NCBI GenBank assembly: GCA_043732665.1
Contig: JAYTHK010000220.1
Location: 8,860 to 72,859 of the forward strand
From: Cytophagales bacterium
Lineage (GTDB): Bacteria > Bacteroidota > Bacteroidia > Cytophagales > Cytophagaceae
Direction of reading: 5' to 3'
DNA: 64,000 nt
Positions 1 through 64,000 of this stretch are shown piece by piece. The notes beneath the pieces were generated by a model. The model was not told the origin of the DNA, made no database searches, and saw only the letters and a list, made by a program, of their open reading frames with translations. How positions within the stretch are numbered: position 1 is the first letter of the stretch; each line of letters opens with the position of its first letter. The position numbers and the translations under genes are program-made.

Positions 1-74
1 CTAGAACTAGCATCGAGCTCGCCGTCAATCGAAAGGATATAAAACTGATTTTCTTTTAAGGTGTTAATATTCAT
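1..74 (-). CDS. STAS-domain anti-sigma-factor antagonist (SpoIIAA/RsbV-like). Only the N-terminal 24 codons are in the window.
   Basis: The reverse complement of 1-74 reads ATG MNINTLKENQFYILSIDGELDASS, a typical STAS N-terminus (..GELDasS). It starts 47 nt downstream of the PP2C phosphatase stop on the same strand. Confidence 0.5.
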   Translation of the reverse strand, partial: MNINTLKENQFYILSIDGELDASS

Positions 75-121
75 TCGTTAGGTATTTTTACGTGGATACT
101 AAATAATTGTTATTTGATTAT

Positions 122-2230
122 TTAAACAAATTTTAGGATAATAAGGGTATAATCATCATTCACCTCATTTTTCCCAGTAAAGTCGTACAAGTCGTTCAAG
201 ACAACTTCTGATAGTTGTTTAGGCGTTAGCACTATGTTTTTCGCGATGACTTTATAAAGGGTTTCAAATCCGTATTCTTCGCCTTCTTTGTTTGTAGCCT
301 CTATGATCCCGTCCGTATATAAGATTAAGAGGTCATTTTTGTCGTAAGAATAAACTTTTTGCTCTATGTGATTTATGTAACTGTCGTTCCGGACGATGCC
401 TAATCCTAAGCCTTTTTGCTCTAGCAAACTAAATGATTTATTTTTTTCTGAATAATGCAGGGATTGGCAATGACCTGCTCTTGCATATTCAAATTTATTG
501 TTCTCAATATCTATGATGAATAGACTTAACGTGATAAATGATTTTTTTTCCAGACAAGCTGCAACCGCTTTATTGGCATACGCCATAAATTGATTAGCAG
601 GAAGGTTTAGTTGTATAAGACTTTGGAAAATGCCTTTCATTTGCGCCATATTAAAAGCCGCTGTTGTTCCGTTTCCAGAAACATCTCCAATGGTGAGCGC
701 AATTTTTTTACCGTTAGGATACGTATATATATCGTAATAATCGCCCCCTACATCGTCTGCCGCTTTTGAGAAAGCATGGATTTGTAGATGGTCGTTAAGC
801 ATCATATTGGTTGGAAGAAGTCGTTTTTGTACTTCTTTGGCTATTTTTACTTCTTCACGGTAACGTTGGTTTTGAAGGGCATCTGAAACTAATCGGTAGT
901 TTTTTATAGCAAGACTCGCCTGACTTACAAAAGCGTATAACACGTCAGTAGCAGTTTTATCAAAGCCGTTATTTTTATTTTTTATCAAAACCAATGTTCC
1001 CAAAAACTCATTGTTAGAAGTGAGCGGTAACATGATTGAAGACTTATAGGGCAAATCTATAATCCGTTCGTTGTGGGCTAAATTTTTGAACGCTTTAATA
1101 TGATAAAGTCCTTTTTTTGTGTTGATGTGATTTTTTCGAAGTACCTTTTTTAGTTCGAAAACATCTATCTTATCTATATTTTGATTAATAAAAGCTTTGA
1201 TTGACCCTTTTTCATCCACCATTTCCAGCCAACCGAAATTTGCCTCTACTGCATTGATGCCACTTTGCAGCAAGAGCTCATAGATATGTTCTTCCGTTTC
1301 TCCGTCTTGTATAGATTGATTTAATTTTTGAAATACTTTCACTTCCTCTATTTTCCTTTCAAAAACAGAAGCGGTAGGAAGGTGAAACATGAGTACCAGT
1401 AAAGAGATTAATGCGTAAAAAGAAATAAAAACAAGCATGCCCAATACAAAGATATTGTCCCAGAGGTCGATGCTGAGATCGTTGGTGAGTTGGTGTTCGT
1501 ATATCTGTTGGAAATAAATGACACATATCAGGAGGATAAATGCCATAAGTACGATACTTCTGATTTTCTTTTTATAGTTAAGTAAAGCAACCCATTTTAG
1601 ATTTATGGATAGCGAAATCGCAAGTATTATAAAAGGACTTATAGAGAGATAGAAAGAAACCTTCTGTAATTTTTCATAACAGTCTCCATTGTCAAAAAGG
1701 CATTCAATGTAGTTGTATACATGAACAGGATTAACTTCAAATAAGAAGAAGCTTGATAAAATTGAAATTAGAATAAAGTATTCTAAAATATGCCAAAGAA
1801 TATCGGTTCGAGTGGTTTTATGGTAGAGAATAAATTTTTTCCAAACATAAAAAGTGCTGCCAATAAAGATCATAACCAGCCCTAGGTTGATATGAAAAAA
1901 GATAGTGTACAGCAGTAGGCTTTCAAATATTTTGACCGAAATAAAGAATCGAATAAATAGAGATGTAAGAATGGTGCTGACACCAGTAATAAATACACTC
2001 CAGAGGTATTCGTCCTGGCTATCCAATTTTTGTCTTCCAATTTCAATTTTGAAAAACAACATCGTACACAAGATGAAAAGACAAAGCAGGTAGTTGGATA
2101 AAAAGTCTGCTAACGCTGGATTAATGATTGGGTTTTCTGTGAAGTAAAAGGAAAGATTAGAAAATAGAAGTAAGAGCCAAAAAATGATGGCTAAATACAT
2201 ATATAATTTCCTAAAAGCGTTTACAGACAT
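122..2230 (-). CDS. Polytopic membrane protein with GAF and PP2C/SpoIIE-family serine phosphatase domains (RsbU-like)
   Basis: From ORF 122..2296. It has a long multi-TM N-terminal half, a GAF-like middle and SpoIIE motifs VGGDYYD, IGDVSGNG, LYTDGIIEA and NDDYTLIILKF. I moved the start to Met-23 (MSVNAF.., 2230) because the first ATG overlaps guaB by 41 nt. Confidence 0.85.
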   Translation of the reverse strand: MSVNAFRKLYMYLAIIFWLLLLFSNLSFYFTENPIINPALADFLSNYLLCLFILCTMLFFKIEIGRQKLDSQDEYLWSVFITGVSTILTSLFIRFFISVKIFESLLLYTIFFHINLGLVMIFIGSTFYVWKKFILYHKTTRTDILWHILEYFILISILSSFFLFEVNPVHVYNYIECLFDNGDCYEKLQKVSFYLSISPFIILAISLSINLKWVALLNYKKKIRSIVLMAFILLICVIYFQQIYEHQLTNDLSIDLWDNIFVLGMLVFISFYALISLLVLMFHLPTASVFERKIEEVKVFQKLNQSIQDGETEEHIYELLLQSGINAVEANFGWLEMVDEKGSIKAFINQNIDKIDVFELKKVLRKNHINTKKGLYHIKAFKNLAHNERIIDLPYKSSIMLPLTSNNEFLGTLVLIKNKNNGFDKTATDVLYAFVSQASLAIKNYRLVSDALQNQRYREEVKIAKEVQKRLLPTNMMLNDHLQIHAFSKAADDVGGDYYDIYTYPNGKKIALTIGDVSGNGTTAAFNMAQMKGIFQSLIQLNLPANQFMAYANKAVAACLEKKSFITLSLFIIDIENNKFEYARAGHCQSLHYSEKNKSFSLLEQKGLGLGIVRNDSYINHIEQKVYSYDKNDLLILYTDGIIEATNKEGEEYGFETLYKVIAKNIVLTPKQLSEVVLNDLYDFTGKNEVNDDYTLIILKFV

Positions 2231-2255
2231 TAATCCAGCGTTTAAATAAGTATGT

Positions 2256-3746
<1,491 letters not shown>

Positions 3747-3779
3747 TTATTTGCGGGACAAAAGTACGTTTTTTTTATC

Positions 3780-3856
3780 ATTTATCAAATTTGTATTCTA
3801 TCAAAATTTCTAATTTCTTATTTTATTAAATTATCAAATTGCCAAATTATCAAATC
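3780..3856. promoter_or_regulatory. Four direct copies of a TTATCAAAT-like box in the guaB/rrf2 divergent intergenic region. Candidate operator array.
   Basis: The copies are ATTTATCAAATTT (3780-3792), TCTATCAAAATTT (3797-3809), AAATTATCAAATT (3828-3840) and AAATTATCAAATC (3844-3856). The last two are 16 bp apart and lie just upstream of the rrf2 start. Confidence 0.4.
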
Positions 3857-3879
3857 ATTTATGTATTTTCGCCTTAGAT

Positions 3880-4311
3880 ATGTTATCCAAAAAAGCCAAA
3901 TACGCCTTAAAAGCACTTGTTTATCTCGCTAAAAAGAAAGAAAGTGAGTTGGTGCTTATTTCTGAAATATCAGAACAGGAAAGGATTCCAAAGAAGTTTC
4001 TCGAACAAATTTTATTGGAGATGAAGAAACATTTTATCTTACATAGTAAACGAGGAAAAGAAGGAGGGTATTACCTGAGTAAAAGCCCTGACGAAATTTT
4101 TATAGGTACTATTATAAGAATTATTGATGGTCCACTAGCTCCAATTCCATGTGTGAGTCGTCTAGGATATCAAAAGTGTGAAGAATGTATTGATGAAGCT
4201 ACCTGCGAGATCAGAAAATTGATGAAAACAGTGCGTGACTCTACTTGCGATATTCTTGATAATACTACTTTAGCCCAACTATTGAAGATGAAGGGTAAGG
4301 TTATTTTATAA
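3880..4311 (+). CDS. Rrf2-family (BadM/IscR/NsrR-like) transcriptional regulator
   Basis: 143 aa. It has the N-terminal wHTH signature MLSKKAKYALKALVYLA...ISEQERIPKKFLEQILLEMKK and C-terminal Cys residues (CVSRLGYQKCEEC). Confidence 0.9.
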   Translation: MLSKKAKYALKALVYLAKKKESELVLISEISEQERIPKKFLEQILLEMKKHFILHSKRGKEGGYYLSKSPDEIFIGTIIRIIDGPLAPIPCVSRLGYQKCEECIDEATCEIRKLMKTVRDSTCDILDNTTLAQLLKMKGKVIL

Positions 4312-4670
4312 CTATTTTTATATTTTATAAAATATCAATAAGAAAATCCAGCTTTTTTGAAAAATGTTCTTGTTTTTGAAAATATATTAATATTACTTTG
4401 TCTATCGAATCAATGGAGATTATATACAATTTAAAAATTATGGCAAAGTTTTATGAGTTAAGAAGATTATGGTTGCTTAAATCATTAAGTAAAGTAAGAA
4501 TAGAGGCTAATTTCATTCATTCAATCTATATTGATATTATAGGGTTTATATATATATTTTATGCCTGTTGTCTTTAGTTACGTGGGTAGCTTATCCAAGC
4601 CAATGGGTGTAAAATCCCAATTTCAAGTAAAATTATATTAAATCAACAACAAATTAATTATTAGACCATC

Positions 4671-6122
4671 ATGAAGAGAAAATTATTACTAATTCTATTT
4701 AGTGTATTCAGTATTGGCGTTGCTATCGCTCAACCTACCACAGAAGATCTTTTGAATATTCTGGTAAATGAGAACGTTCTTAATAGAGACAAGGTAGATT
4801 CACTAAGGGCAGACATTGCTGTGGAACAACAAAAAACACCCAAAGACAAGACCTTTACAATAGAGGCAGACTTGCGTACCCGTTCAGAAATTAGAAGTGG
4901 CTTTGGTAAACTCCGCAACGATACCTCTCACGCTTCTACTTTTACGAATCAGCGTTCTAGAATCCTGATGACCTATAAACAAGAAGGTAAATTCATTTTC
5001 CATACTTCCTTTCAGGACATACGAGTTTGGGGAAATGCGGCTCAAAAGTCTACTGCTGGAACCTTACAGATCTTTGAGGCATGGGCACAACCTTTCATTA
5101 CCCCAAAACTTTCGGTGCGTATAGGGAAACAGAAACTGGTTTTTGACAACCAACGATTGTTTGCCGAAAACGACTGGCGTCCACAAAGTGGAACCCACGA
5201 TGCCTTTAACTTGATCTACCGTGGCAATAAGCTTTCGAGTGATCTGGCCGTAGCCTTTAATCAAAATGCGCAGGATATAAATACCGCGGAAACCTATTTT
5301 GGTACTGCTTACAATAATGCCGTAGCCTACAAAGGTCTTGCAGTAAGTTACCTCAAGTGGAATGCGAGTGAACGATTTACCTTATCGGCGATCAATTCTG
5401 CGGAAGGTCTTCAGTCTACCATTATAGGAGAGAGCAGGGAAAAAATGTACATGAGATACACCGATGGTGGTCGTGTAGAATACGAAAAAGGCTCATGGTA
5501 TTTGACCCTTAGTGCTTATTTACAATCAGGATGGTTGGCGACAGGGAAAAAAGTAACGGCTTGGTATGTGCAGCCCGAGGTTAAGTATACTAAAAACAGT
5601 ATTACGGTAAGATTAGGAGCAGAGGTATTTAGTGGAGACAACGCTCGCCATACGACCGACAACCAAAGCGTAGACCATAACTTCAATACCTTGTATGGTG
5701 TAGCACACCGTTTTAACGGTAACATGGAATTCTTCACTCAAAAACCTGCCAACTTGAGTAATGCAGGGATGATCAACCCTTATTTATTTTTAGTAAAAAG
5801 ATTAGGTAAGAAAGTAGAATTGAAAGCAGATTTCCATACGTTCTATTCAGAAAACAACTATGTAGTGACTGCTGCCTCACCAGTGTTTACGACAGGTACT
5901 CTTATACCAAAGTATTTAGGATTTGAGAATGATTTACTGTTATCGTTTTTCCCGAATGCGTATACAAAAATAGATTTAGGAGCTTCGTATGCTATCGCCA
6001 CAGCATCAATGAGTCAAGTATTGGCGAAGTCTAACGGTTATTATGGCAATACCAATATGATACCAACTTGGTACTATGTATCCTTGTCTTTCAAACCGCA
6101 ACTATTCAAACATAAATTTTAA
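4671..6122 (+). CDS. Outer-membrane porin of the alginate-export (AlgE-like) beta-barrel family. Putative anion/phosphate porin.
   Basis: It has a signal peptide ending AIAQ and a motif block IGKQKLVFDNQRLFAENDWRPQSGTHDAF resembling the Alginate_exp family. The C-terminus is aromatic-rich. It lies directly upstream of pstSCAB. Confidence 0.65.
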   Translation: MKRKLLLILFSVFSIGVAIAQPTTEDLLNILVNENVLNRDKVDSLRADIAVEQQKTPKDKTFTIEADLRTRSEIRSGFGKLRNDTSHASTFTNQRSRILMTYKQEGKFIFHTSFQDIRVWGNAAQKSTAGTLQIFEAWAQPFITPKLSVRIGKQKLVFDNQRLFAENDWRPQSGTHDAFNLIYRGNKLSSDLAVAFNQNAQDINTAETYFGTAYNNAVAYKGLAVSYLKWNASERFTLSAINSAEGLQSTIIGESREKMYMRYTDGGRVEYEKGSWYLTLSAYLQSGWLATGKKVTAWYVQPEVKYTKNSITVRLGAEVFSGDNARHTTDNQSVDHNFNTLYGVAHRFNGNMEFFTQKPANLSNAGMINPYLFLVKRLGKKVELKADFHTFYSENNYVVTAASPVFTTGTLIPKYLGFENDLLLSFFPNAYTKIDLGASYAIATASMSQVLAKSNGYYGNTNMIPTWYYVSLSFKPQLFKHKF

Positions 6123-6183
6123 AAAATAAGGACTAAGAAAAAAGAAACTAAACAAATAACATAAAAAATAACAATACAAAAGC

Positions 6184-7146
6184 ATGAAAAAATTAACTAA
6201 ACACATATCTATAGTACTATCTACATTATTGATAGTAGTCCTTACTTCAGCCACTTTTCAGAAAAATGAGTCGGCGCAATACGAAGGAACAATAAGCATC
6301 TCAGGGGCTTTTGCATTGTATCCTTTAGCGGTTAAATGGGGACAGGAATATAAAAAAATACACCCAGGTGTAACCTTTGATATCTCTGCAGGTGGCGCCG
6401 GGAAAGGAATTTCAGATGCACTGGGTGGTATGGTAGATTTAGGAGCAGTATCAAGAGATTTATATCCTGAGGAATTGAAAAAAGGAGCTTTTCCAGTTTC
6501 TGTAACGAAAGACGCTGTAGTACCGACGGTAAACGCAAACAATCCTAATATAGCGGAGATTCTTTCTAAAGGAATAAAGAAAGATGTATTTATCGGAATT
6601 TTCATAAATGGTACAATTAGAAATTGGAAACAAGCAGGTTTTGCAATTTCCGCACCAATCAATACCTACAACAGATCGGATGCTGCAGGTGCTGCTGAAA
6701 CTTGGGCCAAATATCTTGGTAACAAAAAGCAAGAAGACCTAAAAGGAACTGGCGTATATGGCGATCCAGGTTTATTACAAGCAGTGAAAAGAGACAAAGT
6801 AAGTATTGGGTATAATAATATTGGTTATGCTTACGATACAAAAACCAAACAACAACTTGCAGGAATTAGAGTAGTGCCGATTGATAAAAATGGTAACGGA
6901 AAGATAGATGCAGAGGAAAGTTTTTACGGAACAATAGACGACCTAAGAGCGGCAATTGCTGCTGGTAAATTCCCTTCTCCTCCAGCGCGGGATTTATTAT
7001 TTGTATCTAAAAATAAACCACAAAAACCAGAAGTAGTGGCGTTTTTGAAATGGGTGTTAACCGATGGTCAAAAATTTGTGGCAGATGCGGGATACATTGG
7101 CTTACCTAAAGAAAAATTAGAGGCCGAATTTAAAAAATTACAATAA
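6184..7146 (+). CDS. pstS: Phosphate ABC transporter substrate-binding protein
   Basis: PBP-like sequence ISGAFALYPLAVKWGQEY...SAGGAGKGI, with operon context of two permeases and an ATPase. Confidence 0.9.
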   Translation: MKKLTKHISIVLSTLLIVVLTSATFQKNESAQYEGTISISGAFALYPLAVKWGQEYKKIHPGVTFDISAGGAGKGISDALGGMVDLGAVSRDLYPEELKKGAFPVSVTKDAVVPTVNANNPNIAEILSKGIKKDVFIGIFINGTIRNWKQAGFAISAPINTYNRSDAAGAAETWAKYLGNKKQEDLKGTGVYGDPGLLQAVKRDKVSIGYNNIGYAYDTKTKQQLAGIRVVPIDKNGNGKIDAEESFYGTIDDLRAAIAAGKFPSPPARDLLFVSKNKPQKPEVVAFLKWVLTDGQKFVADAGYIGLPKEKLEAEFKKLQ

Positions 7147-7152
7147 GAACTA

Positions 7153-8049
7153 ATGAATACAAAAATCAGATTAATAAAAGATAAGTTAGCCAGTCAAAGT
7201 ATGCTGGTACTTACTGTGCTGTCTGTTTTGTTGGCTATAATAATAGGATTGGGGCTGTACTTACGTTCAGCCCCTTTGTTGGATAATCAATCGCTTGGTG
7301 AATTATTAGGAGGCTCTGATTGGAAGCCTTTTAAAGGTCAGTTTGGATTTTATCCTTTTATAATTGGGACGCTTTATGTGACCGCTATTGCGATTATTAT
7401 AGCATTGCCTTTATGTCTTTTAAGTGCTATATACATTTCAGAGTATGCACCTGTTAGACTAAGAAAAATAATAGTACCATTTGTAGATTTATTATCGGGT
7501 ATTCCTCCTGTAGTTTTTGGCGTATGGGGTGTTTTATTTGTGGTACCTCTAATAGGAGATACTATTGCGCCTCATTTTGTAGAGTTTTCTACGGGGTATT
7601 GTATTTTATCGGGCGGTATCGTTTTGGCAATTATGATCTTTCCACTTATTATTAATGTACTTTTAGAAGTATTTGCTACAGTGCCACAAGGAATACGCGA
7701 TGCTTCTCTATCGCTAGGCGCTACGCAGTGGCAAACTTCTAAATTTATTTTGTTGAAAAAAGCATTGCCTGGTATTATAGCCGCTTCGGTATTGGCCATC
7801 TCAAGAGCTTTTGGAGAAACAATAGCTGTGTTGATGGTGTGCGGAAATGTGGCGCAGATTCCAACTTCTGTGTTTGAACCTGGATATCCATTGCCTGCTT
7901 TGATTGCCAATAACTATGGAGAGATGTTGTCGATTCCTTTGTATGACTCGGCTTTGTTATTTGCTGCATTTATATTGTTCGTCATCATATTTATATTCAA
8001 TGCTATATCGAGAATAATACTAGCACGGTTAGAAAAAAACTTAGCTTAA
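7153..8049 (+). CDS. pstC: Phosphate ABC transporter permease PstC
   Basis: 298-aa six-TM BPD-type permease. It has the EAA-like loop ASLSLGATQWQT and is the first permease after pstS. Confidence 0.9.
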   Translation: MNTKIRLIKDKLASQSMLVLTVLSVLLAIIIGLGLYLRSAPLLDNQSLGELLGGSDWKPFKGQFGFYPFIIGTLYVTAIAIIIALPLCLLSAIYISEYAPVRLRKIIVPFVDLLSGIPPVVFGVWGVLFVVPLIGDTIAPHFVEFSTGYCILSGGIVLAIMIFPLIINVLLEVFATVPQGIRDASLSLGATQWQTSKFILLKKALPGIIAASVLAISRAFGETIAVLMVCGNVAQIPTSVFEPGYPLPALIANNYGEMLSIPLYDSALLFAAFILFVIIFIFNAISRIILARLEKNLA

Positions 8050-8059
8050 TAATAAAGAG

Positions 8060-8902
8060 ATGAGAAAAATAGAAGAACAGTTCTTTAAGACGTTGATGAT
8101 ACTTTCTACTATACTTATAGTGGGTAGTTTTTTTATGATTGTTTATACCATTCTAAAAAATGGCTTACCCGCCATGAACTTGGATATGGTTACCAAAATT
8201 CCCGATGGAGGGTTTTATATTGGTAAAGAAGGAGGCGTATTAAATGCGATTATCGGTTCTTTATACATTGCAGGAGGATCGTCTATTCTTGCCTTATTCA
8301 TTAGCATTCCTATTGTAATTTATATCAATGTTTATTTAAAAAAAAACTCATGGTTTGGAAATATTACGCGTTTAAGCTTTGATGTACTGTTTGGTATTCC
8401 TTCCATTGTGTATGGTGCTTTTGGATTTACACTTATGATTTATTTTGGAATGAAGGCGTCTTTATTAGGTGGTTTAATAGCAGTTACTTTATTAGTCATA
8501 CCAATCATGGTGCGTACTATAGATGAAGTAATGCAAAATGTGCCTAAGGAAATTCTCGAAGCAATATATTCATTAGGAGCAACAAGATTTGAATCGGTTG
8601 GAATTTTGCTTAGACAAACAGCCCCAGGAGTGCTTACCGCCATACTGCTCTCTTTCGGCAGGGCAATAGGGGATGTAGCTTCTGTGATGTTTACTGCTGG
8701 CTTTAGCGACAACATACCGACTTCTCTTATGAGTCCTGCGCCAACATTGCCCTTAGCAGTTTTTTTTCAGCTCAGTAGCCCAATGGAAGAAGTGCAGGCA
8801 AGAGCGTATGCCTCAGCCTTAATTCTTACCATTATTGTGTTGACAATAAGTATTATGGCCAGGATAGTAACAAAAAGATTTTCAAAAAACAAAGTAGTAT
8901 AG
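8060..8902 (+). CDS. pstA: Phosphate ABC transporter permease PstA
   Basis: 280-aa permease with the loop EAIYSLGATRFESV. It is the second permease of the operon. Confidence 0.9.
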   Translation: MRKIEEQFFKTLMILSTILIVGSFFMIVYTILKNGLPAMNLDMVTKIPDGGFYIGKEGGVLNAIIGSLYIAGGSSILALFISIPIVIYINVYLKKNSWFGNITRLSFDVLFGIPSIVYGAFGFTLMIYFGMKASLLGGLIAVTLLVIPIMVRTIDEVMQNVPKEILEAIYSLGATRFESVGILLRQTAPGVLTAILLSFGRAIGDVASVMFTAGFSDNIPTSLMSPAPTLPLAVFFQLSSPMEEVQARAYASALILTIIVLTISIMARIVTKRFSKNKVV

Positions 8903-8908
8903 AGCAAG

Positions 8909-9670
8909 ATGGAAAATGCACCGCACATAAGTGTTCAGAATTTGAATTTATATTATGGTAATAACCATGCGTTGAAAAATATTAATATTGATATTCCAAA
9001 TAAAAAAGTAACATCCTTTATTGGGCCATCAGGCTGCGGGAAAACTACTTTGCTGAAGACCTTTAATCGTTTGCACGATACTACTGCAGATGCTAGAGTA
9101 GAAGGTAAAGTGTTGGTTGATGGCGAAAATATTTACGATTCGAATGTCGAAGTAACTTCTATTCGGAAAAAAATGGGACTTTTGTCGCAACGGCCATTTC
9201 CTTTACCTATGAATATATACGACAATATCGCTTATGGACCTCGTATTCACGGTACACGAGATAAAAAAGTATTGGATAAAATCGTAGAACAAAATCTAAG
9301 AGATGTGGCACTTTGGGATGAAGTGAAAGATAGATTAAAGCAACCCGCAGTGCGCCTCTCTATAGGGCAGCAGCAGAGACTTTGCTTGGCGAGGGGCTTG
9401 GCGGTAAACCCAGAGATTATATTAGGAGACGAACCTACCTCTGCACTTGATCCAATTTCTACACATAAAATTGAAGAGCTTTTTTTGGAACTGAAAGGTA
9501 AGTATACCATAGTCTTGGTTACACACATTCTTCGTCAAGCAAGACGCGTATCAGACTATGTAGCGTTTGTTTATAATGGAGAAATAATAGAATTCGGTCC
9601 AACGGAAGAAGTGCTGTTGAACCCACAAAAAGAATTGACAAAAGATTACGTTAGAGGATTTATAAGTTAG
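8909..9670 (+). CDS. pstB: Phosphate ABC transporter ATP-binding protein
   Basis: It has Walker A GPSGCGKTT, signature LSIGQQQRLCLARGLA, Walker B ILGDEPTSALD and a PstB-type N-terminus. Confidence 0.95.
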   Translation: MENAPHISVQNLNLYYGNNHALKNINIDIPNKKVTSFIGPSGCGKTTLLKTFNRLHDTTADARVEGKVLVDGENIYDSNVEVTSIRKKMGLLSQRPFPLPMNIYDNIAYGPRIHGTRDKKVLDKIVEQNLRDVALWDEVKDRLKQPAVRLSIGQQQRLCLARGLAVNPEIILGDEPTSALDPISTHKIEELFLELKGKYTIVLVTHILRQARRVSDYVAFVYNGEIIEFGPTEEVLLNPQKELTKDYVRGFIS

Positions 9671-9681
9671 TTTAAAAAGAT

Positions 9682-9753
9682 GGTCCCGTGGTCGAGTGGT
9701 TAGGCGGGGGTCTGCAAAACCTTTCACGTTGGTTCGATTCCAACCGGAGACCT
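9682..9753 (+). tRNA. tRNA-Cys (anticodon GCA) with one extra nucleotide in the 3' acceptor strand
   Basis: Hand-folded. The acceptor is GGTCCCG, followed by U8. The D arm is GTCG/AGGC with a GG loop. The anticodon arm is GGGGT-CTGCAAA-ACCTT. The T arm is GTTGG-TTCGATT-CCAAC. The 3' strand CGG(A)GACC pairs perfectly only if one A is bulged. The discriminator is T, consistent with Cys identity. Confidence 0.8.
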
Positions 9754-9781
9754 CTTATTATTGTTGAATTAAACGCCTATA

Positions 9782-9809
9782 CTATTTGATAAATAGCTTT
9801 ATCAAATAG
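9782..9809 (+). terminator. AT-rich 12-bp perfect hairpin after tRNA-Cys
   Basis: CTATTTGATAAA-tagc-TTTATCAAATAG. There is no clean U-tract, so terminator function is uncertain. Confidence 0.35.
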
Positions 9810-9904
9810 GTGAGAAGTGAGAAGTAAAATCTAAAGGCACGCAATACCTGATGTTTGTAACAGCAATAATGTTAGTATTTGGTTTTATTTCTCACTTCCT
9901 ACCT
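9808..9904. repeat. GTGARAAGT-family inverted-repeat element, copy A
   Basis: The left arm is AGGTGAGAAGTGAGAAGTAAAATC (9808-9831). The right arm is GGTTTTATTTCTCACTTCCTACCT (9881-9904). About 20 of 24 positions are complementary, and the spacer is about 49 bp. Confidence 0.7.
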
Positions 9905-10161
9905 ATTTCTTAATGAGCGTAAAGGATAAGAACTGTTTTTAAATTGTACAATCCTTATACAACATTGTTTTGTATTTTAAAATGGTGATTAACAGTTATC
10001 CTTTGTCCTATTTCTGCTCTTTTTTTAGCTTATACATTTAGTTATTGTCTTGTTATTGCCGAAATATATGAATCTATAGAATATTGTATAGGTTAATTTT
10101 TTGTATCTTTAGATATTAGTAAATTTCAAGTAGATATGATTCTGCCTTTTAGTATAGATAG

Positions 10162-11769
10162 ATGATTTTTAACAGTATAGATGCAATAGTATTAATAGGA
10201 TATCTTGTGCTCATTTTTGGAGTGGTGATTTATTATTCCAGAAAGACCGTTAACATCACACAGTATTTTTTGGCAGATCGAAGTATTCCTTGGTTTGCTG
10301 TAGGTGCAGCACTTTTTGCAACCGATATCTCCAGCGCTCATGTAGGGCTTGCTGGAGCTGGATTTTCTTCTGGTCTTGCGGTGAGCAACTTTGTATTATC
10401 TGCTTGTGTGGCGGTGGTTTTGTTAGGTTGGTTATTTGTTCCTTTGTATCTAAAAACAGGCGTATTTACATTGCCCGAATTTTTGGAAAAAAGATACAAT
10501 GAACAATGTCGGTGGTACCTTTCCGTAGTCTCTATTGCCGCTTATATACTCACTAAAATTTCTGTAACCTTATTGGCAGGAGGAATTATACTTAAATATG
10601 TGATGGGTTGGGATATCTATACTTCCTCTCTAGTACTGGTTTTGGTTGCAGGTATCTACACGTTGATAGGCGGTTCGCGAGGAATTTTTATGGCGCAAAG
10701 TATTCAGACAATACTACTAATAGCAGGTTCAGGGCTTTTAGTGTATTATGGAATGGATGAAGTAGGAGGCTTTGAGGGACTTCAGTCAAAAGTACCGACC
10801 GATTATTTTCAAATATTTAAACCTATGAGTCACCCTGAGTTTCCTTGGACAGGCATGGTTTTCGGAGCATTAATTCTTGGTATTTGGTATTGGACTACCG
10901 ATCAATATATTGTTCAGATTACGCTTAGCGCTAAAAATATTGACCATGCCCGTGCAGGTACATTGTTTGCCTCTTATTTACGATTGTTGCCTATTTTATT
11001 ACTGGTAGTGCCTGGTATCATTGCCAAAGCATTGTATCCAGCTATTCCCTCGAGTAGCGCTTATATACACATGGTGACACATCTTCTTCCTTCAGGCGTG
11101 CGCGCTATTGTTATCATTAGTTTTTTTGCAGCGCTTATTTCTTCTCTTTCTTCAGCTATTAATGCCACCTCTACTTTATTTACATTGGATATTTATAATA
11201 AATTGTATCCCAAAGCCAACGACTTTGTACTTGTTAATATTGGGCGAATTGCTTCGTTCGTCGTGGTGTTATTTGGTATTATCTGGATACCTTTTATATA
11301 TGCACTCTCCAGCGATATTTATTTTTATATTCAAAGTGTACAATCGTATATAGCACCTCCTATTTGCGTAGTTTTTTTAGTTGGCGTGTTATGGTCAAGA
11401 GCTAATGGTGTCGCTGCTATTAATGTATTAAGATTAGGATTCGTGTTGGGAATGGTGAAGTTTATAACCGATATTTTATACCGAAGTTTTGGAGTGCGAG
11501 ATAGTTTTATAACCCTCTTGGCAGAAATTCATTTTCTACACTTTGCAATTTTTTTATTTTTAATAAGTACTGTTCTGATGATTGTTATTAGTTTAAAAAC
11601 TAAGGCACCAGAAAGAGAAAAAGTAAATGGCTTTACACTAAAGTATGCCAACGAAATAGTGAAAGAAGAATCTTACAAACAAGAAAGTGGCAAATATAGG
11701 AAAATTAATTTAATCGCTACAGCGGGGCTGGTATTGATACTCTCGGTGTATTGGTTCATATTTGGATAA
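10162..11769 (+). CDS. Sodium:solute symporter family (SSF/SGLT-like) transporter
   Basis: 535-aa polytopic protein with SSF blocks FLADRSIPWF, FTLPEFLEKRY and GGSRG..AQSIQT. It is a paralogue of 51902..53500. Confidence 0.88.
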   Translation: MIFNSIDAIVLIGYLVLIFGVVIYYSRKTVNITQYFLADRSIPWFAVGAALFATDISSAHVGLAGAGFSSGLAVSNFVLSACVAVVLLGWLFVPLYLKTGVFTLPEFLEKRYNEQCRWYLSVVSIAAYILTKISVTLLAGGIILKYVMGWDIYTSSLVLVLVAGIYTLIGGSRGIFMAQSIQTILLIAGSGLLVYYGMDEVGGFEGLQSKVPTDYFQIFKPMSHPEFPWTGMVFGALILGIWYWTTDQYIVQITLSAKNIDHARAGTLFASYLRLLPILLLVVPGIIAKALYPAIPSSSAYIHMVTHLLPSGVRAIVIISFFAALISSLSSAINATSTLFTLDIYNKLYPKANDFVLVNIGRIASFVVVLFGIIWIPFIYALSSDIYFYIQSVQSYIAPPICVVFLVGVLWSRANGVAAINVLRLGFVLGMVKFITDILYRSFGVRDSFITLLAEIHFLHFAIFLFLISTVLMIVISLKTKAPEREKVNGFTLKYANEIVKEESYKQESGKYRKINLIATAGLVLILSVYWFIFG

Positions 11770-11783
11770 GACGCAGTAGATGA

Positions 11784-13454
11784 TTATCGCAATTGAAGGC
11801 TTAGGCTATTTAATTTCAAGTTTTTCTTTTCTTTGTTCCACACAAAAGTTGAAATTTTGCAATCTAAATCAACAGCTTTTGGGATGTCTACAGTCATTGA
11901 AAAATAGTGCTTAGGAATAAATTTATTATAATTAGTATTCAATTTGAGTGATGTGCAATAAATAATAGAATTATTTTTTTCAATAATGAAAAAAAGTTCT
12001 GCATTGGTAATAGGAGTATGAAGCTCAACATCAGCACTAAGCATAGCACATCTGAAACTAGAAAGTGTGTAATGTCTTTGATTTACAAAAATTCCTTCTG
12101 AAAATTCTTTTTCAGAAGTTAAATTGGAATCTTTTACCTTGATTTTTTTATAATATCCTCCTCGTAAAATCAAGTTTGAATATTCCTTAAAGTCCCACTC
12201 CGAACCAGCAAAACATTTGTCGAAGGAATAGATAAGTTTGAAATTAAATAATACGCCTATAAAAATAAGGGCAGCAAGTAAAATTCTTATTTTATTTTGA
12301 GTAGAATGGAGCCAATGTATTATATGACCTAATGGTAATGCAAAAAAAGAAGCATACTCTACTAAAGCTCTATCACTATAACTACAACCTAATGAAACTA
12401 TGAACCAGGCTCCTCCGATATATAAGAGCAGGAGGAACATACTAAGAACCAAAATGCCATTATTTATTTTCTTTATTATCATATAAATCATTCCTCCCAG
12501 AATTATTATAAATAGCGGTGTATAAAGGAACAGTCCATTGTTTGGAGAAAATAATAATTCTATAATTTTAGGCGCATTCCAATTCGAAAAAGTTTCATCT
12601 CTATATCCATAATAGATCCAATTTCCAGTTAAATATTTCCAATATAAAGATTGAGGGAGAAGGAAGAGCGAGAATGTAATCGTAAAAATCAAAAGGTATT
12701 TCCAGTTCGTAAACTCCTTTATTCGGAGGAGGACGCCATTTGTTGAGTTACAATTTAAGAAAATAGGAATAAAAATTATGACGAAGTTAATCGGTCGAAC
12801 CAAGAAAATTATAGAGAATGCAATAGCCCAAAATAGAAAGATTATTTTTTTATTTTGTGAAGCGGATATTAATTTTCCTGTTAAATAAAAAAAAAGAGTA
12901 AACAGGCAAAAAGAATAAATGTGAGACATCCCAGAGCTGTCCGTTGAATAATAGAACACATTGGTTCCAAAAAAAATACAGAGAGCTGTAATTACAGATA
13001 AGCAATCGCTAAAGTATTGTTTCAGAAATTTAATAAGCAAAACAATGCCTATAAAAGAATAAAAAAGCGACGCTAGATTTGGAACTTGATAATACAAATC
13101 TGAAAATCCATTCTGAGACTCTTTAGGTAGATTTGTACAATAATGTATAAAGAGAAAAAAAGGAGCTTGAAGTAGCGCTACTCCATAAGTATATTTGGTG
13201 CTTATTTTATTTTCAACTGTGTCAATAACAAAGCCATATCCAGTAATTGCTTCGATATTTTTTGGAAATTGTTTTGCATCAAAATTATAAATGAAAAGGC
13301 TTGGTAAAAGTACATAGTAGCCTCCCTGATCTGCCCATAGTTCACTTCTCCATCCCTTTTCATGGTTGGAATATTTCTGATAAGTGAACGAAGATAAAAT
13401 TAGAAAAAGTAAGACGTAGAGTGCGTATTTTTTTAAATGAGGAATAATTTTCAT
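11784..13454 (-). CDS. Polytopic membrane protein, GT-C-fold (ArnT/PMT-like) glycosyltransferase candidate with a C-terminal beta-rich domain
   Basis: 556 aa with at least 10 predicted TM helices and an early extracytoplasmic loop ELWADQGGYY. The family assignment comes from overall architecture only. Its ATG overlaps the stop of the upstream receptor gene (ATGA at 13451-13454). Confidence 0.4.
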   Translation of the reverse strand: MKIIPHLKKYALYVLLFLILSSFTYQKYSNHEKGWRSELWADQGGYYVLLPSLFIYNFDAKQFPKNIEAITGYGFVIDTVENKISTKYTYGVALLQAPFFLFIHYCTNLPKESQNGFSDLYYQVPNLASLFYSFIGIVLLIKFLKQYFSDCLSVITALCIFFGTNVFYYSTDSSGMSHIYSFCLFTLFFYLTGKLISASQNKKIIFLFWAIAFSIIFLVRPINFVIIFIPIFLNCNSTNGVLLRIKEFTNWKYLLIFTITFSLFLLPQSLYWKYLTGNWIYYGYRDETFSNWNAPKIIELLFSPNNGLFLYTPLFIIILGGMIYMIIKKINNGILVLSMFLLLLYIGGAWFIVSLGCSYSDRALVEYASFFALPLGHIIHWLHSTQNKIRILLAALIFIGVLFNFKLIYSFDKCFAGSEWDFKEYSNLILRGGYYKKIKVKDSNLTSEKEFSEGIFVNQRHYTLSSFRCAMLSADVELHTPITNAELFFIIEKNNSIIYCTSLKLNTNYNKFIPKHYFSMTVDIPKAVDLDCKISTFVWNKEKKNLKLNSLSLQLR

Positions 13455-15424
13455 TTTTTCTTTAACACTTTAATTTCCGCCAAATATTTTTCTTCTTTCT
13501 GCGAAAAGCCTTCCTGTGTAGCCATTAGTTCTTCTACCTGCTGGCGCATTTCTTCTTCTTGTTGGCGCAACATCTCTTCTTTATTGAGTGATTCTTCCAG
13601 CATTTTCCTTGTAGTATCGTTAAACAGTACATTGCTAAGTGTGGAAGAAATCTGATCCGTAACTTTCTTCAGCACTTCGTATTGAAGTGGAGTGAATTCT
13701 TTTAGGGAAGCCATTTCGATCAACCCTACAAATTGGTTATTGAATTGTAGCGGCTCAATAATAATTAACTTTGGAGTAGTTTGTCCAAGTCCTGAAGAAA
13801 TAGAAATATACTCTTCTGGTACATTATTAATTTCTATTCTTTCTTTGTCCTTCATACACTGACCTAAAAGTCCTTCGCCTTCTTGGATTTCCATTCCATC
13901 TAGTCTTTTCTCGTCTAGACCATAACCTGAAGCGAGTTTAAGGTGGCTTTCCCCTGGAGATAAAAGATATAACACAGCAAGTCTGCACTCAAAGTATTCT
14001 GCAACAAATTTTATTATTTTTTTGTAAAGTTGATCCTTGTCGTTGAGGTAGTTAGCAATGATAGTGCTGAGTTCGGAAATTCCACCAGAAACATATTTTT
14101 CTCTCGCTATTTGCGCTTCTACTTGTTGCTGTAAATTTTTTCTAACTTCTTCCGTTTTAAATTGAGTTTGGGCAAGTTCAGAAAGTGCTTCTTCTTGACT
14201 GATTACTAAATCTTGCATTTTTATTTTTATTCGTTCACCAAGGGCGAGGGAAATAAAAAGCATTTGAAAAGCTTCTCCTATTAAGTGCATGTATACGGTA
14301 AGAATAGTATTAGGAAATAAACTATTCATGGTCAGTTCTCGGATGGTATAGCCGATCACTAACATTAGCATAGCCACCGTAAAATAACGCAATTGTCTAT
14401 GCCCATTATACAATGCCAAGAAAGAAAGAATAAGAATAGAAGCCCTAATAAAGATATCAAAAAGGAAAATCGGAAACAGTGTAATTCCTCCGACACTAAA
14501 GAGCAGATAAATAAAACGAATGGCTATAAAAATAAGACCAATTCGTATATACTTTTTATCAGGTTTCGTCTCTTTGAGAAATTCGTATGCAAGTACTAAA
14601 AATAGACTGATAACAAGGAACGATGCTACTTGTTGAATTAAATTGTTAATCTGAGGAAGTTCGTTCCAAAGAAACTGAAAGCCCAATCCATCTTGGGTAG
14701 AACTATACAGTGCAGCAGTATATACATAGAAGACATAAACTAAATAAATTTTCAACCTGGTCACAAAATACTGCATCAAGTTGAAAATCATTAAAGTGAT
14801 TGCCAGCCCATAAAACAGAGCCAGATAGAAGTACTCTTTTAAGGCATATTCAATAAAAGAGTGAATGTTTCGTATTGCGCCTTTAAAAAAGACGGGATGA
14901 GCGCCTTTTATTCTTATGTAAATAGTCTGTTCAACATCGTAGGACAAATTAAGATCAAAAATGAAATTTTTATGTTTGTATTGGCGACTTGTAAATGTTT
15001 TGCTATCACCACTCTCAATAAGCATATATTTCCCAGTTTCGTTTGGAGCATAAAAAGCAACATCGTCTGAAGATTGGTCGAAGACTTCAAAAACCCATCT
15101 ATTGGTATCTTTCGTAAGTTTTTTTATTTTTATTCTGGCCCAATAAGAGACATCGGCTTTTGAAGTGATGGGCACATCCAGTTTATCCTTATAAAATTTA
15201 TTGTCATATTTCCCTGCGGCAATTTCTGCGATGGAAAATTGACTTTCTGGATCTTCGAGTAGTTCTAGGTTTTCTCCTTTCCAATAGTGTAATTCATTTA
15301 TATCCTTTTCATTAATTGTAATCGGAACAACGTCAATACCATAAGATGAATAGGATACTAAAAAGAGATAAAACAAGGTTAATGCCCTGCTTATGATGCT
15401 ACTATGTTTTTCAAAAATACCCAA
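13451..15424 (-). CDS. 7TMR-DISM receptor (DISMED2 extracellular domain plus 7TM) fused to a cytoplasmic GAF domain and a Glu/Gln-rich coiled-coil tail. No recognisable output domain.
   Basis: The N-terminal jelly-roll-like region contains WARIKIKK...YIRIKG. The 7TM block is YFYLALFYGLAITLMIFNLMQYF..GLGFQFLW. The GAF region is CRLAVLYLL...GLLGQCM...FVGLIEMAS. The tail is EEMLRQQEEEMRQQVEELMATQE. The ORF uses a TTG start. Confidence 0.8.
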   Translation of the reverse strand: MGIFEKHSSIISRALTLFYLFLVSYSSYGIDVVPITINEKDINELHYWKGENLELLEDPESQFSIAEIAAGKYDNKFYKDKLDVPITSKADVSYWARIKIKKLTKDTNRWVFEVFDQSSDDVAFYAPNETGKYMLIESGDSKTFTSRQYKHKNFIFDLNLSYDVEQTIYIRIKGAHPVFFKGAIRNIHSFIEYALKEYFYLALFYGLAITLMIFNLMQYFVTRLKIYLVYVFYVYTAALYSSTQDGLGFQFLWNELPQINNLIQQVASFLVISLFLVLAYEFLKETKPDKKYIRIGLIFIAIRFIYLLFSVGGITLFPIFLFDIFIRASILILSFLALYNGHRQLRYFTVAMLMLVIGYTIRELTMNSLFPNTILTVYMHLIGEAFQMLFISLALGERIKIKMQDLVISQEEALSELAQTQFKTEEVRKNLQQQVEAQIAREKYVSGGISELSTIIANYLNDKDQLYKKIIKFVAEYFECRLAVLYLLSPGESHLKLASGYGLDEKRLDGMEIQEGEGLLGQCMKDKERIEINNVPEEYISISSGLGQTTPKLIIIEPLQFNNQFVGLIEMASLKEFTPLQYEVLKKVTDQISSTLSNVLFNDTTRKMLEESLNKEEMLRQQEEEMRQQVEELMATQEGFSQKEEKYLAEIKVLKKK

Positions 15425-16039
15425 TGCGCTAATTATATATTAAGTGAAGTAGTAGTAAATGTCTCAAAATGAAGTCTATAATTACTTTAAGGAACTATTA
15501 CTACTAAATATATTTATTTAATTCAGTTTTACAAAACTTATTTCTAAGCGGCATTAAATTATGAATATATAAAGGAAGTAATGCACAATAACATTTAAGC
15601 GGGGGAATAAAAATTTTACTATGGACTTAACTAGGGGGAAGAAGAGATTGAAAACGATTTTAAAAATAACTATTTGTTTAGTAATATTTTAAATAATTTA
15701 ACGATCTAATAACTGTTATTTTTTGAAAAAATCACTACCTTTGATATTCAAATGAGTCTTAAGTTACGCCTGAAAAGCTAAAACTCACTTTTAAAAGCGG
15801 TTAGGTCTTTTTTTTAGGAAGCAATTTGGTTGCGATTTAAAAAGAAACAACGCTTACTTTCGTAAAAATATTTGAATATTATTCTTTTTTTATTGTTTTC
15901 TAAACGTAAAATAAAGACTGCTCGTACTAGGTAGCTAGACTGGCGAAATCGAAAAAATAATAAAAAAAATGTTTTTTATTATAAAAATTAAGTTAGTTTT
16001 TGAGAATAATAAGAAAGTAATATTTGTAAATACTTAATT

Positions 16040-17155
16040 ATGAATAAATTATACAAGTTTTTTGTTTTATTGATTACTGTTACGTTTATAACGTCAGGTT
16101 TTTCTCTGGCGTCCGATGAATTTTACGTTTACTCCGATAAATTTGACCATGGTTCTCCTTCTGGAATTATGGGTACCTCTAATGGTAACAGTTTACAAAT
16201 AAATCCAAGTTGGAAAGACAACCCTTTAAAAGGTGAATATTGTTTGAAAATAGAAGCAAGTGGAGCCGAAGCTTGGAGTGGAGTATTTGTTCAAACAGGA
16301 GGAACCTGGAAAGTAGGAATTGATTCATTGAAACCCTTAGCCGATTTGACAGGCAAAAAGTATTTTATTTTTAGTGTACGTTCTGATAAAGAGGCTCAGC
16401 TAGTAGAAATTGGATTTGGAGAAGGCAACGAGGCCAAAAAATCAGAGAAAGATATTTCTGTAACTCCAAAATGGCAGCGTTATGTTATGGAATTACCTTC
16501 TAATGGACTTAAGCGTGTAAATGGATTGCTGTTGGTTGTTTTTGGGGGCGCAAGAACAATATATTTGGATGAGGTATTTTATGCAGGAAGTGATTTTCAG
16601 CCAACTTCTACTGATATAGTATATAAGGAGCGATCAGAACCAATGGATCCAACTTCTTTTTATGTATTCAGCGATAAGTTTGATCATGGTATTCCAAGCG
16701 GTTACTCCGGTGAGCATGATGGAAAGAGTATGAAGTTGGATGACAACTGTCGTAGTAATCCTTTCCAAGGTCCAAAATGTATAAAGATAACCACTGATAA
16801 TTCAGAAGCATGGAGAGGGATGTTTATTTTCATCTCTGGAAAATGGACAGCTTAAATGGGAGAGAAAGATAAAAAAATCGATTTGAGTGCGTACGATAAA
16901 CTTGAATTTTATGCCCGTTCCGATTCAAAAAGTTCGGATCCTTATATCATAAAAGAAATTGGAGTAGGCAATGGTGGCGGTACTGAAGACAAGAGGAGTG
17001 AAGAAATTATAGAAATTGGTACTACATGGAAAAAGTATTCAATTAACCTAAAAGGAATGGATTTGACAAAAATAAACACGTTGATTTATTTCTGGCTGCC
17101 AGTTGGAACCTTGTATTTGGATGAAATTAGGTATATAAAAAAGAAAGTTAAATAA
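16040..17155 (+). pseudogene. Secreted tandem CBM-like (two ~170-aa repeats) protein interrupted by an in-frame TAA at 16853-16855
   Basis: Repeat 1 (SDEFYVYSDKFDHGSPSG...IYLDEVFYAG) aligns with repeat 2 (TSFYVFSDKFDHGIPSG...LYLDEIRYI) along its whole length. The TAA falls inside repeat 2 (..SGKWTA*MGEKD..). The 99-aa ORF 16856..17155 is in the same frame and completes the repeat. Confidence 0.75.
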
Positions 17156-17157
17156 TT

Positions 17158-18045
17158 ATGACAATTAAATATTGGGCGGCACTTCTAGTAGTGCTGGTAT
17201 TCTCTGCCTGTTCTTCTGTATATTTAGTACAACAGGATGACTTATACAAATCGGCGGAAGAAGTTTATGAAGTAGATCCTATAAAACCTGGAGACTTGGG
17301 CTATAATGCTCCGAAAGATAGAGCTGATTGGAATCTAGTATGGGAGGAAGATTTCTTGGGTGAACAAGTAGATACGACCAAGTGGAATTATGAAATAAAT
17401 GGAGACGGTGGTGGAAATAACGAACTTCAGTTTTATATAAAATCTCCCACTACTTCTTTCCTTAGAGATGGAAAGTTGGTGATGAAAGCAAATAAGACAA
17501 ATTACAAAGGGAAAGCTTATACTTCTGCCAGATTGAATACAAAAAGCAAAATGGATTTTAAGTACGGAAGATTTGATATCCGTGCTAAAACACCTGTTCA
17601 ACAAGGTATCTGGCCTGCTATCTGGATGCTTCCTACCGATTATGTATACGGTGGTTGGCCAAAAAGTGGTGAGATAGATATCATGGAGACAATTGGTAAT
17701 AAACCTTCTACCTTACATGGTACACTTCATTATGGACAACCCTGGCCTGATAATAAAAATATAGGCGGTACAACTAAGCTTGCTAAAGGTACTTTCGAAG
17801 ACGAATACCATGTATTCTCTTGTGAATGGGAAGAAAATGTGATTCGTTTTTACCTAGACGATTCTCTGTATGCAACCCGCACACCTGCAGATCTTTCGCC
17901 ACAAGCTTGGCCTTTCGACCAAAAATTCCACATGCTTTTAAACTTGGCTGTCGGTGGCAACTGGCCTGGTCCGCCTGATGAAACGACAACATTCCCCAAA
18001 TATATGTTTGTGGATTATGTACGTGTATATCAAAGAAAACAATAA
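17158..18045 (+). CDS. GH16-family endo-beta-glucanase (laminarinase/licheninase-like) lipoprotein
   Basis: It has the catalytic motif GEIDIMET (ExDxxE), the block WPAIWMLP, a GH16 C-terminus FVDYVRVYQ and a lipobox-like VLVFSAC. Confidence 0.92.
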   Translation: MTIKYWAALLVVLVFSACSSVYLVQQDDLYKSAEEVYEVDPIKPGDLGYNAPKDRADWNLVWEEDFLGEQVDTTKWNYEINGDGGGNNELQFYIKSPTTSFLRDGKLVMKANKTNYKGKAYTSARLNTKSKMDFKYGRFDIRAKTPVQQGIWPAIWMLPTDYVYGGWPKSGEIDIMETIGNKPSTLHGTLHYGQPWPDNKNIGGTTKLAKGTFEDEYHVFSCEWEENVIRFYLDDSLYATRTPADLSPQAWPFDQKFHMLLNLAVGGNWPGPPDETTTFPKYMFVDYVRVYQRKQ

Positions 18046-18078
18046 TTGAAACTATTGAAAATTTATACCAATCATTAT

Positions 18079-20109
18079 ATGTTAAACTATTACAATAAGG
18101 CTAAATTTTATATCATCGGTCTACTCTTGGTGATGCTCTTATTTATTCGTGTTTCTGCTTTTGCACAAGTATCCAAAGATTCTTCTGACAAACCAAAGGA
18201 CAAAAATTCGAGGTTCAAGATTGTGAGACCTGGGGCTGCTTCTAATCAAATAAAACCTATAGTAGACCTAGATGGCGTTTTTACATCACATCTTCCAGGG
18301 ATTTCTGTAGGGGGATATTTTAGAGGATATGGCTATGGAAGGTCAATGAATCAAGGCTATTATAATGGCTTAGATGCTTCTGGAAAACCAAATTATTTGG
18401 GTGCAAACAAAGTATATACAATAGGAGATGGTTATTATAACCCATTATTGTATACTTATATTGGTGGTAATCCAACCGCAAATACGAGTTTTGGGATTGA
18501 GTTTGCGATGGGAAATCCATGGGAAGCATTCAATGGTCCTGGAAATGTGAATCGTACTTTTAATACCTACAACACAATCGTGATGAGAGGGAACACCAAT
18601 ACGAAAGTGGGGAAATTTGGCATTATAGCAGGAGGTATTGAATGGCAAAGATTAACGCCCTTTACCTTTGGGCAGAACATCAGCTTTCAACGTTATAGCA
18701 TATGGGAAAGAAAACCATGGGATCCAGGAGGGAATCTTAACACCCGTTATTCCAGTTATTATACTAACGGGTCTATCAATCAGGATGCTCGTTTTGGAAC
18801 AAATGCTTTTAAAGGGTTTATGATAAACGGGTACGACTTACCTTTCAATACAACCTTCGATTTTTTCTACGGAAAAACAGCAAACAATGGTGGTTACGAC
18901 AGAGAGTCTATCGTGAAACCGAAAGAAAATATAGGAGTAAAACTTGTTAAAAAATTAAAAAATGGGAATACGGTTGGAGTAAATACCTTTAATTCTTACA
19001 CAAGAACGGACAGTATAAACGGTAAAGTGAACGTACACTGGAGTATTATCACTTCCGATTTTAATTTCAATTACAAAGGCTTCAATTTGAATGGTGAAAT
19101 CGGATTGGGTAATTACGCAAGTCCAAACTATAAGAAACATTGGAGCGAAGGTATAATAGTCAATTTAGTAACGCCCAAAAAATATACATTAATACCCTTG
19201 TCTCTTCGCTATTTTGAAATAGGGCAGAGCTTTACAAGTAACGTGGCAATGTTTTCCAACACTTCCGTCAGAGAGGTATATAACAACAACGCAAGCGCAA
19301 GCGGACCAAGCCCGACACAAGTATTACAAGTACCTTTTGCAGGAAACATGGGAGGCGTAGGAAGTTTGGCAAACAACAGACGTGGTGTAGCTTTAAATAC
19401 TGAGTTCAAAATCTGGAAACTTAAATTTAATACAGGTCTTCAGGTGGAAGGTGAAATGAATAGGCTCAACAACGGAAATACAATTTCTTATAATCACAGT
19501 ATTAATGCCCTTGCTTGGTCTAGACTTCCTCTTTATTATCCGCTCACTACACCAATGGGGCCTAATAAGAGAGTACATCAGTTTTACCAAGGCGCTTCTG
19601 AAGTAGTAAACATAAAAGATACCCTTTCAGACGGTTCTCCTCAATACAAAAGAATGTATAACTCGTTTGATTTTCAGGTAAAATACAAACAAAGAATATT
19701 TAATAGAGATTTCTATGTGTATTTATTGAACACCTACATGTCTGTACAAAATACGCTTTCTCCAATACCTGTATTCTCTAATAGTTCTTATATCAGGGCT
19801 CAATACCATGAATTGGAAGCCTATTACCAAATAAGCAGAAGTTTCATACTATCTATGTATGGAGGATTAGAATTAATAAAAGGAAATAACCGTACCGATG
19901 TGACTACTACCACTACTGGCGTAAATGGTGCAGCAGGACTATATAGAAATCAAATAGGAAAGTCGCTTGGAATAGGGGCAGATATTTCACTTAGTAATTC
20001 TGCCAGTCTTTATTTTAGACAGCGATGGTTTACGTACAACGACCGCAGTTTTGATAAAGAACGATTCCAAGGTCAAGAGTCGACTATTGAATTGAAAATA
20101 TTCTTTTAG
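18079..20109 (+). CDS. Large outer-membrane beta-barrel protein of unknown family (no plug domain or TonB box seen)
   Basis: The signal-like N-terminus is ..LLFIRVSAFAQ. Composition is Gly/Asn/Tyr-rich with an alternating pattern. The C-terminus is STIELKIFF with a terminal Phe. I took the start at the first ATG, because the track ORF starts at a TTG at 18046. Confidence 0.6.
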   Translation: MLNYYNKAKFYIIGLLLVMLLFIRVSAFAQVSKDSSDKPKDKNSRFKIVRPGAASNQIKPIVDLDGVFTSHLPGISVGGYFRGYGYGRSMNQGYYNGLDASGKPNYLGANKVYTIGDGYYNPLLYTYIGGNPTANTSFGIEFAMGNPWEAFNGPGNVNRTFNTYNTIVMRGNTNTKVGKFGIIAGGIEWQRLTPFTFGQNISFQRYSIWERKPWDPGGNLNTRYSSYYTNGSINQDARFGTNAFKGFMINGYDLPFNTTFDFFYGKTANNGGYDRESIVKPKENIGVKLVKKLKNGNTVGVNTFNSYTRTDSINGKVNVHWSIITSDFNFNYKGFNLNGEIGLGNYASPNYKKHWSEGIIVNLVTPKKYTLIPLSLRYFEIGQSFTSNVAMFSNTSVREVYNNNASASGPSPTQVLQVPFAGNMGGVGSLANNRRGVALNTEFKIWKLKFNTGLQVEGEMNRLNNGNTISYNHSINALAWSRLPLYYPLTTPMGPNKRVHQFYQGASEVVNIKDTLSDGSPQYKRMYNSFDFQVKYKQRIFNRDFYVYLLNTYMSVQNTLSPIPVFSNSSYIRAQYHELEAYYQISRSFILSMYGGLELIKGNNRTDVTTTTTGVNGAAGLYRNQIGKSLGIGADISLSNSASLYFRQRWFTYNDRSFDKERFQGQESTIELKIFF

Positions 20110-20167
20110 TAGGTAAGAAAAACAAGATATAAAACAGAACGAGTTATAAATTATAAAATCAATAAAA

Positions 20168-21934
20168 ATGAAAAAAATAGTATCAGTTCTCACGATTTTT
20201 TTAACACTTCTAGCTTTTTCAGGCGTGTTGTATGCTCAAGGCGATAAAGTACAATTTGGTGCCTATAGCCGTGCATTGCAGCAGACGAATCGTCTTGGCA
20301 AAAGCGATACCCTTCATACGGATAACATAAGCCAAGGGAGCTTGCTCGTCGATTTGGGTATTCATGTGCATCCAGATAAAAATACTCAAGTTTCGACTAT
20401 ACTAAGGTTGAAAAGTGACTTAGGTGGTTTCTACGGATCAGGCAATACTGCTGCCATACGTCAAATCTATGTAAGAGGTATTCTTGGTAAATTTCTAAAT
20501 TACCACGTTGGTGATCTTTTTATGAAAATGACACCTTATACCATGTTCAACAGCGACGCGGAACTTTCTGTAAACGAAGCTACGGTGTTCAAAAATTTAA
20601 GAAATGACTATGTTTATTATGACAATTTTAATAAAGGAAATAGCTGGTGGCAACAAGGTGCGCATACTAATTTTGCAGTGGGTTTTAACAGTAAGTTTTT
20701 ACAAAGCATAAAAGTGGATGGTTTCTTTTTAAGAAACAGGATGGCTGTAGGACCACAACCTACAAGATTCCATGCAGGTGGTAGGTTGATGTTGGTGCAA
20801 AGTTCAAAGTTTTATCTAGGAGCAAATTATTTGAATCTATACGATGTTGGGGCAAGTGTTGGTCCAAAAGCAACTACCATTTCTGTGAGAAATCCAGTGC
20901 ACACTTATGAGACAGAATTTATTGCAGTAAATAATAATAAATACGCATTGCAGTTGAATGCAGAAGTAGGATTTTCTCAATTAAATTTCGTAAACGATCC
21001 ATCGGCACCTAAAGATGCTACTTCTGGTAAATTACAAAAACTAAATGGTAACTTTATTGATGCTACAGTGACAGGTAAATTAAAACCTTCTCATTTGAAA
21101 TTGAAAGTTGGGTATAGCTATACTTCACCTAGATTTTATAGTTCTGCTGCTCAAACGAAGCGTATTGACTATTCAAAAACGCCTACTGTATTCCCAGTCT
21201 ATGGAAATAATCCATTTCAACCCGTAAATAGAACCATCGGAGCTTACGATATTGTACGTGACCCAAGTATCTACAATCAAAAAATTACTCCTATTTTAAT
21301 GCAATATAATCCTGCTTATGGAAATGCAACTCCTTATGGGAAAGCTACTGCCAACAGAATGGGTCTTAACATGGAATTGAACTACAAAGACTCTCTAGAA
21401 AGAGTGAACATTGACTTTGCTGGAGCTTATCTTACAGAAGCAGTTGGAACAGATCTTTATAATTCAAAAAGGAAGTTTTTAGTAGCGAGTGTTTGTGCAG
21501 ACGTATATTTGAATAAGTTCGTCAACTTCGAAAAGAAGATTTTAATACACGGAGGTGCTAAAATGGAAAATACCGACCGTCATGGAGATTCAACGTTGAA
21601 TGTCAACCTGCATACCCAAGTTTATGATGGTGGTGTAGAAATTGAATTGGTGAAAAAATTGGATTTGCTTTTTGGAGTAAAAGTATTGAATGCAAAAGGA
21701 TCTGAAAACTATGCAATAAGAAATTCGTATAATGAAATCACAGGTTACAACGTTACTTCGTATAGAAACATGAATTTCCAACAAACGATGTTGGGGTACG
21801 GTTTGAAATACAGGTTCTCCAAATTATCTTATTTGACTACACAGTATCATACTTATGCGATTAACGACATGGCGCATTCGACTCAAACAATAAAGTTTAA
21901 TCAGTTTTTCATCATGTTTATGATGAGTTTCTAA
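20168..21934 (+). CDS. Second large outer-membrane beta-barrel protein of unknown family
   Basis: It has the signal peptide MKKIVSVLTIFLTLLAFSGVLYAQ, beta-rich composition and the C-terminus FIMFMMSF. Confidence 0.6.
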   Translation: MKKIVSVLTIFLTLLAFSGVLYAQGDKVQFGAYSRALQQTNRLGKSDTLHTDNISQGSLLVDLGIHVHPDKNTQVSTILRLKSDLGGFYGSGNTAAIRQIYVRGILGKFLNYHVGDLFMKMTPYTMFNSDAELSVNEATVFKNLRNDYVYYDNFNKGNSWWQQGAHTNFAVGFNSKFLQSIKVDGFFLRNRMAVGPQPTRFHAGGRLMLVQSSKFYLGANYLNLYDVGASVGPKATTISVRNPVHTYETEFIAVNNNKYALQLNAEVGFSQLNFVNDPSAPKDATSGKLQKLNGNFIDATVTGKLKPSHLKLKVGYSYTSPRFYSSAAQTKRIDYSKTPTVFPVYGNNPFQPVNRTIGAYDIVRDPSIYNQKITPILMQYNPAYGNATPYGKATANRMGLNMELNYKDSLERVNIDFAGAYLTEAVGTDLYNSKRKFLVASVCADVYLNKFVNFEKKILIHGGAKMENTDRHGDSTLNVNLHTQVYDGGVEIELVKKLDLLFGVKVLNAKGSENYAIRNSYNEITGYNVTSYRNMNFQQTMLGYGLKYRFSKLSYLTTQYHTYAINDMAHSTQTIKFNQFFIMFMMSF

Positions 21935-21958
21935 TTGAAAATTTTAATAACTAAAATT

Positions 21959-22996
21959 ATGAAAAGATATATTTTAAGTACAATGCTTGTAGGGTTGGTG
22001 TTCTTTTTCTCCTGTGCGAAAAAACAACAAATAGCTCCAGATTTGGGAGTAATTTCTGGTCCAGTAGATTTTGGAAATGCATTTGCGGTAAGCAATGCGA
22101 ATCCAAATTTCAATAACAACGATCAAATATATTTTGGTGCAACATTTAATAAGCAGACACATTGGTTGATTACTGTTAAGGGAAATACATCCGGGGCTGT
22201 AAAAAGATTTGAAGGAACCGGTACTATAATCTCTATTGCTAATTCAGTCTGGGATGGGACAGCTGATAGTGTTATTTCCTTTCGTGCAGAAGCGGTTACT
22301 GCAAAACTCAGTTTCCCAAGTGCAAGTAGTGCTTCGGCGCCTTTTCCTCTTATACTTAATATTACCATTGCAGCTCCCAAAAATCTTAATTATGGACATG
22401 TGCTGATAACAGATTTTAGTGCAGGTCTTATTGGTGCATGGACACACGACTGGTCTACTCCGGCTACTCCAAGTGATATCGCCCCCATTAAAAATCCCGA
22501 CGGCAATAAATATTGTACCATAGGGCCGATAGCCGCTTGGCAACCAAATCTGAGTTTTAAACCCCATACATCTCCTTATTTAGACTATCTAGACATTACT
22601 GCAACTTCTGTAGGGTATTCTACTTATTTCCCCTTAATAGCAGATCCTACGAAAGTGTATTTCAATATGATGGTGTATAACAGTGTTCTTCCTACCTATA
22701 CATGGATTAATGTGACATTGAACGAAGATCATCCCACTATTCCGGGTACCTTGGTTTCTAAAAGTATAAACATCTATCCCAATTGGAATACTGGCTGGAA
22801 ACTTATTACGGTAGGTTATCTTGATTTTAAGTTGGCAGATACTTCTGTCACGATTAATAACCCGCAAAAAATACGAGATGTTCAGATCGTGTTGTTGTCT
22901 AGTGCTCCTCAAACGATATTAGATGCTAAGGTTGTTACTACATCGGCAACTTTTGACCATCTTATCTTTTCTCAATATAAACCTTATCAACCTTAA
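21959..22996 (+). CDS. Surface lipoprotein of unknown function. Candidate glycan-binding partner of the barrels.
   Basis: It has the lipobox LVFFFSCAKK, is Ser/Thr/Asn-rich and beta-type, and is the last gene before a strong terminator. Confidence 0.55.
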   Translation: MKRYILSTMLVGLVFFFSCAKKQQIAPDLGVISGPVDFGNAFAVSNANPNFNNNDQIYFGATFNKQTHWLITVKGNTSGAVKRFEGTGTIISIANSVWDGTADSVISFRAEAVTAKLSFPSASSASAPFPLILNITIAAPKNLNYGHVLITDFSAGLIGAWTHDWSTPATPSDIAPIKNPDGNKYCTIGPIAAWQPNLSFKPHTSPYLDYLDITATSVGYSTYFPLIADPTKVYFNMMVYNSVLPTYTWINVTLNEDHPTIPGTLVSKSINIYPNWNTGWKLITVGYLDFKLADTSVTINNPQKIRDVQIVLLSSAPQTILDAKVVTTSATFDHLIFSQYKPYQP

Positions 22997-23001
22997 TAAA
23001 G

Positions 23002-23045
23002 AGCACAGTCATTTAATATAGAATGAAATATTAAATGACTGTGCT
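23002..23045 (+). terminator. Perfect 18-bp hairpin closing the GH16 locus
   Basis: AGCACAGTCATTTAATAT-agaatgaa-ATATTAAATGACTGTGCT, 6 nt after the stop of 21959..22996. Confidence 0.7.
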
Positions 23046-23149
23046 TACTTAAAAGGTAAATAGCCCTATCTTTAAATTCTTATTTTTGGTACAATTGTAT
23101 TGAAATTAAATGCTTAGTTGGTAAAAGTTTCCAGCGAGAGATTGAATTT

Positions 23150-24262
23150 ATGATAGAAAAAATAGCGTATCGATATCTTGCAAAACTTGCCGAATTACCA
23201 GGACAGAGCTCAGAATCACTTCATTTGCTGGTTGATCAGGAGGTAACCAAGATAAGAAAAGAGGTTATTATAACTCTTTTCTTTGCGGCGTTATTCGGTA
23301 CGATAGGCGTATTAGCACTCTATTTACCCCAATTTTATTTTCCAGAATACTTTTACGAATACAATGTTGTATTTCCTCTCTCTATTGAACCTGTTGGAAT
23401 TCCAGTGGTAAGTATAGTTTATGGCGTGATTTTGGTTTATATCGAGCTCTCTTTACTTATGGCGCTCAATATTCGTACTGTTTTTAAAATTGCTGAAGTA
23501 TGCGGTTTTCCTGACAAGAACGACCCAGATCATAAAAAGCACCTAGAGTCGCTTATGAGGGTAGGGTTAGAGAAAGACGACAAATCAGATGCTACTTATG
23601 GAATCGATCCTATGCAAGGAGCTTCTGAATGGACGCTGTTTATCTTTCTAATTATTGCAAGACTAAAAGCCACTATAAGTAATTATGTGATCAAAATGAT
23701 TTTGAGAAAAGTATTTGGTCGCTACGTACTTCGAATGGTTATTGATATTGCTGTAGGGGTTCCCATTTTTGCTTTTTGGAATGCTTATGCTTCTTATATT
23801 GTAATACAAGAAACGAAGGTTAGAATCATGGCGCCCACACTCATAAGACAGTTGTGTCGAAATTTGTTTGAGCGGTACCAACATACTCCTGAGTTTACAG
23901 AATACATCTACGATACATTGCAATATATTGCCATGTCCAAAAGGAAATACCATCATAATCATTTTTTACTGGCAAAAAATATCTTGTTGGCTTTTAATAT
24001 TCCAGTGAAAGAAATACACCTGTTAAACGAAGACTATTTTGAGAAAATAAAAATTGCCAAACCAGAAATAAAAGAGGGCGTGATTCAATTATTACTTATA
24101 GGATTTATTATTGATGGTAATTTGTCCTCACAAGAGAAACGTACGGTTGTTAAATTATACCAAGATAAAATCATTCCTTACGATCTCAGCAAGATAAAAG
24201 CATGGATTCATTCTTTTGTAGAAGGAAAAGGATTGGATAGGTTAGTCGATATGAAACGTTGA
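23150..24262 (+). CDS. Membrane protein of unknown function with a TerB-like C-terminal segment
   Basis: 370 aa with about 4 TM helices. The C-terminal segment LLLIGFIIDGNLSSQEKRTVVKLY resembles the TerB DGxxxxxE motif. It is monocistronic, between a terminator and a repeat-rich spacer. Confidence 0.5.
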   Translation: MIEKIAYRYLAKLAELPGQSSESLHLLVDQEVTKIRKEVIITLFFAALFGTIGVLALYLPQFYFPEYFYEYNVVFPLSIEPVGIPVVSIVYGVILVYIELSLLMALNIRTVFKIAEVCGFPDKNDPDHKKHLESLMRVGLEKDDKSDATYGIDPMQGASEWTLFIFLIIARLKATISNYVIKMILRKVFGRYVLRMVIDIAVGVPIFAFWNAYASYIVIQETKVRIMAPTLIRQLCRNLFERYQHTPEFTEYIYDTLQYIAMSKRKYHHNHFLLAKNILLAFNIPVKEIHLLNEDYFEKIKIAKPEIKEGVIQLLLIGFIIDGNLSSQEKRTVVKLYQDKIIPYDLSKIKAWIHSFVEGKGLDRLVDMKR

Positions 24263-24282
24263 TTTATGGGATTGAATGATTT

Positions 24283-24333
24283 CATTGATTTGATTATTTT
24301 TTGTAAGGACGCATCATAATGCGTCTCCGCCAA
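24283..24333. repeat. REP-like palindromic element (GATT-rich leader plus GTAAGGACGCAT-cata-ATGCGTC hairpin), copy 1
   Basis: The hairpin is GACGCAT (24308-14) and ATGCGTC (24319-25). The 12-mer GACGCATCATAA recurs inverted at 24412-24423 as TTATGATGCGTC. It is related to 51165-51214. Confidence 0.7.
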
Positions 24334-24440
24334 TAACGACAATAAAAGCATGAAATATGCAGAAGGCTTTATAGATAATTTTGGCAACAGGGTTATTCCA
24401 AAGTAGGCATATTATGATGCGTCACTATAGAATTGAATCA

Positions 24441-24480
24441 GAAATAAAAAAGCGATACACTTCAGAGGATAGTATCGCTT
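24441..24480 (-). terminator. Orphan intrinsic terminator on the minus strand, about 280 nt beyond the nearest upstream stop codon
   Basis: The minus strand reads AAGCGATAC-(13 nt)-GTATCGCTT followed by TTTTTATTTC, giving a 9-bp stem plus a U-tract. Confidence 0.6.
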
Positions 24481-24756
24481 TAACCTTATTCCAACACACC
24501 AACTCAACTTCTCATTTCAATCGCTTTATCAACTTCATAGGCATATATACGAGCTGGATTAAAAAGGTGAAAGAGGGCTAAAAACTGTGGTGTAAGAAAT
24601 GTATATAGTATGCGTGCATAAATAAAATCGTGCTGCTCATAGGAATGCTATTTTAAAGGATTTCTTTAAAGGAATGTAGTATAACAGAAGCATTAAGAAA
24701 GTTTTCTCGTCTGCTATTTTCTATGATTTCAATAAAAAAGGATGTAAAATTTCTTC

Positions 24757-25515
24757 TTATTCAAAAAAGAAATAAAGAGTAACCGTGTGCGTAGTTAGTT
24801 TAGATAGGTTTTGACTATAGGCGTTTGGATCGTTAATAAGAAGATTAGACAATCCATGGGAAAATCTAATTTCAGGGGCAAATTTGAAAAATTTAAAATA
24901 CAAATCTATCCCAAAGCCGTACTCTATGCACAAGTCTAAGTTCTGAGTTCTAAGGTCACTTTTCTTTTTTTGATTTTTCTTAGCACCCGCTTCAATACAT
25001 GGCTTTAGACCGCCAACCATATATAATCTATGGTTTCTTCTACGCTGAGATTTGTATTTTAGCAACAAAGGTGTTTCAATAAATACAGATTCAGCTGTTT
25101 GATTGGATACAAATCCGGTTTGATAAGCGTATTGTACAGCTCTAGTGTAGAATGCTACACCAGGCAGTACGCGAAAGTCAAAATACCTAGACAATCTCAT
25201 GTTCATTACAAAGCCAAGGTCAAAACCACCTGTAGGGCTTGATCGGATAGAGGAAAAGGTAGGGTCGTTGAAAAAAGTAGACGATTCTACTGCACGGAAT
25301 CTTGTACTGTTAAGCCCAAGTGTAAAGCCATAATGTAGAAAACGGTCGTCGTAATGAGGAATGTTTGAGTCCCATTCAAATTTCTCCGGAGCGTGAACAG
25401 GTAGTTGCGGCTGTGCATCAACAGTGTTTATCATCAACAGAAATAATAGGAGAAATATAATACTTATTTTTTTCCCGTGTAGATGGAACTTACTCCAAAG
25501 GTGAGCTCTTTGCAT
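24757..25515 (-). CDS. Small outer-membrane beta-barrel protein (PorT/OMP_b-brl-like)
   Basis: 252 aa with signal peptide ..IIFLLLFLLMINTVDAQ, alternating beta pattern and C-terminus TVTLYFFFE. The only ATG overlaps the ubiE 3' end by 52 nt. Confidence 0.5.
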   Translation of the reverse strand: MQRAHLWSKFHLHGKKISIIFLLLFLLMINTVDAQPQLPVHAPEKFEWDSNIPHYDDRFLHYGFTLGLNSTRFRAVESSTFFNDPTFSSIRSSPTGGFDLGFVMNMRLSRYFDFRVLPGVAFYTRAVQYAYQTGFVSNQTAESVFIETPLLLKYKSQRRRNHRLYMVGGLKPCIEAGAKKNQKKKSDLRTQNLDLCIEYGFGIDLYFKFFKFAPEIRFSHGLSNLLINDPNAYSQNLSKLTTHTVTLYFFFE

Positions 25516-26186
25516 TGTGTATTTTTAAATCCTATTTTGTCTAATATGTCTGTAAAAGCTTTGCCATAAGGGAATGCGTTTACAGAATCGGGTAAATATT
25601 TGTAAGCAGCGGTGTCTTTTGAAATCATTTTTCCTACAGGGGGTAATATAAATCGAAAATAGAAATTGTAGATATGTTTGAATAAATACCCTGATGGTTT
25701 TGAAAACTCTAGCACAATAAGCAATCCGCCAGGTTTAAGTACTCGAAGTATTTCACTCATTCCCTTTTCAAGATTTTCGAAGTTACGCACCCCAAAAGAA
25801 ACGATGACAGCGTCAAATAAATTGTCCTGAAAGGTTAAATTTTCAGAATCGCCGCTTAATAATTCTATTTTGTCGGTAAGCTTTAGTTTTGATATTTTCG
25901 CTCTTCCTACCGCCAACATCTGATCAGAAATATCAATGCCTGTTATTTTTTTTGCACCAGATTCTATCGCTGCTATCGCAAAGTCACCAGTTCCTGTGGC
26001 TACATCCAAGATGTATTCAGGGTTGTGCACCTTTAATAGTTTTACCGCTTGTTTGCGCCAGCGCACATCAATGCCGAGGCTTAATACTCTGTTAAGAAGG
26101 TCGTATCGGTGCGAGATGTTGTTAAACATACGCGCAACTTGTTCCTTTTTCCCTTCTTCTAATTCTTTATATGGTATTACCGTCAT
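25464..26186 (-). CDS. ubiE: Demethylmenaquinone/ubiquinone C-methyltransferase
   Basis: It has FNNISHRYDLLNRVLSLGIDVRWRK and the SAM motif VLDVATGTGDFAI, at 240 aa. Confidence 0.93.
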   Translation of the reverse strand: MTVIPYKELEEGKKEQVARMFNNISHRYDLLNRVLSLGIDVRWRKQAVKLLKVHNPEYILDVATGTGDFAIAAIESGAKKITGIDISDQMLAVGRAKISKLKLTDKIELLSGDSENLTFQDNLFDAVIVSFGVRNFENLEKGMSEILRVLKPGGLLIVLEFSKPSGYLFKHIYNFYFRFILPPVGKMISKDTAAYKYLPDSVNAFPYGKAFTDILDKIGFKNTQCKELTFGVSSIYTGKK

Positions 26187-26285
26187 TTTATTCTATACCC
26201 TTAATCAAGGTCGCAAAGGTAATAAAAAATGGGCTAAACATTTCTGCTTAGCCCATTTATGTTGTAGAGAATGTTTTAAAAAGTT

Positions 26286-28580
26286 TTATCTGGAAATAAT
26301 TTTAGCTTCCGTTCTTCTGTTTAATTGTTTGTTGAACTCGCTATCGTTTGGAAGATAAGGAGTTGTTTCGCCATATCCTTTATAGCTCAGTCTGTCTGCA
26401 GCAATACCTTGTTTGATAAGGTAATCAACAGCTGCTTTGGCACGACTTTCAGAAAGTTTTTGGTTGTATTCGTCGTTTCCTACATTATCAGTATGTCCTG
26501 ACAACTCGATTTTCAGTGTTGGATAATCGGTAAGGATATTTTTTAAGGTATCTAACTCCGCTTTTCCTTCTGATTTCAACTCAGCTTTTGCGGAGATAAA
26601 ATAAATGTTACGTAAAATAAATGAATTTCCAACAGTGTGAATAGGGATGATTTTAGGATCAAAGTTCATCGATAAGTTTGAATTTAGTTTTATATCCAAA
26701 TTTACACTACGGTTATTGATGTCTTTACTCGTCGACTTATCAGCTTTCATCGAAGTAATTCTTGAAGGATCTATGCCTTTTTTGAATAGATAGTTGGCAA
26801 CAGATTCGTCTCTTTGTTTCGCCAATTTTAAATTTGATTTATCATACCCCTTTAGATTCAACTCTGCATCTGGGTTTTTCTTCAATATTTCCGATGCTAT
26901 ATCTAGTTCATGTTTGGCTTCATCGCTGAGGGCCGCACTATTTTCAGAGAAATAAGTTTTTCTGAAAATATAACGGTTTGATATAGAACCTTTTTTAGTG
27001 TTGTTATTAACCGCATTTACTGCTGCACTATCCATTTTTTGAGCGTAAGGAAGTACGATGTTTTTGGTAAATGTTTTATTTTCATCACATTCTGGAATAC
27101 TAAACAATTCGGTTTTAAGGGTGTCAGTTCCTTTTAGTACGGCAACTTTATAGGTGTTAAAAGACAATATACTTAGCTTATAATTTCCACCTTCTTTAGA
27201 TAAATCGGTAGCCGAGCTAGCAGGGTAGTCTTTCTTCTGAGAAGTAAAAGATACCGTTACACCATCAACTTTATTGCCCGTTACATCTTCTGTTACCACT
27301 CCAGTGACGATTATACTAGCAATGGGAATAATTTCGTAGATGTCTTTTTCGCCTAATCCATCGGCTCTATAAGAAGCTAAGTAACCTCTCAAGCCGTTGG
27401 AAGACATATAATAATAAACATCGTCGTCAGGAGTATTAATTGGATACCCAAGATTTTCAGGTTCTGACCAAACTCCATTATCGTCAACGGTAGATTTGAA
27501 AATATCAAAAGCGCCCATGTTTTTGTGACCGCGAGAACTAAAATACATCGTTTTGCCGTCTGGTGAAATAAATGGAGCGTCTTCGTCAAATTTGGTATTT
27601 ATAGATCCTTTTAGTTCTTTTATCTTACTCCATTTGCCATCGCTTCCTTTCGTTATATAATAGATGTCTAAGTCGTCGTTTTTCTTGTATCGGTTGGTCG
27701 AGAAATAGGCTGTATTACCATCTGCTGTTACGAAAGCAGAAGATTCGAATTTTTTAGTGTTAATATCAGCAAAAGGTTTTGGGGTAGTCCATTTGTCACC
27801 GTCTTTTTCACAGTAGTAAATATCTCCGTCTCGGTAAAATTTATAGATAATCATCTTTGTGTCGTTGTCGTATAGTTGACAAGTAGCATCATGACCAGTA
27901 GTGTTTAGATGAATATTCTCAGGTTTCCCCCAAGTAACGCTGTCAATCTTTTTTGAAAAAAAGATATCTTCAAAAGGTTCGCCGTCCAATTCTTCTTTTT
28001 TTGTTGAATCTTCACTTCTTCTAGAGGTAAAATAAAGCGTTTTTCCGTCGGCAGAAATAACTGGACTATGGTCTGAGAAAGAGCTATTTATATTGCTCCC
28101 CATGTCTAGCACAAGATAGTTTTTAGGAGATTTATAAAGTTCGGCCGCTACTTTGGTTTGCTCAATATGAATGCGTAGGTCATCACTTCTTTGGTCTACT
28201 TTACGGAGTGTACTTTTATATATGGAGTAAGATTGAAGCGCTTCGTCAAATTTATAATTGAGGTGGTAAGCTCTTCCCATCCAATAACGAATGTGTTTAC
28301 TCACGGAAGAGTCTTTATTGTAGGCTTTTAATATATTTTCTAACGCTTTTTCCTTAGAAAATCTGTTTAGATAGCAGATGCCTGATTTATAAAGAGCCTC
28401 TGCATTGTCTGGTTGGGTTTTTAAGACTTCCTCGTAAAAAGGGAGCGCATTCCTATATTGGTCATCTTTATATAGGTCGTTTGCTTTTTTTAGAGAAGAA
28501 GAAACGCGTTGAGCCTTAACTGATAAACCTGAGCATAAAATCAGTAAGGCGAAGAGTGTTAAATGTTTGATTTGTGTCAT
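26286..28580 (-). CDS. TPR, PD40/TolB-like beta-propeller and CarboxypepD-reg-like protein with two OmpA C-terminal domains. Peptidoglycan-anchored outer-membrane protein.
   Basis: It has a signal peptide, TPR-like YEEVLKTQPDNAEALYKSGICY, PD40 repeats (SADGKTLYFTS, SPDGKTMYFSS) and a terminal OmpA_C block ELSGHTDNVGNDEYNQKLSESRA..NRRTEAKII. Confidence 0.85.
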   Translation of the reverse strand: MTQIKHLTLFALLILCSGLSVKAQRVSSSLKKANDLYKDDQYRNALPFYEEVLKTQPDNAEALYKSGICYLNRFSKEKALENILKAYNKDSSVSKHIRYWMGRAYHLNYKFDEALQSYSIYKSTLRKVDQRSDDLRIHIEQTKVAAELYKSPKNYLVLDMGSNINSSFSDHSPVISADGKTLYFTSRRSEDSTKKEELDGEPFEDIFFSKKIDSVTWGKPENIHLNTTGHDATCQLYDNDTKMIIYKFYRDGDIYYCEKDGDKWTTPKPFADINTKKFESSAFVTADGNTAYFSTNRYKKNDDLDIYYITKGSDGKWSKIKELKGSINTKFDEDAPFISPDGKTMYFSSRGHKNMGAFDIFKSTVDDNGVWSEPENLGYPINTPDDDVYYYMSSNGLRGYLASYRADGLGEKDIYEIIPIASIIVTGVVTEDVTGNKVDGVTVSFTSQKKDYPASSATDLSKEGGNYKLSILSFNTYKVAVLKGTDTLKTELFSIPECDENKTFTKNIVLPYAQKMDSAAVNAVNNNTKKGSISNRYIFRKTYFSENSAALSDEAKHELDIASEILKKNPDAELNLKGYDKSNLKLAKQRDESVANYLFKKGIDPSRITSMKADKSTSKDINNRSVNLDIKLNSNLSMNFDPKIIPIHTVGNSFILRNIYFISAKAELKSEGKAELDTLKNILTDYPTLKIELSGHTDNVGNDEYNQKLSESRAKAAVDYLIKQGIAADRLSYKGYGETTPYLPNDSEFNKQLNRRTEAKIISR

Positions 28581-29055
28581 AATTAATTGATTTATACCTA
28601 ATCTTTAATTTTAGTTAGACCAAGTACTATATTATGTTGAATTTTATCAAAAATAATTAAATATTTCTAGAAAATGCAATTCGTAGTGCAAATTTATATA
28701 TTAAAAAATTAAAAATTGGAAGTCTTAAAATAAAGCTAATGAGGGTTTTGATATAAGAAATATAGAATTCGTTTTGATTTTTTATAAAAATTGTATTATT
28801 GTAGTTTGAAACTGTAATAAAATAGAACAAAGTATTCGTATTTGATTGCTTTGGGGGTTGATTTATGCGATTATGCACGAAATATGTCATGCGTATAAAG
28901 CCTATTTATAGCGATACCAAAATATAGACGTATCTTGCTGACAGAAAGAATAAAGTAACCATATTGAATTATTAGCGTATGAATATTTTAAGTAAAACTA
29001 CGTACATTGAAACTAGTATAAACCCTGATCTTACCTTATAGTAATTAAATTTTCC

Positions 29056-29877
29056 ATGGAGGAAATAGGCATAGCAGAATTAAAAAAGTTGACGGAGCTG
29101 ATAAAGCAGAAATTTGGATATGATTTCAAAGATTATGCAATGTCTTCTTTTAAAAGACGGATAATTAGGGTTTTAGAGTTAAAAAAAATTTCTACAGTAG
29201 AGAGTCTTATTGTGCAAATAGAGAATAACGTTTTTGTAAAAGAAGACTTCCTTCACGAAATAACGGTAAATGTGACCGAACTCTTCAGAGACCCCTCTTT
29301 TTGGAGAGTTATAAAGTCAGTGCTTCCCAATTTATACCTAAATCAGGATAAAATAAAGATTTGGCACGCAGGCTGCTCTTCTGGTGAAGAAGTGTATTCT
29401 ATGCTAATCGTTCTGAAAGAAATGGATTTGATCGATAAAGTAGAGATCATCGCAAGTGATATTGACAAATGTATTTTGGCAAAAGCAAAAGAAGGTAAGA
29501 TTGCTTTAAGGAATATGGAGTTGAATGAGAAGAACTATATTCGTTACAATCCCAGTGGCGATTTAAAGAAATATTTTATCTATGACAAAGACTTTGCATA
29601 CTTCGACAAAGACTTATTGTCGAAGGTTTCTTTTAGAGAAATCAATTTAACAGAAGTAAAGGCATTTACGAAATGCGATCTTATTCTTTGTAGAAACGTA
29701 ATGATTTACTTTAATCAAAATTTACAAAACGAGGTTATTAAATTATACCACGAGATGTTATATACTTATGGCTATTTGGCCATTGGTTCTAAGGAGTCGA
29801 TTATATGGAGTGAATATGCAAATAAATTTTTGGTGGTGAACGGTGAGGAGAAAATTTATAAAAAATTCAAAGAATAA
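29056..29877 (+). CDS. cheR: CheR-type protein-glutamate O-methyltransferase
   Basis: It has an all-alpha CheR_N start (LTELIKQKFGYDFKDYAMSSFKRRI), TELFRDP, and the SAM site IWHAGCSSGEEVYS...ILCRNVMIYF. Confidence 0.9.
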   Translation: MEEIGIAELKKLTELIKQKFGYDFKDYAMSSFKRRIIRVLELKKISTVESLIVQIENNVFVKEDFLHEITVNVTELFRDPSFWRVIKSVLPNLYLNQDKIKIWHAGCSSGEEVYSMLIVLKEMDLIDKVEIIASDIDKCILAKAKEGKIALRNMELNEKNYIRYNPSGDLKKYFIYDKDFAYFDKDLLSKVSFREINLTEVKAFTKCDLILCRNVMIYFNQNLQNEVIKLYHEMLYTYGYLAIGSKESIIWSEYANKFLVVNGEEKIYKKFKE

Positions 29878-29931
29878 TCTTCTGATTATCAATAGTAACA
29901 ACAATGTATATCAGAGATAGAAATAGTCGTA

Positions 29932-30528
29932 ATGAGTGAGGCAGACTTAAATAGACGATACAAAGTAATTGTAATAGGAGGTTCTGCAGGTAGCTTTTCA
30001 GTATTGGCTAATATACTAAGTAAGATACCGAAAGATTTCACCATTCCGATCGTCCTCTGTTGTCACCGTTTAAAACATGTGAGGAGTGGTTTCATAGAGG
30101 CGTTAGAAATAAAAAGTGTAAAAAAAGTAGTAGAACCTGACGATAAGGAAGCTATTAGAAAAGGCAAAGTTTACGTGGCACCTGCAAACTATCATTTAGG
30201 ATTTGAAATTGGAAATAGCTTTGCACTTTCTACGGAGGAGATGGTAAACAATTCCAGACCTGCCATCGACATTACCTTTGAAACGGCAGCGTACGTGTAC
30301 AGAGAAAAAATGGTAGGTATCTTACTTACTGGTGCTAATAAAGATGGAGCACTTGGGATGAGATGTGTGAAGGAAGCAGGAGGACTTACCATAGTGCAGG
30401 AACCTTCGGAGTGCACCATTGATACAATGCCTAAGGCGGCGATGGCTGCTACAAAAATAGATTATGTGATGAAGGTAGAGGAGATTGTGAAATTTCTTAA
30501 TAATATACATAAAACACATTTATCTTAA
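29932..30528 (+). CDS. cheB: CheB-type protein-glutamate methylesterase, catalytic domain only (no receiver domain)
   Basis: 198 aa. It has VIVIGGSAGS (Ser), VLCCHRL (His), ILLTGANKDGALG (Asp) and IVQEPSEC. Confidence 0.88.
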   Translation: MSEADLNRRYKVIVIGGSAGSFSVLANILSKIPKDFTIPIVLCCHRLKHVRSGFIEALEIKSVKKVVEPDDKEAIRKGKVYVAPANYHLGFEIGNSFALSTEEMVNNSRPAIDITFETAAYVYREKMVGILLTGANKDGALGMRCVKEAGGLTIVQEPSECTIDTMPKAAMAATKIDYVMKVEEIVKFLNNIHKTHLS

Positions 30529-30529
30529 T

Positions 30530-31309
30530 ATGAAAAAAAGCATCATCACAATCGGGTTACTCTTAGTTTATTTAGTAACTTTTTTACTCCTGTTTATGAA
30601 ACTTAGAAGTATGTCTACAGTTGCACAGGAAGAACTTTCAGTAAAAAGTATTTATTATATTCTTGGTGCTATGTTTTTCGCAGGCATTGCAGCTTCCTTT
30701 TATTTGCTGACAACTTCAAGTAATAGCAAAAGCACAGTAGCACTTGAAAAGGAATCAGAAGTAGTTTCATTTGAAGAAAACAAAGACGTTTCTACAGAGA
30801 GTGAAATGGAAATTTCTAGAAGAGCAGAACAAGAAATAGAAATTATAAAAGTAGCGTTATCGTCGTTAGTTAATCAAAATGGTTTTTCTCATAAAGAAAA
30901 AATAGACAAAGCGATTTGGAAACTTTGCGATCATTTTGAAATAAGTCAAGCACTTTTATATACTAAGGGAGAAGAAAAAGGAAAGTTTAACTTAATCGCT
31001 TCTTATGCTTTTATTGCTTCTGACAATGATCCCAAATATATTATGTCTGGTGAAGGACTAGCTGGCCAGGCAGTGATAGACGGTAAGCCTTATTTTGTGA
31101 ACGATATTCCACAAGGATATTTGAAAGTCGTTTCTGGACTAGGAGAATCACTCCCAAAAACATTATTAATAATCCCATGCCTACAGGAAGCCAAGGTGCA
31201 AGCTGTATTTGAACTATCTAGTCTTCAAGAATATTCTAAAAATAAATTTGAAGAAATAGTTTTAATTTGTAATTATCTCTCAACTTTAATAACTAAATAT
31301 AAACCATGA
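30530..31309 (+). CDS. Two-TM membrane protein with a cytoplasmic GAF domain
   Basis: It has two N-terminal TM helices, an acidic linker and a GAF-like C-terminal half (QALLYTK...GLAGQAVIDGKPYFVNDI...LLIIPC..VQAVFELSS). It starts 1 nt after the cheB stop. Confidence 0.75.
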   Translation: MKKSIITIGLLLVYLVTFLLLFMKLRSMSTVAQEELSVKSIYYILGAMFFAGIAASFYLLTTSSNSKSTVALEKESEVVSFEENKDVSTESEMEISRRAEQEIEIIKVALSSLVNQNGFSHKEKIDKAIWKLCDHFEISQALLYTKGEEKGKFNLIASYAFIASDNDPKYIMSGEGLAGQAVIDGKPYFVNDIPQGYLKVVSGLGESLPKTLLIIPCLQEAKVQAVFELSSLQEYSKNKFEEIVLICNYLSTLITKYKP

Positions 31310-31830
31310 AAATCATTACTTACCAATTTTATTATAGATTATTTATGCTATTCATATTTATCCTGATCGGATTAAATTTGAATGCACAGGTAAATTATAA
31401 GGTGCACTCTTTGTTTATCTATAAATTCACACAATACATAGAATGGCCGTCGAATCAGGGAGATTTTGTAATAGGTGTGATAGGTAACTCCCCAATACAA
31501 GCAGAATTAGAAGCGATAGCTGCTATCAAAAAAGTAGATACGCGCACGATAGTGGTAAAAAAAATGTCTGCTTCGGCGGACTTAAGTACGTGTCAAATGG
31601 TATTTATTGCGGAAGGGCAAAGTGGCAATCTTGCTTCTATCTCTGCAAAGTTACAAGGTAAACATACACTTATAATAAGCGAGACAAATGGGGGCGCTAA
31701 GAAGGGAGCAGGAATAAATTTTGTGATCGTAGACGATAAAATGAAATTCGAACTCAATAAAGGAACAGTAGAAAAGCAGGGGTTAAAAGTGTCAGGAGAT
31801 CTGACAAAATTAGCAATAGTGGTTGGTTAG
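31306..31830 (+). CDS. YfiR-like periplasmic protein (DUF4154 family)
   Basis: It has a signal peptide ending LNAQ, the family block VHSLFIYKFTQYIEWP, and later VFIAEG...TLIISE..GAGINFV..DKMKFELN. Its ATGA overlaps the upstream gene. Confidence 0.75.
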   Translation: MKIITYQFYYRLFMLFIFILIGLNLNAQVNYKVHSLFIYKFTQYIEWPSNQGDFVIGVIGNSPIQAELEAIAAIKKVDTRTIVVKKMSASADLSTCQMVFIAEGQSGNLASISAKLQGKHTLIISETNGGAKKGAGINFVIVDDKMKFELNKGTVEKQGLKVSGDLTKLAIVVG

Positions 31831-31908
31831 AGGAGTATTCTAATGTTTAACAATTTTACCCAATAATAAATAAGTTTATTTACTAATTAACCCTTTAAAG
31901 TTTAAAAC

Positions 31909-34134
31909 ATGAAGAAAAACATACTAAAATTAATCCTTGGAATAGGAACGTTTTTACTGGTCTCAATCGGAACTGCTTCTGCACAAACAGACAGTTTATC
32001 GGATGATATCAGTTTAGAAGATCTGATGAACGTAAAGATCGTTTCTGTTTCTAAAAAAGCAGAAAATTTATTTGATGCACCTTTGTCTGCGTCAAGCATA
32101 AGCCGCGAAGAAATCAAAAGAGCAGGGGCTAATTCTATCATGGAAGCCTTGAGATTAGTTCCAGGTGTAATGGTAACAGAAAGTACCAATGGAAACTATC
32201 AGGTTAGTTTGAGAGGTTTTGGAAACCTTCCTCCTGGAACTTCTTTAAATTTTGCGACGAACTCCATTACACTTGTAATGATTGACAATAGACCCGTTTA
32301 CAATTATTTCAACGGAGGAACTTTCTGGGAAACACTTCCAGTAGATTTGAACGACGTTGAAAAAATAGAAGTGGTGAGAGGTCCTGCTGCTGCGGTTTAC
32401 GGGCCAAATGCTGCTGCCGGTGTGATTAACATCATCACAAGAAGACCTGATAAAAATGGTTTGTATACCGTTGCGAATGCTCAAATCGGAACGCCAAATC
32501 AGGTTATTACAAATGCTTCTGTGGGCTATAAATTTGACAAATTTGATTTTATCGTTTCTGGAAACCAACAATACAGAACTAGGACAGAGACCGATTACTA
32601 CTCATGGGTAGACGGTAAAAAAGAAAACGTAGACAGTATTAAAACAAGTTTTCCAGCAGCGTTAATGTCGGATACATCACTTAATCCTAATGCTAATAAA
32701 AGGTATCCGCACAAAAGTACTTCTATGAATAAGTATGGCTACAATGCTTTCCTTAATTATAAAGTCTCTCAAAAATCGCTTATAAGTATGGCTTTTGGAG
32801 GAGAAAGTGCTATGGTACAAAAAGCGTTTATTGAAAATTTGGCTTCTCCTTTATCTACCTCTCAGTCTGATTCTAAATATTTAGACATAAAAGGAAAGTT
32901 TAATCACTTTTCTATTCAAGGTTCTTATTTAGGAGGCACTCAAGACGAAGGAGTAGGTCAAATAGGCTATAAGTATAACTTCAATACAGTCGATGCAAAT
33001 GCTGATTATGAATTTATATATAAGAGCTTGTCCATAAAACCCGGGGTTTCCTATAGAAAAGCTACTTACGATGATTCTAAATATGCGCATATCGATACGC
33101 ATCAAGGATTTCTTGGTGGAAAAAAAGCACTAGAAAATTATTCAGGGTCTTTAAGGTCGGAATTAACAGTCGTTAAAATAGTAAAATTAACAGCTGCGGG
33201 AAGACTCGATGGATACAATCATCCTAATAAAGCATACTTGTCTTATCAATTAGGAGCTACTGCTAAATTGAACGAAAAAAATCTTGTTAGATTCGTTGTT
33301 TCCAGAGCATACAAAGGGCCTAATATGTACGATACTTATGCTTCTAATAACATATATGTTGGTACAGCACAAGCAGGTCCATTCACGCCTCCTTTATATG
33401 CGCAGGCTTTGGGAAGTCAAAATCTTAAAATGCAAAGTGTAGATATGCTTGAAGTGGGGTATAGAGTGAAGGCGACTAGTAACTTGTATTTTGACTTGGA
33501 AGTCTTTAATCAAATTTCTCAAAATTTTACTTATTTGGTCAACCAGCCTTACAAAATCGAGGCTAATGGATTTGGTATTCCTACTAAAGTTACCGTAGTT
33601 CAGAAATCAGACAATATAGATATGAAAGCCATTCAAACAGGAGCAACACTTTCTGCTAACTGGGTAATTGGTAAATTTCAGATCAAACCTTTTATAACGT
33701 TCCAACAAACGAATTTGAAAAAGGTACCTGTATACAGAGATGCGGATAGTGTTAGTGCTACTCAAAATGTTCATGTAACGACAGATAAAAAAGATGCGGC
33801 TACTCCTAATTACTATGGTGGTGCATACATCAACTATGCTGCAACTTCAAGATTGAATATTAACGTGACGGGATATTATTATAGTAATTATACATATTCT
33901 AATATATATAATCTGCTGTACAATACTCCTACTAACCCAACTCCAAATCCTGATGCAGGTATAGCTAAAGTAAACGGTAAAGTACTTATCAATGCTAAAG
34001 TTTCTTATAAATTCTTTAACAAATTGGATCTGTTTATAGCGGCTAAAAATATCATGAACAATACAGGTTATGAATTTGCGCATACTGATAAAATTCTACC
34101 AACCTTCTTGGTAGGTGGTAATTTCGAATTCTAA
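31909..34134 (+). CDS. TonB-dependent outer-membrane receptor
   Basis: It has a signal peptide and a plug region (LEDLMNVKIVSVSKKAENLFDAPLSASSISREEIKRAGANSIMEALRLVPGV, IEVVRGPAAAVYGPNAAAGVINIITR). A long beta-barrel ends in GGNFEF. Confidence 0.92.
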   Translation: MKKNILKLILGIGTFLLVSIGTASAQTDSLSDDISLEDLMNVKIVSVSKKAENLFDAPLSASSISREEIKRAGANSIMEALRLVPGVMVTESTNGNYQVSLRGFGNLPPGTSLNFATNSITLVMIDNRPVYNYFNGGTFWETLPVDLNDVEKIEVVRGPAAAVYGPNAAAGVINIITRRPDKNGLYTVANAQIGTPNQVITNASVGYKFDKFDFIVSGNQQYRTRTETDYYSWVDGKKENVDSIKTSFPAALMSDTSLNPNANKRYPHKSTSMNKYGYNAFLNYKVSQKSLISMAFGGESAMVQKAFIENLASPLSTSQSDSKYLDIKGKFNHFSIQGSYLGGTQDEGVGQIGYKYNFNTVDANADYEFIYKSLSIKPGVSYRKATYDDSKYAHIDTHQGFLGGKKALENYSGSLRSELTVVKIVKLTAAGRLDGYNHPNKAYLSYQLGATAKLNEKNLVRFVVSRAYKGPNMYDTYASNNIYVGTAQAGPFTPPLYAQALGSQNLKMQSVDMLEVGYRVKATSNLYFDLEVFNQISQNFTYLVNQPYKIEANGFGIPTKVTVVQKSDNIDMKAIQTGATLSANWVIGKFQIKPFITFQQTNLKKVPVYRDADSVSATQNVHVTTDKKDAATPNYYGGAYINYAATSRLNINVTGYYYSNYTYSNIYNLLYNTPTNPTPNPDAGIAKVNGKVLINAKVSYKFFNKLDLFIAAKNIMNNTGYEFAHTDKILPTFLVGGNFEF

Positions 34135-34150
34135 GATCAATACTAATACA

Positions 34151-34180
34151 AGTACCGAACCTTCCAGCAGGTTCGGTACT
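34151..34180 (+). terminator. Strong 11-bp hairpin between the TonB receptor and the sensor-phosphatase gene. Terminator, attenuator or processing site.
   Basis: AGTACCGAACC-ttccagca-GGTTCGGTACT followed by TTAAAATAAAAAA. There is no clean U-run. It lies 17 nt after the stop and 19 nt before the next ATG. Confidence 0.45.
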
Positions 34181-34198
34181 TTAAAATAAAAAATACCT

Positions 34199-37100
34199 AT
34201 GAAACTGAGATTTGGAATAAGGCAAAAAGTGTATTTAGGATTTTCTATCCTTATCGTATTATTTGTGGCAAATGCCGTTGTAAGTCTTATCACACTTGAG
34301 AAGAATAGAAAACTTATTGCAGAGGTTTCAGAAGTAGTAGACCCTTCGCTCGAATCGCTTGATCAGCTAACGCTAATGGTCAATAAATCAAAGATGCTTT
34401 CTACCAACTGGGTTTTCATGAAGACCAACGAAGAAGATAAAAAAGCACTTAAAAAATTGATGGATAAAGAATATCCTGCCTTAAAGGCGAATATTATAAC
34501 CTTAAAGAAAAGATGGAGAGATGCAGTAGTTTCTAAAGAGATGGATGCTGTACTAAAAGATTTTGACAACCTTATTAAAGCTGAAAAAGAAGTGGTTGAG
34601 CTTCTTCCTAATTTTGAATCCTATGAAGATGGTAGTACTCTTTTTCTCGCACAAGATGGCATAGAATCGCAGGTATTGACGATGTCTGCCGAACTAATGA
34701 AAAGACTTGGGGCTGTTTCTTCAAAAAAGAAACAAGAAAAAGTGGAGTATGAAAAAGACCTTATAGCTTCTTCCGACAATCTTCAATTCAGTGTATTGAT
34801 ATTGGGAGCACTAGTTGTATTTATTGGAATATTTGCTTCCATTTTTATGGCAAATACAATCACGGAGCCGGTAAATAAAATACGTGATATAATGATAAAA
34901 TTGGGCGCTGGAGAGCTTCCTAAAATTGAATTTGAAAAATCAAAAGACGAAATGGGGGAGATGCAAAATGCGATCAGCAATGTGATAGCAGGTCTTGCCC
35001 AAACCACCGAATTTGCAAATAAAATAGGTCAGAAAGAATTAGACGCAGAGTACAAACCACTTAGTAATAAAGACGTTTTAGGGTTATCTCTTATACACAT
35101 GAGAGACAGTCTGAAAGAATCAGACAAAACGGAACGAGAAAGGTCTTGGGTGATGGACGCTTCTTCTGAAGTAAATGATATTCTCCGGAAACACGACAAT
35201 ATCGACTTGCTGAGCGAAGAAGTATTGCAGTATATTATAAAAAGAATAGACGCCATACAAGGCGCTTTTTATGTGGTGACAGAAAGAGATACTACGGATT
35301 ATAGAAATACATTTCTGGAAATGAAATCCAGTTTTGCTTACAATAGAAAAAAATATTTGACTGCTAAGTTTAGAATGGCAGAAGGATTGGTAGGACAAGC
35401 AGCGATTGAACAAAGTACTTTATTAAGAACAGAAATTCCAAGAGAGTACGTTTCGATCACTTCGGGACTTTTGGGAGACAAACGCCCAACGTGCATTCTT
35501 ATCGTGCCACTCGCTATAGACGATGTCGTATACGGTGCAGTGGAGTTTGCAGGGTTTCATAAATTTGAAGAACACGAAATTCGATTTGTCGAAGAAGTTG
35601 GTCCTAGTATTGCCAGAACGATTTATAATATTCAGTCCAATCAGGAAACAAAATTGTTGCTCGAAAAATCTCAGATTATGGGACAAGAGCTTCAGGAGAA
35701 ACAGGAAGAGCTTTTGCAGAATGCAGAAGAAATGAAAGTGACTCAGGAAGAATTGGAGAAATCTAATGTTTTACTCGAAGAACAAATAGGCGAAGTAAGT
35801 CTGGCACAAGATCGGATGGAGCAATTGCTCTACAATGCTTCGGAAGTAATTACCATATACGAGGCCGATGGCACAATACGTTATATAAGTCCTTCGGTAA
35901 AAAATATACTTGGATACGATCCTGAAGAGCTTATAGGACTTAAAGGTAGAACGTTCGTACACGAAGAAGATATTCATAAATCCAGAAATATGTTTAAGGG
36001 TATTTTGGAAAATTCTGAAGCCTCTCAAACTATACAATACCGTTTCCAAAAGAAAAACAATCAGTGGATATGGCTGGAAGCTACAGGGAAAAATTTACTT
36101 AGCGATGCTTCGGTAAAAGGAATTGTAATCAATGCGCGCGACATTACGGTGAAGATGAAAGCAGAGCAAGAAGAGCGCATGAGAAGGAATATGCAAGCGC
36201 TTTCTGAAAACAGCCCCGACCTTATTACACGTATTAGTGTAGAAGGAAAGATTGCGTACACAAATCCCACTATTGAATTGTATACTACTTCTAAAGCCGA
36301 AGATTTTACAGGTAAAATGTTGGGAGATATTACGATAGGTGCAGAAGTTGTAAAATCGTGGAAGTTATTGCTGGAAGAGGTAAAACTGAAGAATGAAAAC
36401 ATCTCAGAGGAAGTTACTTACAAAACGCCAACGGGAGACCGCATTATGCAGGTTAATGCTATTCCAGAGTACAACGATAATGTGTTGGAGTCTGTTTTGA
36501 TGGTAGCACATGATATTACAGAACGAAAAGAAGCAGAATTGCTTATTCAGGATAAAAATAAGAAGATTAACGAGAGTATCAATTATTCTAAACGTATTCA
36601 GAATGCCGTAATTCCCGATAATAAAGCGATTACCAACATATTCAAAGATTCCTTTATTTTCTACCATCCAAAAGATGTGGTAAGCGGAGACTTTCCTTGG
36701 ATGATGGAAAAAGGCGACGAAATTTATGTAGCCGCTGTCGATTGTACAGGCCATGGTGTACCGGGTGCAATGCTTTCTTTGGTAGGAAATTTTTTACTAA
36801 ACGATATTATTCGCAATGGTAATTCTTTGAGTCCAGCTGTCATTTTGGATAAATTTGATGAGATGGTAAATACTACCTTAGCGACGGAAAAGAACGATTC
36901 GCAGATAAAAGACGGAATGGATATCGCTCTTTGTAAAATAAACATTAAAACCCGAAAACTGGAATATGCAGGAGCACATAGGCCGCTTTATCATATCAGC
37001 AAAGGGGAATTACATGAATATAAAGGCGATAAATGGGCGATAGGTGGAGGTGTTTATAAGAACCAGACAAAATTTACTAACTACGAAGTGAATCTAAAAA

Positions 37101-37315
37101 AGGACGACGCCGTATACATCTTCTCTGACGGGTTGCCTGATCAGTTTGGTGGACCAAATGTTAGGAAATTTGGACCGCAACGCATAAAAGAAGTGGTAAT
37201 GAGTCAAAATCAGAATATGGAACTTACCTATAATGCGATGAAAACAGAGTTTCACAACTGGATGGGAGCCCAAAAACAAACCGACGATGTTTTGTTGATC
37301 GGAATAAAATTCTAA
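34199..37315 (+). CDS. MCP-like four-helix-bundle sensor, TM, HAMP, GAF, coiled coil, 2-3 PAS domains and a PP2C/SpoIIE phosphatase (SiaA-like)
   Basis: It has an MCP-type N-terminus MKLRFGIRQKVYLGFSILIVLF, a second TM helix near residue 200 and a HAMP region (ITEPVNKIRDIMIKLGAGELP). The GAF region contains GAFYVV..GLVGQAA. PAS blocks include EVITIYEADGTIRYISPS and LITRISVEGKIAYTNP. PP2C motifs are VSGDFPW, AAVDCTGHGVPGA, IFSDGLPDQFGG and QTDDVLLIGIKF. Confidence 0.88.
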   Translation: MKLRFGIRQKVYLGFSILIVLFVANAVVSLITLEKNRKLIAEVSEVVDPSLESLDQLTLMVNKSKMLSTNWVFMKTNEEDKKALKKLMDKEYPALKANIITLKKRWRDAVVSKEMDAVLKDFDNLIKAEKEVVELLPNFESYEDGSTLFLAQDGIESQVLTMSAELMKRLGAVSSKKKQEKVEYEKDLIASSDNLQFSVLILGALVVFIGIFASIFMANTITEPVNKIRDIMIKLGAGELPKIEFEKSKDEMGEMQNAISNVIAGLAQTTEFANKIGQKELDAEYKPLSNKDVLGLSLIHMRDSLKESDKTERERSWVMDASSEVNDILRKHDNIDLLSEEVLQYIIKRIDAIQGAFYVVTERDTTDYRNTFLEMKSSFAYNRKKYLTAKFRMAEGLVGQAAIEQSTLLRTEIPREYVSITSGLLGDKRPTCILIVPLAIDDVVYGAVEFAGFHKFEEHEIRFVEEVGPSIARTIYNIQSNQETKLLLEKSQIMGQELQEKQEELLQNAEEMKVTQEELEKSNVLLEEQIGEVSLAQDRMEQLLYNASEVITIYEADGTIRYISPSVKNILGYDPEELIGLKGRTFVHEEDIHKSRNMFKGILENSEASQTIQYRFQKKNNQWIWLEATGKNLLSDASVKGIVINARDITVKMKAEQEERMRRNMQALSENSPDLITRISVEGKIAYTNPTIELYTTSKAEDFTGKMLGDITIGAEVVKSWKLLLEEVKLKNENISEEVTYKTPTGDRIMQVNAIPEYNDNVLESVLMVAHDITERKEAELLIQDKNKKINESINYSKRIQNAVIPDNKAITNIFKDSFIFYHPKDVVSGDFPWMMEKGDEIYVAAVDCTGHGVPGAMLSLVGNFLLNDIIRNGNSLSPAVILDKFDEMVNTTLATEKNDSQIKDGMDIALCKINIKTRKLEYAGAHRPLYHISKGELHEYKGDKWAIGGGVYKNQTKFTNYEVNLKKDDAVYIFSDGLPDQFGGPNVRKFGPQRIKEVVMSQNQNMELTYNAMKTEFHNWMGAQKQTDDVLLIGIKF

Positions 37316-37342
37316 ATTTAGAAATAAATTAATAAAACGTAA

Positions 37343-37921
37343 ATGGCCTTAGTTACATATTTATTTAAACAGAAACCTATGAAGTATATCTATGAGATTC
37401 AGAAAATAATGTCATCCAAGAACCTGATGTTAGTTTATGAAGGTGAATTCACGCAGGAAATCACAAAATCGGTATTGTCGATGACAGAAAGAAACCTTGA
37501 ATCTATTGGTGAAGAGTCCGGTATAAAAAGAAAAGTGTTTAATGTGATGGTAGAATGTTTGCAAAATATATGCAAACACGCGGATACTTTTGAAGCCAAT
37601 CAAGAAGAGAAAGGCGCAGTATTTATGATAGGAAGAGAAGAAGGTAGTTATGCTATTACTTCTGGAAATTTTATTCTGAATACTCAAACGGAAGGCTTGA
37701 GAGCAAAATTGTTACATATTAATTCGCTTGATAAAGAAGGATTAAAAGGCTTCTACAAAGAACTTATAAAAAGCAGTGAGATTTCAGACAAAGGAGGAGC
37801 TGGTCTTGGGTTTGTAGATATAGCTAGGAAGTCTGGACAGAAACTAGATTTTGATTTTGAAAAAGTGAACGACGAGTATTCCTTTTTCTCATTTAAAACA
37901 AAAATCAGTAAAGAAGAGTAA
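37343..37921 (+). CDS. SiaB-like small protein kinase (anti-sigma/RsbW-type GHKL fold)
   Basis: 192 aa. It has LMLVYEGEFTQEIT, VMVECLQNICKHAD and the ATP-lid-like GGAGLGFVDIARKSG. It lies immediately upstream of a DUF1987 gene. Met-13 (37379) is an alternative start. Confidence 0.7.
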   Translation: MALVTYLFKQKPMKYIYEIQKIMSSKNLMLVYEGEFTQEITKSVLSMTERNLESIGEESGIKRKVFNVMVECLQNICKHADTFEANQEEKGAVFMIGREEGSYAITSGNFILNTQTEGLRAKLLHINSLDKEGLKGFYKELIKSSEISDKGGAGLGFVDIARKSGQKLDFDFEKVNDEYSFFSFKTKISKEE

Positions 37922-37940
37922 CTTTTAAAATAATATTATT

Positions 37941-38303
37941 ATGCAAATTATACAATTAGAAGGTACAGAGGATACACCAAAAGTACTATTGGATAAAGCG
38001 AATGGAATCTTAGAAATTTCTGGAAGATCGCTTCCTGAGGATGCAGCAGAGTTTTATCAGCCTATTTTAAATTGGCTTGCCGACTATGCAGGTCAAGCAA
38101 ACCCATCAACTGAACTCGTAATAAAATTAGAATATTTTAATACAGCCTCTTCTAAATTAATTTTGGATGTACTTTCGAAATTGGAGGAAGTGAAAGGCTC
38201 TAGAGTTACGTGGTATTATTATGAAGACGATGAAGATATGCAGGAAGCGGGTGTTGAGTTTTCAGAACTAGTAGATGTGCCGTTTGAATACAAAACATAT
38301 TAA
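37941..38303 (+). CDS. SiaC-like DUF1987 regulatory phosphoprotein
   Basis: 120 aa. It has TEDTPKVLLDKANGILEISGRSLPEDAAEFYQPILNWL, the motif YFNTASSK with Thr at position 68, and an acidic C-terminal YYYEDDEDM. Confidence 0.75.
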   Translation: MQIIQLEGTEDTPKVLLDKANGILEISGRSLPEDAAEFYQPILNWLADYAGQANPSTELVIKLEYFNTASSKLILDVLSKLEEVKGSRVTWYYYEDDEDMQEAGVEFSELVDVPFEYKTY

Positions 38304-38331
38304 AATATATTGATTTTTTTGATACAACTAA

Positions 38332-41300
38332 ATGAGTGAGGAGATACTAAAGTCGCTTGCGCAGTTATACGCAATTATTACAAAGCAGGATGGTGGGGTT
38401 ACAGAGAGCGAAAAAGCCTTTGTGGTTAATTCATTCAAGAAAAAGCTGAACCTTGCTACTGCGGAGCAATATATTAACCTCTACGAAGAATTCATAAAAG
38501 AAGGAGAGGGTAAGGACGATGGTAAAAAAAGACTTACTTCTGTAAAAGACTCCGTAAAAACGCTCGGTATTTGTCGCAAGATAAATAAAACGCTTACCCA
38601 GAAACAAAAGATAGTAGTACTGGTAGAGCTTCTGGAGATTTTAAAATCAGAAAAAAGCAAAGATGCTGCTCAGCAACAAGAGATTGTAGATACTGTAGCC
38701 ATTGCTTTTAATATTGAAAAAGAGGAGTATAAAACCATTCAGACTTTTGTACTCCACGACGATATACAGCTTTTTGGAGACGAAAATATTCTTGTGATCA
38801 ACAACAGGGATTCTTCCACCATTCCCGGTAATTCAAAACATATTCACTCCGATCTTACAGAAGGAAATATATTTTTTGTAAGAGTGAAAAGTGTGGACAT
38901 GATTTTTCTGAAATATACAGGAGACGATGAAATTACGCTGAACAGTTTAATAATAGGAGAAGACGATGTAACGCTTTTTTCGCAAGGCAGTACTGCTAAA
39001 TCAAAACTTGGTGGTGTATTTTATTATAGCGATGTATTGTCGCACTTTATCAGTGAGTCCGCTTCCGTAAAATTATCTTTTCAAGTAAGCAATCTTGAAT
39101 TTAGATTTCCCAATCATAAAATAGGCCTGAGAGATGTAAATATATCCGAAGAATCGGGGAAACTCATAGGTATAATGGGGGGCAGTGGCGCGGGTAAAAC
39201 TACTTTACTTAACGTATTGGCAGGGCTCGAAAAGCCATACAAAGGAGATGTATTGATAAATGGATTTAACCTCCATAAAGAAAAATATAAGGTAAGAGGT
39301 GTTATCGGTTATATTCCACAGGATGACTTATTGATCGAAGAGCTTACTGTTTTTGAAAATTTATTTTACAGCACGAAGCTTTGTTTTAAAAATAAAACAG
39401 ACGAAGAAATAACAGTACTTGTAAAGAAAGTATTAGATAATTTGGGCCTCGCACAAAGCAAAGACTTGCGTGTAGGAAACGCGTTGAATAAGTCTATTAG
39501 CGGTGGGCAACGCAAGCGGTTAAACATAGCGCTTGAATTGATTCGTGAGCCGTCGGTTCTTTTTGTAGACGAACCAACCTCAGGACTTTCTTCCAGAGAC
39601 TCTGAAAACGTAATGGATTTACTCAAAGAGCTTACGTTGAGAGGAACACTTATTTTTGTAGTGATTCACCAGCCTTCGTCCGATATCTACAAGATGTTTG
39701 ACAAGATGTTTATGTTGGATGTGGGAGGTTTTCCAATCTACTACGGCAATCCGGTGGAAGCAATCACCTACTTTAAGAAAGTTTCTCAACAAGCAGACAG
39801 CGACAAAGGTCAGTGCAATACCTGTGGAAATGTAAACCCAGAGCAGATCTTTAACATCATAGAAGAAAAGGTAGTAGACGAATACGGTAACTTTACAGGA
39901 AGTAGAAGATTTACGCCCAAGCAATGGAACGATTCTTTCGTTAGTAAGTTTGAACTGAAAAGAGTAGAAGATATCAAAACGAATACTATTGGTGTTTTGC
40001 AAATTCCAAATACGATAAAACAGTTCTGGGTATTTACGGTAAGAGATTTTAAATCCAAGCTTTTCAATAAGCAGTATATGCTTATCAATCTTATCGAAGC
40101 TCCTTTGTTGGCCTTTATATTGTCCTTTATCTTGCGTTACAACAATAACACCAGTGGAACTGGATATGTGTTTAGGTACAATGAAAATATTCCTGCATAT
40201 ATATTAATGAGTATTGTAATTGCAATTTTCATTGGTTTAAGTATAAGCGCAGAGGAAATTATAAAAGACAAAAAAATACTTAAAAGAGAAACGTTTCTAA
40301 ATCTTAGTAGGAATAGTTATTTACTGTCGAAAGTATTTATTCTTTTTATGTTTTCAGCAATCCAAACCTTAACTTTTGTATTAGTAGGAAATGCTATTTT
40401 GGAGATAAAGGGTATGTACCTCGAATATTGGGTGATACTGTTTTCTGTAGCCTGTTTTGCAAACCTGACCGGACTTATTATTTCCTCAGCCTTCGATACA
40501 GCGATTACCGTTTATATACTAGTGCCGCTTTTACTGATTCCTCAAATGATCTTGAGCGGTTCTATTTTTAGTTATGATAAAATAAATGACGTTATCAGAA
40601 GCAAAGATAAAGTGCCAGCGGTAGCCGACTTGATGGTGTCTCGCTGGGCGTACGAAGCCATAGCAGTAAAATCGTATAGGGATAATGGGTATGAAAAATT
40701 CTTTTACAAAGTAGAACAGAAAGAAAATGTTGCCAATTTTAACATTATCTATTTGCTTCCTGAGTTGAGCGAGCGTTTGGACTTTACGTATCAAAATCTA
40801 AATTCAAAAAGCGATTCAATTCTTAGATTGAGTAGTTATAATCTGGCAATAGTAAATGCGGAGTTGCTCAAGAAAAGTAATTACTCAGCACAAGGATTTC
40901 CTAAGAAAGAATTTGAATTTATTTCTATCGATAAATTAACGAATACTTCTTACGAGCAGTACAAAAAATATATAGAGGAGTTGTCTGACTACTATACTAA
41001 AATATTTAACGAATCCAGTAAGGAGAAAGATAATTATCTTTTCGCGCTGAGTAGACTTAATGGTGGTACAGACGTAAATAAATTGAAGGATAATTACTTC
41101 AATGAAAGTTTGTCTGACTTGGTGAGAAACGCCACTGCTAAGAAAAGAATAATAGATGCAAAAGGTTATTTAGCTCCCAAAACGGATTACATTTATTTCC
41201 GTCCTGTAGCAACGCAAGGCGCTTTTGATTATAGAGCTCACTTCTTTTCACCAGAGAAACATTTTGCTGGAAAGTATTACGATACATTTAAGTTTAATAT

Positions 41301-41406
41301 ATTTGTAATCTGGTTGGCTGGACTTTTCTTATACCTTGTATTGTATTTTGACTTATTAAGAAAGCTTCTGAATGTTTTTGGAAGGGTCACCATCCTGAAA
41401 ACGTAA
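38332..41406 (+). CDS. Fused TerB-like domain, beta-rich (weakly FHA-like) domain, ABC ATPase and ABC-2 (G-type) permease, with a ~220-aa C-terminal extension and a terminal TM helix
   Basis: The TerB-like N-terminus is LAQLYAIITKQDGGVTESEKAFV. It has Walker A GIMGGSGAGKTT, signature ISGGQRKRLNIALEL and Walker B LFVDEPTSGLS. The ABC-2 TM block covers roughly residues 575-780, and the last TM helix is FVIWLAGLFLYLVLYF. Confidence 0.85.
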   Translation: MSEEILKSLAQLYAIITKQDGGVTESEKAFVVNSFKKKLNLATAEQYINLYEEFIKEGEGKDDGKKRLTSVKDSVKTLGICRKINKTLTQKQKIVVLVELLEILKSEKSKDAAQQQEIVDTVAIAFNIEKEEYKTIQTFVLHDDIQLFGDENILVINNRDSSTIPGNSKHIHSDLTEGNIFFVRVKSVDMIFLKYTGDDEITLNSLIIGEDDVTLFSQGSTAKSKLGGVFYYSDVLSHFISESASVKLSFQVSNLEFRFPNHKIGLRDVNISEESGKLIGIMGGSGAGKTTLLNVLAGLEKPYKGDVLINGFNLHKEKYKVRGVIGYIPQDDLLIEELTVFENLFYSTKLCFKNKTDEEITVLVKKVLDNLGLAQSKDLRVGNALNKSISGGQRKRLNIALELIREPSVLFVDEPTSGLSSRDSENVMDLLKELTLRGTLIFVVIHQPSSDIYKMFDKMFMLDVGGFPIYYGNPVEAITYFKKVSQQADSDKGQCNTCGNVNPEQIFNIIEEKVVDEYGNFTGSRRFTPKQWNDSFVSKFELKRVEDIKTNTIGVLQIPNTIKQFWVFTVRDFKSKLFNKQYMLINLIEAPLLAFILSFILRYNNNTSGTGYVFRYNENIPAYILMSIVIAIFIGLSISAEEIIKDKKILKRETFLNLSRNSYLLSKVFILFMFSAIQTLTFVLVGNAILEIKGMYLEYWVILFSVACFANLTGLIISSAFDTAITVYILVPLLLIPQMILSGSIFSYDKINDVIRSKDKVPAVADLMVSRWAYEAIAVKSYRDNGYEKFFYKVEQKENVANFNIIYLLPELSERLDFTYQNLNSKSDSILRLSSYNLAIVNAELLKKSNYSAQGFPKKEFEFISIDKLTNTSYEQYKKYIEELSDYYTKIFNESSKEKDNYLFALSRLNGGTDVNKLKDNYFNESLSDLVRNATAKKRIIDAKGYLAPKTDYIYFRPVATQGAFDYRAHFFSPEKHFAGKYYDTFKFNIFVIWLAGLFLYLVLYFDLLRKLLNVFGRVTILKT

Positions 41407-41463
41407 CATTTATTTTAATTTTAACGTAAACAACAATCTGTAACTTATATTACTAAGCTATTT

Positions 41464-42387
41464 ATGAAAAAGTTATTTTTGTACTCCGTTGTAATTTCTG
41501 CTTCCATGCTGTTTTTTGCATGCGGCTCTTCCACAACCAACAATCAGACGTCGGATGAGGCGAAACTGCAACAAATGATAGATTCGGCAAATGCTGCTCC
41601 TCAAGACAATAAATTGCCAGAAGAGGCTGTAGGAGAAATTCTTAAACAAATTCCATCACCTATTGAGACTTCAGTACTTATTAAAAAAACAGGAGGTTCT
41701 TATACAAAAGATATTTTAAATCCTTCTGAAAATGCGCAAGGCTACAGTTCAAACTATAAAAAAGCTTTAAACTTAGGCGTGTATGGAGCCGATTTAGGTT
41801 ATATTAATATTTACGAAAAAAATAAAGAAAGCTTGTACTACCTCAACTCAATCAAATCGATGGCAGATGGGCTTAATATAGGTCAGTTTTTCGATTTTGA
41901 AACGATAAAAAGATTGGCGAATAATAATAAGAATGCAGATTCTTTATTAAACATCACAACCGACAACTTTAATAAAATTAACACCTTTTTATACGAGCAA
42001 AAAAGATCGGATCAAAGTGTATTGATCCTTACTGGAGGCTGGTTAGAAGGGTTGAACATCATGTGTCAGATAGCATCGAAAAATAAAAATCCTAAATTAT
42101 ACGAAAGAATAGGAGAGCAGAAGATAATTATAGATCAATTAGTACTTGTTTTGTCTAATTATGAGGCAGATAATAACATTAAACTTTTAAATAATGATCT
42201 AAAGCAATTACAAGAAGTTTACAAAAAAGTGCAAATAACGTACACTTACAAAGAGTCAAAAATGGAAGTAGTGGACGGAATCCCTACAATAGTGGACAAA
42301 AGCGAGAGCAAAGTGAACATTACTGATTCTCAAGTTATTGAAGTTGCCAAGCTGGCCAATTCAATAAGAAATAAAATTGTGAGTTAA
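41464..42387 (+). CDS. Lipoprotein of unknown function (mostly alpha-helical)
   Basis: It has the lipobox MLFFACGSS. I recognised no family. Same strand, 57 nt after the ABC gene. Confidence 0.6.
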   Translation: MKKLFLYSVVISASMLFFACGSSTTNNQTSDEAKLQQMIDSANAAPQDNKLPEEAVGEILKQIPSPIETSVLIKKTGGSYTKDILNPSENAQGYSSNYKKALNLGVYGADLGYINIYEKNKESLYYLNSIKSMADGLNIGQFFDFETIKRLANNNKNADSLLNITTDNFNKINTFLYEQKRSDQSVLILTGGWLEGLNIMCQIASKNKNPKLYERIGEQKIIIDQLVLVLSNYEADNNIKLLNNDLKQLQEVYKKVQITYTYKESKMEVVDGIPTIVDKSESKVNITDSQVIEVAKLANSIRNKIVS

Positions 42388-42427
42388 TATTTTTAATTGT
42401 ACATTTGCTAAGATAGCTCGATTATTT

Positions 42428-42829
42428 ATGAAAAAAGTACTAATACTTACAGTAGCAGCTCTGTTTATTTGTGGAGTTTCTATGTCGCAGTTCAAGACTC
42501 CTGAATGCGTAGCAAAATTAAATGGTTTTACTTTTCTAAAAACATATAAACTAGACAATCCTGCAAAAGAGGTTGAATATTCGTATGTGTTTAGTAAGGA
42601 TAACAGTTATATGTTAATTATCTGCAACAAAGACGGCGCTCAGAAAAATGCAAGCGTTACACTTTATGATTCTAACAGAAATATGATTGCGAGTAGTTAT
42701 GACGAAGCAAATAAACGTCAATATTACGCTCTAGCATACAACTGCAGATCTACCGGAATTTATTATATGAAATTCAAGTTTGATGATCCATCCACGGAGT
42801 GTTCAAGTGTGTTGGCATTTAGAAGGTAA
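42428..42829 (+). CDS. Small secreted Cys-containing beta-rich protein of unknown function
   Basis: It has the signal peptide MKKVLILTVAALFICGVSMSQ and four further Cys residues. It is the last gene before terminator 42853-42887. Confidence 0.55.
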   Translation: MKKVLILTVAALFICGVSMSQFKTPECVAKLNGFTFLKTYKLDNPAKEVEYSYVFSKDNSYMLIICNKDGAQKNASVTLYDSNRNMIASSYDEANKRQYYALAYNCRSTGIYYMKFKFDDPSTECSSVLAFRR

Positions 42830-42852
42830 TTAATAATCGAAGAAAATTAGTT

Positions 42853-42887
42853 GGCAGGCCTTTTTATAAATAGCCTGCCTTTTTTTA
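42853..42887 (+). terminator. Intrinsic terminator closing the signalling/ABC gene string
   Basis: GGCAGGC-(13 nt)-GCCTGCC followed by TTTTTTTT. Confidence 0.75.
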
Positions 42888-42891
42888 TACC

Positions 42892-43266
42892 ATGCAAAAC
42901 GATCCAGAACTAAGCGGAAAATACCTCGGCTCTATCACAAAAGATTTTGTGAAAATAGCTGACAATTTGAAAGAAGCCTCTTATCAAATGAGAGTGAGAG
43001 ATATTTCTAAATACCCAATTTTCACTATATCCAAAGTAGAGCTTCCTATAGGACAATTGTTTTTAGGAATAAAAGATACGGCCGCAGGTATAGAGTGGAA
43101 TTACAATGTTTCGTTTCTCGATGAGTTTATGCAACGCGGTTTGGTGGCAGAAGACAAAATAGAAGATTTTGAAGCAGCGTATAAAAACCCAGATGAGTTT
43201 TGTTGCTTATTTGTGGTAGATGTAGGTTTTACAAATTTCGTCTTTATTCCGTATCCAGAAGATTAG
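42892..43266 (+). CDS. Conserved-looking cytoplasmic hypothetical protein
   Basis: 124-aa ORF with no signal peptide and balanced composition, directly upstream of coaD. I recognised no family. Confidence 0.5.
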   Translation: MQNDPELSGKYLGSITKDFVKIADNLKEASYQMRVRDISKYPIFTISKVELPIGQLFLGIKDTAAGIEWNYNVSFLDEFMQRGLVAEDKIEDFEAAYKNPDEFCCLFVVDVGFTNFVFIPYPED

Positions 43267-43298
43267 TGAGGAAATGATATTTTCTTTAACTTTATACT

Positions 43299-43751
43299 AT
43301 GAAGAATACTGCTTTATTTCCTGGCTCTTTCGATCCTTTCACAAAAGGACACGAAGATATTGTATTGCGTGGTATCGCTTTGTTTGATGAGCTTATAATA
43401 GGAGTGGGTGTTAATTCCGTTAAGCAACGATATTTTCCGATAGATTTCATTATTTCTAAAATAGAGGAAGCATTTAAAGAGTATCCTCAGGTAAAAGTAA
43501 TGCCTTACGAAGGATTGACAGCTGTATTTGCACAAAAAATAAACGCACGTTTTTTAATTCGTGGGTTAAGAAATACTACAGACTTTGAATACGAAAATAC
43601 TATTTCTCAGGTAAATAAACAGCAGTGGAAAGAATTGGAGACAGTGTTTTTGATTACAGATCCTAGTCAGGCTTATATCAGCTCGTCTATTGTGCGAGAC
43701 TTGCACAAACATGGAGCCGATGTGCGAAGTTTTTTACCCTACAGTATTTAA
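43299..43751 (+). CDS. coaD: Phosphopantetheine adenylyltransferase
   Basis: It has ALFPGSFDPFTKGHEDIV (the nucleotidyltransferase HxGH-type motif) and ISSSIVRDL, at 150 aa. Confidence 0.95.
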   Translation: MKNTALFPGSFDPFTKGHEDIVLRGIALFDELIIGVGVNSVKQRYFPIDFIISKIEEAFKEYPQVKVMPYEGLTAVFAQKINARFLIRGLRNTTDFEYENTISQVNKQQWKELETVFLITDPSQAYISSSIVRDLHKHGADVRSFLPYSI

Positions 43752-44417
43752 CTGTTCCAGTATAGAATATTCACTCATTACTTCTTCTATAGAAAGATAG
43801 GAGTTTTTTAGCGCTTTTTGTACTTCGTCCTTTTTCATCCATTTCACTTCCTCTATAAACTCCTCTATTTGCGGACGCATATTGCTATCGTCTAAACAGT
43901 TCATAATGTACCAATCGGTTTTCTTTAAAATACGTCGGTCTTTTCTGATGTATGTGTGCCAAGTAGAGCAAAGCTTTTCGCGTACTTCTACTTTTATATT
44001 GCACTCTTCCTCAACTTCTCTTTTAGCACCTTTTATAGAATCTTCGCCTTTTTTTAGTTTTCCTTTCGGAAGATCCCATTTTTTCAGGCGAAACATCATC
44101 AAGATTTTATCGCCTTTTTTTACCAGGCCTCCAGATGCCTTAATGATTTTGAATTGGTCTTTTATGAAATCTTTAACCGTTTCATAGTCCGCTACCGCAA
44201 AGGTAATAGCCTTAAGTTTTTTTAATTTTTTAAACTCTAAAATTCGGAGAAGACGTTCTATTTGAAGTGTGGTAGCTGCCAGAATAATAACATGCCCGGT
44301 AAGTTTTTTAGAAGTAATTTCATCACTGCCTTTCAATATGGTATCGTATCCAATTGCAGGATTTCTCTCGTCAAAAGTGATTATTTTTACTAACCTGTCA
44401 TTGATAAATATCTTCAT
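43734..44417 (-). CDS. NUDIX hydrolase with an ~90-aa N-terminal extension
   Basis: It has the Nudix box GKLKKGEDSIKGAKREVEEECNI. It is convergent with coaD, overlapping by 18 nt. Confidence 0.85.
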   Translation of the reverse strand: MKIFINDRLVKIITFDERNPAIGYDTILKGSDEITSKKLTGHVIILAATTLQIERLLRILEFKKLKKLKAITFAVADYETVKDFIKDQFKIIKASGGLVKKGDKILMMFRLKKWDLPKGKLKKGEDSIKGAKREVEEECNIKVEVREKLCSTWHTYIRKDRRILKKTDWYIMNCLDDSNMRPQIEEFIEEVKWMKKDEVQKALKNSYLSIEEVMSEYSILEQLNTVG

Positions 44418-44526
44418 CTACATTCCGCATTTTACTACTGTACAATCTACAAATTCACTAAAATAAATACAAACTAACAAGAAGTAATTATTAACATCGG
44501 CTGAAAAAAAACACTATCTTTACATT

Positions 44527-45177
44527 ATGGTAACAAACAATATTACGCTATCTGTTGCAGAACAAATAGCGGCTTCCTTACTCGAAATCGGCGCTATCCG
44601 ATTAAGTCCGTCAAAACCCTTTAAATGGGCTTCTGGATGGCTTTCTCCAATTTATTGTGACAACAGACTCTCTTTGTCTTTTCCAGCATCAAGAACGCTT
44701 ATTAAGAATGCATTAGTTGATTTGATAAAAACAAAATTTGTTGGTGTCGAAGCAATTGCTGGTGTTGCTACTGCTGGAATTCCTCAGGGTACTTTGATAG
44801 CAGAGGTATTGAATTTGCCTTTTATCTATGTAAGGCCAAAACCGAAAGGCCATGGCATGGAAAATCTTATAGAAGGTAAAGTGACGAAGGGACAGAAAGT
44901 AGTAGTGATTGAAGATCTAATTTCTACGGGAGGGAGTTCTCTGAAGGCTGTTGAAGCGCTAAGAGATTCAGGCTTTGAAGTACTCGGGATGGCGGCTATT
45001 TTTACATATAGTTTTGATTTGTCAGCCAAAAATTTTGAAAGTTCTAGAGTTGAATTATATACATTAAGCAACTACGACGCGCTAGTAAAACTAGCAGCGG
45101 AAAAAGGGTATATAAAAGAAGAAGAAATGAAATCACTTTCCAGTTGGAGAACTGCGCCAGATAAATGGGGAGTGTAG
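44527..45177 (+). CDS. pyrE: Orotate phosphoribosyltransferase
   Basis: It has FKWASGWLSPIYCDNR and the PRPP loop VVVIEDLISTGGSS, at 216 aa. Confidence 0.95.
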   Translation: MVTNNITLSVAEQIAASLLEIGAIRLSPSKPFKWASGWLSPIYCDNRLSLSFPASRTLIKNALVDLIKTKFVGVEAIAGVATAGIPQGTLIAEVLNLPFIYVRPKPKGHGMENLIEGKVTKGQKVVVIEDLISTGGSSLKAVEALRDSGFEVLGMAAIFTYSFDLSAKNFESSRVELYTLSNYDALVKLAAEKGYIKEEEMKSLSSWRTAPDKWGV

Positions 45178-45187
45178 TCTTAACTAC

Positions 45188-45480
45188 TGATTGGTTTGAT
45201 TGCGATGATTTCTTTGATTTTTTGGAGGATTATAATATGTGGCAACTCGTGAAGTTTATTGGTTGTTATAAAATTTGTCTAGTATATTTTGGGTGTGAAG
45301 TAGAAGAAGTTAAACTTTATTCGGTTAGTAATCATGGTTTTGATACATACCCCAAAATGTCACCAACCATTTTCAGTACATTACCATAAAGTTATAAGAC
45401 CCTCTTTTTGCAATCACTCTGGCCAATCCTATTTTACTAAAAAAATCAACGAAATCAACGAAATCAGCAAATCAACGATC
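45188..45480. repeat. ~290-bp structured intergenic element bounded by inverted GATTT-unit arrays (MITE-like)
   Basis: The left array is TGATTGGTTTGATTGCGATGATTTCTTTGATTTTTT (45188-45223). The right array is tandem AAATCAACG in units of 9-9-8-9 nt (45443-45477), which reads CGTTGATTT on the other strand. An internal pair is ATTTTGGGTGTG / CCCCAAAATG. Confidence 0.55.
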
Positions 45481-45481
45481 G

Positions 45482-46189
45482 TTACTCCTCTATCACCTTC
45501 ACTTCCGTTCTTCTATTCTTGGCTCTGCCTTCTGGTGTATCGTTGCCTAAATGAGGATTTGATTCTCCGTATCCTTTAGCTAAAATGCGGTCTTCGCTTA
45601 TTCCTTTTTTCACTAAGTAGGCTTTTATAGCATCTGCTCTATGTTGTGACAAACGGAGATTGTCTGCTTCACTGCCAGAATTATCGGTATGACCGCCAAT
45701 TTCTACTACCAACGTTTTGCTTTTTATAAAACTAGAATACAATCTATCAAGCGTAGGTTTTGTATCAGGTTTAATGTCCCATTTATTTACATCGAAATAT
45801 AAATGGTCAAGCATATAACCGCGTATATAAGATTTTATAAGCTGAATGCGGAGTGTTTGTGTAAACTCGGAAGGTCCGTCTACTAAAGGAAGTTCTATGT
45901 TATTGAAATGGAAATCCTTTCCAAATTTTTTCACGTTGATGTTGTATTTTTTTCCTTCGGGAGCAAGTAATTTAAATTTACCATCAATATCGGTAGTGCC
46001 TTGTTTGGAAAACGATTTGTCCGCCGACTCTATGATTACAACAGCTCCTTCCTCTGGTATCTTTTCTGGATCTGTTACAATACATTCTAGTATAGCGTCT
46101 GTTTCCGTAGGTTGAAGATCTTGACAAAATCCTTCTGAAGAAAAATTGGCTAAAAAAAGAAGAGCGATAATTACTTTATTCATATACAT
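45482..46189 (-). CDS. OmpA-family protein with an N-terminal CarboxypepD-reg-like domain
   Basis: It has a signal peptide and the OmpA_C block EIGGHTDNSGSEADNLRLSQHRA...NRRTEVKVIE. Confidence 0.88.
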   Translation of the reverse strand: MYMNKVIIALLFLANFSSEGFCQDLQPTETDAILECIVTDPEKIPEEGAVVIIESADKSFSKQGTTDIDGKFKLLAPEGKKYNINVKKFGKDFHFNNIELPLVDGPSEFTQTLRIQLIKSYIRGYMLDHLYFDVNKWDIKPDTKPTLDRLYSSFIKSKTLVVEIGGHTDNSGSEADNLRLSQHRADAIKAYLVKKGISEDRILAKGYGESNPHLGNDTPEGRAKNRRTEVKVIEE

Positions 46190-46235
46190 CTATTAGTTTT
46201 GTCTTGCTTGTACAAGATAGCAATAATCTATTTTT

Positions 46236-46742
46236 ATGCCAAAAATTGGACTCATTTCTGATACACATGGATTTCTAGATCCCAAGGTTTTTGACTATTT
46301 CAAAGATTGCGATGAAATTTGGCATGCTGGAGATTTCGGTACGCTTCAGTTATCAGATCAACTAGCGGCCTTTAAACCTCTTCGTGGCGTTTATGGAAAT
46401 ATAGACGGACACGATATTCGAATTGTTCATCCTTTGCACAACCGCTTTGAAATAGAAGGCATGGATATTTGGATGACGCATATTGGTGGTTATCCTGGGC
46501 ATTACAATCCGACTATTAAAAAAAAACTAGCGGAAAACCCTCCAAATATTTTCATCTGCGGTCATTCGCATATACTTAAAGTAATGTCGGATAAAAGCTA
46601 CCGCAACCTGCTTTGCATAAATCCTGGAGCGGCCGGTATTCATGGATTTCATAAAGTGAAAACAATTATTCGATTTGAAATTAACGAAAAAAAAATAAGC
46701 AATATGCAAGCGATTGAATTGGGGCAAAGAAGCGCGCTGTAA
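46236..46742 (+). CDS. YfcE/MJ0936-family metallophosphoesterase
   Basis: It has the motifs ISDTHG, HAGDFG, GNIDG and CGHSH, at 168 aa. Confidence 0.88.
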   Translation: MPKIGLISDTHGFLDPKVFDYFKDCDEIWHAGDFGTLQLSDQLAAFKPLRGVYGNIDGHDIRIVHPLHNRFEIEGMDIWMTHIGGYPGHYNPTIKKKLAENPPNIFICGHSHILKVMSDKSYRNLLCINPGAAGIHGFHKVKTIIRFEINEKKISNMQAIELGQRSAL

Positions 46743-46823
46743 TTTTAAACTATGAATTTTCAGTTTGGAATTAGGAAAATATCATGCAAGTGATCTAATT
46801 GAGATGAAAAAGGAAAATATAAT

Positions 46824-46872
46824 GTTGAATTTTAAATTTCAAAAAAGGATAATTCAAAATTTAAAATTCAAC
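46824..46872. terminator. AT-rich ~19-bp inverted repeat between convergent genes (bidirectional terminator candidate)
   Basis: GTTGAATTTTAAATTTCAA ... TTCAAAATTTAAAATTCAAC. Confidence 0.45.
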
Positions 46873-46886
46873 ACTCAAAATTTCTG

Positions 46887-47429
46887 TTACCAGTTTTCGC
46901 CAACTTTCGGAGCATCTACACTTACGCCTGCCATGCCTGCTTTTAGTGCTTTTGTAAACTTATCCATCTGTTCCATTGTTTGTTTTTTGATGGCAGCCCA
47001 ACCTGCAGGAGTTAGTAAATATTTGCCGCATTCTGGAAGTGTTCCTTCTAATTTACCGCCGGCAGCGCCATCTTTTACATGTACAAAATTGGTGATGATA
47101 TATTTGTAACGCCCGTCTTTAGAAGCTATCGTAACCAGGTAGTCAACTTTGCCATAATGCGTCATGCCAAATTGAGGTGCTGGATAAGATACTTTAAAAG
47201 AACCTTTATATAAATAAAGTCCTTGTGCGGCATCGTCTTTTTGAGTGCCATTACCGGCAATACCTAAATTTTTACTTCTTTTGTATAATTCGTCTTTTGT
47301 GGTTCCGTCTAGTTGAATAACTTCACTGTACGTGATTTTTTTTGTGGCAGTATCTATTGGGAATGTTTTTGTTTGGCCTTTTGCTACAAAAGCAAAAACT
47401 ATTAGTGCAAGTGTAAATAGCGTTTTCAT
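46887..47429 (-). CDS. Secreted DUF4468-like (TBP-fold) protein
   Basis: It has a signal peptide ending AKGQ, KKITYSEVIQLDGTTKDELYKRS and KDGRYKYIITNF. Confidence 0.6.
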   Translation of the reverse strand: MKTLFTLALIVFAFVAKGQTKTFPIDTATKKITYSEVIQLDGTTKDELYKRSKNLGIAGNGTQKDDAAQGLYLYKGSFKVSYPAPQFGMTHYGKVDYLVTIASKDGRYKYIITNFVHVKDGAAGGKLEGTLPECGKYLLTPAGWAAIKKQTMEQMDKFTKALKAGMAGVSVDAPKVGENW

Positions 47430-47520
47430 TTTATGGATTTTAGTTAAATTTTAGTTCGTTTTGTAAATATAATTCCAAAACTGGTAACTAGAACGTATCA
47501 GGATTAAATAAGGTTTTAAA

Positions 47521-48567
47521 CTAATTTTTATTTGCCAATTGGCCGCAAGCAGCATCGATGTCTTTGCCTCTGCTTCTGCGCACATTTACAATTACCTCCC
47601 TTTCTTCAAGGTAGTTTTTGAAAAGGTCGAGTTTAGTGCCTTCTGCGTTTTTATAGGCAGCCTCAGCAATAGGATTATATTCGATAATATTGATCTTGCA
47701 GGGAATGTTTCTACTAAAGTCATACAATTCTTCCGCATCTTCAAGGCTGTCGTTGAAGTTGTTGAATAAAATGTATTCGTAAGTGACCTTGTTTCCCGTA
47801 TTTTTATAGAAATAGGTTAAAGCCTCTTTCAATGCGGCCAACGTATTGGTTTCGTTGATCGGCATGATTTCATTTCTTTTTATATCGTTTGCAGCGTGTA
47901 AAGAAAGCGCAAGGTTAAATTTTACGCCATCGTCTGCCAACTTCTTAATCATTTTAGCAACTCCCGCTGTAGAAACTGTAATTCTTTTTGGCGACATATT
48001 TAAGCCTTCTGGAGAAGTAATATGTTCTACCGATTTCAGCATATTAGCATAATTCAATAAAGGCTCGCCCATTCCCATATATACGATGTTTGTGAGAGGC
48101 ATTTGGAAATGCTCTTCGGCTTGGTCTTTTATCGCCACTACCTGATCGTATATTTCTGCAGGGTCTAGGTTTCGCTTTCTTTCCATATAACCTGTAGCAC
48201 AAAATTTACAAGTTAAGGAACATCCTACCTGCGAGGAAATACAAGCGGTCATTCGATTGTCTGACGGAATGAGCACGCCTTCTACCAAATGGCCATCAAA
48301 CAATTTAAAAGCAGACTTAACTGTTCCGTCGTTACTCACCTGTTTTTTGTGGAGCGAAATGGGATTGATTACAAAATTTTCGTTTAAAAGATCTCTCGTT
48401 GTTTGAGATAAGTTTGTCATCTGGTCAAATGTTTGAGCAGATTTTTTCCATAACCATTCGTAAACTTGCCTTGCACGAAAAGCTTTATCTCCATTAGAAA
48501 TAAAAAATGATCTTATCTCCTCCACTGGTATCTTCCTAATATCCTTCTTCAAACTGATCGATTCCAT
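47521..48567 (-). CDS. rlmN: 23S rRNA/tRNA adenine-C2 methyltransferase (radical SAM)
   Basis: It has FRARQVYEWLW, the radical-SAM site GCSLTCKFCATG, MGMGEPL and the C-terminal DIDAACGQL. Confidence 0.95.
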   Translation of the reverse strand: MESISLKKDIRKIPVEEIRSFFISNGDKAFRARQVYEWLWKKSAQTFDQMTNLSQTTRDLLNENFVINPISLHKKQVSNDGTVKSAFKLFDGHLVEGVLIPSDNRMTACISSQVGCSLTCKFCATGYMERKRNLDPAEIYDQVVAIKDQAEEHFQMPLTNIVYMGMGEPLLNYANMLKSVEHITSPEGLNMSPKRITVSTAGVAKMIKKLADDGVKFNLALSLHAANDIKRNEIMPINETNTLAALKEALTYFYKNTGNKVTYEYILFNNFNDSLEDAEELYDFSRNIPCKINIIEYNPIAEAAYKNAEGTKLDLFKNYLEEREVIVNVRRSRGKDIDAACGQLANKN

Positions 48568-48694
48568 ACCTCAAAGTTAAGAATAAATGAAGTTATAATC
48601 TTGTGAATAAAATACTTAATAAAAATATATATGATTATTCCAATAAAATGTATATTTATTGTTATATTTGAAACGAAACAAACAAGTTATACGT

Positions 48695-49462
48695 ATGAAG
48701 TCAATTTTTGTGTCTTTTTTATTTTTGATTATGGTAGTGAATGCTCATGCACAGATTTCTTTTGGAGTGGTTGCTTTTCCTCAAATCACGCAACTTTCCA
48801 ATGCAAAGTCGGCCATCACTAACAATCGTCTTAGTTATGCAGGAGGAGGTGGTATAAACGTTACGTATGATTTTTCCAAAAAATTTGGGATACAGGTTGG
48901 TGCTCTATATTCCGCTCAAAACCAAAAAATGATATCGAATTATACGCTCGGAGGAGTTTCGCACTCGCACGATAGTAGAAAAAGATTTGATTATTTTAAA
49001 CTACCTGTTTTGTTGAGAATCACACGGCAAATAGGGGTATTGGATTTCGTTGTATTTGCAGGCCCTCAGTTCTCTTATTTGATAAAATACGATGGTGGCA
49101 TGGTTGTATATACTAAAGATCAGTATTTTGATTTGCCCGTTACACCAAACGGAAACCAATATTATAATAAGTACACCGTCGATGCCGTCGCTGGACTTGG
49201 ATTCGAGCTTCCTCTTTCAAAATATCTAAAATTGACATCGGGTTTAAAAATAGATTGTAATGTGAGCAATGCACAAAACAGTAGCGCCACTTTTGGAAGT
49301 AGAAAAGTGTCGGATATCAACGGAACGGGTGCTCTAGCTAGAAATATTACCTACGCGTTGATGGTTGGCGTAAATTTCAAATTAAAAGATCCTAATGACT
49401 TAGTAGCTCCTTCTAACAAATTTAGAAGTAAGTCTTACGGAAGAAAAAGAAGAAGAAATTAA
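48695..49462 (+). CDS. Small outer-membrane beta-barrel protein (OMP_b-brl_2-like)
   Basis: It has the signal peptide MKSIFVSFLFLIMVVNAHAQ, an alternating beta pattern and a basic tail. I chose the start at the ATG that gives a proper signal peptide. Confidence 0.65.
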   Translation: MKSIFVSFLFLIMVVNAHAQISFGVVAFPQITQLSNAKSAITNNRLSYAGGGGINVTYDFSKKFGIQVGALYSAQNQKMISNYTLGGVSHSHDSRKRFDYFKLPVLLRITRQIGVLDFVVFAGPQFSYLIKYDGGMVVYTKDQYFDLPVTPNGNQYYNKYTVDAVAGLGFELPLSKYLKLTSGLKIDCNVSNAQNSSATFGSRKVSDINGTGALARNITYALMVGVNFKLKDPNDLVAPSNKFRSKSYGRKRRRN

Positions 49463-49531
49463 AATCTTAAGTGAAGATTGAATAGGTGTTTGAGAGGCAT
49501 TCCAATATGGGGTGCTTCTTTTTTTGTCCTT

Positions 49532-51028
49532 TTATTTGGCAAAATCTTTGAAGAAATAAGTAATACCGTCTATGATATCCGAAGCAAGCATAGACGGCTG
49601 ACTTAATTTTCTGGCAGCAGCATCTCCAGCATATCCATGAAGAAATACGCCAAGCAAACAAGCCTCTTGACTAGTGTATCCTTGAGCCAACAATCCAGTG
49701 ATAATTCCAGTAAGTACATCTCCCGCTCCCGCTTTAGCCATGCCTGGGTTGCCTGTAGAATTGAAATAGATAATGCCTTCTGGATTTATAATAGCACTGT
49801 GCGCTCCTTTTAATACAAGGTAAATTTTATATTGTTTGCAAAAGGCTTTTGCTTTTTCGAGTCGGTCGTAATCGTTTTCGGTTTTTCCTACAAGCCTTTC
49901 AAATTCGAGTAAATGTGGTGTTAAAATACTGTTCGATGGAATTTTAGGTATAAAGGATTTATTGCTCGACAGTATGTTTAAAGCACTGGCATCTATTACA
50001 AGCGGTACTTTTGTAGTGGTTAGAAGTTTTTCAAAGGCTGTACTCGTTTCGGCACTTTCGCCCATTCCTGGTCCTACACCTATAGCTGTAAATTCTGTTA
50101 ATTCAGGCAATGCAGTTATCATTTCTGGATGCGGATCTGTAAGTACGATTACTTCTGGTAAGTCATTTTGCAAAACAAAAAAACCAGCTTCAGGTACGTA
50201 TACTTTTACAAGCCCTGTTCCTGAACGTAAACAAGCTTTTGCGCTGAGCACAGAAGCCCCCAACATTCCATATTTCCCAGAGATAATAAGCGCTTTCCCA
50301 TAGTTTCCTTTATGTGAAAATTTGCTTCTCCTATGAATTAATGTTTTTATAAGATTCTCATCCGTGTAATAATAATTTGTTTTCGTAGTTTCTATAAATG
50401 TTCTACTCAATCCGATATACAGTATATACCAGTCGCCCACATATTCCTGATGTTGTGGAAGCATAAAGGCAAGTTTCGGAACTTGAAAAGAAACGGTATA
50501 AAGCGCTTTTACAATATTATTGTTTTCATTCTGTTTGTCCATATACAAACCAGAAGGCATATCTATCGACACAATAGAAGTTTCAGTTTTATTAATCGCA
50601 GCAATGACATCCGCATAAAGACCTTCGATGGGTTTGTTGATACCAGAACCAAAAAGTGCATCTATGATAATAATACCGTTGGAAAGGGAAGGAATGTCTT
50701 TCGTCATAGCGATATTGTTTATAAAACCCAAGTGAGAAAGTCGCTCTTCATTGATCTGATAATTTTCGGAAGTTTTTGTAGAGTGAACATGATAGATGGC
50801 TACTTCAAACATCTTTTGTATAAGCATACGCGCCACCGCCAAGCCATCGGCACCGTTATCTCCAGAGCCACAAAAAATAACAACTCTTTGCTCTTTATGA
50901 AATTTTTCTGTGAACCACCGAACGAAAGCTGTAGCTGCTCGTTCCATTAATTTGATAGATTCTACTGGTTCGTTTTCAATGGTAAATTTATCCAGTTCTT
51001 TTATTTGAGTTGCATTTAGGATTTTCAT
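49532..51028 (-). CDS. nnr: Bifunctional NAD(P)H-hydrate repair enzyme (epimerase/dehydratase)
   Basis: The YjeF_N half contains VIFCGSGDNGADGLAVAR. The C-terminal kinase-like half contains GPGMG and GAGDVLTGII. Confidence 0.92.
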   Translation of the reverse strand: MKILNATQIKELDKFTIENEPVESIKLMERAATAFVRWFTEKFHKEQRVVIFCGSGDNGADGLAVARMLIQKMFEVAIYHVHSTKTSENYQINEERLSHLGFINNIAMTKDIPSLSNGIIIIDALFGSGINKPIEGLYADVIAAINKTETSIVSIDMPSGLYMDKQNENNNIVKALYTVSFQVPKLAFMLPQHQEYVGDWYILYIGLSRTFIETTKTNYYYTDENLIKTLIHRRSKFSHKGNYGKALIISGKYGMLGASVLSAKACLRSGTGLVKVYVPEAGFFVLQNDLPEVIVLTDPHPEMITALPELTEFTAIGVGPGMGESAETSTAFEKLLTTTKVPLVIDASALNILSSNKSFIPKIPSNSILTPHLLEFERLVGKTENDYDRLEKAKAFCKQYKIYLVLKGAHSAIINPEGIIYFNSTGNPGMAKAGAGDVLTGIITGLLAQGYTSQEACLLGVFLHGYAGDAAARKLSQPSMLASDIIDGITYFFKDFAK

Positions 51029-51164
51029 GTGTCTATAAATCGGATAATAAAGTGGTCAAAATTATCCAATTTTACTGAAATGCCTACAATTTCAGCGGAA
51101 TACCTTTGTGAAAATCTAAAAAAAATAATTTTAAGAGGTAATCGTATTTTACTATTAAGAAGAT

Positions 51165-51214
51165 CAGATTGATTTTTAAATTTAGTAAGGATGCGTCATC
51201 GGGTGTCTCTGCAA
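51165..51214. repeat. REP-like element, copy 2 (degenerate)
   Basis: CAGATTGATTTTTAAATTTAGTAAGGATGCGTCATCGGGTGTCTCTGCAA. It shares the GATT leader, the GTAAGGAYGCRTCAT core and the GTCTCYGC tail with 24283-24333. Confidence 0.6.
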
Positions 51215-51697
51215 CTTTTTGGCTCGTAGTTTCATGACTTGTACTACAACGCCAAACAGAAATAATAAAAAGTAAATTCCAGTTGCCAATTGAATGCGAG
51301 GGTCGTCTGGACTAGCTGCTTATGGAGCATTTAAAGGCAATCGAGTAGAGGCTTCTGTGATGGTTGGAATCAAATGAAAAAAAATGTCGCCGAAAAGCAG
51401 ACCGTCTTGATATAAGGAGAAGCCGAATCGAATAGTTTACTTTTATTTCCTGCTACAAGTGCAATTACGAGAGTACTTCCAGTGTTATAATGCCCAATAC
51501 ATGAGCTTTGCCAAAGCCGTCGTGTTGAAAGATTCCAAAACCAGTAACGCAGGTGACAACAGTTGTAATTATATAGATTTTTCCAACCAAATTTCCACAG
51601 GAATCTCTTTATTTCTGATTAAAGAAATGATGCCTGAGGCCATGGCAATTAAGCCAATAGCTGTATAGAAAATACCAAGTTGAGTGAGACCAAACAT
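51182..51697 (-). pseudogene. Decayed small membrane-protein gene
   Basis: Hydrophobic segments MFGLTQLGIFYTAIGLIAMASGIISL, TTVVTCVTGFGIF, VIALVAG and LATGIYFLLFLFGVVVQV lie colinear on the minus strand. Connecting them needs at least three frame changes and passage of one in-frame stop. One shift sits at an A8/T8 run. Confidence 0.45.
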
Positions 51698-51901
51698 AAT
51701 TTTAATTTGTTTAAATTGTTTATGAATAATAATAATACCTTCAAATAGATTATCTCGCAAGTTAATCGGAATACTTGTAGTGAAATATACCCATTTGGTT
51801 TATAATCGCTGCTTGGCTGGTAGTTAAAAATTTTTTTTTTTTGAGATTATTCCATTATATTCAAAAATATTTCTAGATAAACTAGAATAATATCGTGTTT
51901 T

Positions 51902-53500
51902 GTGGAAATTGGAGCAATAGATTATTTTATTCTGAGTGTCTATTTAGTCGTATTGGTGGTGCTTGGATTTCTTACTTCTAAAAACCTTAAAGGACTGTCA
52001 GGACATTTTCTTGCAGGTAAAAATTCAGGCTGGTTTTTGGTAGGAACCTCTTTAATGATTACTACAGTATCCAGCGAGCATGTTATGGGGTATTCAGATT
52101 CGGGTTATGCAGAAGGTTTTGCCGCTGGTATTTTTGCATGGGGAGGATGTTTGGTCGTAATTTTAATGGCTTGGTTTTTCGTTCCAATTTTACTTCGCAA
52201 TAATTTGTTTACTATGCCCGAGTACATTGAAAAGCGCTTCGATGTTAAAAGTCGGTTATTACTTTCAGGGCTCTCTATTATTGTTTATATCATTACTAAA
52301 ATATCCATCACTCTTTTCGCTGGAGCTTTATTATTAGAAGGGATATTGGGTTGGGATAAATATACATCTTCTCTTATTTTAGTATTACTTACAGGAGTTC
52401 TCACCATAGCAGGAGGTTTCAGAGGTACTTTATACACCCATATATTTCATGCCTATGCATTTATTTTTTGCGCATTGGTGGTGGTGGTTACTAGCATAAT
52501 AAAAATTGGCGGCATGGATGCATTAGTGAAAGCAGTTCCTGCAGAGCATTTTCATCCTTTTAAAAGTAATAGTGATCCAAATTACCCTTGGTTAGGGATG
52601 TTGCTCGGTGCTCCAATACTTGAGATCTGGTATTGGTGTACTGATCAGTTTATGATGCAGCGCGTACTGAGTGCCAAAGATATTCCAAGTGCCAGAAGAG
52701 GAGCTATTTTTTCTGGTTATCTGATGTTTCTGGTTACCTTTCTTTTAGTAGCACCAGGCTTGGTAGCATTAGTTAAATTTGGGCCAGATGCCGTAGCGGG
52801 TAAAACCTATCTTTCGGTGATTAATGAAATTTTGCCTCCTGGCGTAAAAGCATTGGCAGTAATAAGTTTATTGTCTGCTTTAATCTCTTCCCTTGCTGCT
52901 ACTTTTAACAGCACTGCTACTTTGTTTACTCTAGATGTGTATACCAGAATTTACCCGAATGTGGGCGAATTTAAAATAATAACAATGGGCAAACTTGCCA
53001 CGCTTGTTCTTATTATTCTCGGCATCGTTTGGGTTTCTTTCACAGGTTATTTTTCTGAAAATATAATCAAGCATTTACAAGCCGTCCAATCTTATATTGC
53101 TCCTCCTTTTGCCGCAGTTTTTTTAGTAGGCATGGTATGGAAAAGAGCTACCGCCAATTCCTGTTTTACGGTATTGTTGGTGGGTTCGGTGATCGGCGTT
53201 TTTCAAATTGTACTTGATTTGTTTCAAAGTTCAATAACCGAAGATTCTATATTTTTCTATTTCCATAAGATGAATTTCTTATACGAAGCATTTATAATGT
53301 TTTGGTTCTACGTATCCTTAATGATCGTAGTAAGTATTTTTGGGAAAAAACCAGATCGTTTGCACAACGATAATCTTGTTTATAGCAGAGATAAAATTTT
53401 CTCCATAGAAAAAAATTCGCAGAGAACGATGGATATTTACTTATCTATAGTGTTAGCTGTTGTCTTGATTACGACATGGGTGGTATTAATGTTGATATAA
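51902..53500 (+). CDS. Sodium:solute symporter family transporter (paralogue of 10162..11769)
   Basis: It has FTMPEYIEKRF, GGFRG and QAVQSYIAPP, blocks colinear with the first SSF gene. The start is GTG. Confidence 0.85.
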   Translation: MEIGAIDYFILSVYLVVLVVLGFLTSKNLKGLSGHFLAGKNSGWFLVGTSLMITTVSSEHVMGYSDSGYAEGFAAGIFAWGGCLVVILMAWFFVPILLRNNLFTMPEYIEKRFDVKSRLLLSGLSIIVYIITKISITLFAGALLLEGILGWDKYTSSLILVLLTGVLTIAGGFRGTLYTHIFHAYAFIFCALVVVVTSIIKIGGMDALVKAVPAEHFHPFKSNSDPNYPWLGMLLGAPILEIWYWCTDQFMMQRVLSAKDIPSARRGAIFSGYLMFLVTFLLVAPGLVALVKFGPDAVAGKTYLSVINEILPPGVKALAVISLLSALISSLAATFNSTATLFTLDVYTRIYPNVGEFKIITMGKLATLVLIILGIVWVSFTGYFSENIIKHLQAVQSYIAPPFAAVFLVGMVWKRATANSCFTVLLVGSVIGVFQIVLDLFQSSITEDSIFFYFHKMNFLYEAFIMFWFYVSLMIVVSIFGKKPDRLHNDNLVYSRDKIFSIEKNSQRTMDIYLSIVLAVVLITTWVVLMLI

Positions 53501-53536
53501 ATTGCCTATTCTGCACTTATTGTTTTTAAATGAGTA

Positions 53537-53597
53537 GGAGTGGAGAAGTGAAAATTTCTCGAAATTGTCTATCATCTTTACTTTTTACTTCTCACCC
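53537..53597. repeat. GTGARAAGT-family inverted-repeat element, copy B
   Basis: The left arm is GGAGTGGAGAAGTGAAAAT and the right arm is TTTACTTTTTACTTCTCACCC. It lies between convergent genes, and the right arm overlaps the stop of 53592..54179. Confidence 0.6.
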
Positions 53598-54179
53598 TTT
53601 TTCCAATATCATAAACAACTCTCTTCCCGCTCGTGGTTTGATAGAGTTATAGCAAGGTTCGAATGCTTTGAAAGAAAAATAAGGGTTGAAATAATTTTGA
53701 TATTCTTCCTTATTTCCGCCAAATGGAGGTTTTTCGCTTATTGGCTTGTCTGTAAAAAGTAAACCTACCAGTTTTCCATTTTTAGTTAACAGCTGATTCA
53801 TTTTTTCTGCATACTTATTCCGCAACGATGGATTTAAAGCACAAAAAAAAGTTTGTTCTAAGATTAGATCAAAATTGTCTTCGATGTTAAAAAAATCGTT
53901 ATGTAAAAGTTGCTGTTGAGGAAATTCGGGAATTCTTTTTTTTATATTTTCTAAGGGTTGAAGAGCGTAATCGGCAACAAATACATTTTTAAACCCGTTT
54001 GTCAAAAGATACTCTGCTTCATAACTATTGCCGCACCCTGGAATTAATATCTTAATTGTTTTATCGTTCAACTGATCTATGTATTCCTTCAAAGGAGTAG
54101 AAATATAGCCTATATCCCAACCTGTGTCGTTTTCAGAGTAACGATTTTCCCAAAAATTTTGATTTATTTCACTGTGCAT
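53592..54179 (-). CDS. TPMT-family SAM-dependent methyltransferase
   Basis: It has FWENRYSENDTGWDIG and the SAM motif ILIPGCGNSYEAEYL, at 195 aa. Confidence 0.8.
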   Translation of the reverse strand: MHSEINQNFWENRYSENDTGWDIGYISTPLKEYIDQLNDKTIKILIPGCGNSYEAEYLLTNGFKNVFVADYALQPLENIKKRIPEFPQQQLLHNDFFNIEDNFDLILEQTFFCALNPSLRNKYAEKMNQLLTKNGKLVGLLFTDKPISEKPPFGGNKEEYQNYFNPYFSFKAFEPCYNSIKPRAGRELFMILEKG

Positions 54180-54307
54180 AACCTAAAAATAGACATTTTC
54201 ATAGAGACATGAAAGCAAAGAGAATAAAACTCCTAAAATTTGAAAAAGTCCAATTTATTCTTAATTTTACGCTTTGAATTAAACCTTAAACCTTAATTTA
54301 TTCTAAA

Positions 54308-55255
54308 ATGGCAGAAACGAAAAAGCCGGCTGAAGAGCCTAAAAAAAGCGGAAGCAATAAAGGATTGTTAATCGCTTTTATTATCATACTTGCCCTTATC
54401 AATGGAGTTCAGTTGTTTTTATACCGCTCAAATACTAATACTATAAAAGACCAAACAACGACCATTTCTAATAATAAAAGTAAAATTGACAGCATGACTG
54501 TTCAATTAGATAATTTAAAGAAGGATTTGGAGGCAAAATTGCAAGAGATAGCTTCTTTGCAAGGTGATACAACATTGCTGCATAATCAAATTCTGGAATT
54601 AGAGAAAGCCAAAAGAAGTCTGCAATACACTAACAGTAATTGGCAGAAAAAGTACAACGAAGCGATTGCAATAAGAGATGCTTCTGTTAGAGTTAGAGAC
54701 GATGCAAGTAAAGAAGTAGATCGCTTAAAAGACTTGCTTGCCAAGCAAGATACAATCATTACCAATCAGAAGTTTCTTATCGTAGAGAGAGAGGATACTA
54801 TCTTAAAAATCACTAAGGAGAAACAAAAATTAGCGGTTAAAGTAGCTATTGCGTCTGTGCTAAGGGCTGAAAATTTTAATATAGAAGCACTTTCTGCTAA
54901 AGGGAAGGCCGATACAGATGGAAATTTCAAAGCAAAAAAAATCGATAAAATTCGTGTAGCCTTTACATTGGCTGAAAATATGGTAGCAGAAAAAGGTGGT
55001 AGAGATGTATATTTTCGTTTGCTGGAACCAGACGGTTCTGCACTTTTTGATCTAGCGAACGGTGGTGGAAGTTTCCAGTCGTTGGAAGGTAAAGAAATAT
55101 TTTACACCATGAAACAAACTATTTTGTTTGAAAATAAAGGTCAAAAAGTAACCTACGAATACAAAAAAGGAAGTCCTTACAAGCCAGGTAATAATAAAGT
55201 AGAAATCTACTGCGAAGGCGTAAAAATTGGAGAGTCTAAATTTACAGTGAAGTAA
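54308..55255 (+). CDS. N-terminally anchored coiled-coil protein with a C-terminal beta domain, unknown function
   Basis: It has a single TM helix (LLIAFIIILALINGVQLFL), about 150 aa of heptad-rich sequence, then a beta-rich C-terminus. Confidence 0.55.
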   Translation: MAETKKPAEEPKKSGSNKGLLIAFIIILALINGVQLFLYRSNTNTIKDQTTTISNNKSKIDSMTVQLDNLKKDLEAKLQEIASLQGDTTLLHNQILELEKAKRSLQYTNSNWQKKYNEAIAIRDASVRVRDDASKEVDRLKDLLAKQDTIITNQKFLIVEREDTILKITKEKQKLAVKVAIASVLRAENFNIEALSAKGKADTDGNFKAKKIDKIRVAFTLAENMVAEKGGRDVYFRLLEPDGSALFDLANGGGSFQSLEGKEIFYTMKQTILFENKGQKVTYEYKKGSPYKPGNNKVEIYCEGVKIGESKFTVK

Positions 55256-55260
55256 ACCTT

Positions 55261-55330
55261 TCTAAAGCATCGTTAAAAACAAAAAATCCTGCCTTGAAGC
55301 AGGATTTTTTGTTTTTAACGATGCTTTAGA
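55261..55330. terminator. Bidirectional intrinsic terminator core embedded in a perfect 32-bp inverted repeat
   Basis: TCTAAAGCATCGTTAAAAACAAAAAATCCTGC-cttgaa-GCAGGATTTTTTGTTTTTAACGATGCTTTAGA. The arms are exactly complementary. Confidence 0.8.
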
Positions 55331-55387
55331 AATACTTTTTCTAATAACCATTTTTTGAGTTAAATTGCGAATAATTTAAGTTAAGAA

Positions 55388-56479
55388 ATGATAGTATCTA
55401 AAGACGACGTAATAAAGGCCCTCAGTACTGTGCAAGAGCCAGATCTAAAACAAGATTTGGTAACTCTTAATATGGTGAAAGATGTGGAAGTGGATGGGAA
55501 TAAAGTGAGTTTTACGGTAGTGCTTACTACACCAGCTTGTCCGCTGAAAGAATTGATTCGTTCCTCTTGTATCGCAGCAGTGCAAAAAATAGACGCCACG
55601 CTACAAGTAACAGTAAACCTTACTGCAAACGTTACTTCAACTCGATTAAATGGCCCTTTATTGCCAGGGGTGAAAAATATTATAGCCATTGGTTCTGGGA
55701 AAGGTGGTGTAGGGAAATCTACCGTAACGGCTAATCTTGCTATTGCCTTGGCTAGAACTGGAGCGAGTGTCGGACTTATAGATGCCGATATTTTTGGGCC
55801 TTCTCAGCCTATATTGTTTGACTTGGAGGATGCGCATCCAACGGTAGTGCAAGAAAATGGTAAAAACTGGATCATTCCTATACAGCAATATGGAATTAAA
55901 ATCATTTCTATAGGATTTCTTGCTCCAGCCGAAAGTGCAGTGGTATGGAGAGGGCCTATGGCGAGTGCTGCGCTGAAACAATTTCTAGGCGATTGCAAAT
56001 GGGGTGAATTGGATTATCTTTTAATAGATTTACCCCCTGGTACAAGTGATATCCATCTTACGCTTGTGCAAACAGTACCCGTAACGGGTGCTATCATTGT
56101 AACTACTCCTCAAAAAGTAGCGGTTGCTGATTCACAAAAAGGAGTGAGCATGTTTCGCCAACCTCAAATCAATGTGCCAATATTGGGCGTTATTGAAAAT
56201 ATGGCTTGGTTTACTCCAGAAGAACTTCCAAATCATAAGTATTATATCTTTGGCAAAGATGGCGGTAAAGATATGGCGGAGAAGAACGACTGTCCGCTGC
56301 TTGGACAAATACCCTTAATACAAAGTATTCGCGAGAGTGGAGACAATGGAAGGCCAAAGGTGTTGGACAATGATGCGGTAGCAGAGTCATTTAAAGCGTT
56401 GGCTGAAAATGTAGCGCAGCAAGTAGCCATACGCAATGCCACCCGAGAAACTACAAAACCAGTAGAAATAAAATTATAA
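55388..56479 (+). CDS. mrp: Mrp/NBP35/ApbC-family Fe-S cluster carrier ATPase
   Basis: It has an N-terminal DUF59-like VQEPDLKQDLVTLNMV..TTPACPLK and the deviant Walker A GSGKGGVGKST. Confidence 0.93.
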   Translation: MIVSKDDVIKALSTVQEPDLKQDLVTLNMVKDVEVDGNKVSFTVVLTTPACPLKELIRSSCIAAVQKIDATLQVTVNLTANVTSTRLNGPLLPGVKNIIAIGSGKGGVGKSTVTANLAIALARTGASVGLIDADIFGPSQPILFDLEDAHPTVVQENGKNWIIPIQQYGIKIISIGFLAPAESAVVWRGPMASAALKQFLGDCKWGELDYLLIDLPPGTSDIHLTLVQTVPVTGAIIVTTPQKVAVADSQKGVSMFRQPQINVPILGVIENMAWFTPEELPNHKYYIFGKDGGKDMAEKNDCPLLGQIPLIQSIRESGDNGRPKVLDNDAVAESFKALAENVAQQVAIRNATRETTKPVEIKL

Positions 56480-56524
56480 AATTGTCATTGGAATTTTAAC
56501 AGTCTGTTTTGTGTTTAAAATATT

Positions 56525-56788
56525 ATGGAAATAACACTTTTGAAGAATGATCTTCTAACTAAAGTAGAAGCTGCGCTTAATAACATTCGTCCTTATCTTG
56601 AGGCTGATGGTGGGAATGTGAGATTAGTGGATATATCCGAGGATATGATAGTGAAATTGGAAATGCTGGGAAATTGCGGTTCTTGTCCAATGTCTGCTAT
56701 GACGCTGAAAGCTGGTGTAGAAGAGGCTATCAAAAAAGATGTACCAGAAATAAAAGGCGTAGTTGCGGTCAATAGTTCCAATAGCTAA
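56525..56788 (+). CDS. NifU/Nfu C-terminal-domain Fe-S scaffold protein
   Basis: 87 aa. It has IRPYLEADGGNVRLVDI and the CxxC site GNCGSCPMS. Confidence 0.9.
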   Translation: MEITLLKNDLLTKVEAALNNIRPYLEADGGNVRLVDISEDMIVKLEMLGNCGSCPMSAMTLKAGVEEAIKKDVPEIKGVVAVNSSNS

Positions 56789-56866
56789 TGACTAAAAATT
56801 TGAACGGTATTGGACTTTTTAAAAGGTAAAAATTAAAGAAGTTCTTCAATAATAAATTAGCACGTA

Positions 56867-59545
56867 ATGAGAATAGGAATATTTTTCGGAGGCCAATCCA
56901 GAGAGAGAGAAATTTCTTTTGCTGGAGGGCGCACGGTATACGATAATCTAAATAAAAATTTATTTGAAGCTATTCCTGTTTTTGTAGACAGTACTGGAAA
57001 TTTTATATTGTTAGATTGGGAGTATATTTACAAAGGTACTATCCGTGATTTTTATCCGCCACACCAATATATTCCATATTCGCCTAGTGGTTTTCAAGTA
57101 TACATGGAGTCGCTTGGTCAACTTAATCCTTTTGAGCAAGCGCGGATTATAAATGCAGTAGGAACTAGGATAGAGCCTAGAAATTTTCATAAATATTTTG
57201 ACTTTGCATTTTTAGCCTTGCATGGTCCTTATGGAGAAGATGGAAATATTCAGGGCATTTTAGAATGGTATCATATTCCTTATAGTGGATCGGGTATACT
57301 TCCTTCTGCTATTGGAATTAATAAATCGATACAACAAGGGCTTCTTAAAAATGCAGGTTTTAATACACCAGTAAATTTTAAGTTGACTAAAAAAGAATGG
57401 TTTTCAAATTCTGACAAAGAAAAACTCTTACACCGATACAAAAACGAGCTAGGACTTCCATTTGTAGTGAAAGCCCCTAGTCAAGGATCTTCTATAGGGA
57501 TTAGTATAATTTCAGAAATGGATTTGAAGAAATTCATTTATTCGGTGAACAAGGCTTTCTTTTTACAGCAAATAGAAAAACAAGATTGGGATGTTTTGTC
57601 TGATGAAGAAAAGATTCATTATCTACGAACCCTCACAGATATTCGAGATGGTATAGGAATGCCAGTCATGGCAAACGACAGACAAATCAATCATCCAGAG
57701 GATTTATTAGGGTATATCAACGAACAATTCGCACACAGCGAAATGACGGTTTATTTGGAGAGTTTGGATAACGAAGAAGAGATTCTGATTGAATCTTTTA
57801 TTAAGGGAAAAGAATTTTCCTGTATCGTTATTCAAGATGAAAAAGGAAATGCTATAGCGCTTCCTCCTACAGAAATTGTAAAGGGAAATGATTTTTTTGA
57901 CTACCGCTCTAAGTATCTGCCAGGCATGGCTCGTAAGGTGACGCCTATCAATTTGCCAGTTGAGCAGATTGAAAAGATAAGAAGTGAATGCGAAAGATTG
58001 TACAAGGAATTAAATTTTAACGTTTACGCAAGGCTTGATGGTTTTATCAATGAAGAGGTTGGAATTTTCCTAAACGATCCGAATACTACTTCGGGAATGT
58101 TGCCTTCTTCTTTTTTCTTTCATCAGGCGGCTGAAATCGGTATGAATCCATCTCAGTTTCTGACGTATATTATCCGTACTTCTCTTTCTGAAAGAATTCG
58201 TACAGGAAAGAAAACGTATTCCATTAAGAAACTTTTGAATGACCTAGATTCAAATCTTGATAAATTCAACTCTAGTGTTGCGGATAGGATAAAAGTAGCC
58301 GTTATAATGGGCGGATTTTCCTCAGAGCGCCATATATCGGTGGAAAGCGGAAGGAATATTTATGAAAAATTATCTTCTAGTACCAAGTACGAACCAATCC
58401 CTGTTTTTCTTACAGGCTCAGAAGAAAATCATGAACTTTATGTGATTCCTGTCAACGCAATGTTGAAAGACAATGCAGACGACATCAAAGAAAAAGTTTC
58501 GAATAAAGAAGATAAGCATTCCGTGATTCATCAGATCATAAAAGAAACAAAAAGCGTTACAGAAAAATACGTTCAGAATTATATTTCGGAGTCGAAAAAA
58601 ATCTCCTATAAAGAATTGTCAGAACTCGTAGAAGTTGTATTCATAGCTTTGCACGGAAGGCCAGGAGAAGACGGATCGGTGCAGGCGGAACTTGAAAAAT
58701 ACAATGTGCCTTATAATGGTTCTGGTATTGAAAGTTCAAAAACGACCATTAATAAATTTGAAACCAATAGAATTCTTCGTGAAAATGGAATTCCTGTGGC
58801 GAATTCTTTTTTGGTATATAAGCAAGAATGGGAAAATTTTTACATAGATCTTATGTGTAAAATTGAACGACAGTTTATTTATCCATTTATAGCTAAGCCT
58901 TCTGACGATGGCTGTAGTTCTGCGGTAAAGAAGATCAACAACAGAGACGAGTTGGTGGCTTATGCAAAAATGATGTTTGGTTGGGACGGGATAAGAGATT
59001 CTGAAAGTTCTAGAATTTTAAAATTAAAATTCAACGAAGAATTTCCACAGAAAAATTATTTCATGGTAGAAGATATTATTCGTAAAGACGGAGGAAAACA
59101 TTTCCTAGAAGTTACTGGAGGAATAATGACTCGTTACGATGAAGCTGGAAATATTCAATACGAAGTTTTTGAACCCTCGGAGACATTGGCGTCTGGAGAG
59201 GTGCTTAGTTTGGAAGAAAAATTTTTGGCGGGAGAAGGGCAAAATATAACACCAGCACGTTTTTCAGAAGACGAAGGTGCTTATCATTATATTTCAACGC
59301 AAGTAAAAGATACATTGCATAAAACAGCCCAGTTGCTCAATGTGCAGGGTTATGCGCGAATAGATGCTTTTGTGAGAATATACGAGGATAATAAAGCAGA
59401 AACTGTAATTATAGAAATAAATTCCTTGCCTGGTATGACGCCCGCTACGTGTATATTTCACCAAACAGCCCTAAACGGTTACAAACCATACGATTTCATT
59501 GATAATATACTTACCTTTGGAATGCAACGGGTGAAAAAAAAGTAG
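56867..59545 (+). CDS. ddl: Tandem-duplicated D-alanine--D-alanine ligase-like ATP-grasp protein (two complete Ddl-like halves)
   Basis: Half 1 has IGIFFGGQSREREIS, LALHGPYGEDGNIQGILE, FVVKAPSQGSSIG and ARLDGFI..NDPNTTSGM. Half 2 has VAVIMGGFSSERHIS, IALHGRPGEDGSVQAELE, FIAKPSDDGCSSA and ARIDAFV..IEINSLPGMT. Confidence 0.8.
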   Translation: MRIGIFFGGQSREREISFAGGRTVYDNLNKNLFEAIPVFVDSTGNFILLDWEYIYKGTIRDFYPPHQYIPYSPSGFQVYMESLGQLNPFEQARIINAVGTRIEPRNFHKYFDFAFLALHGPYGEDGNIQGILEWYHIPYSGSGILPSAIGINKSIQQGLLKNAGFNTPVNFKLTKKEWFSNSDKEKLLHRYKNELGLPFVVKAPSQGSSIGISIISEMDLKKFIYSVNKAFFLQQIEKQDWDVLSDEEKIHYLRTLTDIRDGIGMPVMANDRQINHPEDLLGYINEQFAHSEMTVYLESLDNEEEILIESFIKGKEFSCIVIQDEKGNAIALPPTEIVKGNDFFDYRSKYLPGMARKVTPINLPVEQIEKIRSECERLYKELNFNVYARLDGFINEEVGIFLNDPNTTSGMLPSSFFFHQAAEIGMNPSQFLTYIIRTSLSERIRTGKKTYSIKKLLNDLDSNLDKFNSSVADRIKVAVIMGGFSSERHISVESGRNIYEKLSSSTKYEPIPVFLTGSEENHELYVIPVNAMLKDNADDIKEKVSNKEDKHSVIHQIIKETKSVTEKYVQNYISESKKISYKELSELVEVVFIALHGRPGEDGSVQAELEKYNVPYNGSGIESSKTTINKFETNRILRENGIPVANSFLVYKQEWENFYIDLMCKIERQFIYPFIAKPSDDGCSSAVKKINNRDELVAYAKMMFGWDGIRDSESSRILKLKFNEEFPQKNYFMVEDIIRKDGGKHFLEVTGGIMTRYDEAGNIQYEVFEPSETLASGEVLSLEEKFLAGEGQNITPARFSEDEGAYHYISTQVKDTLHKTAQLLNVQGYARIDAFVRIYEDNKAETVIIEINSLPGMTPATCIFHQTALNGYKPYDFIDNILTFGMQRVKKK

Positions 59546-59560
59546 TTAAATGTTAAAAAA

Positions 59561-59636
59561 GTGAAAAGTGAAAAGTGAAAAGTGAAAAGTGAAAAATTGG
59601 GTACATGATTAGATTTTTCACTTATTACCTTTTACT
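59561..59636. repeat. GTGARAAGT-family element, copy C. It carries (GTGAAAA)x5 tandem heptamers plus an inverted partner.
   Basis: Five exact GTGAAAA units lie at 59561-59595. The inverted arm TTTTTCACTTATTACCTTTTACT lies at 59614-59636. Confidence 0.8.
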
Positions 59637-59658
59637 AAAACATTCAAATCCATAACAA

Positions 59659-60414
59659 ATGTTTTTAAAAGCAACAACAAAAAAAGACGTACTAATACAC
59701 ATTGGTATCATAATGGGCATTTCATTGGTGCTTATTTTACTATTTTTTTACGTCTATTTGCCTATTACGACCAATCACGGAGAAACGATCAAGGTGCCAG
59801 ATATAAAGGGTAAAACCATTGAAGCGTCAGAAGAGATTTTGAATAGCAGCAATTTACGTTCTCAAGTGAACGATTCCAGTTATGTGTCAGGAGCAGTGCC
59901 TTTCACTGTTCTCTCCCAGAATCCAGTGGCAGGATCAGAGGTGAAATCGAACCGTAAAATTTACATTACCGTTACTGCTAAAACTCCTCCTATGGTGCCC
60001 ATGCCCGAGTTGAAAGACAAATCGCTTATGGCGGCAAAAATGGAGTTGAAAAGTCGTGATCTTGTGTTGTTGGAACCCCGCTTAGTATCAAGTCCTTTTG
60101 CTAATCTTGTGATTAAGCAATATGCCAATGGCAAAGAGATTGCAGCTAAAACGCTTATTCCAAAAGGAACAAAAATTCTGTTGGATGTAGGTAATGGAGA
60201 AGATAATAAGGAAATAGGATTGCCTAACCTTGTAGGGCAAAATATTGACGATGCAAAAGCAATGCTTGTCGAAGAAGGATTGAAGATTGGAATGGAAAAG
60301 AGAGAGCAGGGTAGTGGTAAAAATTCTGGAGAAGTAATAAGACAAAAACCAGATTTTAGGTCAGGGGCTTTGATACGAGTAGGCGAGATGGTGGATTTGT
60401 GGTACGCCGAATAA
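59659..60414 (+). CDS. Membrane-anchored PASTA-domain protein
   Basis: It has an N-terminal TM helix followed by three ~65-aa PASTA-like repeats (VPDIKGKT.., MPELKDKS.., LPNLVGQN..). Confidence 0.8.
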   Translation: MFLKATTKKDVLIHIGIIMGISLVLILLFFYVYLPITTNHGETIKVPDIKGKTIEASEEILNSSNLRSQVNDSSYVSGAVPFTVLSQNPVAGSEVKSNRKIYITVTAKTPPMVPMPELKDKSLMAAKMELKSRDLVLLEPRLVSSPFANLVIKQYANGKEIAAKTLIPKGTKILLDVGNGEDNKEIGLPNLVGQNIDDAKAMLVEEGLKIGMEKREQGSGKNSGEVIRQKPDFRSGALIRVGEMVDLWYAE

Positions 60415-60499
60415 TTTATTTACTATTTGGTCGTTTAGCGTATACATTCTAAAGGAAGAAGTTTGATATTAAGTTTCCTTCCTTTGTTCTTAAATAAGT

Positions 60500-62689
60500 A
60501 TGATAAAACAGCGATTAAAGCCTATTCTATCCCTTCTATTACTGATTAGCTTCTGTAGTCTTAAGAGTTATTCTCAATTCATTATTACAGGTCTTGTCGA
60601 GGATCCTTCTCGAAATTCAAATCCTACGCACAAAACGACAAATTCTAACCTACGTGCTCAATCAACTAGCGCTGTAATAGCCTATTCAGATACCCTACGG
60701 TTGCCTTTTTTTGAAGACTTCTCTGGAGTGGTAGTGCCGATAGATTCTATCGTTATTTCAACTTCAGACAATCTTGTGAAAGTGTATAGCAAAATTTTAA
60801 ATTCGTACCCAGACGGTACCGCTATTTTTATTGGATTTAATACAATACCTGTTGCCTTGACGGTAGCAGACAGCTTGAATCAAAATCAATGGTTCATTAA
60901 AAAAAATGCTACCAATCAATTTTATATTTGCTTAAAGGCTTCACCGACTACTCCTAAGAAATTTTATTCTACTAATATTACGTATGCAAATGCTTACTGG
61001 CGTCTAGTAGGTAATAGTTATTCTACTGCATTGGATAGTTTGAAATGGGAGGTGGGAGGAAATACTTATATAAACAATCGATTTCCGCTTAATCCCGTGA
61101 GCTATAATGTAGCTACTTTTGATGGATTGATGTCGAATGGGGTGCCATACAGTTCTGCACCGCGTGCAATAGGTTATGCGGATGTCCTTACCTCTCTTCC
61201 TATAAACTTAAAAGCACTTACGCGTGCCGACAGCGTATACTTAAGTTTTTATTGGCAGCAAACAGGGATAGGAGAGGCTCCCGACAGTGGCGATTATTTA
61301 GAATTAGATTTTAAAGATTCTAAAGGGGTTTGGAATATGATTTACACGATTAACGGCACTTCTGCTTATATGGATACCTTTAAATTTAAACTTATAAAAA
61401 TAGATTCTTCGGCCTATTTTTATAAAGGGTTTCAATTTCGTTTTCGGTCACATGGAAGACTCTCTGGACCTTTCGATGTCTGGAATCTTGATTATATTTA
61501 TTTGGATAAAAATAGAACCTCAGATCCTCGAGTGTTTGATATGTCCGTCGGGAATGCCTCTGTGAGTTTTTTAAAAAATTATACCTCCATGCCCTACAAT
61601 CAATATTTTGCCAATAAGGCAAATGAAATTGGGCTGCTTCGGCTTACTACTAATAACATTTCTGGAGGTATTTATTCAGGTGCCGATTTGCAAACTGTTT
61701 GTACGTTGACTACAAATGTGGTCTCGCCTTCTTATAGCTATTTCTATAAAGCATTATCAGGTCTTCACAATGCTGCTAGCACTCAATTGGCCTATAAGGA
61801 TTCTTGTTCTTTTCCATTAGATAGTCTTAAAAATCAAAATTTTCCAATGAAAGTGGATGCCAAATATTATATTGGAATAAATGATACTGCAAGTAGTATT
61901 TTACATGCTTACAATAATACGTATGTTACTTCAACTATTCTTTGGGATTACTATGCCTACGACGATGGTACTCCAGAAGCAGGTGTAGCGATCAATCAGG
62001 CAGGAGTAAAAGTAGCGAATAAATTCACCACTAATTTGCCAGATATACTAACAGATGTTGATATCTACTTTACTCGTAGTGTAGGTCCCAATTTAGATGG
62101 GGATCATATATTTTTATGTGTTTGGGATAATAATTATAATCTATTAATAAAAGACACGATACAAATACAGTATGGAGGGTATATGCGCTATCACCTATAT
62201 AAACCAGTGGCTATAGGTGCAGCCGATTTTTATGTGGGATACTTGCAAAATTTCAGCTATTCACTGTCTATAGGTTATGATCGAAATTACGACCATTCGG
62301 ATAAAATGTTTTTTAATTTGGGAGGAGGAACAAGCTGGAGTGCCTATAACCTACAGCCAGGCTATTTGAAAGGAAGCATGATGATTCGTCCTGTGTTTAG
62401 TAAACAACAATTCTTGGTGACTCCCGTTGTTGAAAAAGAAGAGGAGGGTTTGCTGGATGTTGTTTTATATCCTGTACCAACAGACAACGAATTGAAAATA
62501 AAAGGTGGAATTTCTGAAATTGCACTTTACGATCTTACCGGACGAAAACTATGTGCGAATACTTTTGATCCGTTCCAAGAAGAAAAAAGTATCGATGTTT
62601 CTTCTGTCCCAAATGGATTATATATTACTGAAATTAAGATAAACAATACGGTTTTTGTTAAAAAAATTCTTGTGCAGCATGCTTATTAA
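60500..62689 (+). CDS. Secreted protein with a T9SS type-A C-terminal sorting domain
   Basis: It has a signal peptide. The C-terminus VVLYPVPTDNELKIKG..IALYDLTGRKL..NGLYITEIKINNTVFVKKILV matches the Por secretion tail pattern. I did not recognise the passenger region. Confidence 0.8.
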   Translation: MIKQRLKPILSLLLLISFCSLKSYSQFIITGLVEDPSRNSNPTHKTTNSNLRAQSTSAVIAYSDTLRLPFFEDFSGVVVPIDSIVISTSDNLVKVYSKILNSYPDGTAIFIGFNTIPVALTVADSLNQNQWFIKKNATNQFYICLKASPTTPKKFYSTNITYANAYWRLVGNSYSTALDSLKWEVGGNTYINNRFPLNPVSYNVATFDGLMSNGVPYSSAPRAIGYADVLTSLPINLKALTRADSVYLSFYWQQTGIGEAPDSGDYLELDFKDSKGVWNMIYTINGTSAYMDTFKFKLIKIDSSAYFYKGFQFRFRSHGRLSGPFDVWNLDYIYLDKNRTSDPRVFDMSVGNASVSFLKNYTSMPYNQYFANKANEIGLLRLTTNNISGGIYSGADLQTVCTLTTNVVSPSYSYFYKALSGLHNAASTQLAYKDSCSFPLDSLKNQNFPMKVDAKYYIGINDTASSILHAYNNTYVTSTILWDYYAYDDGTPEAGVAINQAGVKVANKFTTNLPDILTDVDIYFTRSVGPNLDGDHIFLCVWDNNYNLLIKDTIQIQYGGYMRYHLYKPVAIGAADFYVGYLQNFSYSLSIGYDRNYDHSDKMFFNLGGGTSWSAYNLQPGYLKGSMMIRPVFSKQQFLVTPVVEKEEEGLLDVVLYPVPTDNELKIKGGISEIALYDLTGRKLCANTFDPFQEEKSIDVSSVPNGLYITEIKINNTVFVKKILVQHAY

Positions 62690-62984
62690 ATTTAAGTAAT
62701 TCTTTAATCGTTGGAAAAAATATCAGAAGTGGAAACACTTCTTGTAAGTATAATAATTAACAGTTCTTAATCTATTGCAGTAAGTGTTATAGAGGAGAAA
62801 GGTAAATGCTGATTTTTGTATATTAACACCACCAATCTTAATCATATCAATAAACTTTGTAAAACGAATTATAGCGCAAGCGATTTGATTGGGAGTCTAC
62901 ACGAAAATTTATTTTTAAATGTGTACAACGCTTCGCTAGAAGAGTTCGAATTTGATAACCAAAAGAGGTAGCAATCCATCGAGA

Positions 62985-63160
62985 AAAAAAAGTGGTTGTA
63001 TACTATGAAGAGGTTTTTCAGGTAGTGTCTGAAAAGTTGTATTTAGAATCATGTGTTATACCTCATAAAGACAAAGGCAGAAATGATGGGAGGAAGGGTA
63101 GAGGTAGAAAGTGAAGTAAGCAAAGGGACTACTTTTAGAATTATATTAAAGAACCCATAA
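62985..63160 (+). pseudogene. 3'-terminal remnant of a histidine-kinase gene (HATPase_c end)
   Basis: The open frame 63047-63160 reads ..LYLIKTKAEMMGGRVEVESEVSKGTTFRIILKNP*, the G2-box end of a HATPase_c domain. The upstream frames are broken, and there is no HisKA region or start. Confidence 0.5.
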
Positions 63161-63189
63161 CGAGTATTGTTCGGAAGATTTTTTTAAAA

Positions 63190-64000
63190 TTATTTTTTGG
63201 AACATCCTTTGCCGAGAAGAATAATTTTATTGTTAGCTATTTTATAACTGGTATTAGTGGAGGTTGTTAGTGCTTTTAAAATCTCCTTTTCTGTTAAGTG
63301 GTCAAAGGTTCCCGTATATCTACAATTGAGTACTTGAGGCTCTTTGACGGCAATCTCTTTGTTGAAATATTTTCCCAACACTTCCGTTACTTGCAACATA
63401 CTTGTATTATCAAAGACCAATCGTTTGTCTTTCCATGCTAGAAAATTAGCGTCTGTTATTTTGTGCCTAGTTAAATGTGACGACCGATCAAGTTCTCCTT
63501 TGAAGCCAGGAGTGAGAATGAGTTTGTCCTTTTCTTGCTCTTTTTCTTTTTCAAAATTGATTGCAAAAGAAACGCTTCCTATAAGTACCTGAACAATTTC
63601 TTTCGCTTCATTTTTTACAGAACGCACCGTAAACGAAGTGCCTAATGCAGTAGTAGTAGAACGTAAACCAATTACTTTAAATTGTTTGTCCTTCGATTTG
63701 TTTACCTCAAAAAATGCTTCGCCTTCCAGATAAACTTTTCTCGCCTCCGAATTGTAATCGGAGTAGTAAGTAAGACGACTGTTTTTGTTGAGCCATACTT
63801 TACTGCTGTCTGGAAGATATAGTTCCATTTCATTTCCCAATGTTGCAAAATTTATTACTGTAGCATTATTGAATAATGTATATTTTACTAAGAAAGTAAT
63901 TCCTATTAGTAATAAAATGGAAGCCGTTACTTTGTATGCGTTAGAAGATAGTTTAAGAGATACCATCCTCCTTTTTTTTGTCTTTTGGTTTTTTGTATTT
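63190..64000 (-). CDS. FecR-family anti-sigma factor (FecR and DUF4974-like domains). The 5' end runs off the window.
   Basis: It has the TM helix ASILLLIGITFLV, the FecR block LPDSSKVWLNKNSRLTY..VYLEGEAFFEV and a C-terminal DKRLVFDNTSMLQVTEVLGKYF. The frame stays open upstream of Met 63966 to the window edge. Confidence 0.8.
   Translation of the reverse strand, partial: NTKNQKTKKRRMVSLKLSSNAYKVTASILLLIGITFLVKYTLFNNATVINFATLGNEMELYLPDSSKVWLNKNSRLTYYSDYNSEARKVYLEGEAFFEVNKSKDKQFKVIGLRSTTTALGTSFTVRSVKNEAKEIVQVLIGSVSFAINFEKEKEQEKDKLILTPGFKGELDRSSHLTRHKITDANFLAWKDKRLVFDNTSMLQVTEVLGKYFNKEIAVKEPQVLNCRYTGTFDHLTEKEILKALTTSTNTSYKIANNKIILLGKGCSKK

Follow-up and report, generated by a model that had tools for sequence, protein, structure and literature searches.

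A SiaABC-type threonine phospho partner switch with an ABCG-type exporter as its candidate output in a Cytophagales bacterium

Introduction

What does a SiaABC-type phospho partner switch control when no diguanylate cyclase is encoded with it? The question is raised by a 64,000 nt stretch of Cytophagales bacterium DNA (GCA_043732665.1, contig JAYTHK010000220.1, positions 8,860-72,859, forward strand), here named the window, in which an ABC transporter gene holds the operon position of siaD of Pseudomonas aeruginosa. On balance we lean towards the answer that the output is this adjacent ABCG-type exporter instead of a diguanylate cyclase, the link between switch and transporter being inferred.

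Results

Gene content and layout of the cluster

Eleven ORFs on the forward strand, from 29056 to 42829, compose the cluster (Table 1). Re-derivation of the coordinates reproduced the eleven same-strand ORFs of the original prediction, its gene spacers were matched exactly on re-measurement (54 and 1 nt, an ATGA overlap, then 78, 64, 27, 19, 28, 57 and 40 nt, in order from cheR to sec133), and its domain calls were upheld by HMM and PDB searches.

Table 1. Features of the cluster and its borders, in window coordinates
Feature	Position (nt)	Strand	Basis or detail
TPR/PD40/OmpA-family envelope protein	26286..28580	-	Pfam; divergent from cheR
CheR-type glutamate O-methyltransferase, 273 aa	29056..29877	+	Pfam CheR 5.1e-39 and CheR_N
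CheB methylesterase domain, 198 aa	29932..30528	+	Pfam CheB_methylest 2.6e-50, residues 13-188
TM-GAF small membrane protein	30530..31309	+	GAF_2 1.8e-07; TM helices 5-23, 44-62
YfiR-like (DUF4154) periplasmic protein	31306..31830	+	Pfam 7.5e-37
TonB-dependent outer-membrane receptor (TBDR)	31909..34134	+	Plug 5.8e-25 and barrel 3e-10
Hairpin	34150..34181	+	Between TonB receptor and SiaA-like genes; 13-bp stem
SiaA-like sensor phosphatase, 1038 aa	34199..37315	+	TM-periplasmic sensor-TM-HAMP-GAF-coiled coil-2 PAS-PP2C
SiaA-like periplasmic helical sensor, 165 aa	34292..34792	+	Flanked by TM helices
SiaA-like EE-heptad coiled coil	35702..35767	+	aa 502-523, QEELLQN-A-EEMKVTQ-EELEKSN
SiaA-like SpoIIE/PP2C domain	36716..37312	+	
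SiaB-family Ser/Thr protein kinase, 192 aa	37343..37921	+	NCBIfam, Pfam, PDB
SiaC-family phosphoprotein, 120 aa	37941..38303	+	Pfam, PDB; Thr68 codon 38142-38144
ABCG-type half transporter, 1024 aa	38332..41406	+	ABC_tran and ABC2_membrane (Pfam)
Transporter TerB-like helical domain, N-terminal	38332..38754	+	Weak TerB, 18 bits, below gathering score
Transporter FHA-like beta domain, residues 150-232	38779..39027	+	Structure model
Transporter periplasmic loop (predicted), ~245 aa	40555..41298	+	
Conserved lipoprotein (lipo307), 307 aa	41464..42387	+	Invariant Cys20 lipobox
Small secreted Cys-containing protein (sec133), 133 aa	42428..42829	+	Signal-peptide-like helix 4-22
Intrinsic terminator	42853..42886	+	7-bp GC-rich stem (42853-42879), then T7

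The TPR/PD40/OmpA-family protein has a 70%-identical homologue at the same position in locus L081, and weaker homologues adjoin the cluster in L040-42, L048, L057 and L066; it is possibly part of the system, but this is uncertain.

Components of the partner switch

Judged from the predicted products, the PP2C phosphatase of the window is intact, and it is accompanied by a kinase of the SiaB family and by a SiaC-family protein whose phospho-acceptor, Thr68, is invariant. The PP2C domain gave a local match to the NCBIfam SiaA model (1.1e-54) and contains the motifs DCTGHG, DGMD, SDGL and TDDV, with intact metal-binding motifs. The SiaB-like protein scored 171 bits with the NCBIfam SiaB_fam_kinase model (cutoff 85), and also matched Pfam DUF6272 (5.4e-43) and PDB 6kko_A (E 1e-15). 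For the SiaC-like protein the matches were Pfam SiaC (PF09345, DUF1987; E 1.5e-37) and PDB 6kko_C/6k4f (1e-13), with T68 aligned to the LLYLNTSSIK peptide of P. aeruginosa. This threonine, the experimentally mapped SiaC phosphorylation site in P. aeruginosa (PMC7647112), is invariant across 81/81 SiaC sequences. A lack of HMM support for the SiaB, DUF1987/SiaC or DUF4154 assignments would have refuted the original prediction; HMM searches backed all three, as did PDB searches for SiaB and SiaC. The NCBIfam equivalog scores of SiaA, SiaB and SiaC were all under the equivalog cut-offs, so the proteins are regarded as family members, not orthologues.

An exporter gene is the conserved neighbour of siaC

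Neither a six-frame regex nor Pfam searches with practically every ORF of 90 aa or more detected a GGDEF, EAL or HD-GYP motif in the 64 kb window, which bears out the absence first noticed by inspection of the cluster and the window. The comparison set consisted of 80 SiaC-centred loci with 2,139 ORFs, 69 of these loci being informative for the position of the ABC gene. A GGDEF protein as conserved neighbour of SiaC would have told against the original prediction, and none was found in the 80 loci (a survey of loci only, not of whole genomes); the lone GGDEF-like match, 'GSEEF' in a CheW, was false.

The ABC gene lies directly 3' of siaC and on the same strand in 49/69 informative loci, mostly with gaps of 19-110 nt. 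These ABC-linked loci belong to several Cytophagales families, Marinilabiliaceae and other Bacteroidota MAGs, and in all of them SiaC is at least 54% identical to the SiaC-like protein of the window. Five genes make up a conserved core, SiaB–SiaC–(TerB/FHA-like)ABCG–lipoprotein–small secreted protein: the SiaB-like gene was found in 39/39 ABC-linked loci, and lipo307 and sec133 in 40/43 and 36/43, respectively, of the SiaB-SiaC-ABC loci. Only these five genes are kept together in L026, L034, L036 and L038, and the SiaC-ABC adjacency is maintained even when the phosphatase is encoded elsewhere. Genes for CheR, CheB, TM-GAF and a multidomain PP2C are usually 5' of the core. Loss of synteny in related genomes had been named as a further ground for refutation; the SiaB-SiaC-TerB-ABC order stood, but the eleven genes are not a uniformly conserved unit, with the YfiR-like gene in 5/39 and the TonB receptor gene in 4/39 ABC-linked loci.

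The ABC adjacency and the lack of GGDEF neighbours support the exporter as output, as originally proposed. Contact between SiaC and the transporter is still an inference, backed neither by direct evidence nor by any observed SiaC-ABC gene fusion. The transporter might not be the output at all: the SiaC-like protein could target an unlinked protein, the ABC and lipoprotein genes being merely co-expressed, or the transporter could act upstream, sensing flux or stress and signalling this to the kinase. In Flavobacteriales, Catalimonadaceae and other groups, about 20 more distantly related SiaB-SiaC pairs lack an ABC neighbour and any obvious common neighbour, which shows clearly that the SiaC family has further targets, and the search for GGDEF or other partners did not extend beyond the loci to whole genomes. 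We nevertheless consider this alternative unlikely, since the adjacency is tight across family- and order-level divergence, even with the phosphatase elsewhere, the ABC gene is at the siaD position, and the transporter carries a dedicated, conserved cytoplasmic regulatory head.

The regulatory head of the transporter

The order of the transporter regions is TerB-like domain, FHA-like domain, NBD, five TM helices, periplasmic loop and sixth TM helix, with ABCG2 aligning to residues 255-747. The head is conserved among homologues, most of which have a precomputed PF05099 (TerB) annotation. In the AF2 model of residues 1-262 (pLDDT 87, pTM 0.83), the TerB-like bundle is packed against an FHA-like sandwich, residues 150-232 being predicted to fold as a non-canonical FHA domain. 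Foldseek returned FHA domains, EssC FHA among them, in 47 of the top 50 matches, with E-values of only 0.008-0.5; the sole PDB profile match was the MEK1 FHA domain (E 0.027), and no Pfam FHA match was obtained for transporter single sequences.

An FHA-like fold beside a Thr-phospho switch could point to a reversed polarity, with pThr68 SiaC as the binding form and the FHA-like domain as phosphothreonine reader. In P. aeruginosa, only unphosphorylated SiaC binds SiaD; here, in the opposite way, the kinase and not the phosphatase would turn export on. Invariant basic residues K/R194 and K/R223, together with position 184, mostly Arg, could form a phosphate site. However, the canonical pThr-binding Arg (GR loop), Ser-x-x-His and SxNG Asn are not conserved, the Asn position being mostly Glu, and many FHA-like folds, such as EssC FHA, are regarded as phospho-independent. 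Reversed polarity is therefore doubtful in our opinion, although the exporter Rv1747 does work through FHA-pThr interactions (PMC3138270).

For the lipoprotein family, no Pfam domain was found among 4,782 homologues; the AF2 model (pLDDT 81) is a helical bundle with a small sheet, for which no PDB fold scored better than E 0.7. The sec133 protein gave only a sub-threshold Pfam match.

Sensor and input genes

The HAMP domain of the SiaA-like protein scored 22.8 bits, slightly under the Pfam gathering score. The 4HB label originally given to its sensor has no direct Pfam match in the window protein and holds only through a homologue: a stand-alone 4HB_MCP-HAMP-GAF protein (531 aa) in L033, which matches 4HB_MCP_1, shares 40% identity with the first 499 aa of the phosphatase and aligns with them end to end. 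The SiaA N-terminus of the window is the counterpart of this stand-alone YfiR/TBDR-linked sensor. The YfiR-like gene, whose product scored 121.5 bits with the NCBIfam TOL_0243 YfiR-like model (cutoff 125), is limited to the closest relatives and L033, and the pair that it forms with the TonB receptor gene is an input module specific to the lineage, travelling with the periplasmic sensor of the phosphatase. Distant YfiR-like relatives form a TBDR / YfiR-like / CHASE8-HAMP-kinase trio in 7/7 loci.

The cheR gene is upstream in 34/39 ABC-linked loci and cheB was found in 31/39; the CheB of the window is without a receiver domain. In most loci a positional homologue of TM-GAF immediately precedes the SiaA-like gene. 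Between GAF and PAS, the EE-heptad coiled coil is near-invariant among more than 40 SiaA-like homologues, and a tandem-heptad regex matched 31 SiaA-like proteins versus 1 of ~850 other ORFs. The latter is a CheR-heptads-PAS-histidine kinase fusion, suggesting that the matching heptads are a candidate CheR/CheB methylation site in the phosphatase. The association by locus is imperfect (both heptads and cheR/cheB 25, motif only 5, cheR/cheB only 9, neither 9; Fisher p = 0.02, phylogeny not corrected for). No methylation of a non-MCP substrate was documented in the searched literature, and the Pfam searches with practically every ORF of 90 aa or more revealed no MCP, CheA or CheW domain in the 64 kb window.

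Downstream of the TonB receptor gene, a hairpin divides the cluster into a cheR-to-TBDR and a SiaA-to-sec133 half. This hairpin folds at -20.1 kcal/mol (z -8.0; 0/200 shuffles fold equally well), against -13.9 kcal/mol (z -2.5) for the terminator at 42853, which had been taken as the first clean one; both hairpins are real, but the upstream one is stronger, so two transcription units are possible. The halves could then be independent systems, a cheR-cheB-TMGAF-YfiR-TBDR envelope-sensing unit and a SiaA-to-sec133 unit working without methylation, with the CheR/CheB substrate elsewhere, such as TM-GAF or an unlinked heptad-bearing kinase. Heptads are indeed kept without nearby cheR/cheB in L033 and L037, Marinilabiliaceae keep cheR/cheB with degenerate heptads, and heptad-bearing CheR-fused kinases occur in the same genomes. 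This separation is improbable to us because cheR-cheB-TMGAF immediately precedes the SiaA-like gene wherever YfiR/TBDR is lacking, in most of these loci, the hairpin is followed by only a weak U tract, and in L055 a full MCP-CheW-CheY-CheB-CheA-CheC-CheR operon runs straight into PP2C-SiaB-SiaB-SiaC.

Discussion

The window resembles SiaABCD of P. aeruginosa (PMC7647112, PMC8457831) in its PP2C phosphatase, SiaB-family kinase and DUF1987/SiaC protein, in their gene order, and in the conserved Thr68 of a switch protein expected to bind the product of the next gene. Where SiaABCD has the GGDEF cyclase SiaD, the fourth gene here encodes an ABCG-type exporter; the phosphatase is also far larger, and CheR/CheB, TM-GAF, YfiR-like and TonB receptor genes are added. 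A general role of DUF1987 proteins in modulating adjacent proteins was proposed by those who solved the SiaC-SiaD structure (PMC8457831). HptB-HsbR-HsbA-HsbD and BgrSTUWV-BgrR, cited in that paper, are partner switches with non-sigma outputs, in which a kinase/phosphatase pair toggles a small STAS-like protein that directly binds and regulates an enzyme; unlike in the window, those outputs are diguanylate cyclases. The searched literature yielded no partner switch that targets an ABC transporter.

A precedent for a phospho-regulated FHA-ABC exporter is Rv1747 of Mycobacterium tuberculosis (PMC3138270), which shares the NBD-TMD order, N-terminal cytoplasmic FHA-type regulation and a neighbouring gene for a Ser/Thr phospho-signalling enzyme, PknF, that modulates it. 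The two FHA domains of Rv1747 are canonical pThr binders and its kinase is of the Hanks type, whereas the window has one degenerate FHA-like domain fused to TerB, a HATPase-type SiaB kinase, a separate phosphoprotein, a large periplasmic loop and lipoprotein/secreted partners. As in YfiBNR (TpbB), a DUF4154/YfiR-like periplasmic protein accompanies an outer-membrane component and a signalling enzyme in the membrane that has HAMP and a helical periplasmic sensor; but a PP2C phosphatase replaces the cyclase YfiN as transmitter, a TonB-dependent receptor stands where YfiBNR has the OmpA-like lipoprotein YfiB, the NCBIfam model that fits best is TOL_0243 YfiR-like and not YfiR itself, and the relatives pair with CHASE8 histidine kinases. 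Non-motility chemosensory pathways and CheR-fused sensor kinases likewise have CheR and CheB adjoining a signalling protein, and the EE-heptads resemble methyl-accepting helices; in the window, by contrast, MCP, CheA, CheW and the CheB receiver are missing and it is a PP2C phosphatase that contains the presumed methyl acceptor.

With the exporter as output, the SiaB-like kinase and the PP2C phosphatase would set the phosphorylation of Thr68, and one SiaC-like state would dock on the TerB/FHA-like head and gate ATP-driven export. The cargo would be some as yet unidentified component of the envelope, probably hydrophobic, such as a lipid, and the 245-aa loop, lipoprotein and secreted protein would act on the periplasmic side. 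Input would enter through the phosphatase; in this lineage the YfiR-like protein and the TonB-dependent receptor would control its helical periplasmic sensor, in analogy to the action of YfiR on YfiN, while GAF and PAS domains and TM-GAF could supply cytoplasmic inputs. CheR and the receiver-less CheB may methylate and demethylate the EE-heptad coiled coil, providing an MCP-independent adaptation layer. Both this adaptation role and the switch-to-transporter link are inferred from gene context and motifs.

The FHA-like transporter domain, the EE-heptad coiled coil in the phosphatase and the Che operon preceding PP2C–SiaB–SiaC in L055 are new features, and in our best reading, with functions inferred, partner-switch signalling with an exporter output is a new variant. 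Since an exporter and not a c-di-GMP cyclase is the conserved downstream partner, a known biofilm switch appears, if this reading is true, to have been redeployed for the control of envelope export.

Organization of the gene cluster

Profile searches bore out the domains assigned to each of the eleven forward-strand ORFs in the original prediction, whose coordinates and intergenic spacers were also recovered exactly; the last ORF encodes a small protein with a signal peptide. The existence of the hairpin after the TonB receptor gene and of the terminator downstream of sec133 was confirmed. A rival explanation treats the cluster as two independent units split at this hairpin, which has a 13-bp stem (-20.1 kcal/mol, z -8) and is stronger than the sec133 terminator, but lacks a U tract. 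The sigma-70 promoter scan gave no more than background (51 matches, 54.7 expected) and the search for the Bacteroidota -7 box gave a single intergenic match, located 5' of sec133, so the operon structure is unresolved. No RNA family was found in an Rfam scan of the cluster.

Positions of the cluster genes, of other ORFs in the window and of features in related genome loci (L numbers)
Feature	Sequence	Position	Strand	Remarks
Second PP2C (SpoIIE) protein, 724 aa	window	122-2296	-	528-aa N-terminal region without Pfam match
556-aa ORF	window	11784-13454	-	no Pfam match
7TMR-DISM_7TM + GAF protein	window	13451-15025	-	4 nt overlap with 556-aa ORF
GH16 glycoside hydrolase and four successive ORFs	window	17158-24262	+	ORFs of 676, 588, 345 and 370 aa
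TPR/PD40/OmpA envelope protein, 764 aa	window	26286-28580	-	divergent from cheR
Gene cluster	window	29056-42887	+
CheR	window		+	first gene; full-length Pfam match
CheB methylesterase domain	window		+	second gene; full-length Pfam match; no receiver (REC) domain
Two-TM GAF protein	window		+	third gene; profile searches
TonB-dependent receptor	window		+	neighbour of YfiR-like gene; profile searches
SiaA-like phosphatase	window	34199-37315	+
SiaB-like kinase	window	37343-37921	+
SiaC-like phosphoprotein	window	37941-38303	+
TerB-ABC half transporter	window	38332-41406	+
Lipoprotein	window	41464-42387	+
Small secreted protein (sec133)	window	42428-42829	+
124-aa ORF	window	42892-43266	+	no Pfam match; begins 5 nt past terminator
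892-aa ORF	window	56867-59545	+	two D-Ala-D-Ala ligase N-domains, several C-domain stretches
PASTA-domain protein	window	59659-60414	+	next to 892-aa ORF
CheR-PAS-HisKA-HATPase fusion	L031	17629-20358	-	incomplete at locus edge
Chemosensory operon and PP2C-SiaB-SiaB-SiaC	L055	2-10378		Bacteroidota MAG contig JAZKHE010000006.1
Tandem SiaB paralogues	L048	8848-9988
Tandem SiaB paralogues	L058	533-1644
Tandem SiaB paralogues	L079	7938-9495		additional SiaC paralogue in this locus

A 70%-identical copy of the TPR/PD40/OmpA envelope protein is found at the corresponding position in L081; less similar homologues adjoin the SiaB-SiaC-ABC cluster in L040-42, L048, L057 and L066, and the protein may be part of the system. 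The 124-aa ORF past the terminator accompanies the cluster only in L001-L006 and L039, the closest relatives. Elsewhere in the window, the 7TMR-DISM protein and the overlapping 556-aa ORF may form a split or two-part sensor, and the 892-aa ORF is apparently a tandem-fused double Ddl. The four ORFs that follow the GH16 gene had no Pfam match at E <= 1e-5.

Components of the phospho-switch

The SiaA-like protein (1038 aa) has the architecture TM-sensor-HAMP-GAF-PAS-PAS-PP2C in profile searches. Its PP2C domain matches SpoIIE in Pfam (9.1e-18), contains the catalytic motifs and gives a local match to the NCBIfam SiaA model (1.1e-54), whose score of 186 bits falls short of the equivalog cutoff (700). 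The SiaB-like protein scored 171 bits against NF038262 (SiaB family kinase; cutoff 85) and matches the P. aeruginosa SiaB structure (PDB 6kko_A, 1e-15). The SiaC-like protein, which is 70-94% identical to proteins of many Cytophagales and so points to a Cytophagaceae-like source of the window, matches PF09345 (DUF1987/SiaC) with an E value of 1.5e-37 and the solved P. aeruginosa SiaC structure at 1e-13. Its YFNTAS segment aligns with the P. aeruginosa SiaC peptide LLYLNTSSIK, in which Thr68 was demonstrated to be the phospho-site (PMC7647112), and this residue is invariant in the 81 SiaC-like sequences compared. The components of the SiaABC switch are intact in this cluster, phospho-acceptor included; the (de)phosphorylation of SiaC and its phospho-dependent binding to a partner are inferred.

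Variants of these components were observed in other loci. Two SiaB paralogues occur in tandem in some lineages, and L075 encodes a SiaB-SiaC fusion protein of 291 aa.

The exporter and its N-terminal head

The gene following SiaC encodes a 1024-aa fusion of TerB-like, ABC_tran and ABC2_membrane domains, whose core (residues 255-747) aligns with the NBD and TMD of human ABCG2. Hydropathy indicated five TM helices, a loop of ~245 residues and a sixth TM helix at 990-1008; by analogy with ABCG topology, the loop is predicted to lie in the periplasm.

Residues 1-262 were modelled with confidence by AlphaFold2 from an alignment of 41 homologues (pLDDT 87, pTM 0.83); the model displays a seven-helix TerB-like bundle (3-141) and a nine-strand beta domain (153-231). 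The TerB score of the transporter (PF05099, 18.1 bits) is under the gathering score of 24.4, and most homologues carry a precomputed PF05099 match. In the Foldseek search of the PDB, FHA domains made up 47 of the top 50 matches, with probabilities of 0.9-1.0 and E values of only 0.008-0.5. The sequence profile of the beta domain had a single PDB match at E <= 10, the MEK1 FHA domain (E 0.027), and no FHA match was obtained when 30 isolated beta-domain sequences were scanned against Pfam. The canonical pThr-binding residues (GR-loop Arg, SxxH and the SxNG Asn) are not conserved in the 41 homologues, the position of the SxNG Asn being mostly Glu; the family has invariant residues of its own (S187, F192, Y195, G197, N204-G205, G219-S220 and YYSD). 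On the basis of the fold matches, the unconserved binding residues and the lack of single-sequence Pfam matches, the beta domain is regarded as FHA-like and non-canonical. Reading of pThr by this domain is possible but unproven, and with it the alternative that the polarity of the switch is reversed. A PilZ-type c-di-GMP reader was also considered as the identity of the beta domain and rejected, since the fold hits were FHA and none was PilZ.

The lipoprotein encoded downstream belongs to a family with 4,782 matches that is entirely unannotated. Modelled (pLDDT 81), it folds as a helical bundle with a small sheet, and Foldseek gave no PDB match with an E value below 0.7. Without annotation or a PDB relative, the lipoprotein does not hint at what the exporter transports.

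Distribution of the cluster in Bacteroidota

Eighty SiaC-centred loci from species-representative genomes were compared with the window by tblastn and blastp, 69 of which have enough sequence downstream of SiaC. In 49 of these 69 loci the TerB-ABC gene immediately follows SiaC and has the same orientation; the 49 belong to Cytophagaceae, Cyclobacteriaceae, Bernardetiaceae, Flammeovirgaceae, Roseivirgaceae, Fulvivirga, Sporocytophaga, Marinilabiliaceae (Bacteroidales) and unclassified Bacteroidota. In the ABC-linked loci, the lipoprotein (40/43) and the small secreted protein (36/43) follow downstream, and SiaB (39/39), a long SiaA-like phosphatase (32/39), cheR (34/39) and cheB (31/39) are found upstream. 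Four loci are reduced to SiaB, SiaC, the ABC gene, the lipoprotein and the secreted protein. Cultivable carriers include Bernardetia sp. OM2101 (L025), Fulvivirga aurantia (L017), Saccharicrinis aurantiacus (L044) and Sporocytophaga. The cluster is widespread in Bacteroidota; the position of siaD is taken by an ABCG-like exporter, whose cytoplasmic head is a dedicated one and whose periplasmic partners are conserved.

This linkage has to be weighed against the explanations that the target of SiaC is unlinked or that the transporter acts as an input. The 20 loci without an adjoining ABC gene, mostly Flavobacteriales and Catalimonadaceae, encode the most distant SiaC proteins (50-55% identity), and their SiaB-SiaC pair has unrelated genes or PP2C sensors of another kind (Reg_prop-Y_Y_Y-SpoIIE) as neighbours.

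A portable input module

The YfiR-like protein has a strong DUF4154 Pfam match, a score of only 39.6 bits for the NCBIfam YfiR equivalog (cutoff 85) and, as best NCBIfam model, the TOL_0243 YfiR-like family (121.5 bits, cutoff 125). In one related locus (L033), a stand-alone 531-aa 4HB_MCP-HAMP-GAF protein is encoded between the YfiR-like gene and the TonB receptor, and the phosphatase has no membrane sensor; residues 3-499 of the window SiaA-like protein align end to end with this 531-aa protein (40% identity, E 9e-126). In all seven distant metagenomic loci examined, the YfiR-like gene is flanked on one side by a TonB receptor and on the other by a CHASE8-HAMP-HisKA-HATPase(-REC) kinase. Receptor, YfiR-like protein and periplasmic sensor therefore constitute a portable input module with interchangeable transmitters, and in the clade of the window this trio is fused and inserted upstream of the PP2C domain. 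The idea of an outer-membrane and periplasmic input fits this trio, but only as a lineage-specific feature, since the YfiR-like gene is present in only 5 of 39 ABC-linked loci and the TonB receptor in 4.

The receptor/YfiR-like/CHASE8-HAMP histidine kinase unit was observed in soil metagenome contigs (L086-L096), often with a hybrid kinase; L096 also encodes a GGDEF-EAL protein 4 kb upstream of the unit.

Absence of c-di-GMP and chemosensory partners from the window

Neither a regex search nor a Pfam scan that took in essentially every ORF of 90 aa or more detected a GGDEF, EAL, HD-GYP, MCP-signal, CheA or CheW domain in the window (64 kb), in agreement with the lack of c-di-GMP motifs noted originally. 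Among 2,139 ORFs of the 80 loci none had a GGDEF-type motif, the sole near-hit being 'GSEEF' in a CheW protein. A co-encoded GGDEF cyclase (SiaD) is absent from the cluster, the window and the 80 related loci.

The original prediction would have been refuted by homologues that were not syntenic in related genomes, by a GGDEF protein as the conserved neighbour of the DUF1987 gene elsewhere, or by HMM searches that did not support the SiaB, DUF1987 and DUF4154 assignments. All three conditions were checked and none proved true: the ABC gene is syntenic directly 3' of SiaC in 49 of 69 loci, no GGDEF neighbour was found in the 80 loci, and the assignments were supported.

CheR, CheB and the coiled coil of the phosphatase

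The HAMP/GAF-coiled coil-PAS-PAS-PP2C core is common to the SiaA-like proteins and their sensors vary: dCache_1 in many Cytophagales, none in the membrane in others, and a helical periplasmic domain in the clade of the window. The stretch from GAF to PAS contains a near-invariant segment, ELQxxQExLRQNAEEMxATQEELxRSN, with two heptads of the form EE[LM]xx[ST][NQ]. Their spacing of acidic pairs and small residues is, we presume, like that of MCP methylation helices (Tsr/Tar consensus). A tandem-heptad regex matched 31 SiaA-like proteins and none of eight Reg_prop-type PP2Cs; of the ~850 remaining ORFs with a length of 150 aa or more in the 80 loci, a single one matched. This sole other ORF is the CheR-PAS-HisKA-HATPase fusion of L031, in which the CheR domain is followed by six heptads of the same type (EELQAAN EEIVSTN EEFQTLN EELETSK EEIEATN EELISSN). 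In addition, L055 contains a complete chemosensory operon (PASx4-HAMP-MCP, CheW, CheY, REC-CheB, CheA, CheC-like and CheR) directly before a PP2C protein of 322 aa, two SiaB paralogues and SiaC, after which the contig ends; it thus encodes the MCP signalling domain, CheA and CheW missing from the scanned ORFs of the window.

From the specificity of the heptads, the CheR-fused kinase, the likeness to MCPs and the L055 operon, we infer that CheR and CheB act on the coiled coil of the SiaA-like phosphatase. The association between the motif and cheR/cheB was only moderate (25 loci with both, 5 with the motif only, 9 with cheR/cheB only and 9 with neither; p = 0.02, uncorrected for phylogeny). Nearly all of the top 150 matches in a CheR search for fusion partners were heptad-free stand-alone CheR proteins or simple CheR-CheB fusions.

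Discussion

The component families, namely SiaA/B/C, CheR/CheB, DUF4154, TonB-dependent receptors, ABCG, TerB and FHA-like domains, are known. The cluster meets the SiaABCD criteria of a SiaA-type PP2C phosphatase, a SiaB-family HATPase-like Ser/Thr kinase and a DUF1987/SiaC protein with the Thr68 phospho-acceptor, but lacks the defining output, the cyclase SiaD. It differs from YfiBNR in that the adjoining sensor enzyme is a PP2C phosphatase instead of a YfiN-type membrane cyclase, and a TonB-dependent receptor is found in place of the YfiB OmpA/Pal-like lipoprotein; the only OmpA-domain protein near the cluster is the TPR/PD40 protein on the opposite strand. As for Che pathways, the methyltransferase CheR and the methylesterase CheB satisfy one criterion, but the defining MCP, CheA and CheW are absent from the window. 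The exporter, with its NBD before an ABC-2/ABCG-type TMD, fulfils one criterion of an Rv1747-like transporter; its N-terminal FHA domain is indicated only by fold and profile matches, and the canonical pThr-binding residues are not conserved. Rv1747/PknF is a precedent for an FHA-bearing ABC exporter under Ser/Thr phosphorylation control (PMC3138270). In the paper on the SiaC-SiaD structure, the regulation of adjacent proteins by DUF1987 proteins is no more than a speculation (PMC8457831). Literature searches found no description of this gene combination, as originally supposed, nor of a partner switch acting on an ABC transporter.

In the mechanism that we infer, the SiaC-like protein in one phospho-state would bind the TerB/FHA-like head and gate export, and the phosphatase would integrate periplasmic (YfiR-like/TonB), GAF and PAS signals and be tuned by methylation. 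The transporter as switch output and the phosphatase as CheR/CheB substrate are new, testable ideas. A bolder reading, which we offer tentatively and consider rather unlikely to hold, is a 'short-circuited' chemosensory pathway: CheR and the receiver-less CheB would directly (de)methylate the heptads of the PP2C phosphatase without MCP, CheA or CheW, providing adaptation for a Thr-phospho switch whose SiaC-like protein gates the ABCG exporter via the degenerate FHA/TerB head. If true, the chemotaxis methylation enzymes would gain a new class of substrate, and a partner switch would for the first time be known to control a transporter.

To our knowledge, the only role in which SiaABC has so far been studied is the control of a c-di-GMP cyclase in Pseudomonas. 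Conservation of the present cluster in Bacteroidota suggests that this phospho-switch is a general-purpose module; its output here seems to be an envelope exporter with an accessory lipoprotein family of thousands of members and no annotation. It is an old puzzle that non-flagellated Bacteroidota without chemoreceptors keep CheR and CheB, and the candidate methyl-acceptor motif on the phosphatase and on CheR-fused kinases provides a testable answer.

Follow-up and report, generated by a model that had tools for sequence, protein, structure and literature searches.

Introduction

In the textbook account, bacterial chemotaxis keeps its memory by reversible glutamate methylation, which, to our knowledge, is almost always treated as something that belongs to MCP arrays and CheA. 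The described systems closest to the locus analysed here are the MAC2 proteins, the RsbK/RsbM system of Bacillus cereus, the SiaABCD operon of Pseudomonas aeruginosa and the canonical CheR/CheB pair of E. coli and Salmonella. MAC2 denotes methyl-accepting coiled-coil proteins with separately encoded CheB and CheR, a class credited to Wuichet and Zhulin 2010 in the MiST 3.0 paper (PMC6943060) and in bioRxiv 10.1101/2022.05.07.491037; MAC proteins are described there as joining receptor and kinase functions, and the MAC2 class is given as experimentally uncharacterised. In B. cereus, the CheR-type methyltransferase RsbM methylates the post-GAF S-helix of the CHASE3-HAMP-GAF sensor RsbK in vitro, as followed with labelled SAM, and the sigma-B pathway runs via a PP2C phosphatase to a partner switch (PMC4574943). 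RsbK is a hybrid histidine kinase and PP2C belongs to a distinct protein, the response regulator RsbY; the pathway ends in a sigma factor, and the system has no dedicated esterase (PMC4574943).

The window analysed here, by which we mean the whole 64,000-nucleotide stretch of DNA from a Cytophagales bacterium, encodes a stand-alone CheR and a CheB in a setting free of chemoreceptor genes. We consider it somewhat probable, at roughly 0.6, that cheR and cheB serve as the adaptation-type module within a signalling cassette conserved in Bacteroidota, in which they would tune a sensor-phosphatase switch, and that they are not chemotaxis remnants. Judged from sequence, the most likely target of the two enzymes is a glutamate-rich helix of a membrane sensor phosphatase, not a chemoreceptor. 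A literature search combining CheR/CheB with SiaABC, PP2C, GAF, Bacteroidetes or Cytophaga found no paper on the cassette.

Results

A stand-alone cheR and a receiver-less cheB

An earlier note on this DNA had described an orphan cheR followed by a cheB without a receiver domain, and both parts of that description hold, the two reading frames being intact with their Pfam domains and catalytic motifs present. cheR (29056..29877, + strand) encodes a stand-alone protein-glutamate methyltransferase of 273 aa with CheR_N (36.7 bits) and the CheR SAM domain (134 bits); solved CheR structures align along its full length and the AGCSSGEE, DID and RNVMIYF motifs are retained. CheR identity ranges from 44 to 88% across 75 cassette loci. 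cheB (29932..30528, + strand) encodes a methylesterase/deamidase catalytic domain only, of 198 aa, the sole Pfam match being CheB_methylest (171 bits, profile positions 1-173 of 174), in which Ser18, His45 and Asp138 align to the catalytic triad of the solved CheB domains 3SFT and 1CHD. The gap between cheR and cheB is just 54 nt, therefore leaving no space for a CheB receiver domain, and the orthologues, about 80 in number and 62-87% identical, are 187-214 aa long and receiver-less throughout. In the CheR tree, the window protein falls into a clade shared with cassette and kinase-associated CheRs, from which the canonical-operon CheRs split off with support of 100/99; canonical-operon CheRs from the same genus thus belong to a separate lineage.

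Chemotaxis partners in the genome and its relatives

The earlier note had found no MCP, CheA or CheW in the window, had proposed a search of the whole genome and had reasoned that the substrate must be non-canonical. The MCPsignal, CheW and CheA dimerisation domain profiles (PF00015, PF01584, PF02895) gave 0 matches across the whole 3.33 Mb, 429-contig, 96%-complete assembly, in which the positive controls fired, and the only other CheB/CheR is a single CheB-CheR fusion on contig C95. A complete CheY-CheA-CheW-MCP-CheR-CheD-CheB(REC) operon is carried by four of six same-genus genomes, on another contig and with its own CheR and its own REC-CheB; as congeners have this operon and the present assembly is fragmented, its absence here is either real loss or a gap. 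The cassette described below is kept in many MCP-less genomes, complete genome G145 among them, and this, with the empty assembly search and the separate CheR lineage, agrees with a non-canonical substrate. In the order sample, an MCPsignal match is absent from 17 of the 30 genomes that carry both CheB and the helix module described below, and in the class sample of 251 genomes CheR is found in 96 and MCP in only 9.

Gene order of the cassette

The two genes stand at the head of a conserved order, cheR, cheB, small TM-GAF gene, sensor PP2C phosphatase (SiaA-like), SiaB-like kinase, SiaC and TerB-ABC. This order is shared by about 60 loci of Cytophagales, those of Marivirga tractuosa, Ohtaekwangia and Chryseolinea among them, and is seen again in five further families of Bacteroidia. 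SiaA, SiaB and SiaC lie 3' of cheB in 61 of the 66 loci that are long enough (63 of 66 counting tblastn matches), and 57 of 60 loci of sufficient length include the TerB-ABC gene.

All cassette genes of the window lie on the + strand. The small membrane-anchored GAF protein (30530..31309, 259 aa) has two TM helices and a GAF_2 domain, no C-terminal helix, and would be an accessory component. Its gene starts 1 nt past the cheB stop codon. Of 74 loci, 71 have this gene after cheB, and in 51 the two genes overlap or stand no more than 3 nt apart; two TM helices are predicted in 65 of 73 family members. Next come a YfiR/HmsC-like periplasmic protein (DUF4154; 31306..31830) and a TonB-dependent receptor (Pfam Plug plus barrel; 31909..34134), both insertions confined to the window's clade, the DUF4154 gene lying within the cassette only at loci L027-L033. 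Downstream of the phosphatase gene, the SiaB-like small kinase (DUF6272; 37343..37921) matches P. aeruginosa SiaB (6KKO chain A) at E = 1e-15 and the SiaC-like phosphoprotein (DUF1987; 37941..38303) matches SiaC (6KKO chain C) at E = 1e-13, in an alignment that takes in the YxNT(A)SS phospho-site region. The fusion of TerB, ABC ATPase and ABC-2 permease that follows (38332..41406; Pfam) is the probable output of the switch. Scans for sigma-70 promoters and terminators across the operon gave counts not above those in shuffled sequence, and since they did not cover Bacteroidota promoters, no operon boundaries were drawn.

A glutamate-rich heptad module in the SiaA-like sensor phosphatase

The SiaA-like sensor phosphatase (34199..37315, + strand, 1038 aa) comprises, by Pfam and TM prediction, a TM helix, a helical periplasmic domain, a second TM helix, HAMP (aa 216-259), GAF (aa 335-475), a helix (aa 479-548) bearing the heptad module, two PAS domains and PP2C (SpoIIE). 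The label '4HB' that the earlier note had attached to its sensor domain stands only in so far as 4HB_MCP_1 gives a weak match, which at 17.9 bits is below the cut-off. Orthologues are found in 65 loci, many of them with a dCache sensor domain instead.

The putative methyl-accepting helix (35654..35794, + strand; aa 486-532 by profile match) includes a six-heptad insert at aa 491-532, a module of 42 residues just past the GAF domain with EE or QE pairs at heptad spacing, and its candidate sites are E503/E504, E510/E511 and E517/E518. These pairs appear to resemble MCP methylation sites, for which the classic pattern is E-E-x-x-A-S/T, and we take the middle heptad of the module, AEEMxAT, to fit that pattern. 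The apparent likeness to MCPs is limited to this short consensus within a Glu-rich coiled coil. Neither MCP signalling domains, in the Pfam search, nor any solved structure showed detectable homology to the module, a profile search of the structures giving chance coiled-coil matches only; we accordingly make no claim that it is homologous to the methylation helices of MCPs. E/Q alternation is common at MCP methylation sites; among the orthologues no such alternation, a signature of deamidation, was seen at the candidate sites.

The module core is retained in 65 of 65 SiaA-like orthologues and, likewise, in all 35 GAF-coil proteins encoded immediately upstream of cheR. With a column identity of 0.87, compared with 0.75 for GAF and 0.78 for PP2C, the module ranks with the best-conserved parts of the SiaA-like protein, a degree of conservation for which signal transmission alone could account. 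Its near-invariant, heptad-spaced EE/QE pairs make the 34199..37315 protein a good substrate candidate, as the earlier note had supposed, and within the cassette conserved heptad-spaced EQ pairs are found in the module only. The heptad module is a discrete unit; the SiaA-like homologues at loci L108 and L110 lack exactly the 42 aa of the module, which is carried instead by the protein encoded upstream of cheR. Genome-wide, triple [EQ]E-heptads occur in five ORFs, namely three GAF-coil proteins (including the SiaA-like protein), the CheB-CheR fusion and one TolC-like false positive. SiaB, SiaC and the ABC transporter were rejected as substrates, having isolated conserved EQ pairs only and no heptad series.

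Other carriers of the module and co-occurrence with CheR and CheB

A second module-bearing sensor is encoded in the window (13451..15424, - strand); by Pfam and profile match it is a 7TMR-DISM-GAF-module protein without an output domain, its module lying at 13472-13609. Four output-less GAF sensors in the genome carry the module, this protein and those designated C117, C67 and C138. This genome encodes five proteins that combine GAF with the heptad module, and relatives encode up to 21; most of these proteins are without an output domain.

The module is present in 19 of 251 genomes of the class sample, stand-alone CheR accompanying it in 19 of 19 and the module gene often lying within a few kb of cheR, and CheB is found in 30 of 32 module genomes of the order sample, counts that overstate significance because related genomes are not independent. 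The two module genomes without a CheB match are G028 (90% complete) and G055, and a blind check of five genomes found none with the module and without CheR. Stand-alone CheR without a module match at E <= 1e-5 is seen in about 39 of the sampled genomes, and in genome G011 CheR is found together with SiaB/SiaC/ABC, the module being absent. The module is confined almost wholly to genomes with stand-alone CheR/CheB. Other stand-alone cheR-cheB pairs of Bacteroidia adjoin CHASE3/4HB-HAMP-GAF-[EE heptads]-kinase proteins.

Discussion

We propose that CheR would methylate, and the receiver-less CheB demethylate, surface Glu residues on the coiled-coil helix that joins GAF to PAS-PAS-PP2C, the three candidate pairs being the expected sites of both reactions, and the four output-less GAF sensors with the same helix module are probably substrates too. 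Methylation would alter the packing of the helix and in this way set the gain or reset the activity of the phosphatase, which is expected to oppose the SiaB-like kinase and so to govern whether the SiaC-like protein is phosphorylated; the adjacent TerB-fused ABC exporter is probably under the control of SiaC. Because there is no CheA and no CheB receiver domain, feedback, if any, would have to arise from conformational states of the substrate helix, phospho-feedback to CheB being impossible when the receiver is absent. These biochemical steps, all of which we infer, build on the gene content, synteny, conservation, co-occurrence and lineage observed at the cassette loci.

The identity of the substrate bears on several alternatives. 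The earlier note had put forward the TM-GAF protein as a second candidate, in which case the enzymes would target the Glu-rich linker next to its membrane segment, and the phosphatase would be regulated by the protein so modified. Such a linker is present in the window's copy, the gene is found specifically with the PP2C cassette and its coupling to cheB is tight; however, no [EQ][EQ] pair is conserved among the 73 sequences of the family, the linker is of low complexity and cannot be aligned between genera, mean column identity is 0.46 vs 0.67-0.86 for the other cassette proteins, and the helix module is missing after the GAF domain, so that this candidate did not hold up and we regard it as quite improbable. 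CheR and CheB might instead act mainly on the output-less GAF-module sensors, which would signal to the phosphatase by association. At many loci the module protein encoded immediately upstream of cheR is an output-less sensor, at L108 and L110 this sensor is the sole carrier of the module, and four such sensors are encoded in the present genome; the cassettes of the window's clade, by contrast, contain no gene for an output-less sensor and their phosphatase itself bears the module, with its core retained throughout, which makes a main action on these sensors unlikely. Such an action would be a variant of the main explanation, not its true opposite. It is also conceivable, if doubtful, that the GAF and heptad-module proteins make up an MCP-like receptor repertoire feeding one PP2C transducer via mixed coiled-coil/GAF assemblies, with one CheR/CheB pair adapting all of them. 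Were this true, a chemotaxis-like architecture of many receptors, one enzyme, one phospho-switch and a methylation memory would have been built from unrelated parts, controlling an ABC exporter instead of motility.

The cheR-cheB pair could also serve a canonical MCP/CheA/CheW operon that was missed in the fragmented assembly, as the operon of the congeners might lead one to expect, but that operon supplies its own methyltransferase and receiver-bearing esterase, the cassette CheR is of a different and strongly separated clade, this assembly (G000) has zero MCP, CheW and CheA matches and the cassette persists in MCP-less genomes; we hold this to be very improbable. Absence of the canonical partners would also be expected if cheR and cheB were decaying relics without present function, a scarcely credible reading given intact frames and retained catalytic residues, and one contradicted because the proteins are 62-88% identical across families, in a gene order fixed in well over 60 species.

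The preferred reading, in which cheR and cheB tune the sensor phosphatase, suggests that the enzymes of chemotactic adaptation were recruited in a large non-flagellated phylum to tune a Ser/Thr partner switch together with a sensor phosphatase, and this switch probably gates an exporter. Signalling through the cassette would then involve neither a histidine kinase nor phospho-feedback to CheB. CheR/CheB without chemoreceptors is general in Bacteroidia, and its frequency in the class sample is what the cassette would explain. Such systems already have a class name (MAC) and a precedent studied by experiment (RsbK/RsbM); on these points, as on the generality in Bacteroidia, the earlier note was silent. 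The uncharacterised MAC class would gain a concrete site, three Glu pairs on a 42-residue helix, and homologues with and without the six-heptad module provide a natural comparison set.

Compared with canonical CheR/CheB of E. coli and Salmonella, the enzymes are of the same families, with the CheR domains, the Ser-His-Asp triad of CheB and the catalytic residues retained, and, as in MCPs, the candidate Glu pairs recur at heptad intervals along a helix located after a TM-sensor-TM-HAMP unit. Unlike canonical adaptation, there is no MCP signalling domain, CheA or CheW and CheB has no receiver, and whereas MCPs form an antiparallel four-helix bundle, the helix here is probably a parallel coiled-coil linker.

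The cassette is like MAC2 in having stand-alone CheR and CheB encoded next to a sensor that is not an MCP and has a Glu-rich coiled coil, CheA and CheW being unneeded, and the genetic linkage of the separate enzymes to that sensor is seen at >60 loci and in the co-occurrence. Neighbouring Bacteroidia loci with kinase-type sensors are a direct fit to the MAC2 definition, and the window CheR is sister to theirs. Unlike MAC2, the cassette sensor ends in a SpoIIE/PP2C phosphatase with no HisKA or HATPase, feeding a SiaB/SiaC partner switch and an ABC exporter, and unlike MAC2 receptor-kinases several module carriers here are without any output domain. RsbK/RsbM shares with the cassette the sensor-HAMP-GAF unit followed by a signalling helix and the neighbouring CheR-type gene, which in the window lies in the same operon, and the kinase proteins beside other Bacteroidia cheR-cheB pairs have the architecture of B. 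cereus RsbK. In the window protein, however, PAS-PAS-PP2C and not a HisKA/HATPase/REC kinase core lies downstream of the helix; PP2C is fused to the sensor, CheB is paired with CheR, and the switch is of the SiaB/SiaC type and adjoins an exporter. The P. aeruginosa SiaABCD operon as described (PMC8457831) is without CheR/CheB, the small GAF protein and the heptad module, and the cassette differs from it in lacking the SiaD diguanylate cyclase, no GGDEF match being found in cassette proteins, and in having TerB-ABC after SiaC. The two nevertheless have in common a PP2C sensor phosphatase, a small kinase and a DUF1987 phosphoprotein, encoded in the same order (PMC8457831; 6KKO).

The cheR and cheB genes and their cassette

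The pair described in the earlier note as an orphan CheR and a receiver-less CheB was confirmed. cheR (29056-29877, + strand, 273 aa) and cheB (29932-30528, + strand, 198 aa) are separated by 54 nt, and in the ORF map of the window the next gene, coding for a 259-aa membrane GAF protein (small TM-GAF, 30530-31309), follows 1 nt past cheB. Both Pfam domains are detected in CheR by profile search, and alignment with solved CheRs extends end to end with the SAM-binding motifs retained. The esterase domain is the sole Pfam match in CheB, and in alignment Ser18, His45 and Asp138 fall at its catalytic triad positions; there is no space for a receiver domain, and the ~80 CheB orthologues are all ~200 aa in length.

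From cheR, a same-strand series continues through cheB, small TM-GAF, YfiR-like, TonB-dependent receptor, phosphatase (34199-37315), DUF6272, SiaC-family and TerB-ABC fusion genes, as assigned by Pfam. The phosphatase, of 1038 aa, has the Pfam architecture TM-sensor-TM-HAMP-GAF-PAS-PAS-PP2C. P. aeruginosa SiaB and SiaC (PDB 6KKO) are homologues of the DUF6272 and SiaC proteins, and the phosphatase is therefore SiaA-like.

Conservation was assessed in 80 loci retrieved using the window CheB sequence. SiaA, SiaB and SiaC genes are all found downstream in 61 of 66 sufficiently long loci (63 of 66 counting tblastn matches), the small GAF gene lies directly behind cheB in 71/74, with a gap of ≤3 nt or an overlap in 51, and the TerB-ABC gene is present in 57/60. 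Among the carriers are Marivirga tractuosa, Ohtaekwangia, Chryseolinea, Cesiribacter and Rhodocytophaga, and an identical cassette order is observed in five further Bacteroidia families. The sensor domain of the Marivirga phosphatase is dCache, in contrast to the helical domain in the window. The cheR/cheB pair is very probably (probability roughly 0.9) a working part of this conserved cassette.

Variants of the cassette were also observed. The insertion of the YfiR-like and TonB-dependent receptor genes (31306-34134) between the small GAF and phosphatase genes is confined to the window's clade; in two loci (L034 and L035) their relatives are divergent, upstream of cheR. A reduced cassette of cheR, SiaB-like, SiaC and TerB-ABC genes occurs in a same-family genome, G011 (contig C2, 8986-13937), lacking cheB, small GAF and phosphatase genes; a search of the whole G011 genome for the heptad module described below gave no match. 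In genome G042 the cassette (contig C33) has no adjoining cheR/cheB, which are located on another contig.

Chemotaxis partners

The MCPsignal, CheW and CheA-dimerisation profiles gave no match in the window's own assembly (3.33 Mb, 429 contigs, 96% complete), while control genomes were positive. This genome-wide search supports the previous suggestion that the substrate is non-canonical. One further CheB/CheR is encoded outside the window, a CheB-CheR fusion on contig C95 (1-2330, minus strand) truncated by the contig end; its NEELQSANEEIVSSNEELQSLNEELETSKEEIESTNEEL heptad repeats (NEELQSxNEEL) start right behind the CheR domain.

The pair could alternatively be accounted for by a canonical chemotaxis operon elsewhere in the genome. 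A complete CheY-CheA-CheW-MCP(4HB-HAMP)-CheR-CheD-CheB(REC) operon is indeed present on a separate contig in 4 of 6 same-genus genomes, for example the single-MCP operons of G003 (contig C136, 2595-9898) and G001 (contig C9, 8154-13319), but was not found in the window's assembly or in G005. Even if missed by assembly, such an operon would not account for the pair, because it encodes its own CheR and receiver-bearing CheB and its CheRs form a separate clade: a 100/99-supported branch of the CheR tree sets them apart from the cassette and kinase-associated CheRs, the clade containing the window CheR, with all cassette CheRs grouping together at 87/84. No MCP match was obtained in 17 of the 30 relatives having both CheB and the heptad module described below.

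The candidate methylation target

Two neighbouring proteins had been proposed as substrates, the small TM-GAF protein and the phosphatase. The former was not borne out, as its family has no conserved [EQ][EQ] pair in a scan for columns of ≥90% [EQ][EQ] across seven cassette families; this protein has a membrane anchor and a gene tightly linked to cheB, and it occurs specifically in the PP2C cassette. The phosphatase is well supported. Immediately behind its GAF domain, at aa 491-532, is the sequence SQIMGQELQEKQEELLQNAEEMKVTQEELEKSNVLLEEQIGE, whose core, QE[EV]LRQNAEEMxATQEEL, is kept in all 65 SiaA-like orthologues, and the only heptad-spaced series of conserved pairs in the seven cassette families falls here, at 502/503, 510/511 and 516-518 of the phosphatase. 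Column identity is 0.87-0.88 in this helix vs 0.75 in GAF, 0.70-0.73 in the PAS domains and 0.78 in PP2C. We read the helix as a putative coiled coil, in which L/M and A/Q/N would form the core and Glu pairs would occupy exposed b/c positions. Classic MCP methylation sites have the pattern E-E-x-x-A-S/T, which AEEMxAT in the middle heptad matches. The post-GAF heptad module is the putative methylation target, a reading that we moderately favour.

The same motif, QEEEMRQNMEELQATQEE, is found at the GAF end of ~600-aa TM-sensor-HAMP-GAF proteins encoded directly upstream of cheR in 35 loci. At L108 and L110, from two other families, the SiaA-like homologues keep the flanks RTxxLLEE and SQKRLQALLENAS minus exactly 42 residues, or six heptads, and the module is located in the protein upstream of cheR instead. 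This exact absence between retained flanks suggests that the module behaves as a discrete, register-preserving unit. The SiaA-like ORF of G042 (1238 aa) also retains the flanks, with a degenerate and lengthened motif (RKNAEELENKNLEIQKTNEEL).

The module profile (A1) detected five carriers in the window's assembly: the phosphatase, a second protein of the window with 7TMR-DISM-GAF architecture (13451-15424, minus strand) and three GAF-module-PAS proteins on other contigs. Pfam detected no enzymatic output domain in the four non-phosphatase carriers. The 7TMR-DISM-GAF protein stops ~45 aa past GAF and this tail is the module (QQEEEMRQQVEELMATQEG), so that nothing else cytoplasmic follows GAF. 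Genome-wide, only five ORFs matched a strict triple [EQ]E-heptad pattern: three GAF-coil proteins, the CheB-CheR fusion and one TolC-like ORF, the last a false positive.

Co-occurrence of module and CheR

Among 251 Bacteroidia genomes, each ≥90% complete, CheR occurs in 96, MCPsignal in 9 and the module in 19, with stand-alone CheR in 19/19 of the latter, this and the following counts being taken as qualitative because related genomes are not independent. The module gene is within a few kb of cheR in seven families of this sample, and five further genomes revealed no module without a CheR. The module is present in 32 of 61 relatives, with CheB in 30 of these 32, and reaches 21 proteins per genome; G041, G016 and G030 each encode 17 to 21, comparable in size to MCP families. 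The converse does not hold, as ~39 sampled genomes have stand-alone CheR and no module at E ≤ 1e-5. Several of eight such loci inspected pair cheR-cheB with CHASE3/4HB-HAMP-GAF-[EE heptads]-HisKA-HATPase-REC kinases. Another of the eight, in G159 (contig C5, 7391-9217, minus strand), combines CheB esterase, receiver and PP2C phosphatase in a single protein, adjoining cheR and a GAF-PAS hybrid kinase.

Comparison with known systems

No paper on this cassette was found in our searches. The MAC class (proteins that have a methyl-accepting coiled coil) owes its definition to Wuichet and Zhulin and has been incorporated into MiST; CheB and CheR are part of the protein in MAC1, separate CheB/CheR accompany MAC2, and both types are described as receptor plus kinase, with no experimental characterisation (as cited in PMC6943060; bioRxiv 10.1101/2022.05.07.491037). 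The C95 fusion is a MAC1-type protein. In B. cereus, the CheR-type RsbM methylates in vitro the S-helix behind GAF of the CHASE3-HAMP-GAF hybrid kinase RsbK, whose pathway leads by way of the PP2C RsbY to a partner switch, with no dedicated esterase (PMC4574943). By analogy, the window cassette may work like a MAC2/RsbK system. However, the sensor of MAC2/RsbK systems is a kinase, which the cassette sensor is not. Furthermore, whereas in B. cereus the PP2C acts downstream and an esterase is absent, in the cassette PP2C is fused to the sensor and CheB is kept; the sensor is predicted to drive a SiaB/SiaC switch, and in place of P. aeruginosa SiaD an ABC exporter lies next to it.
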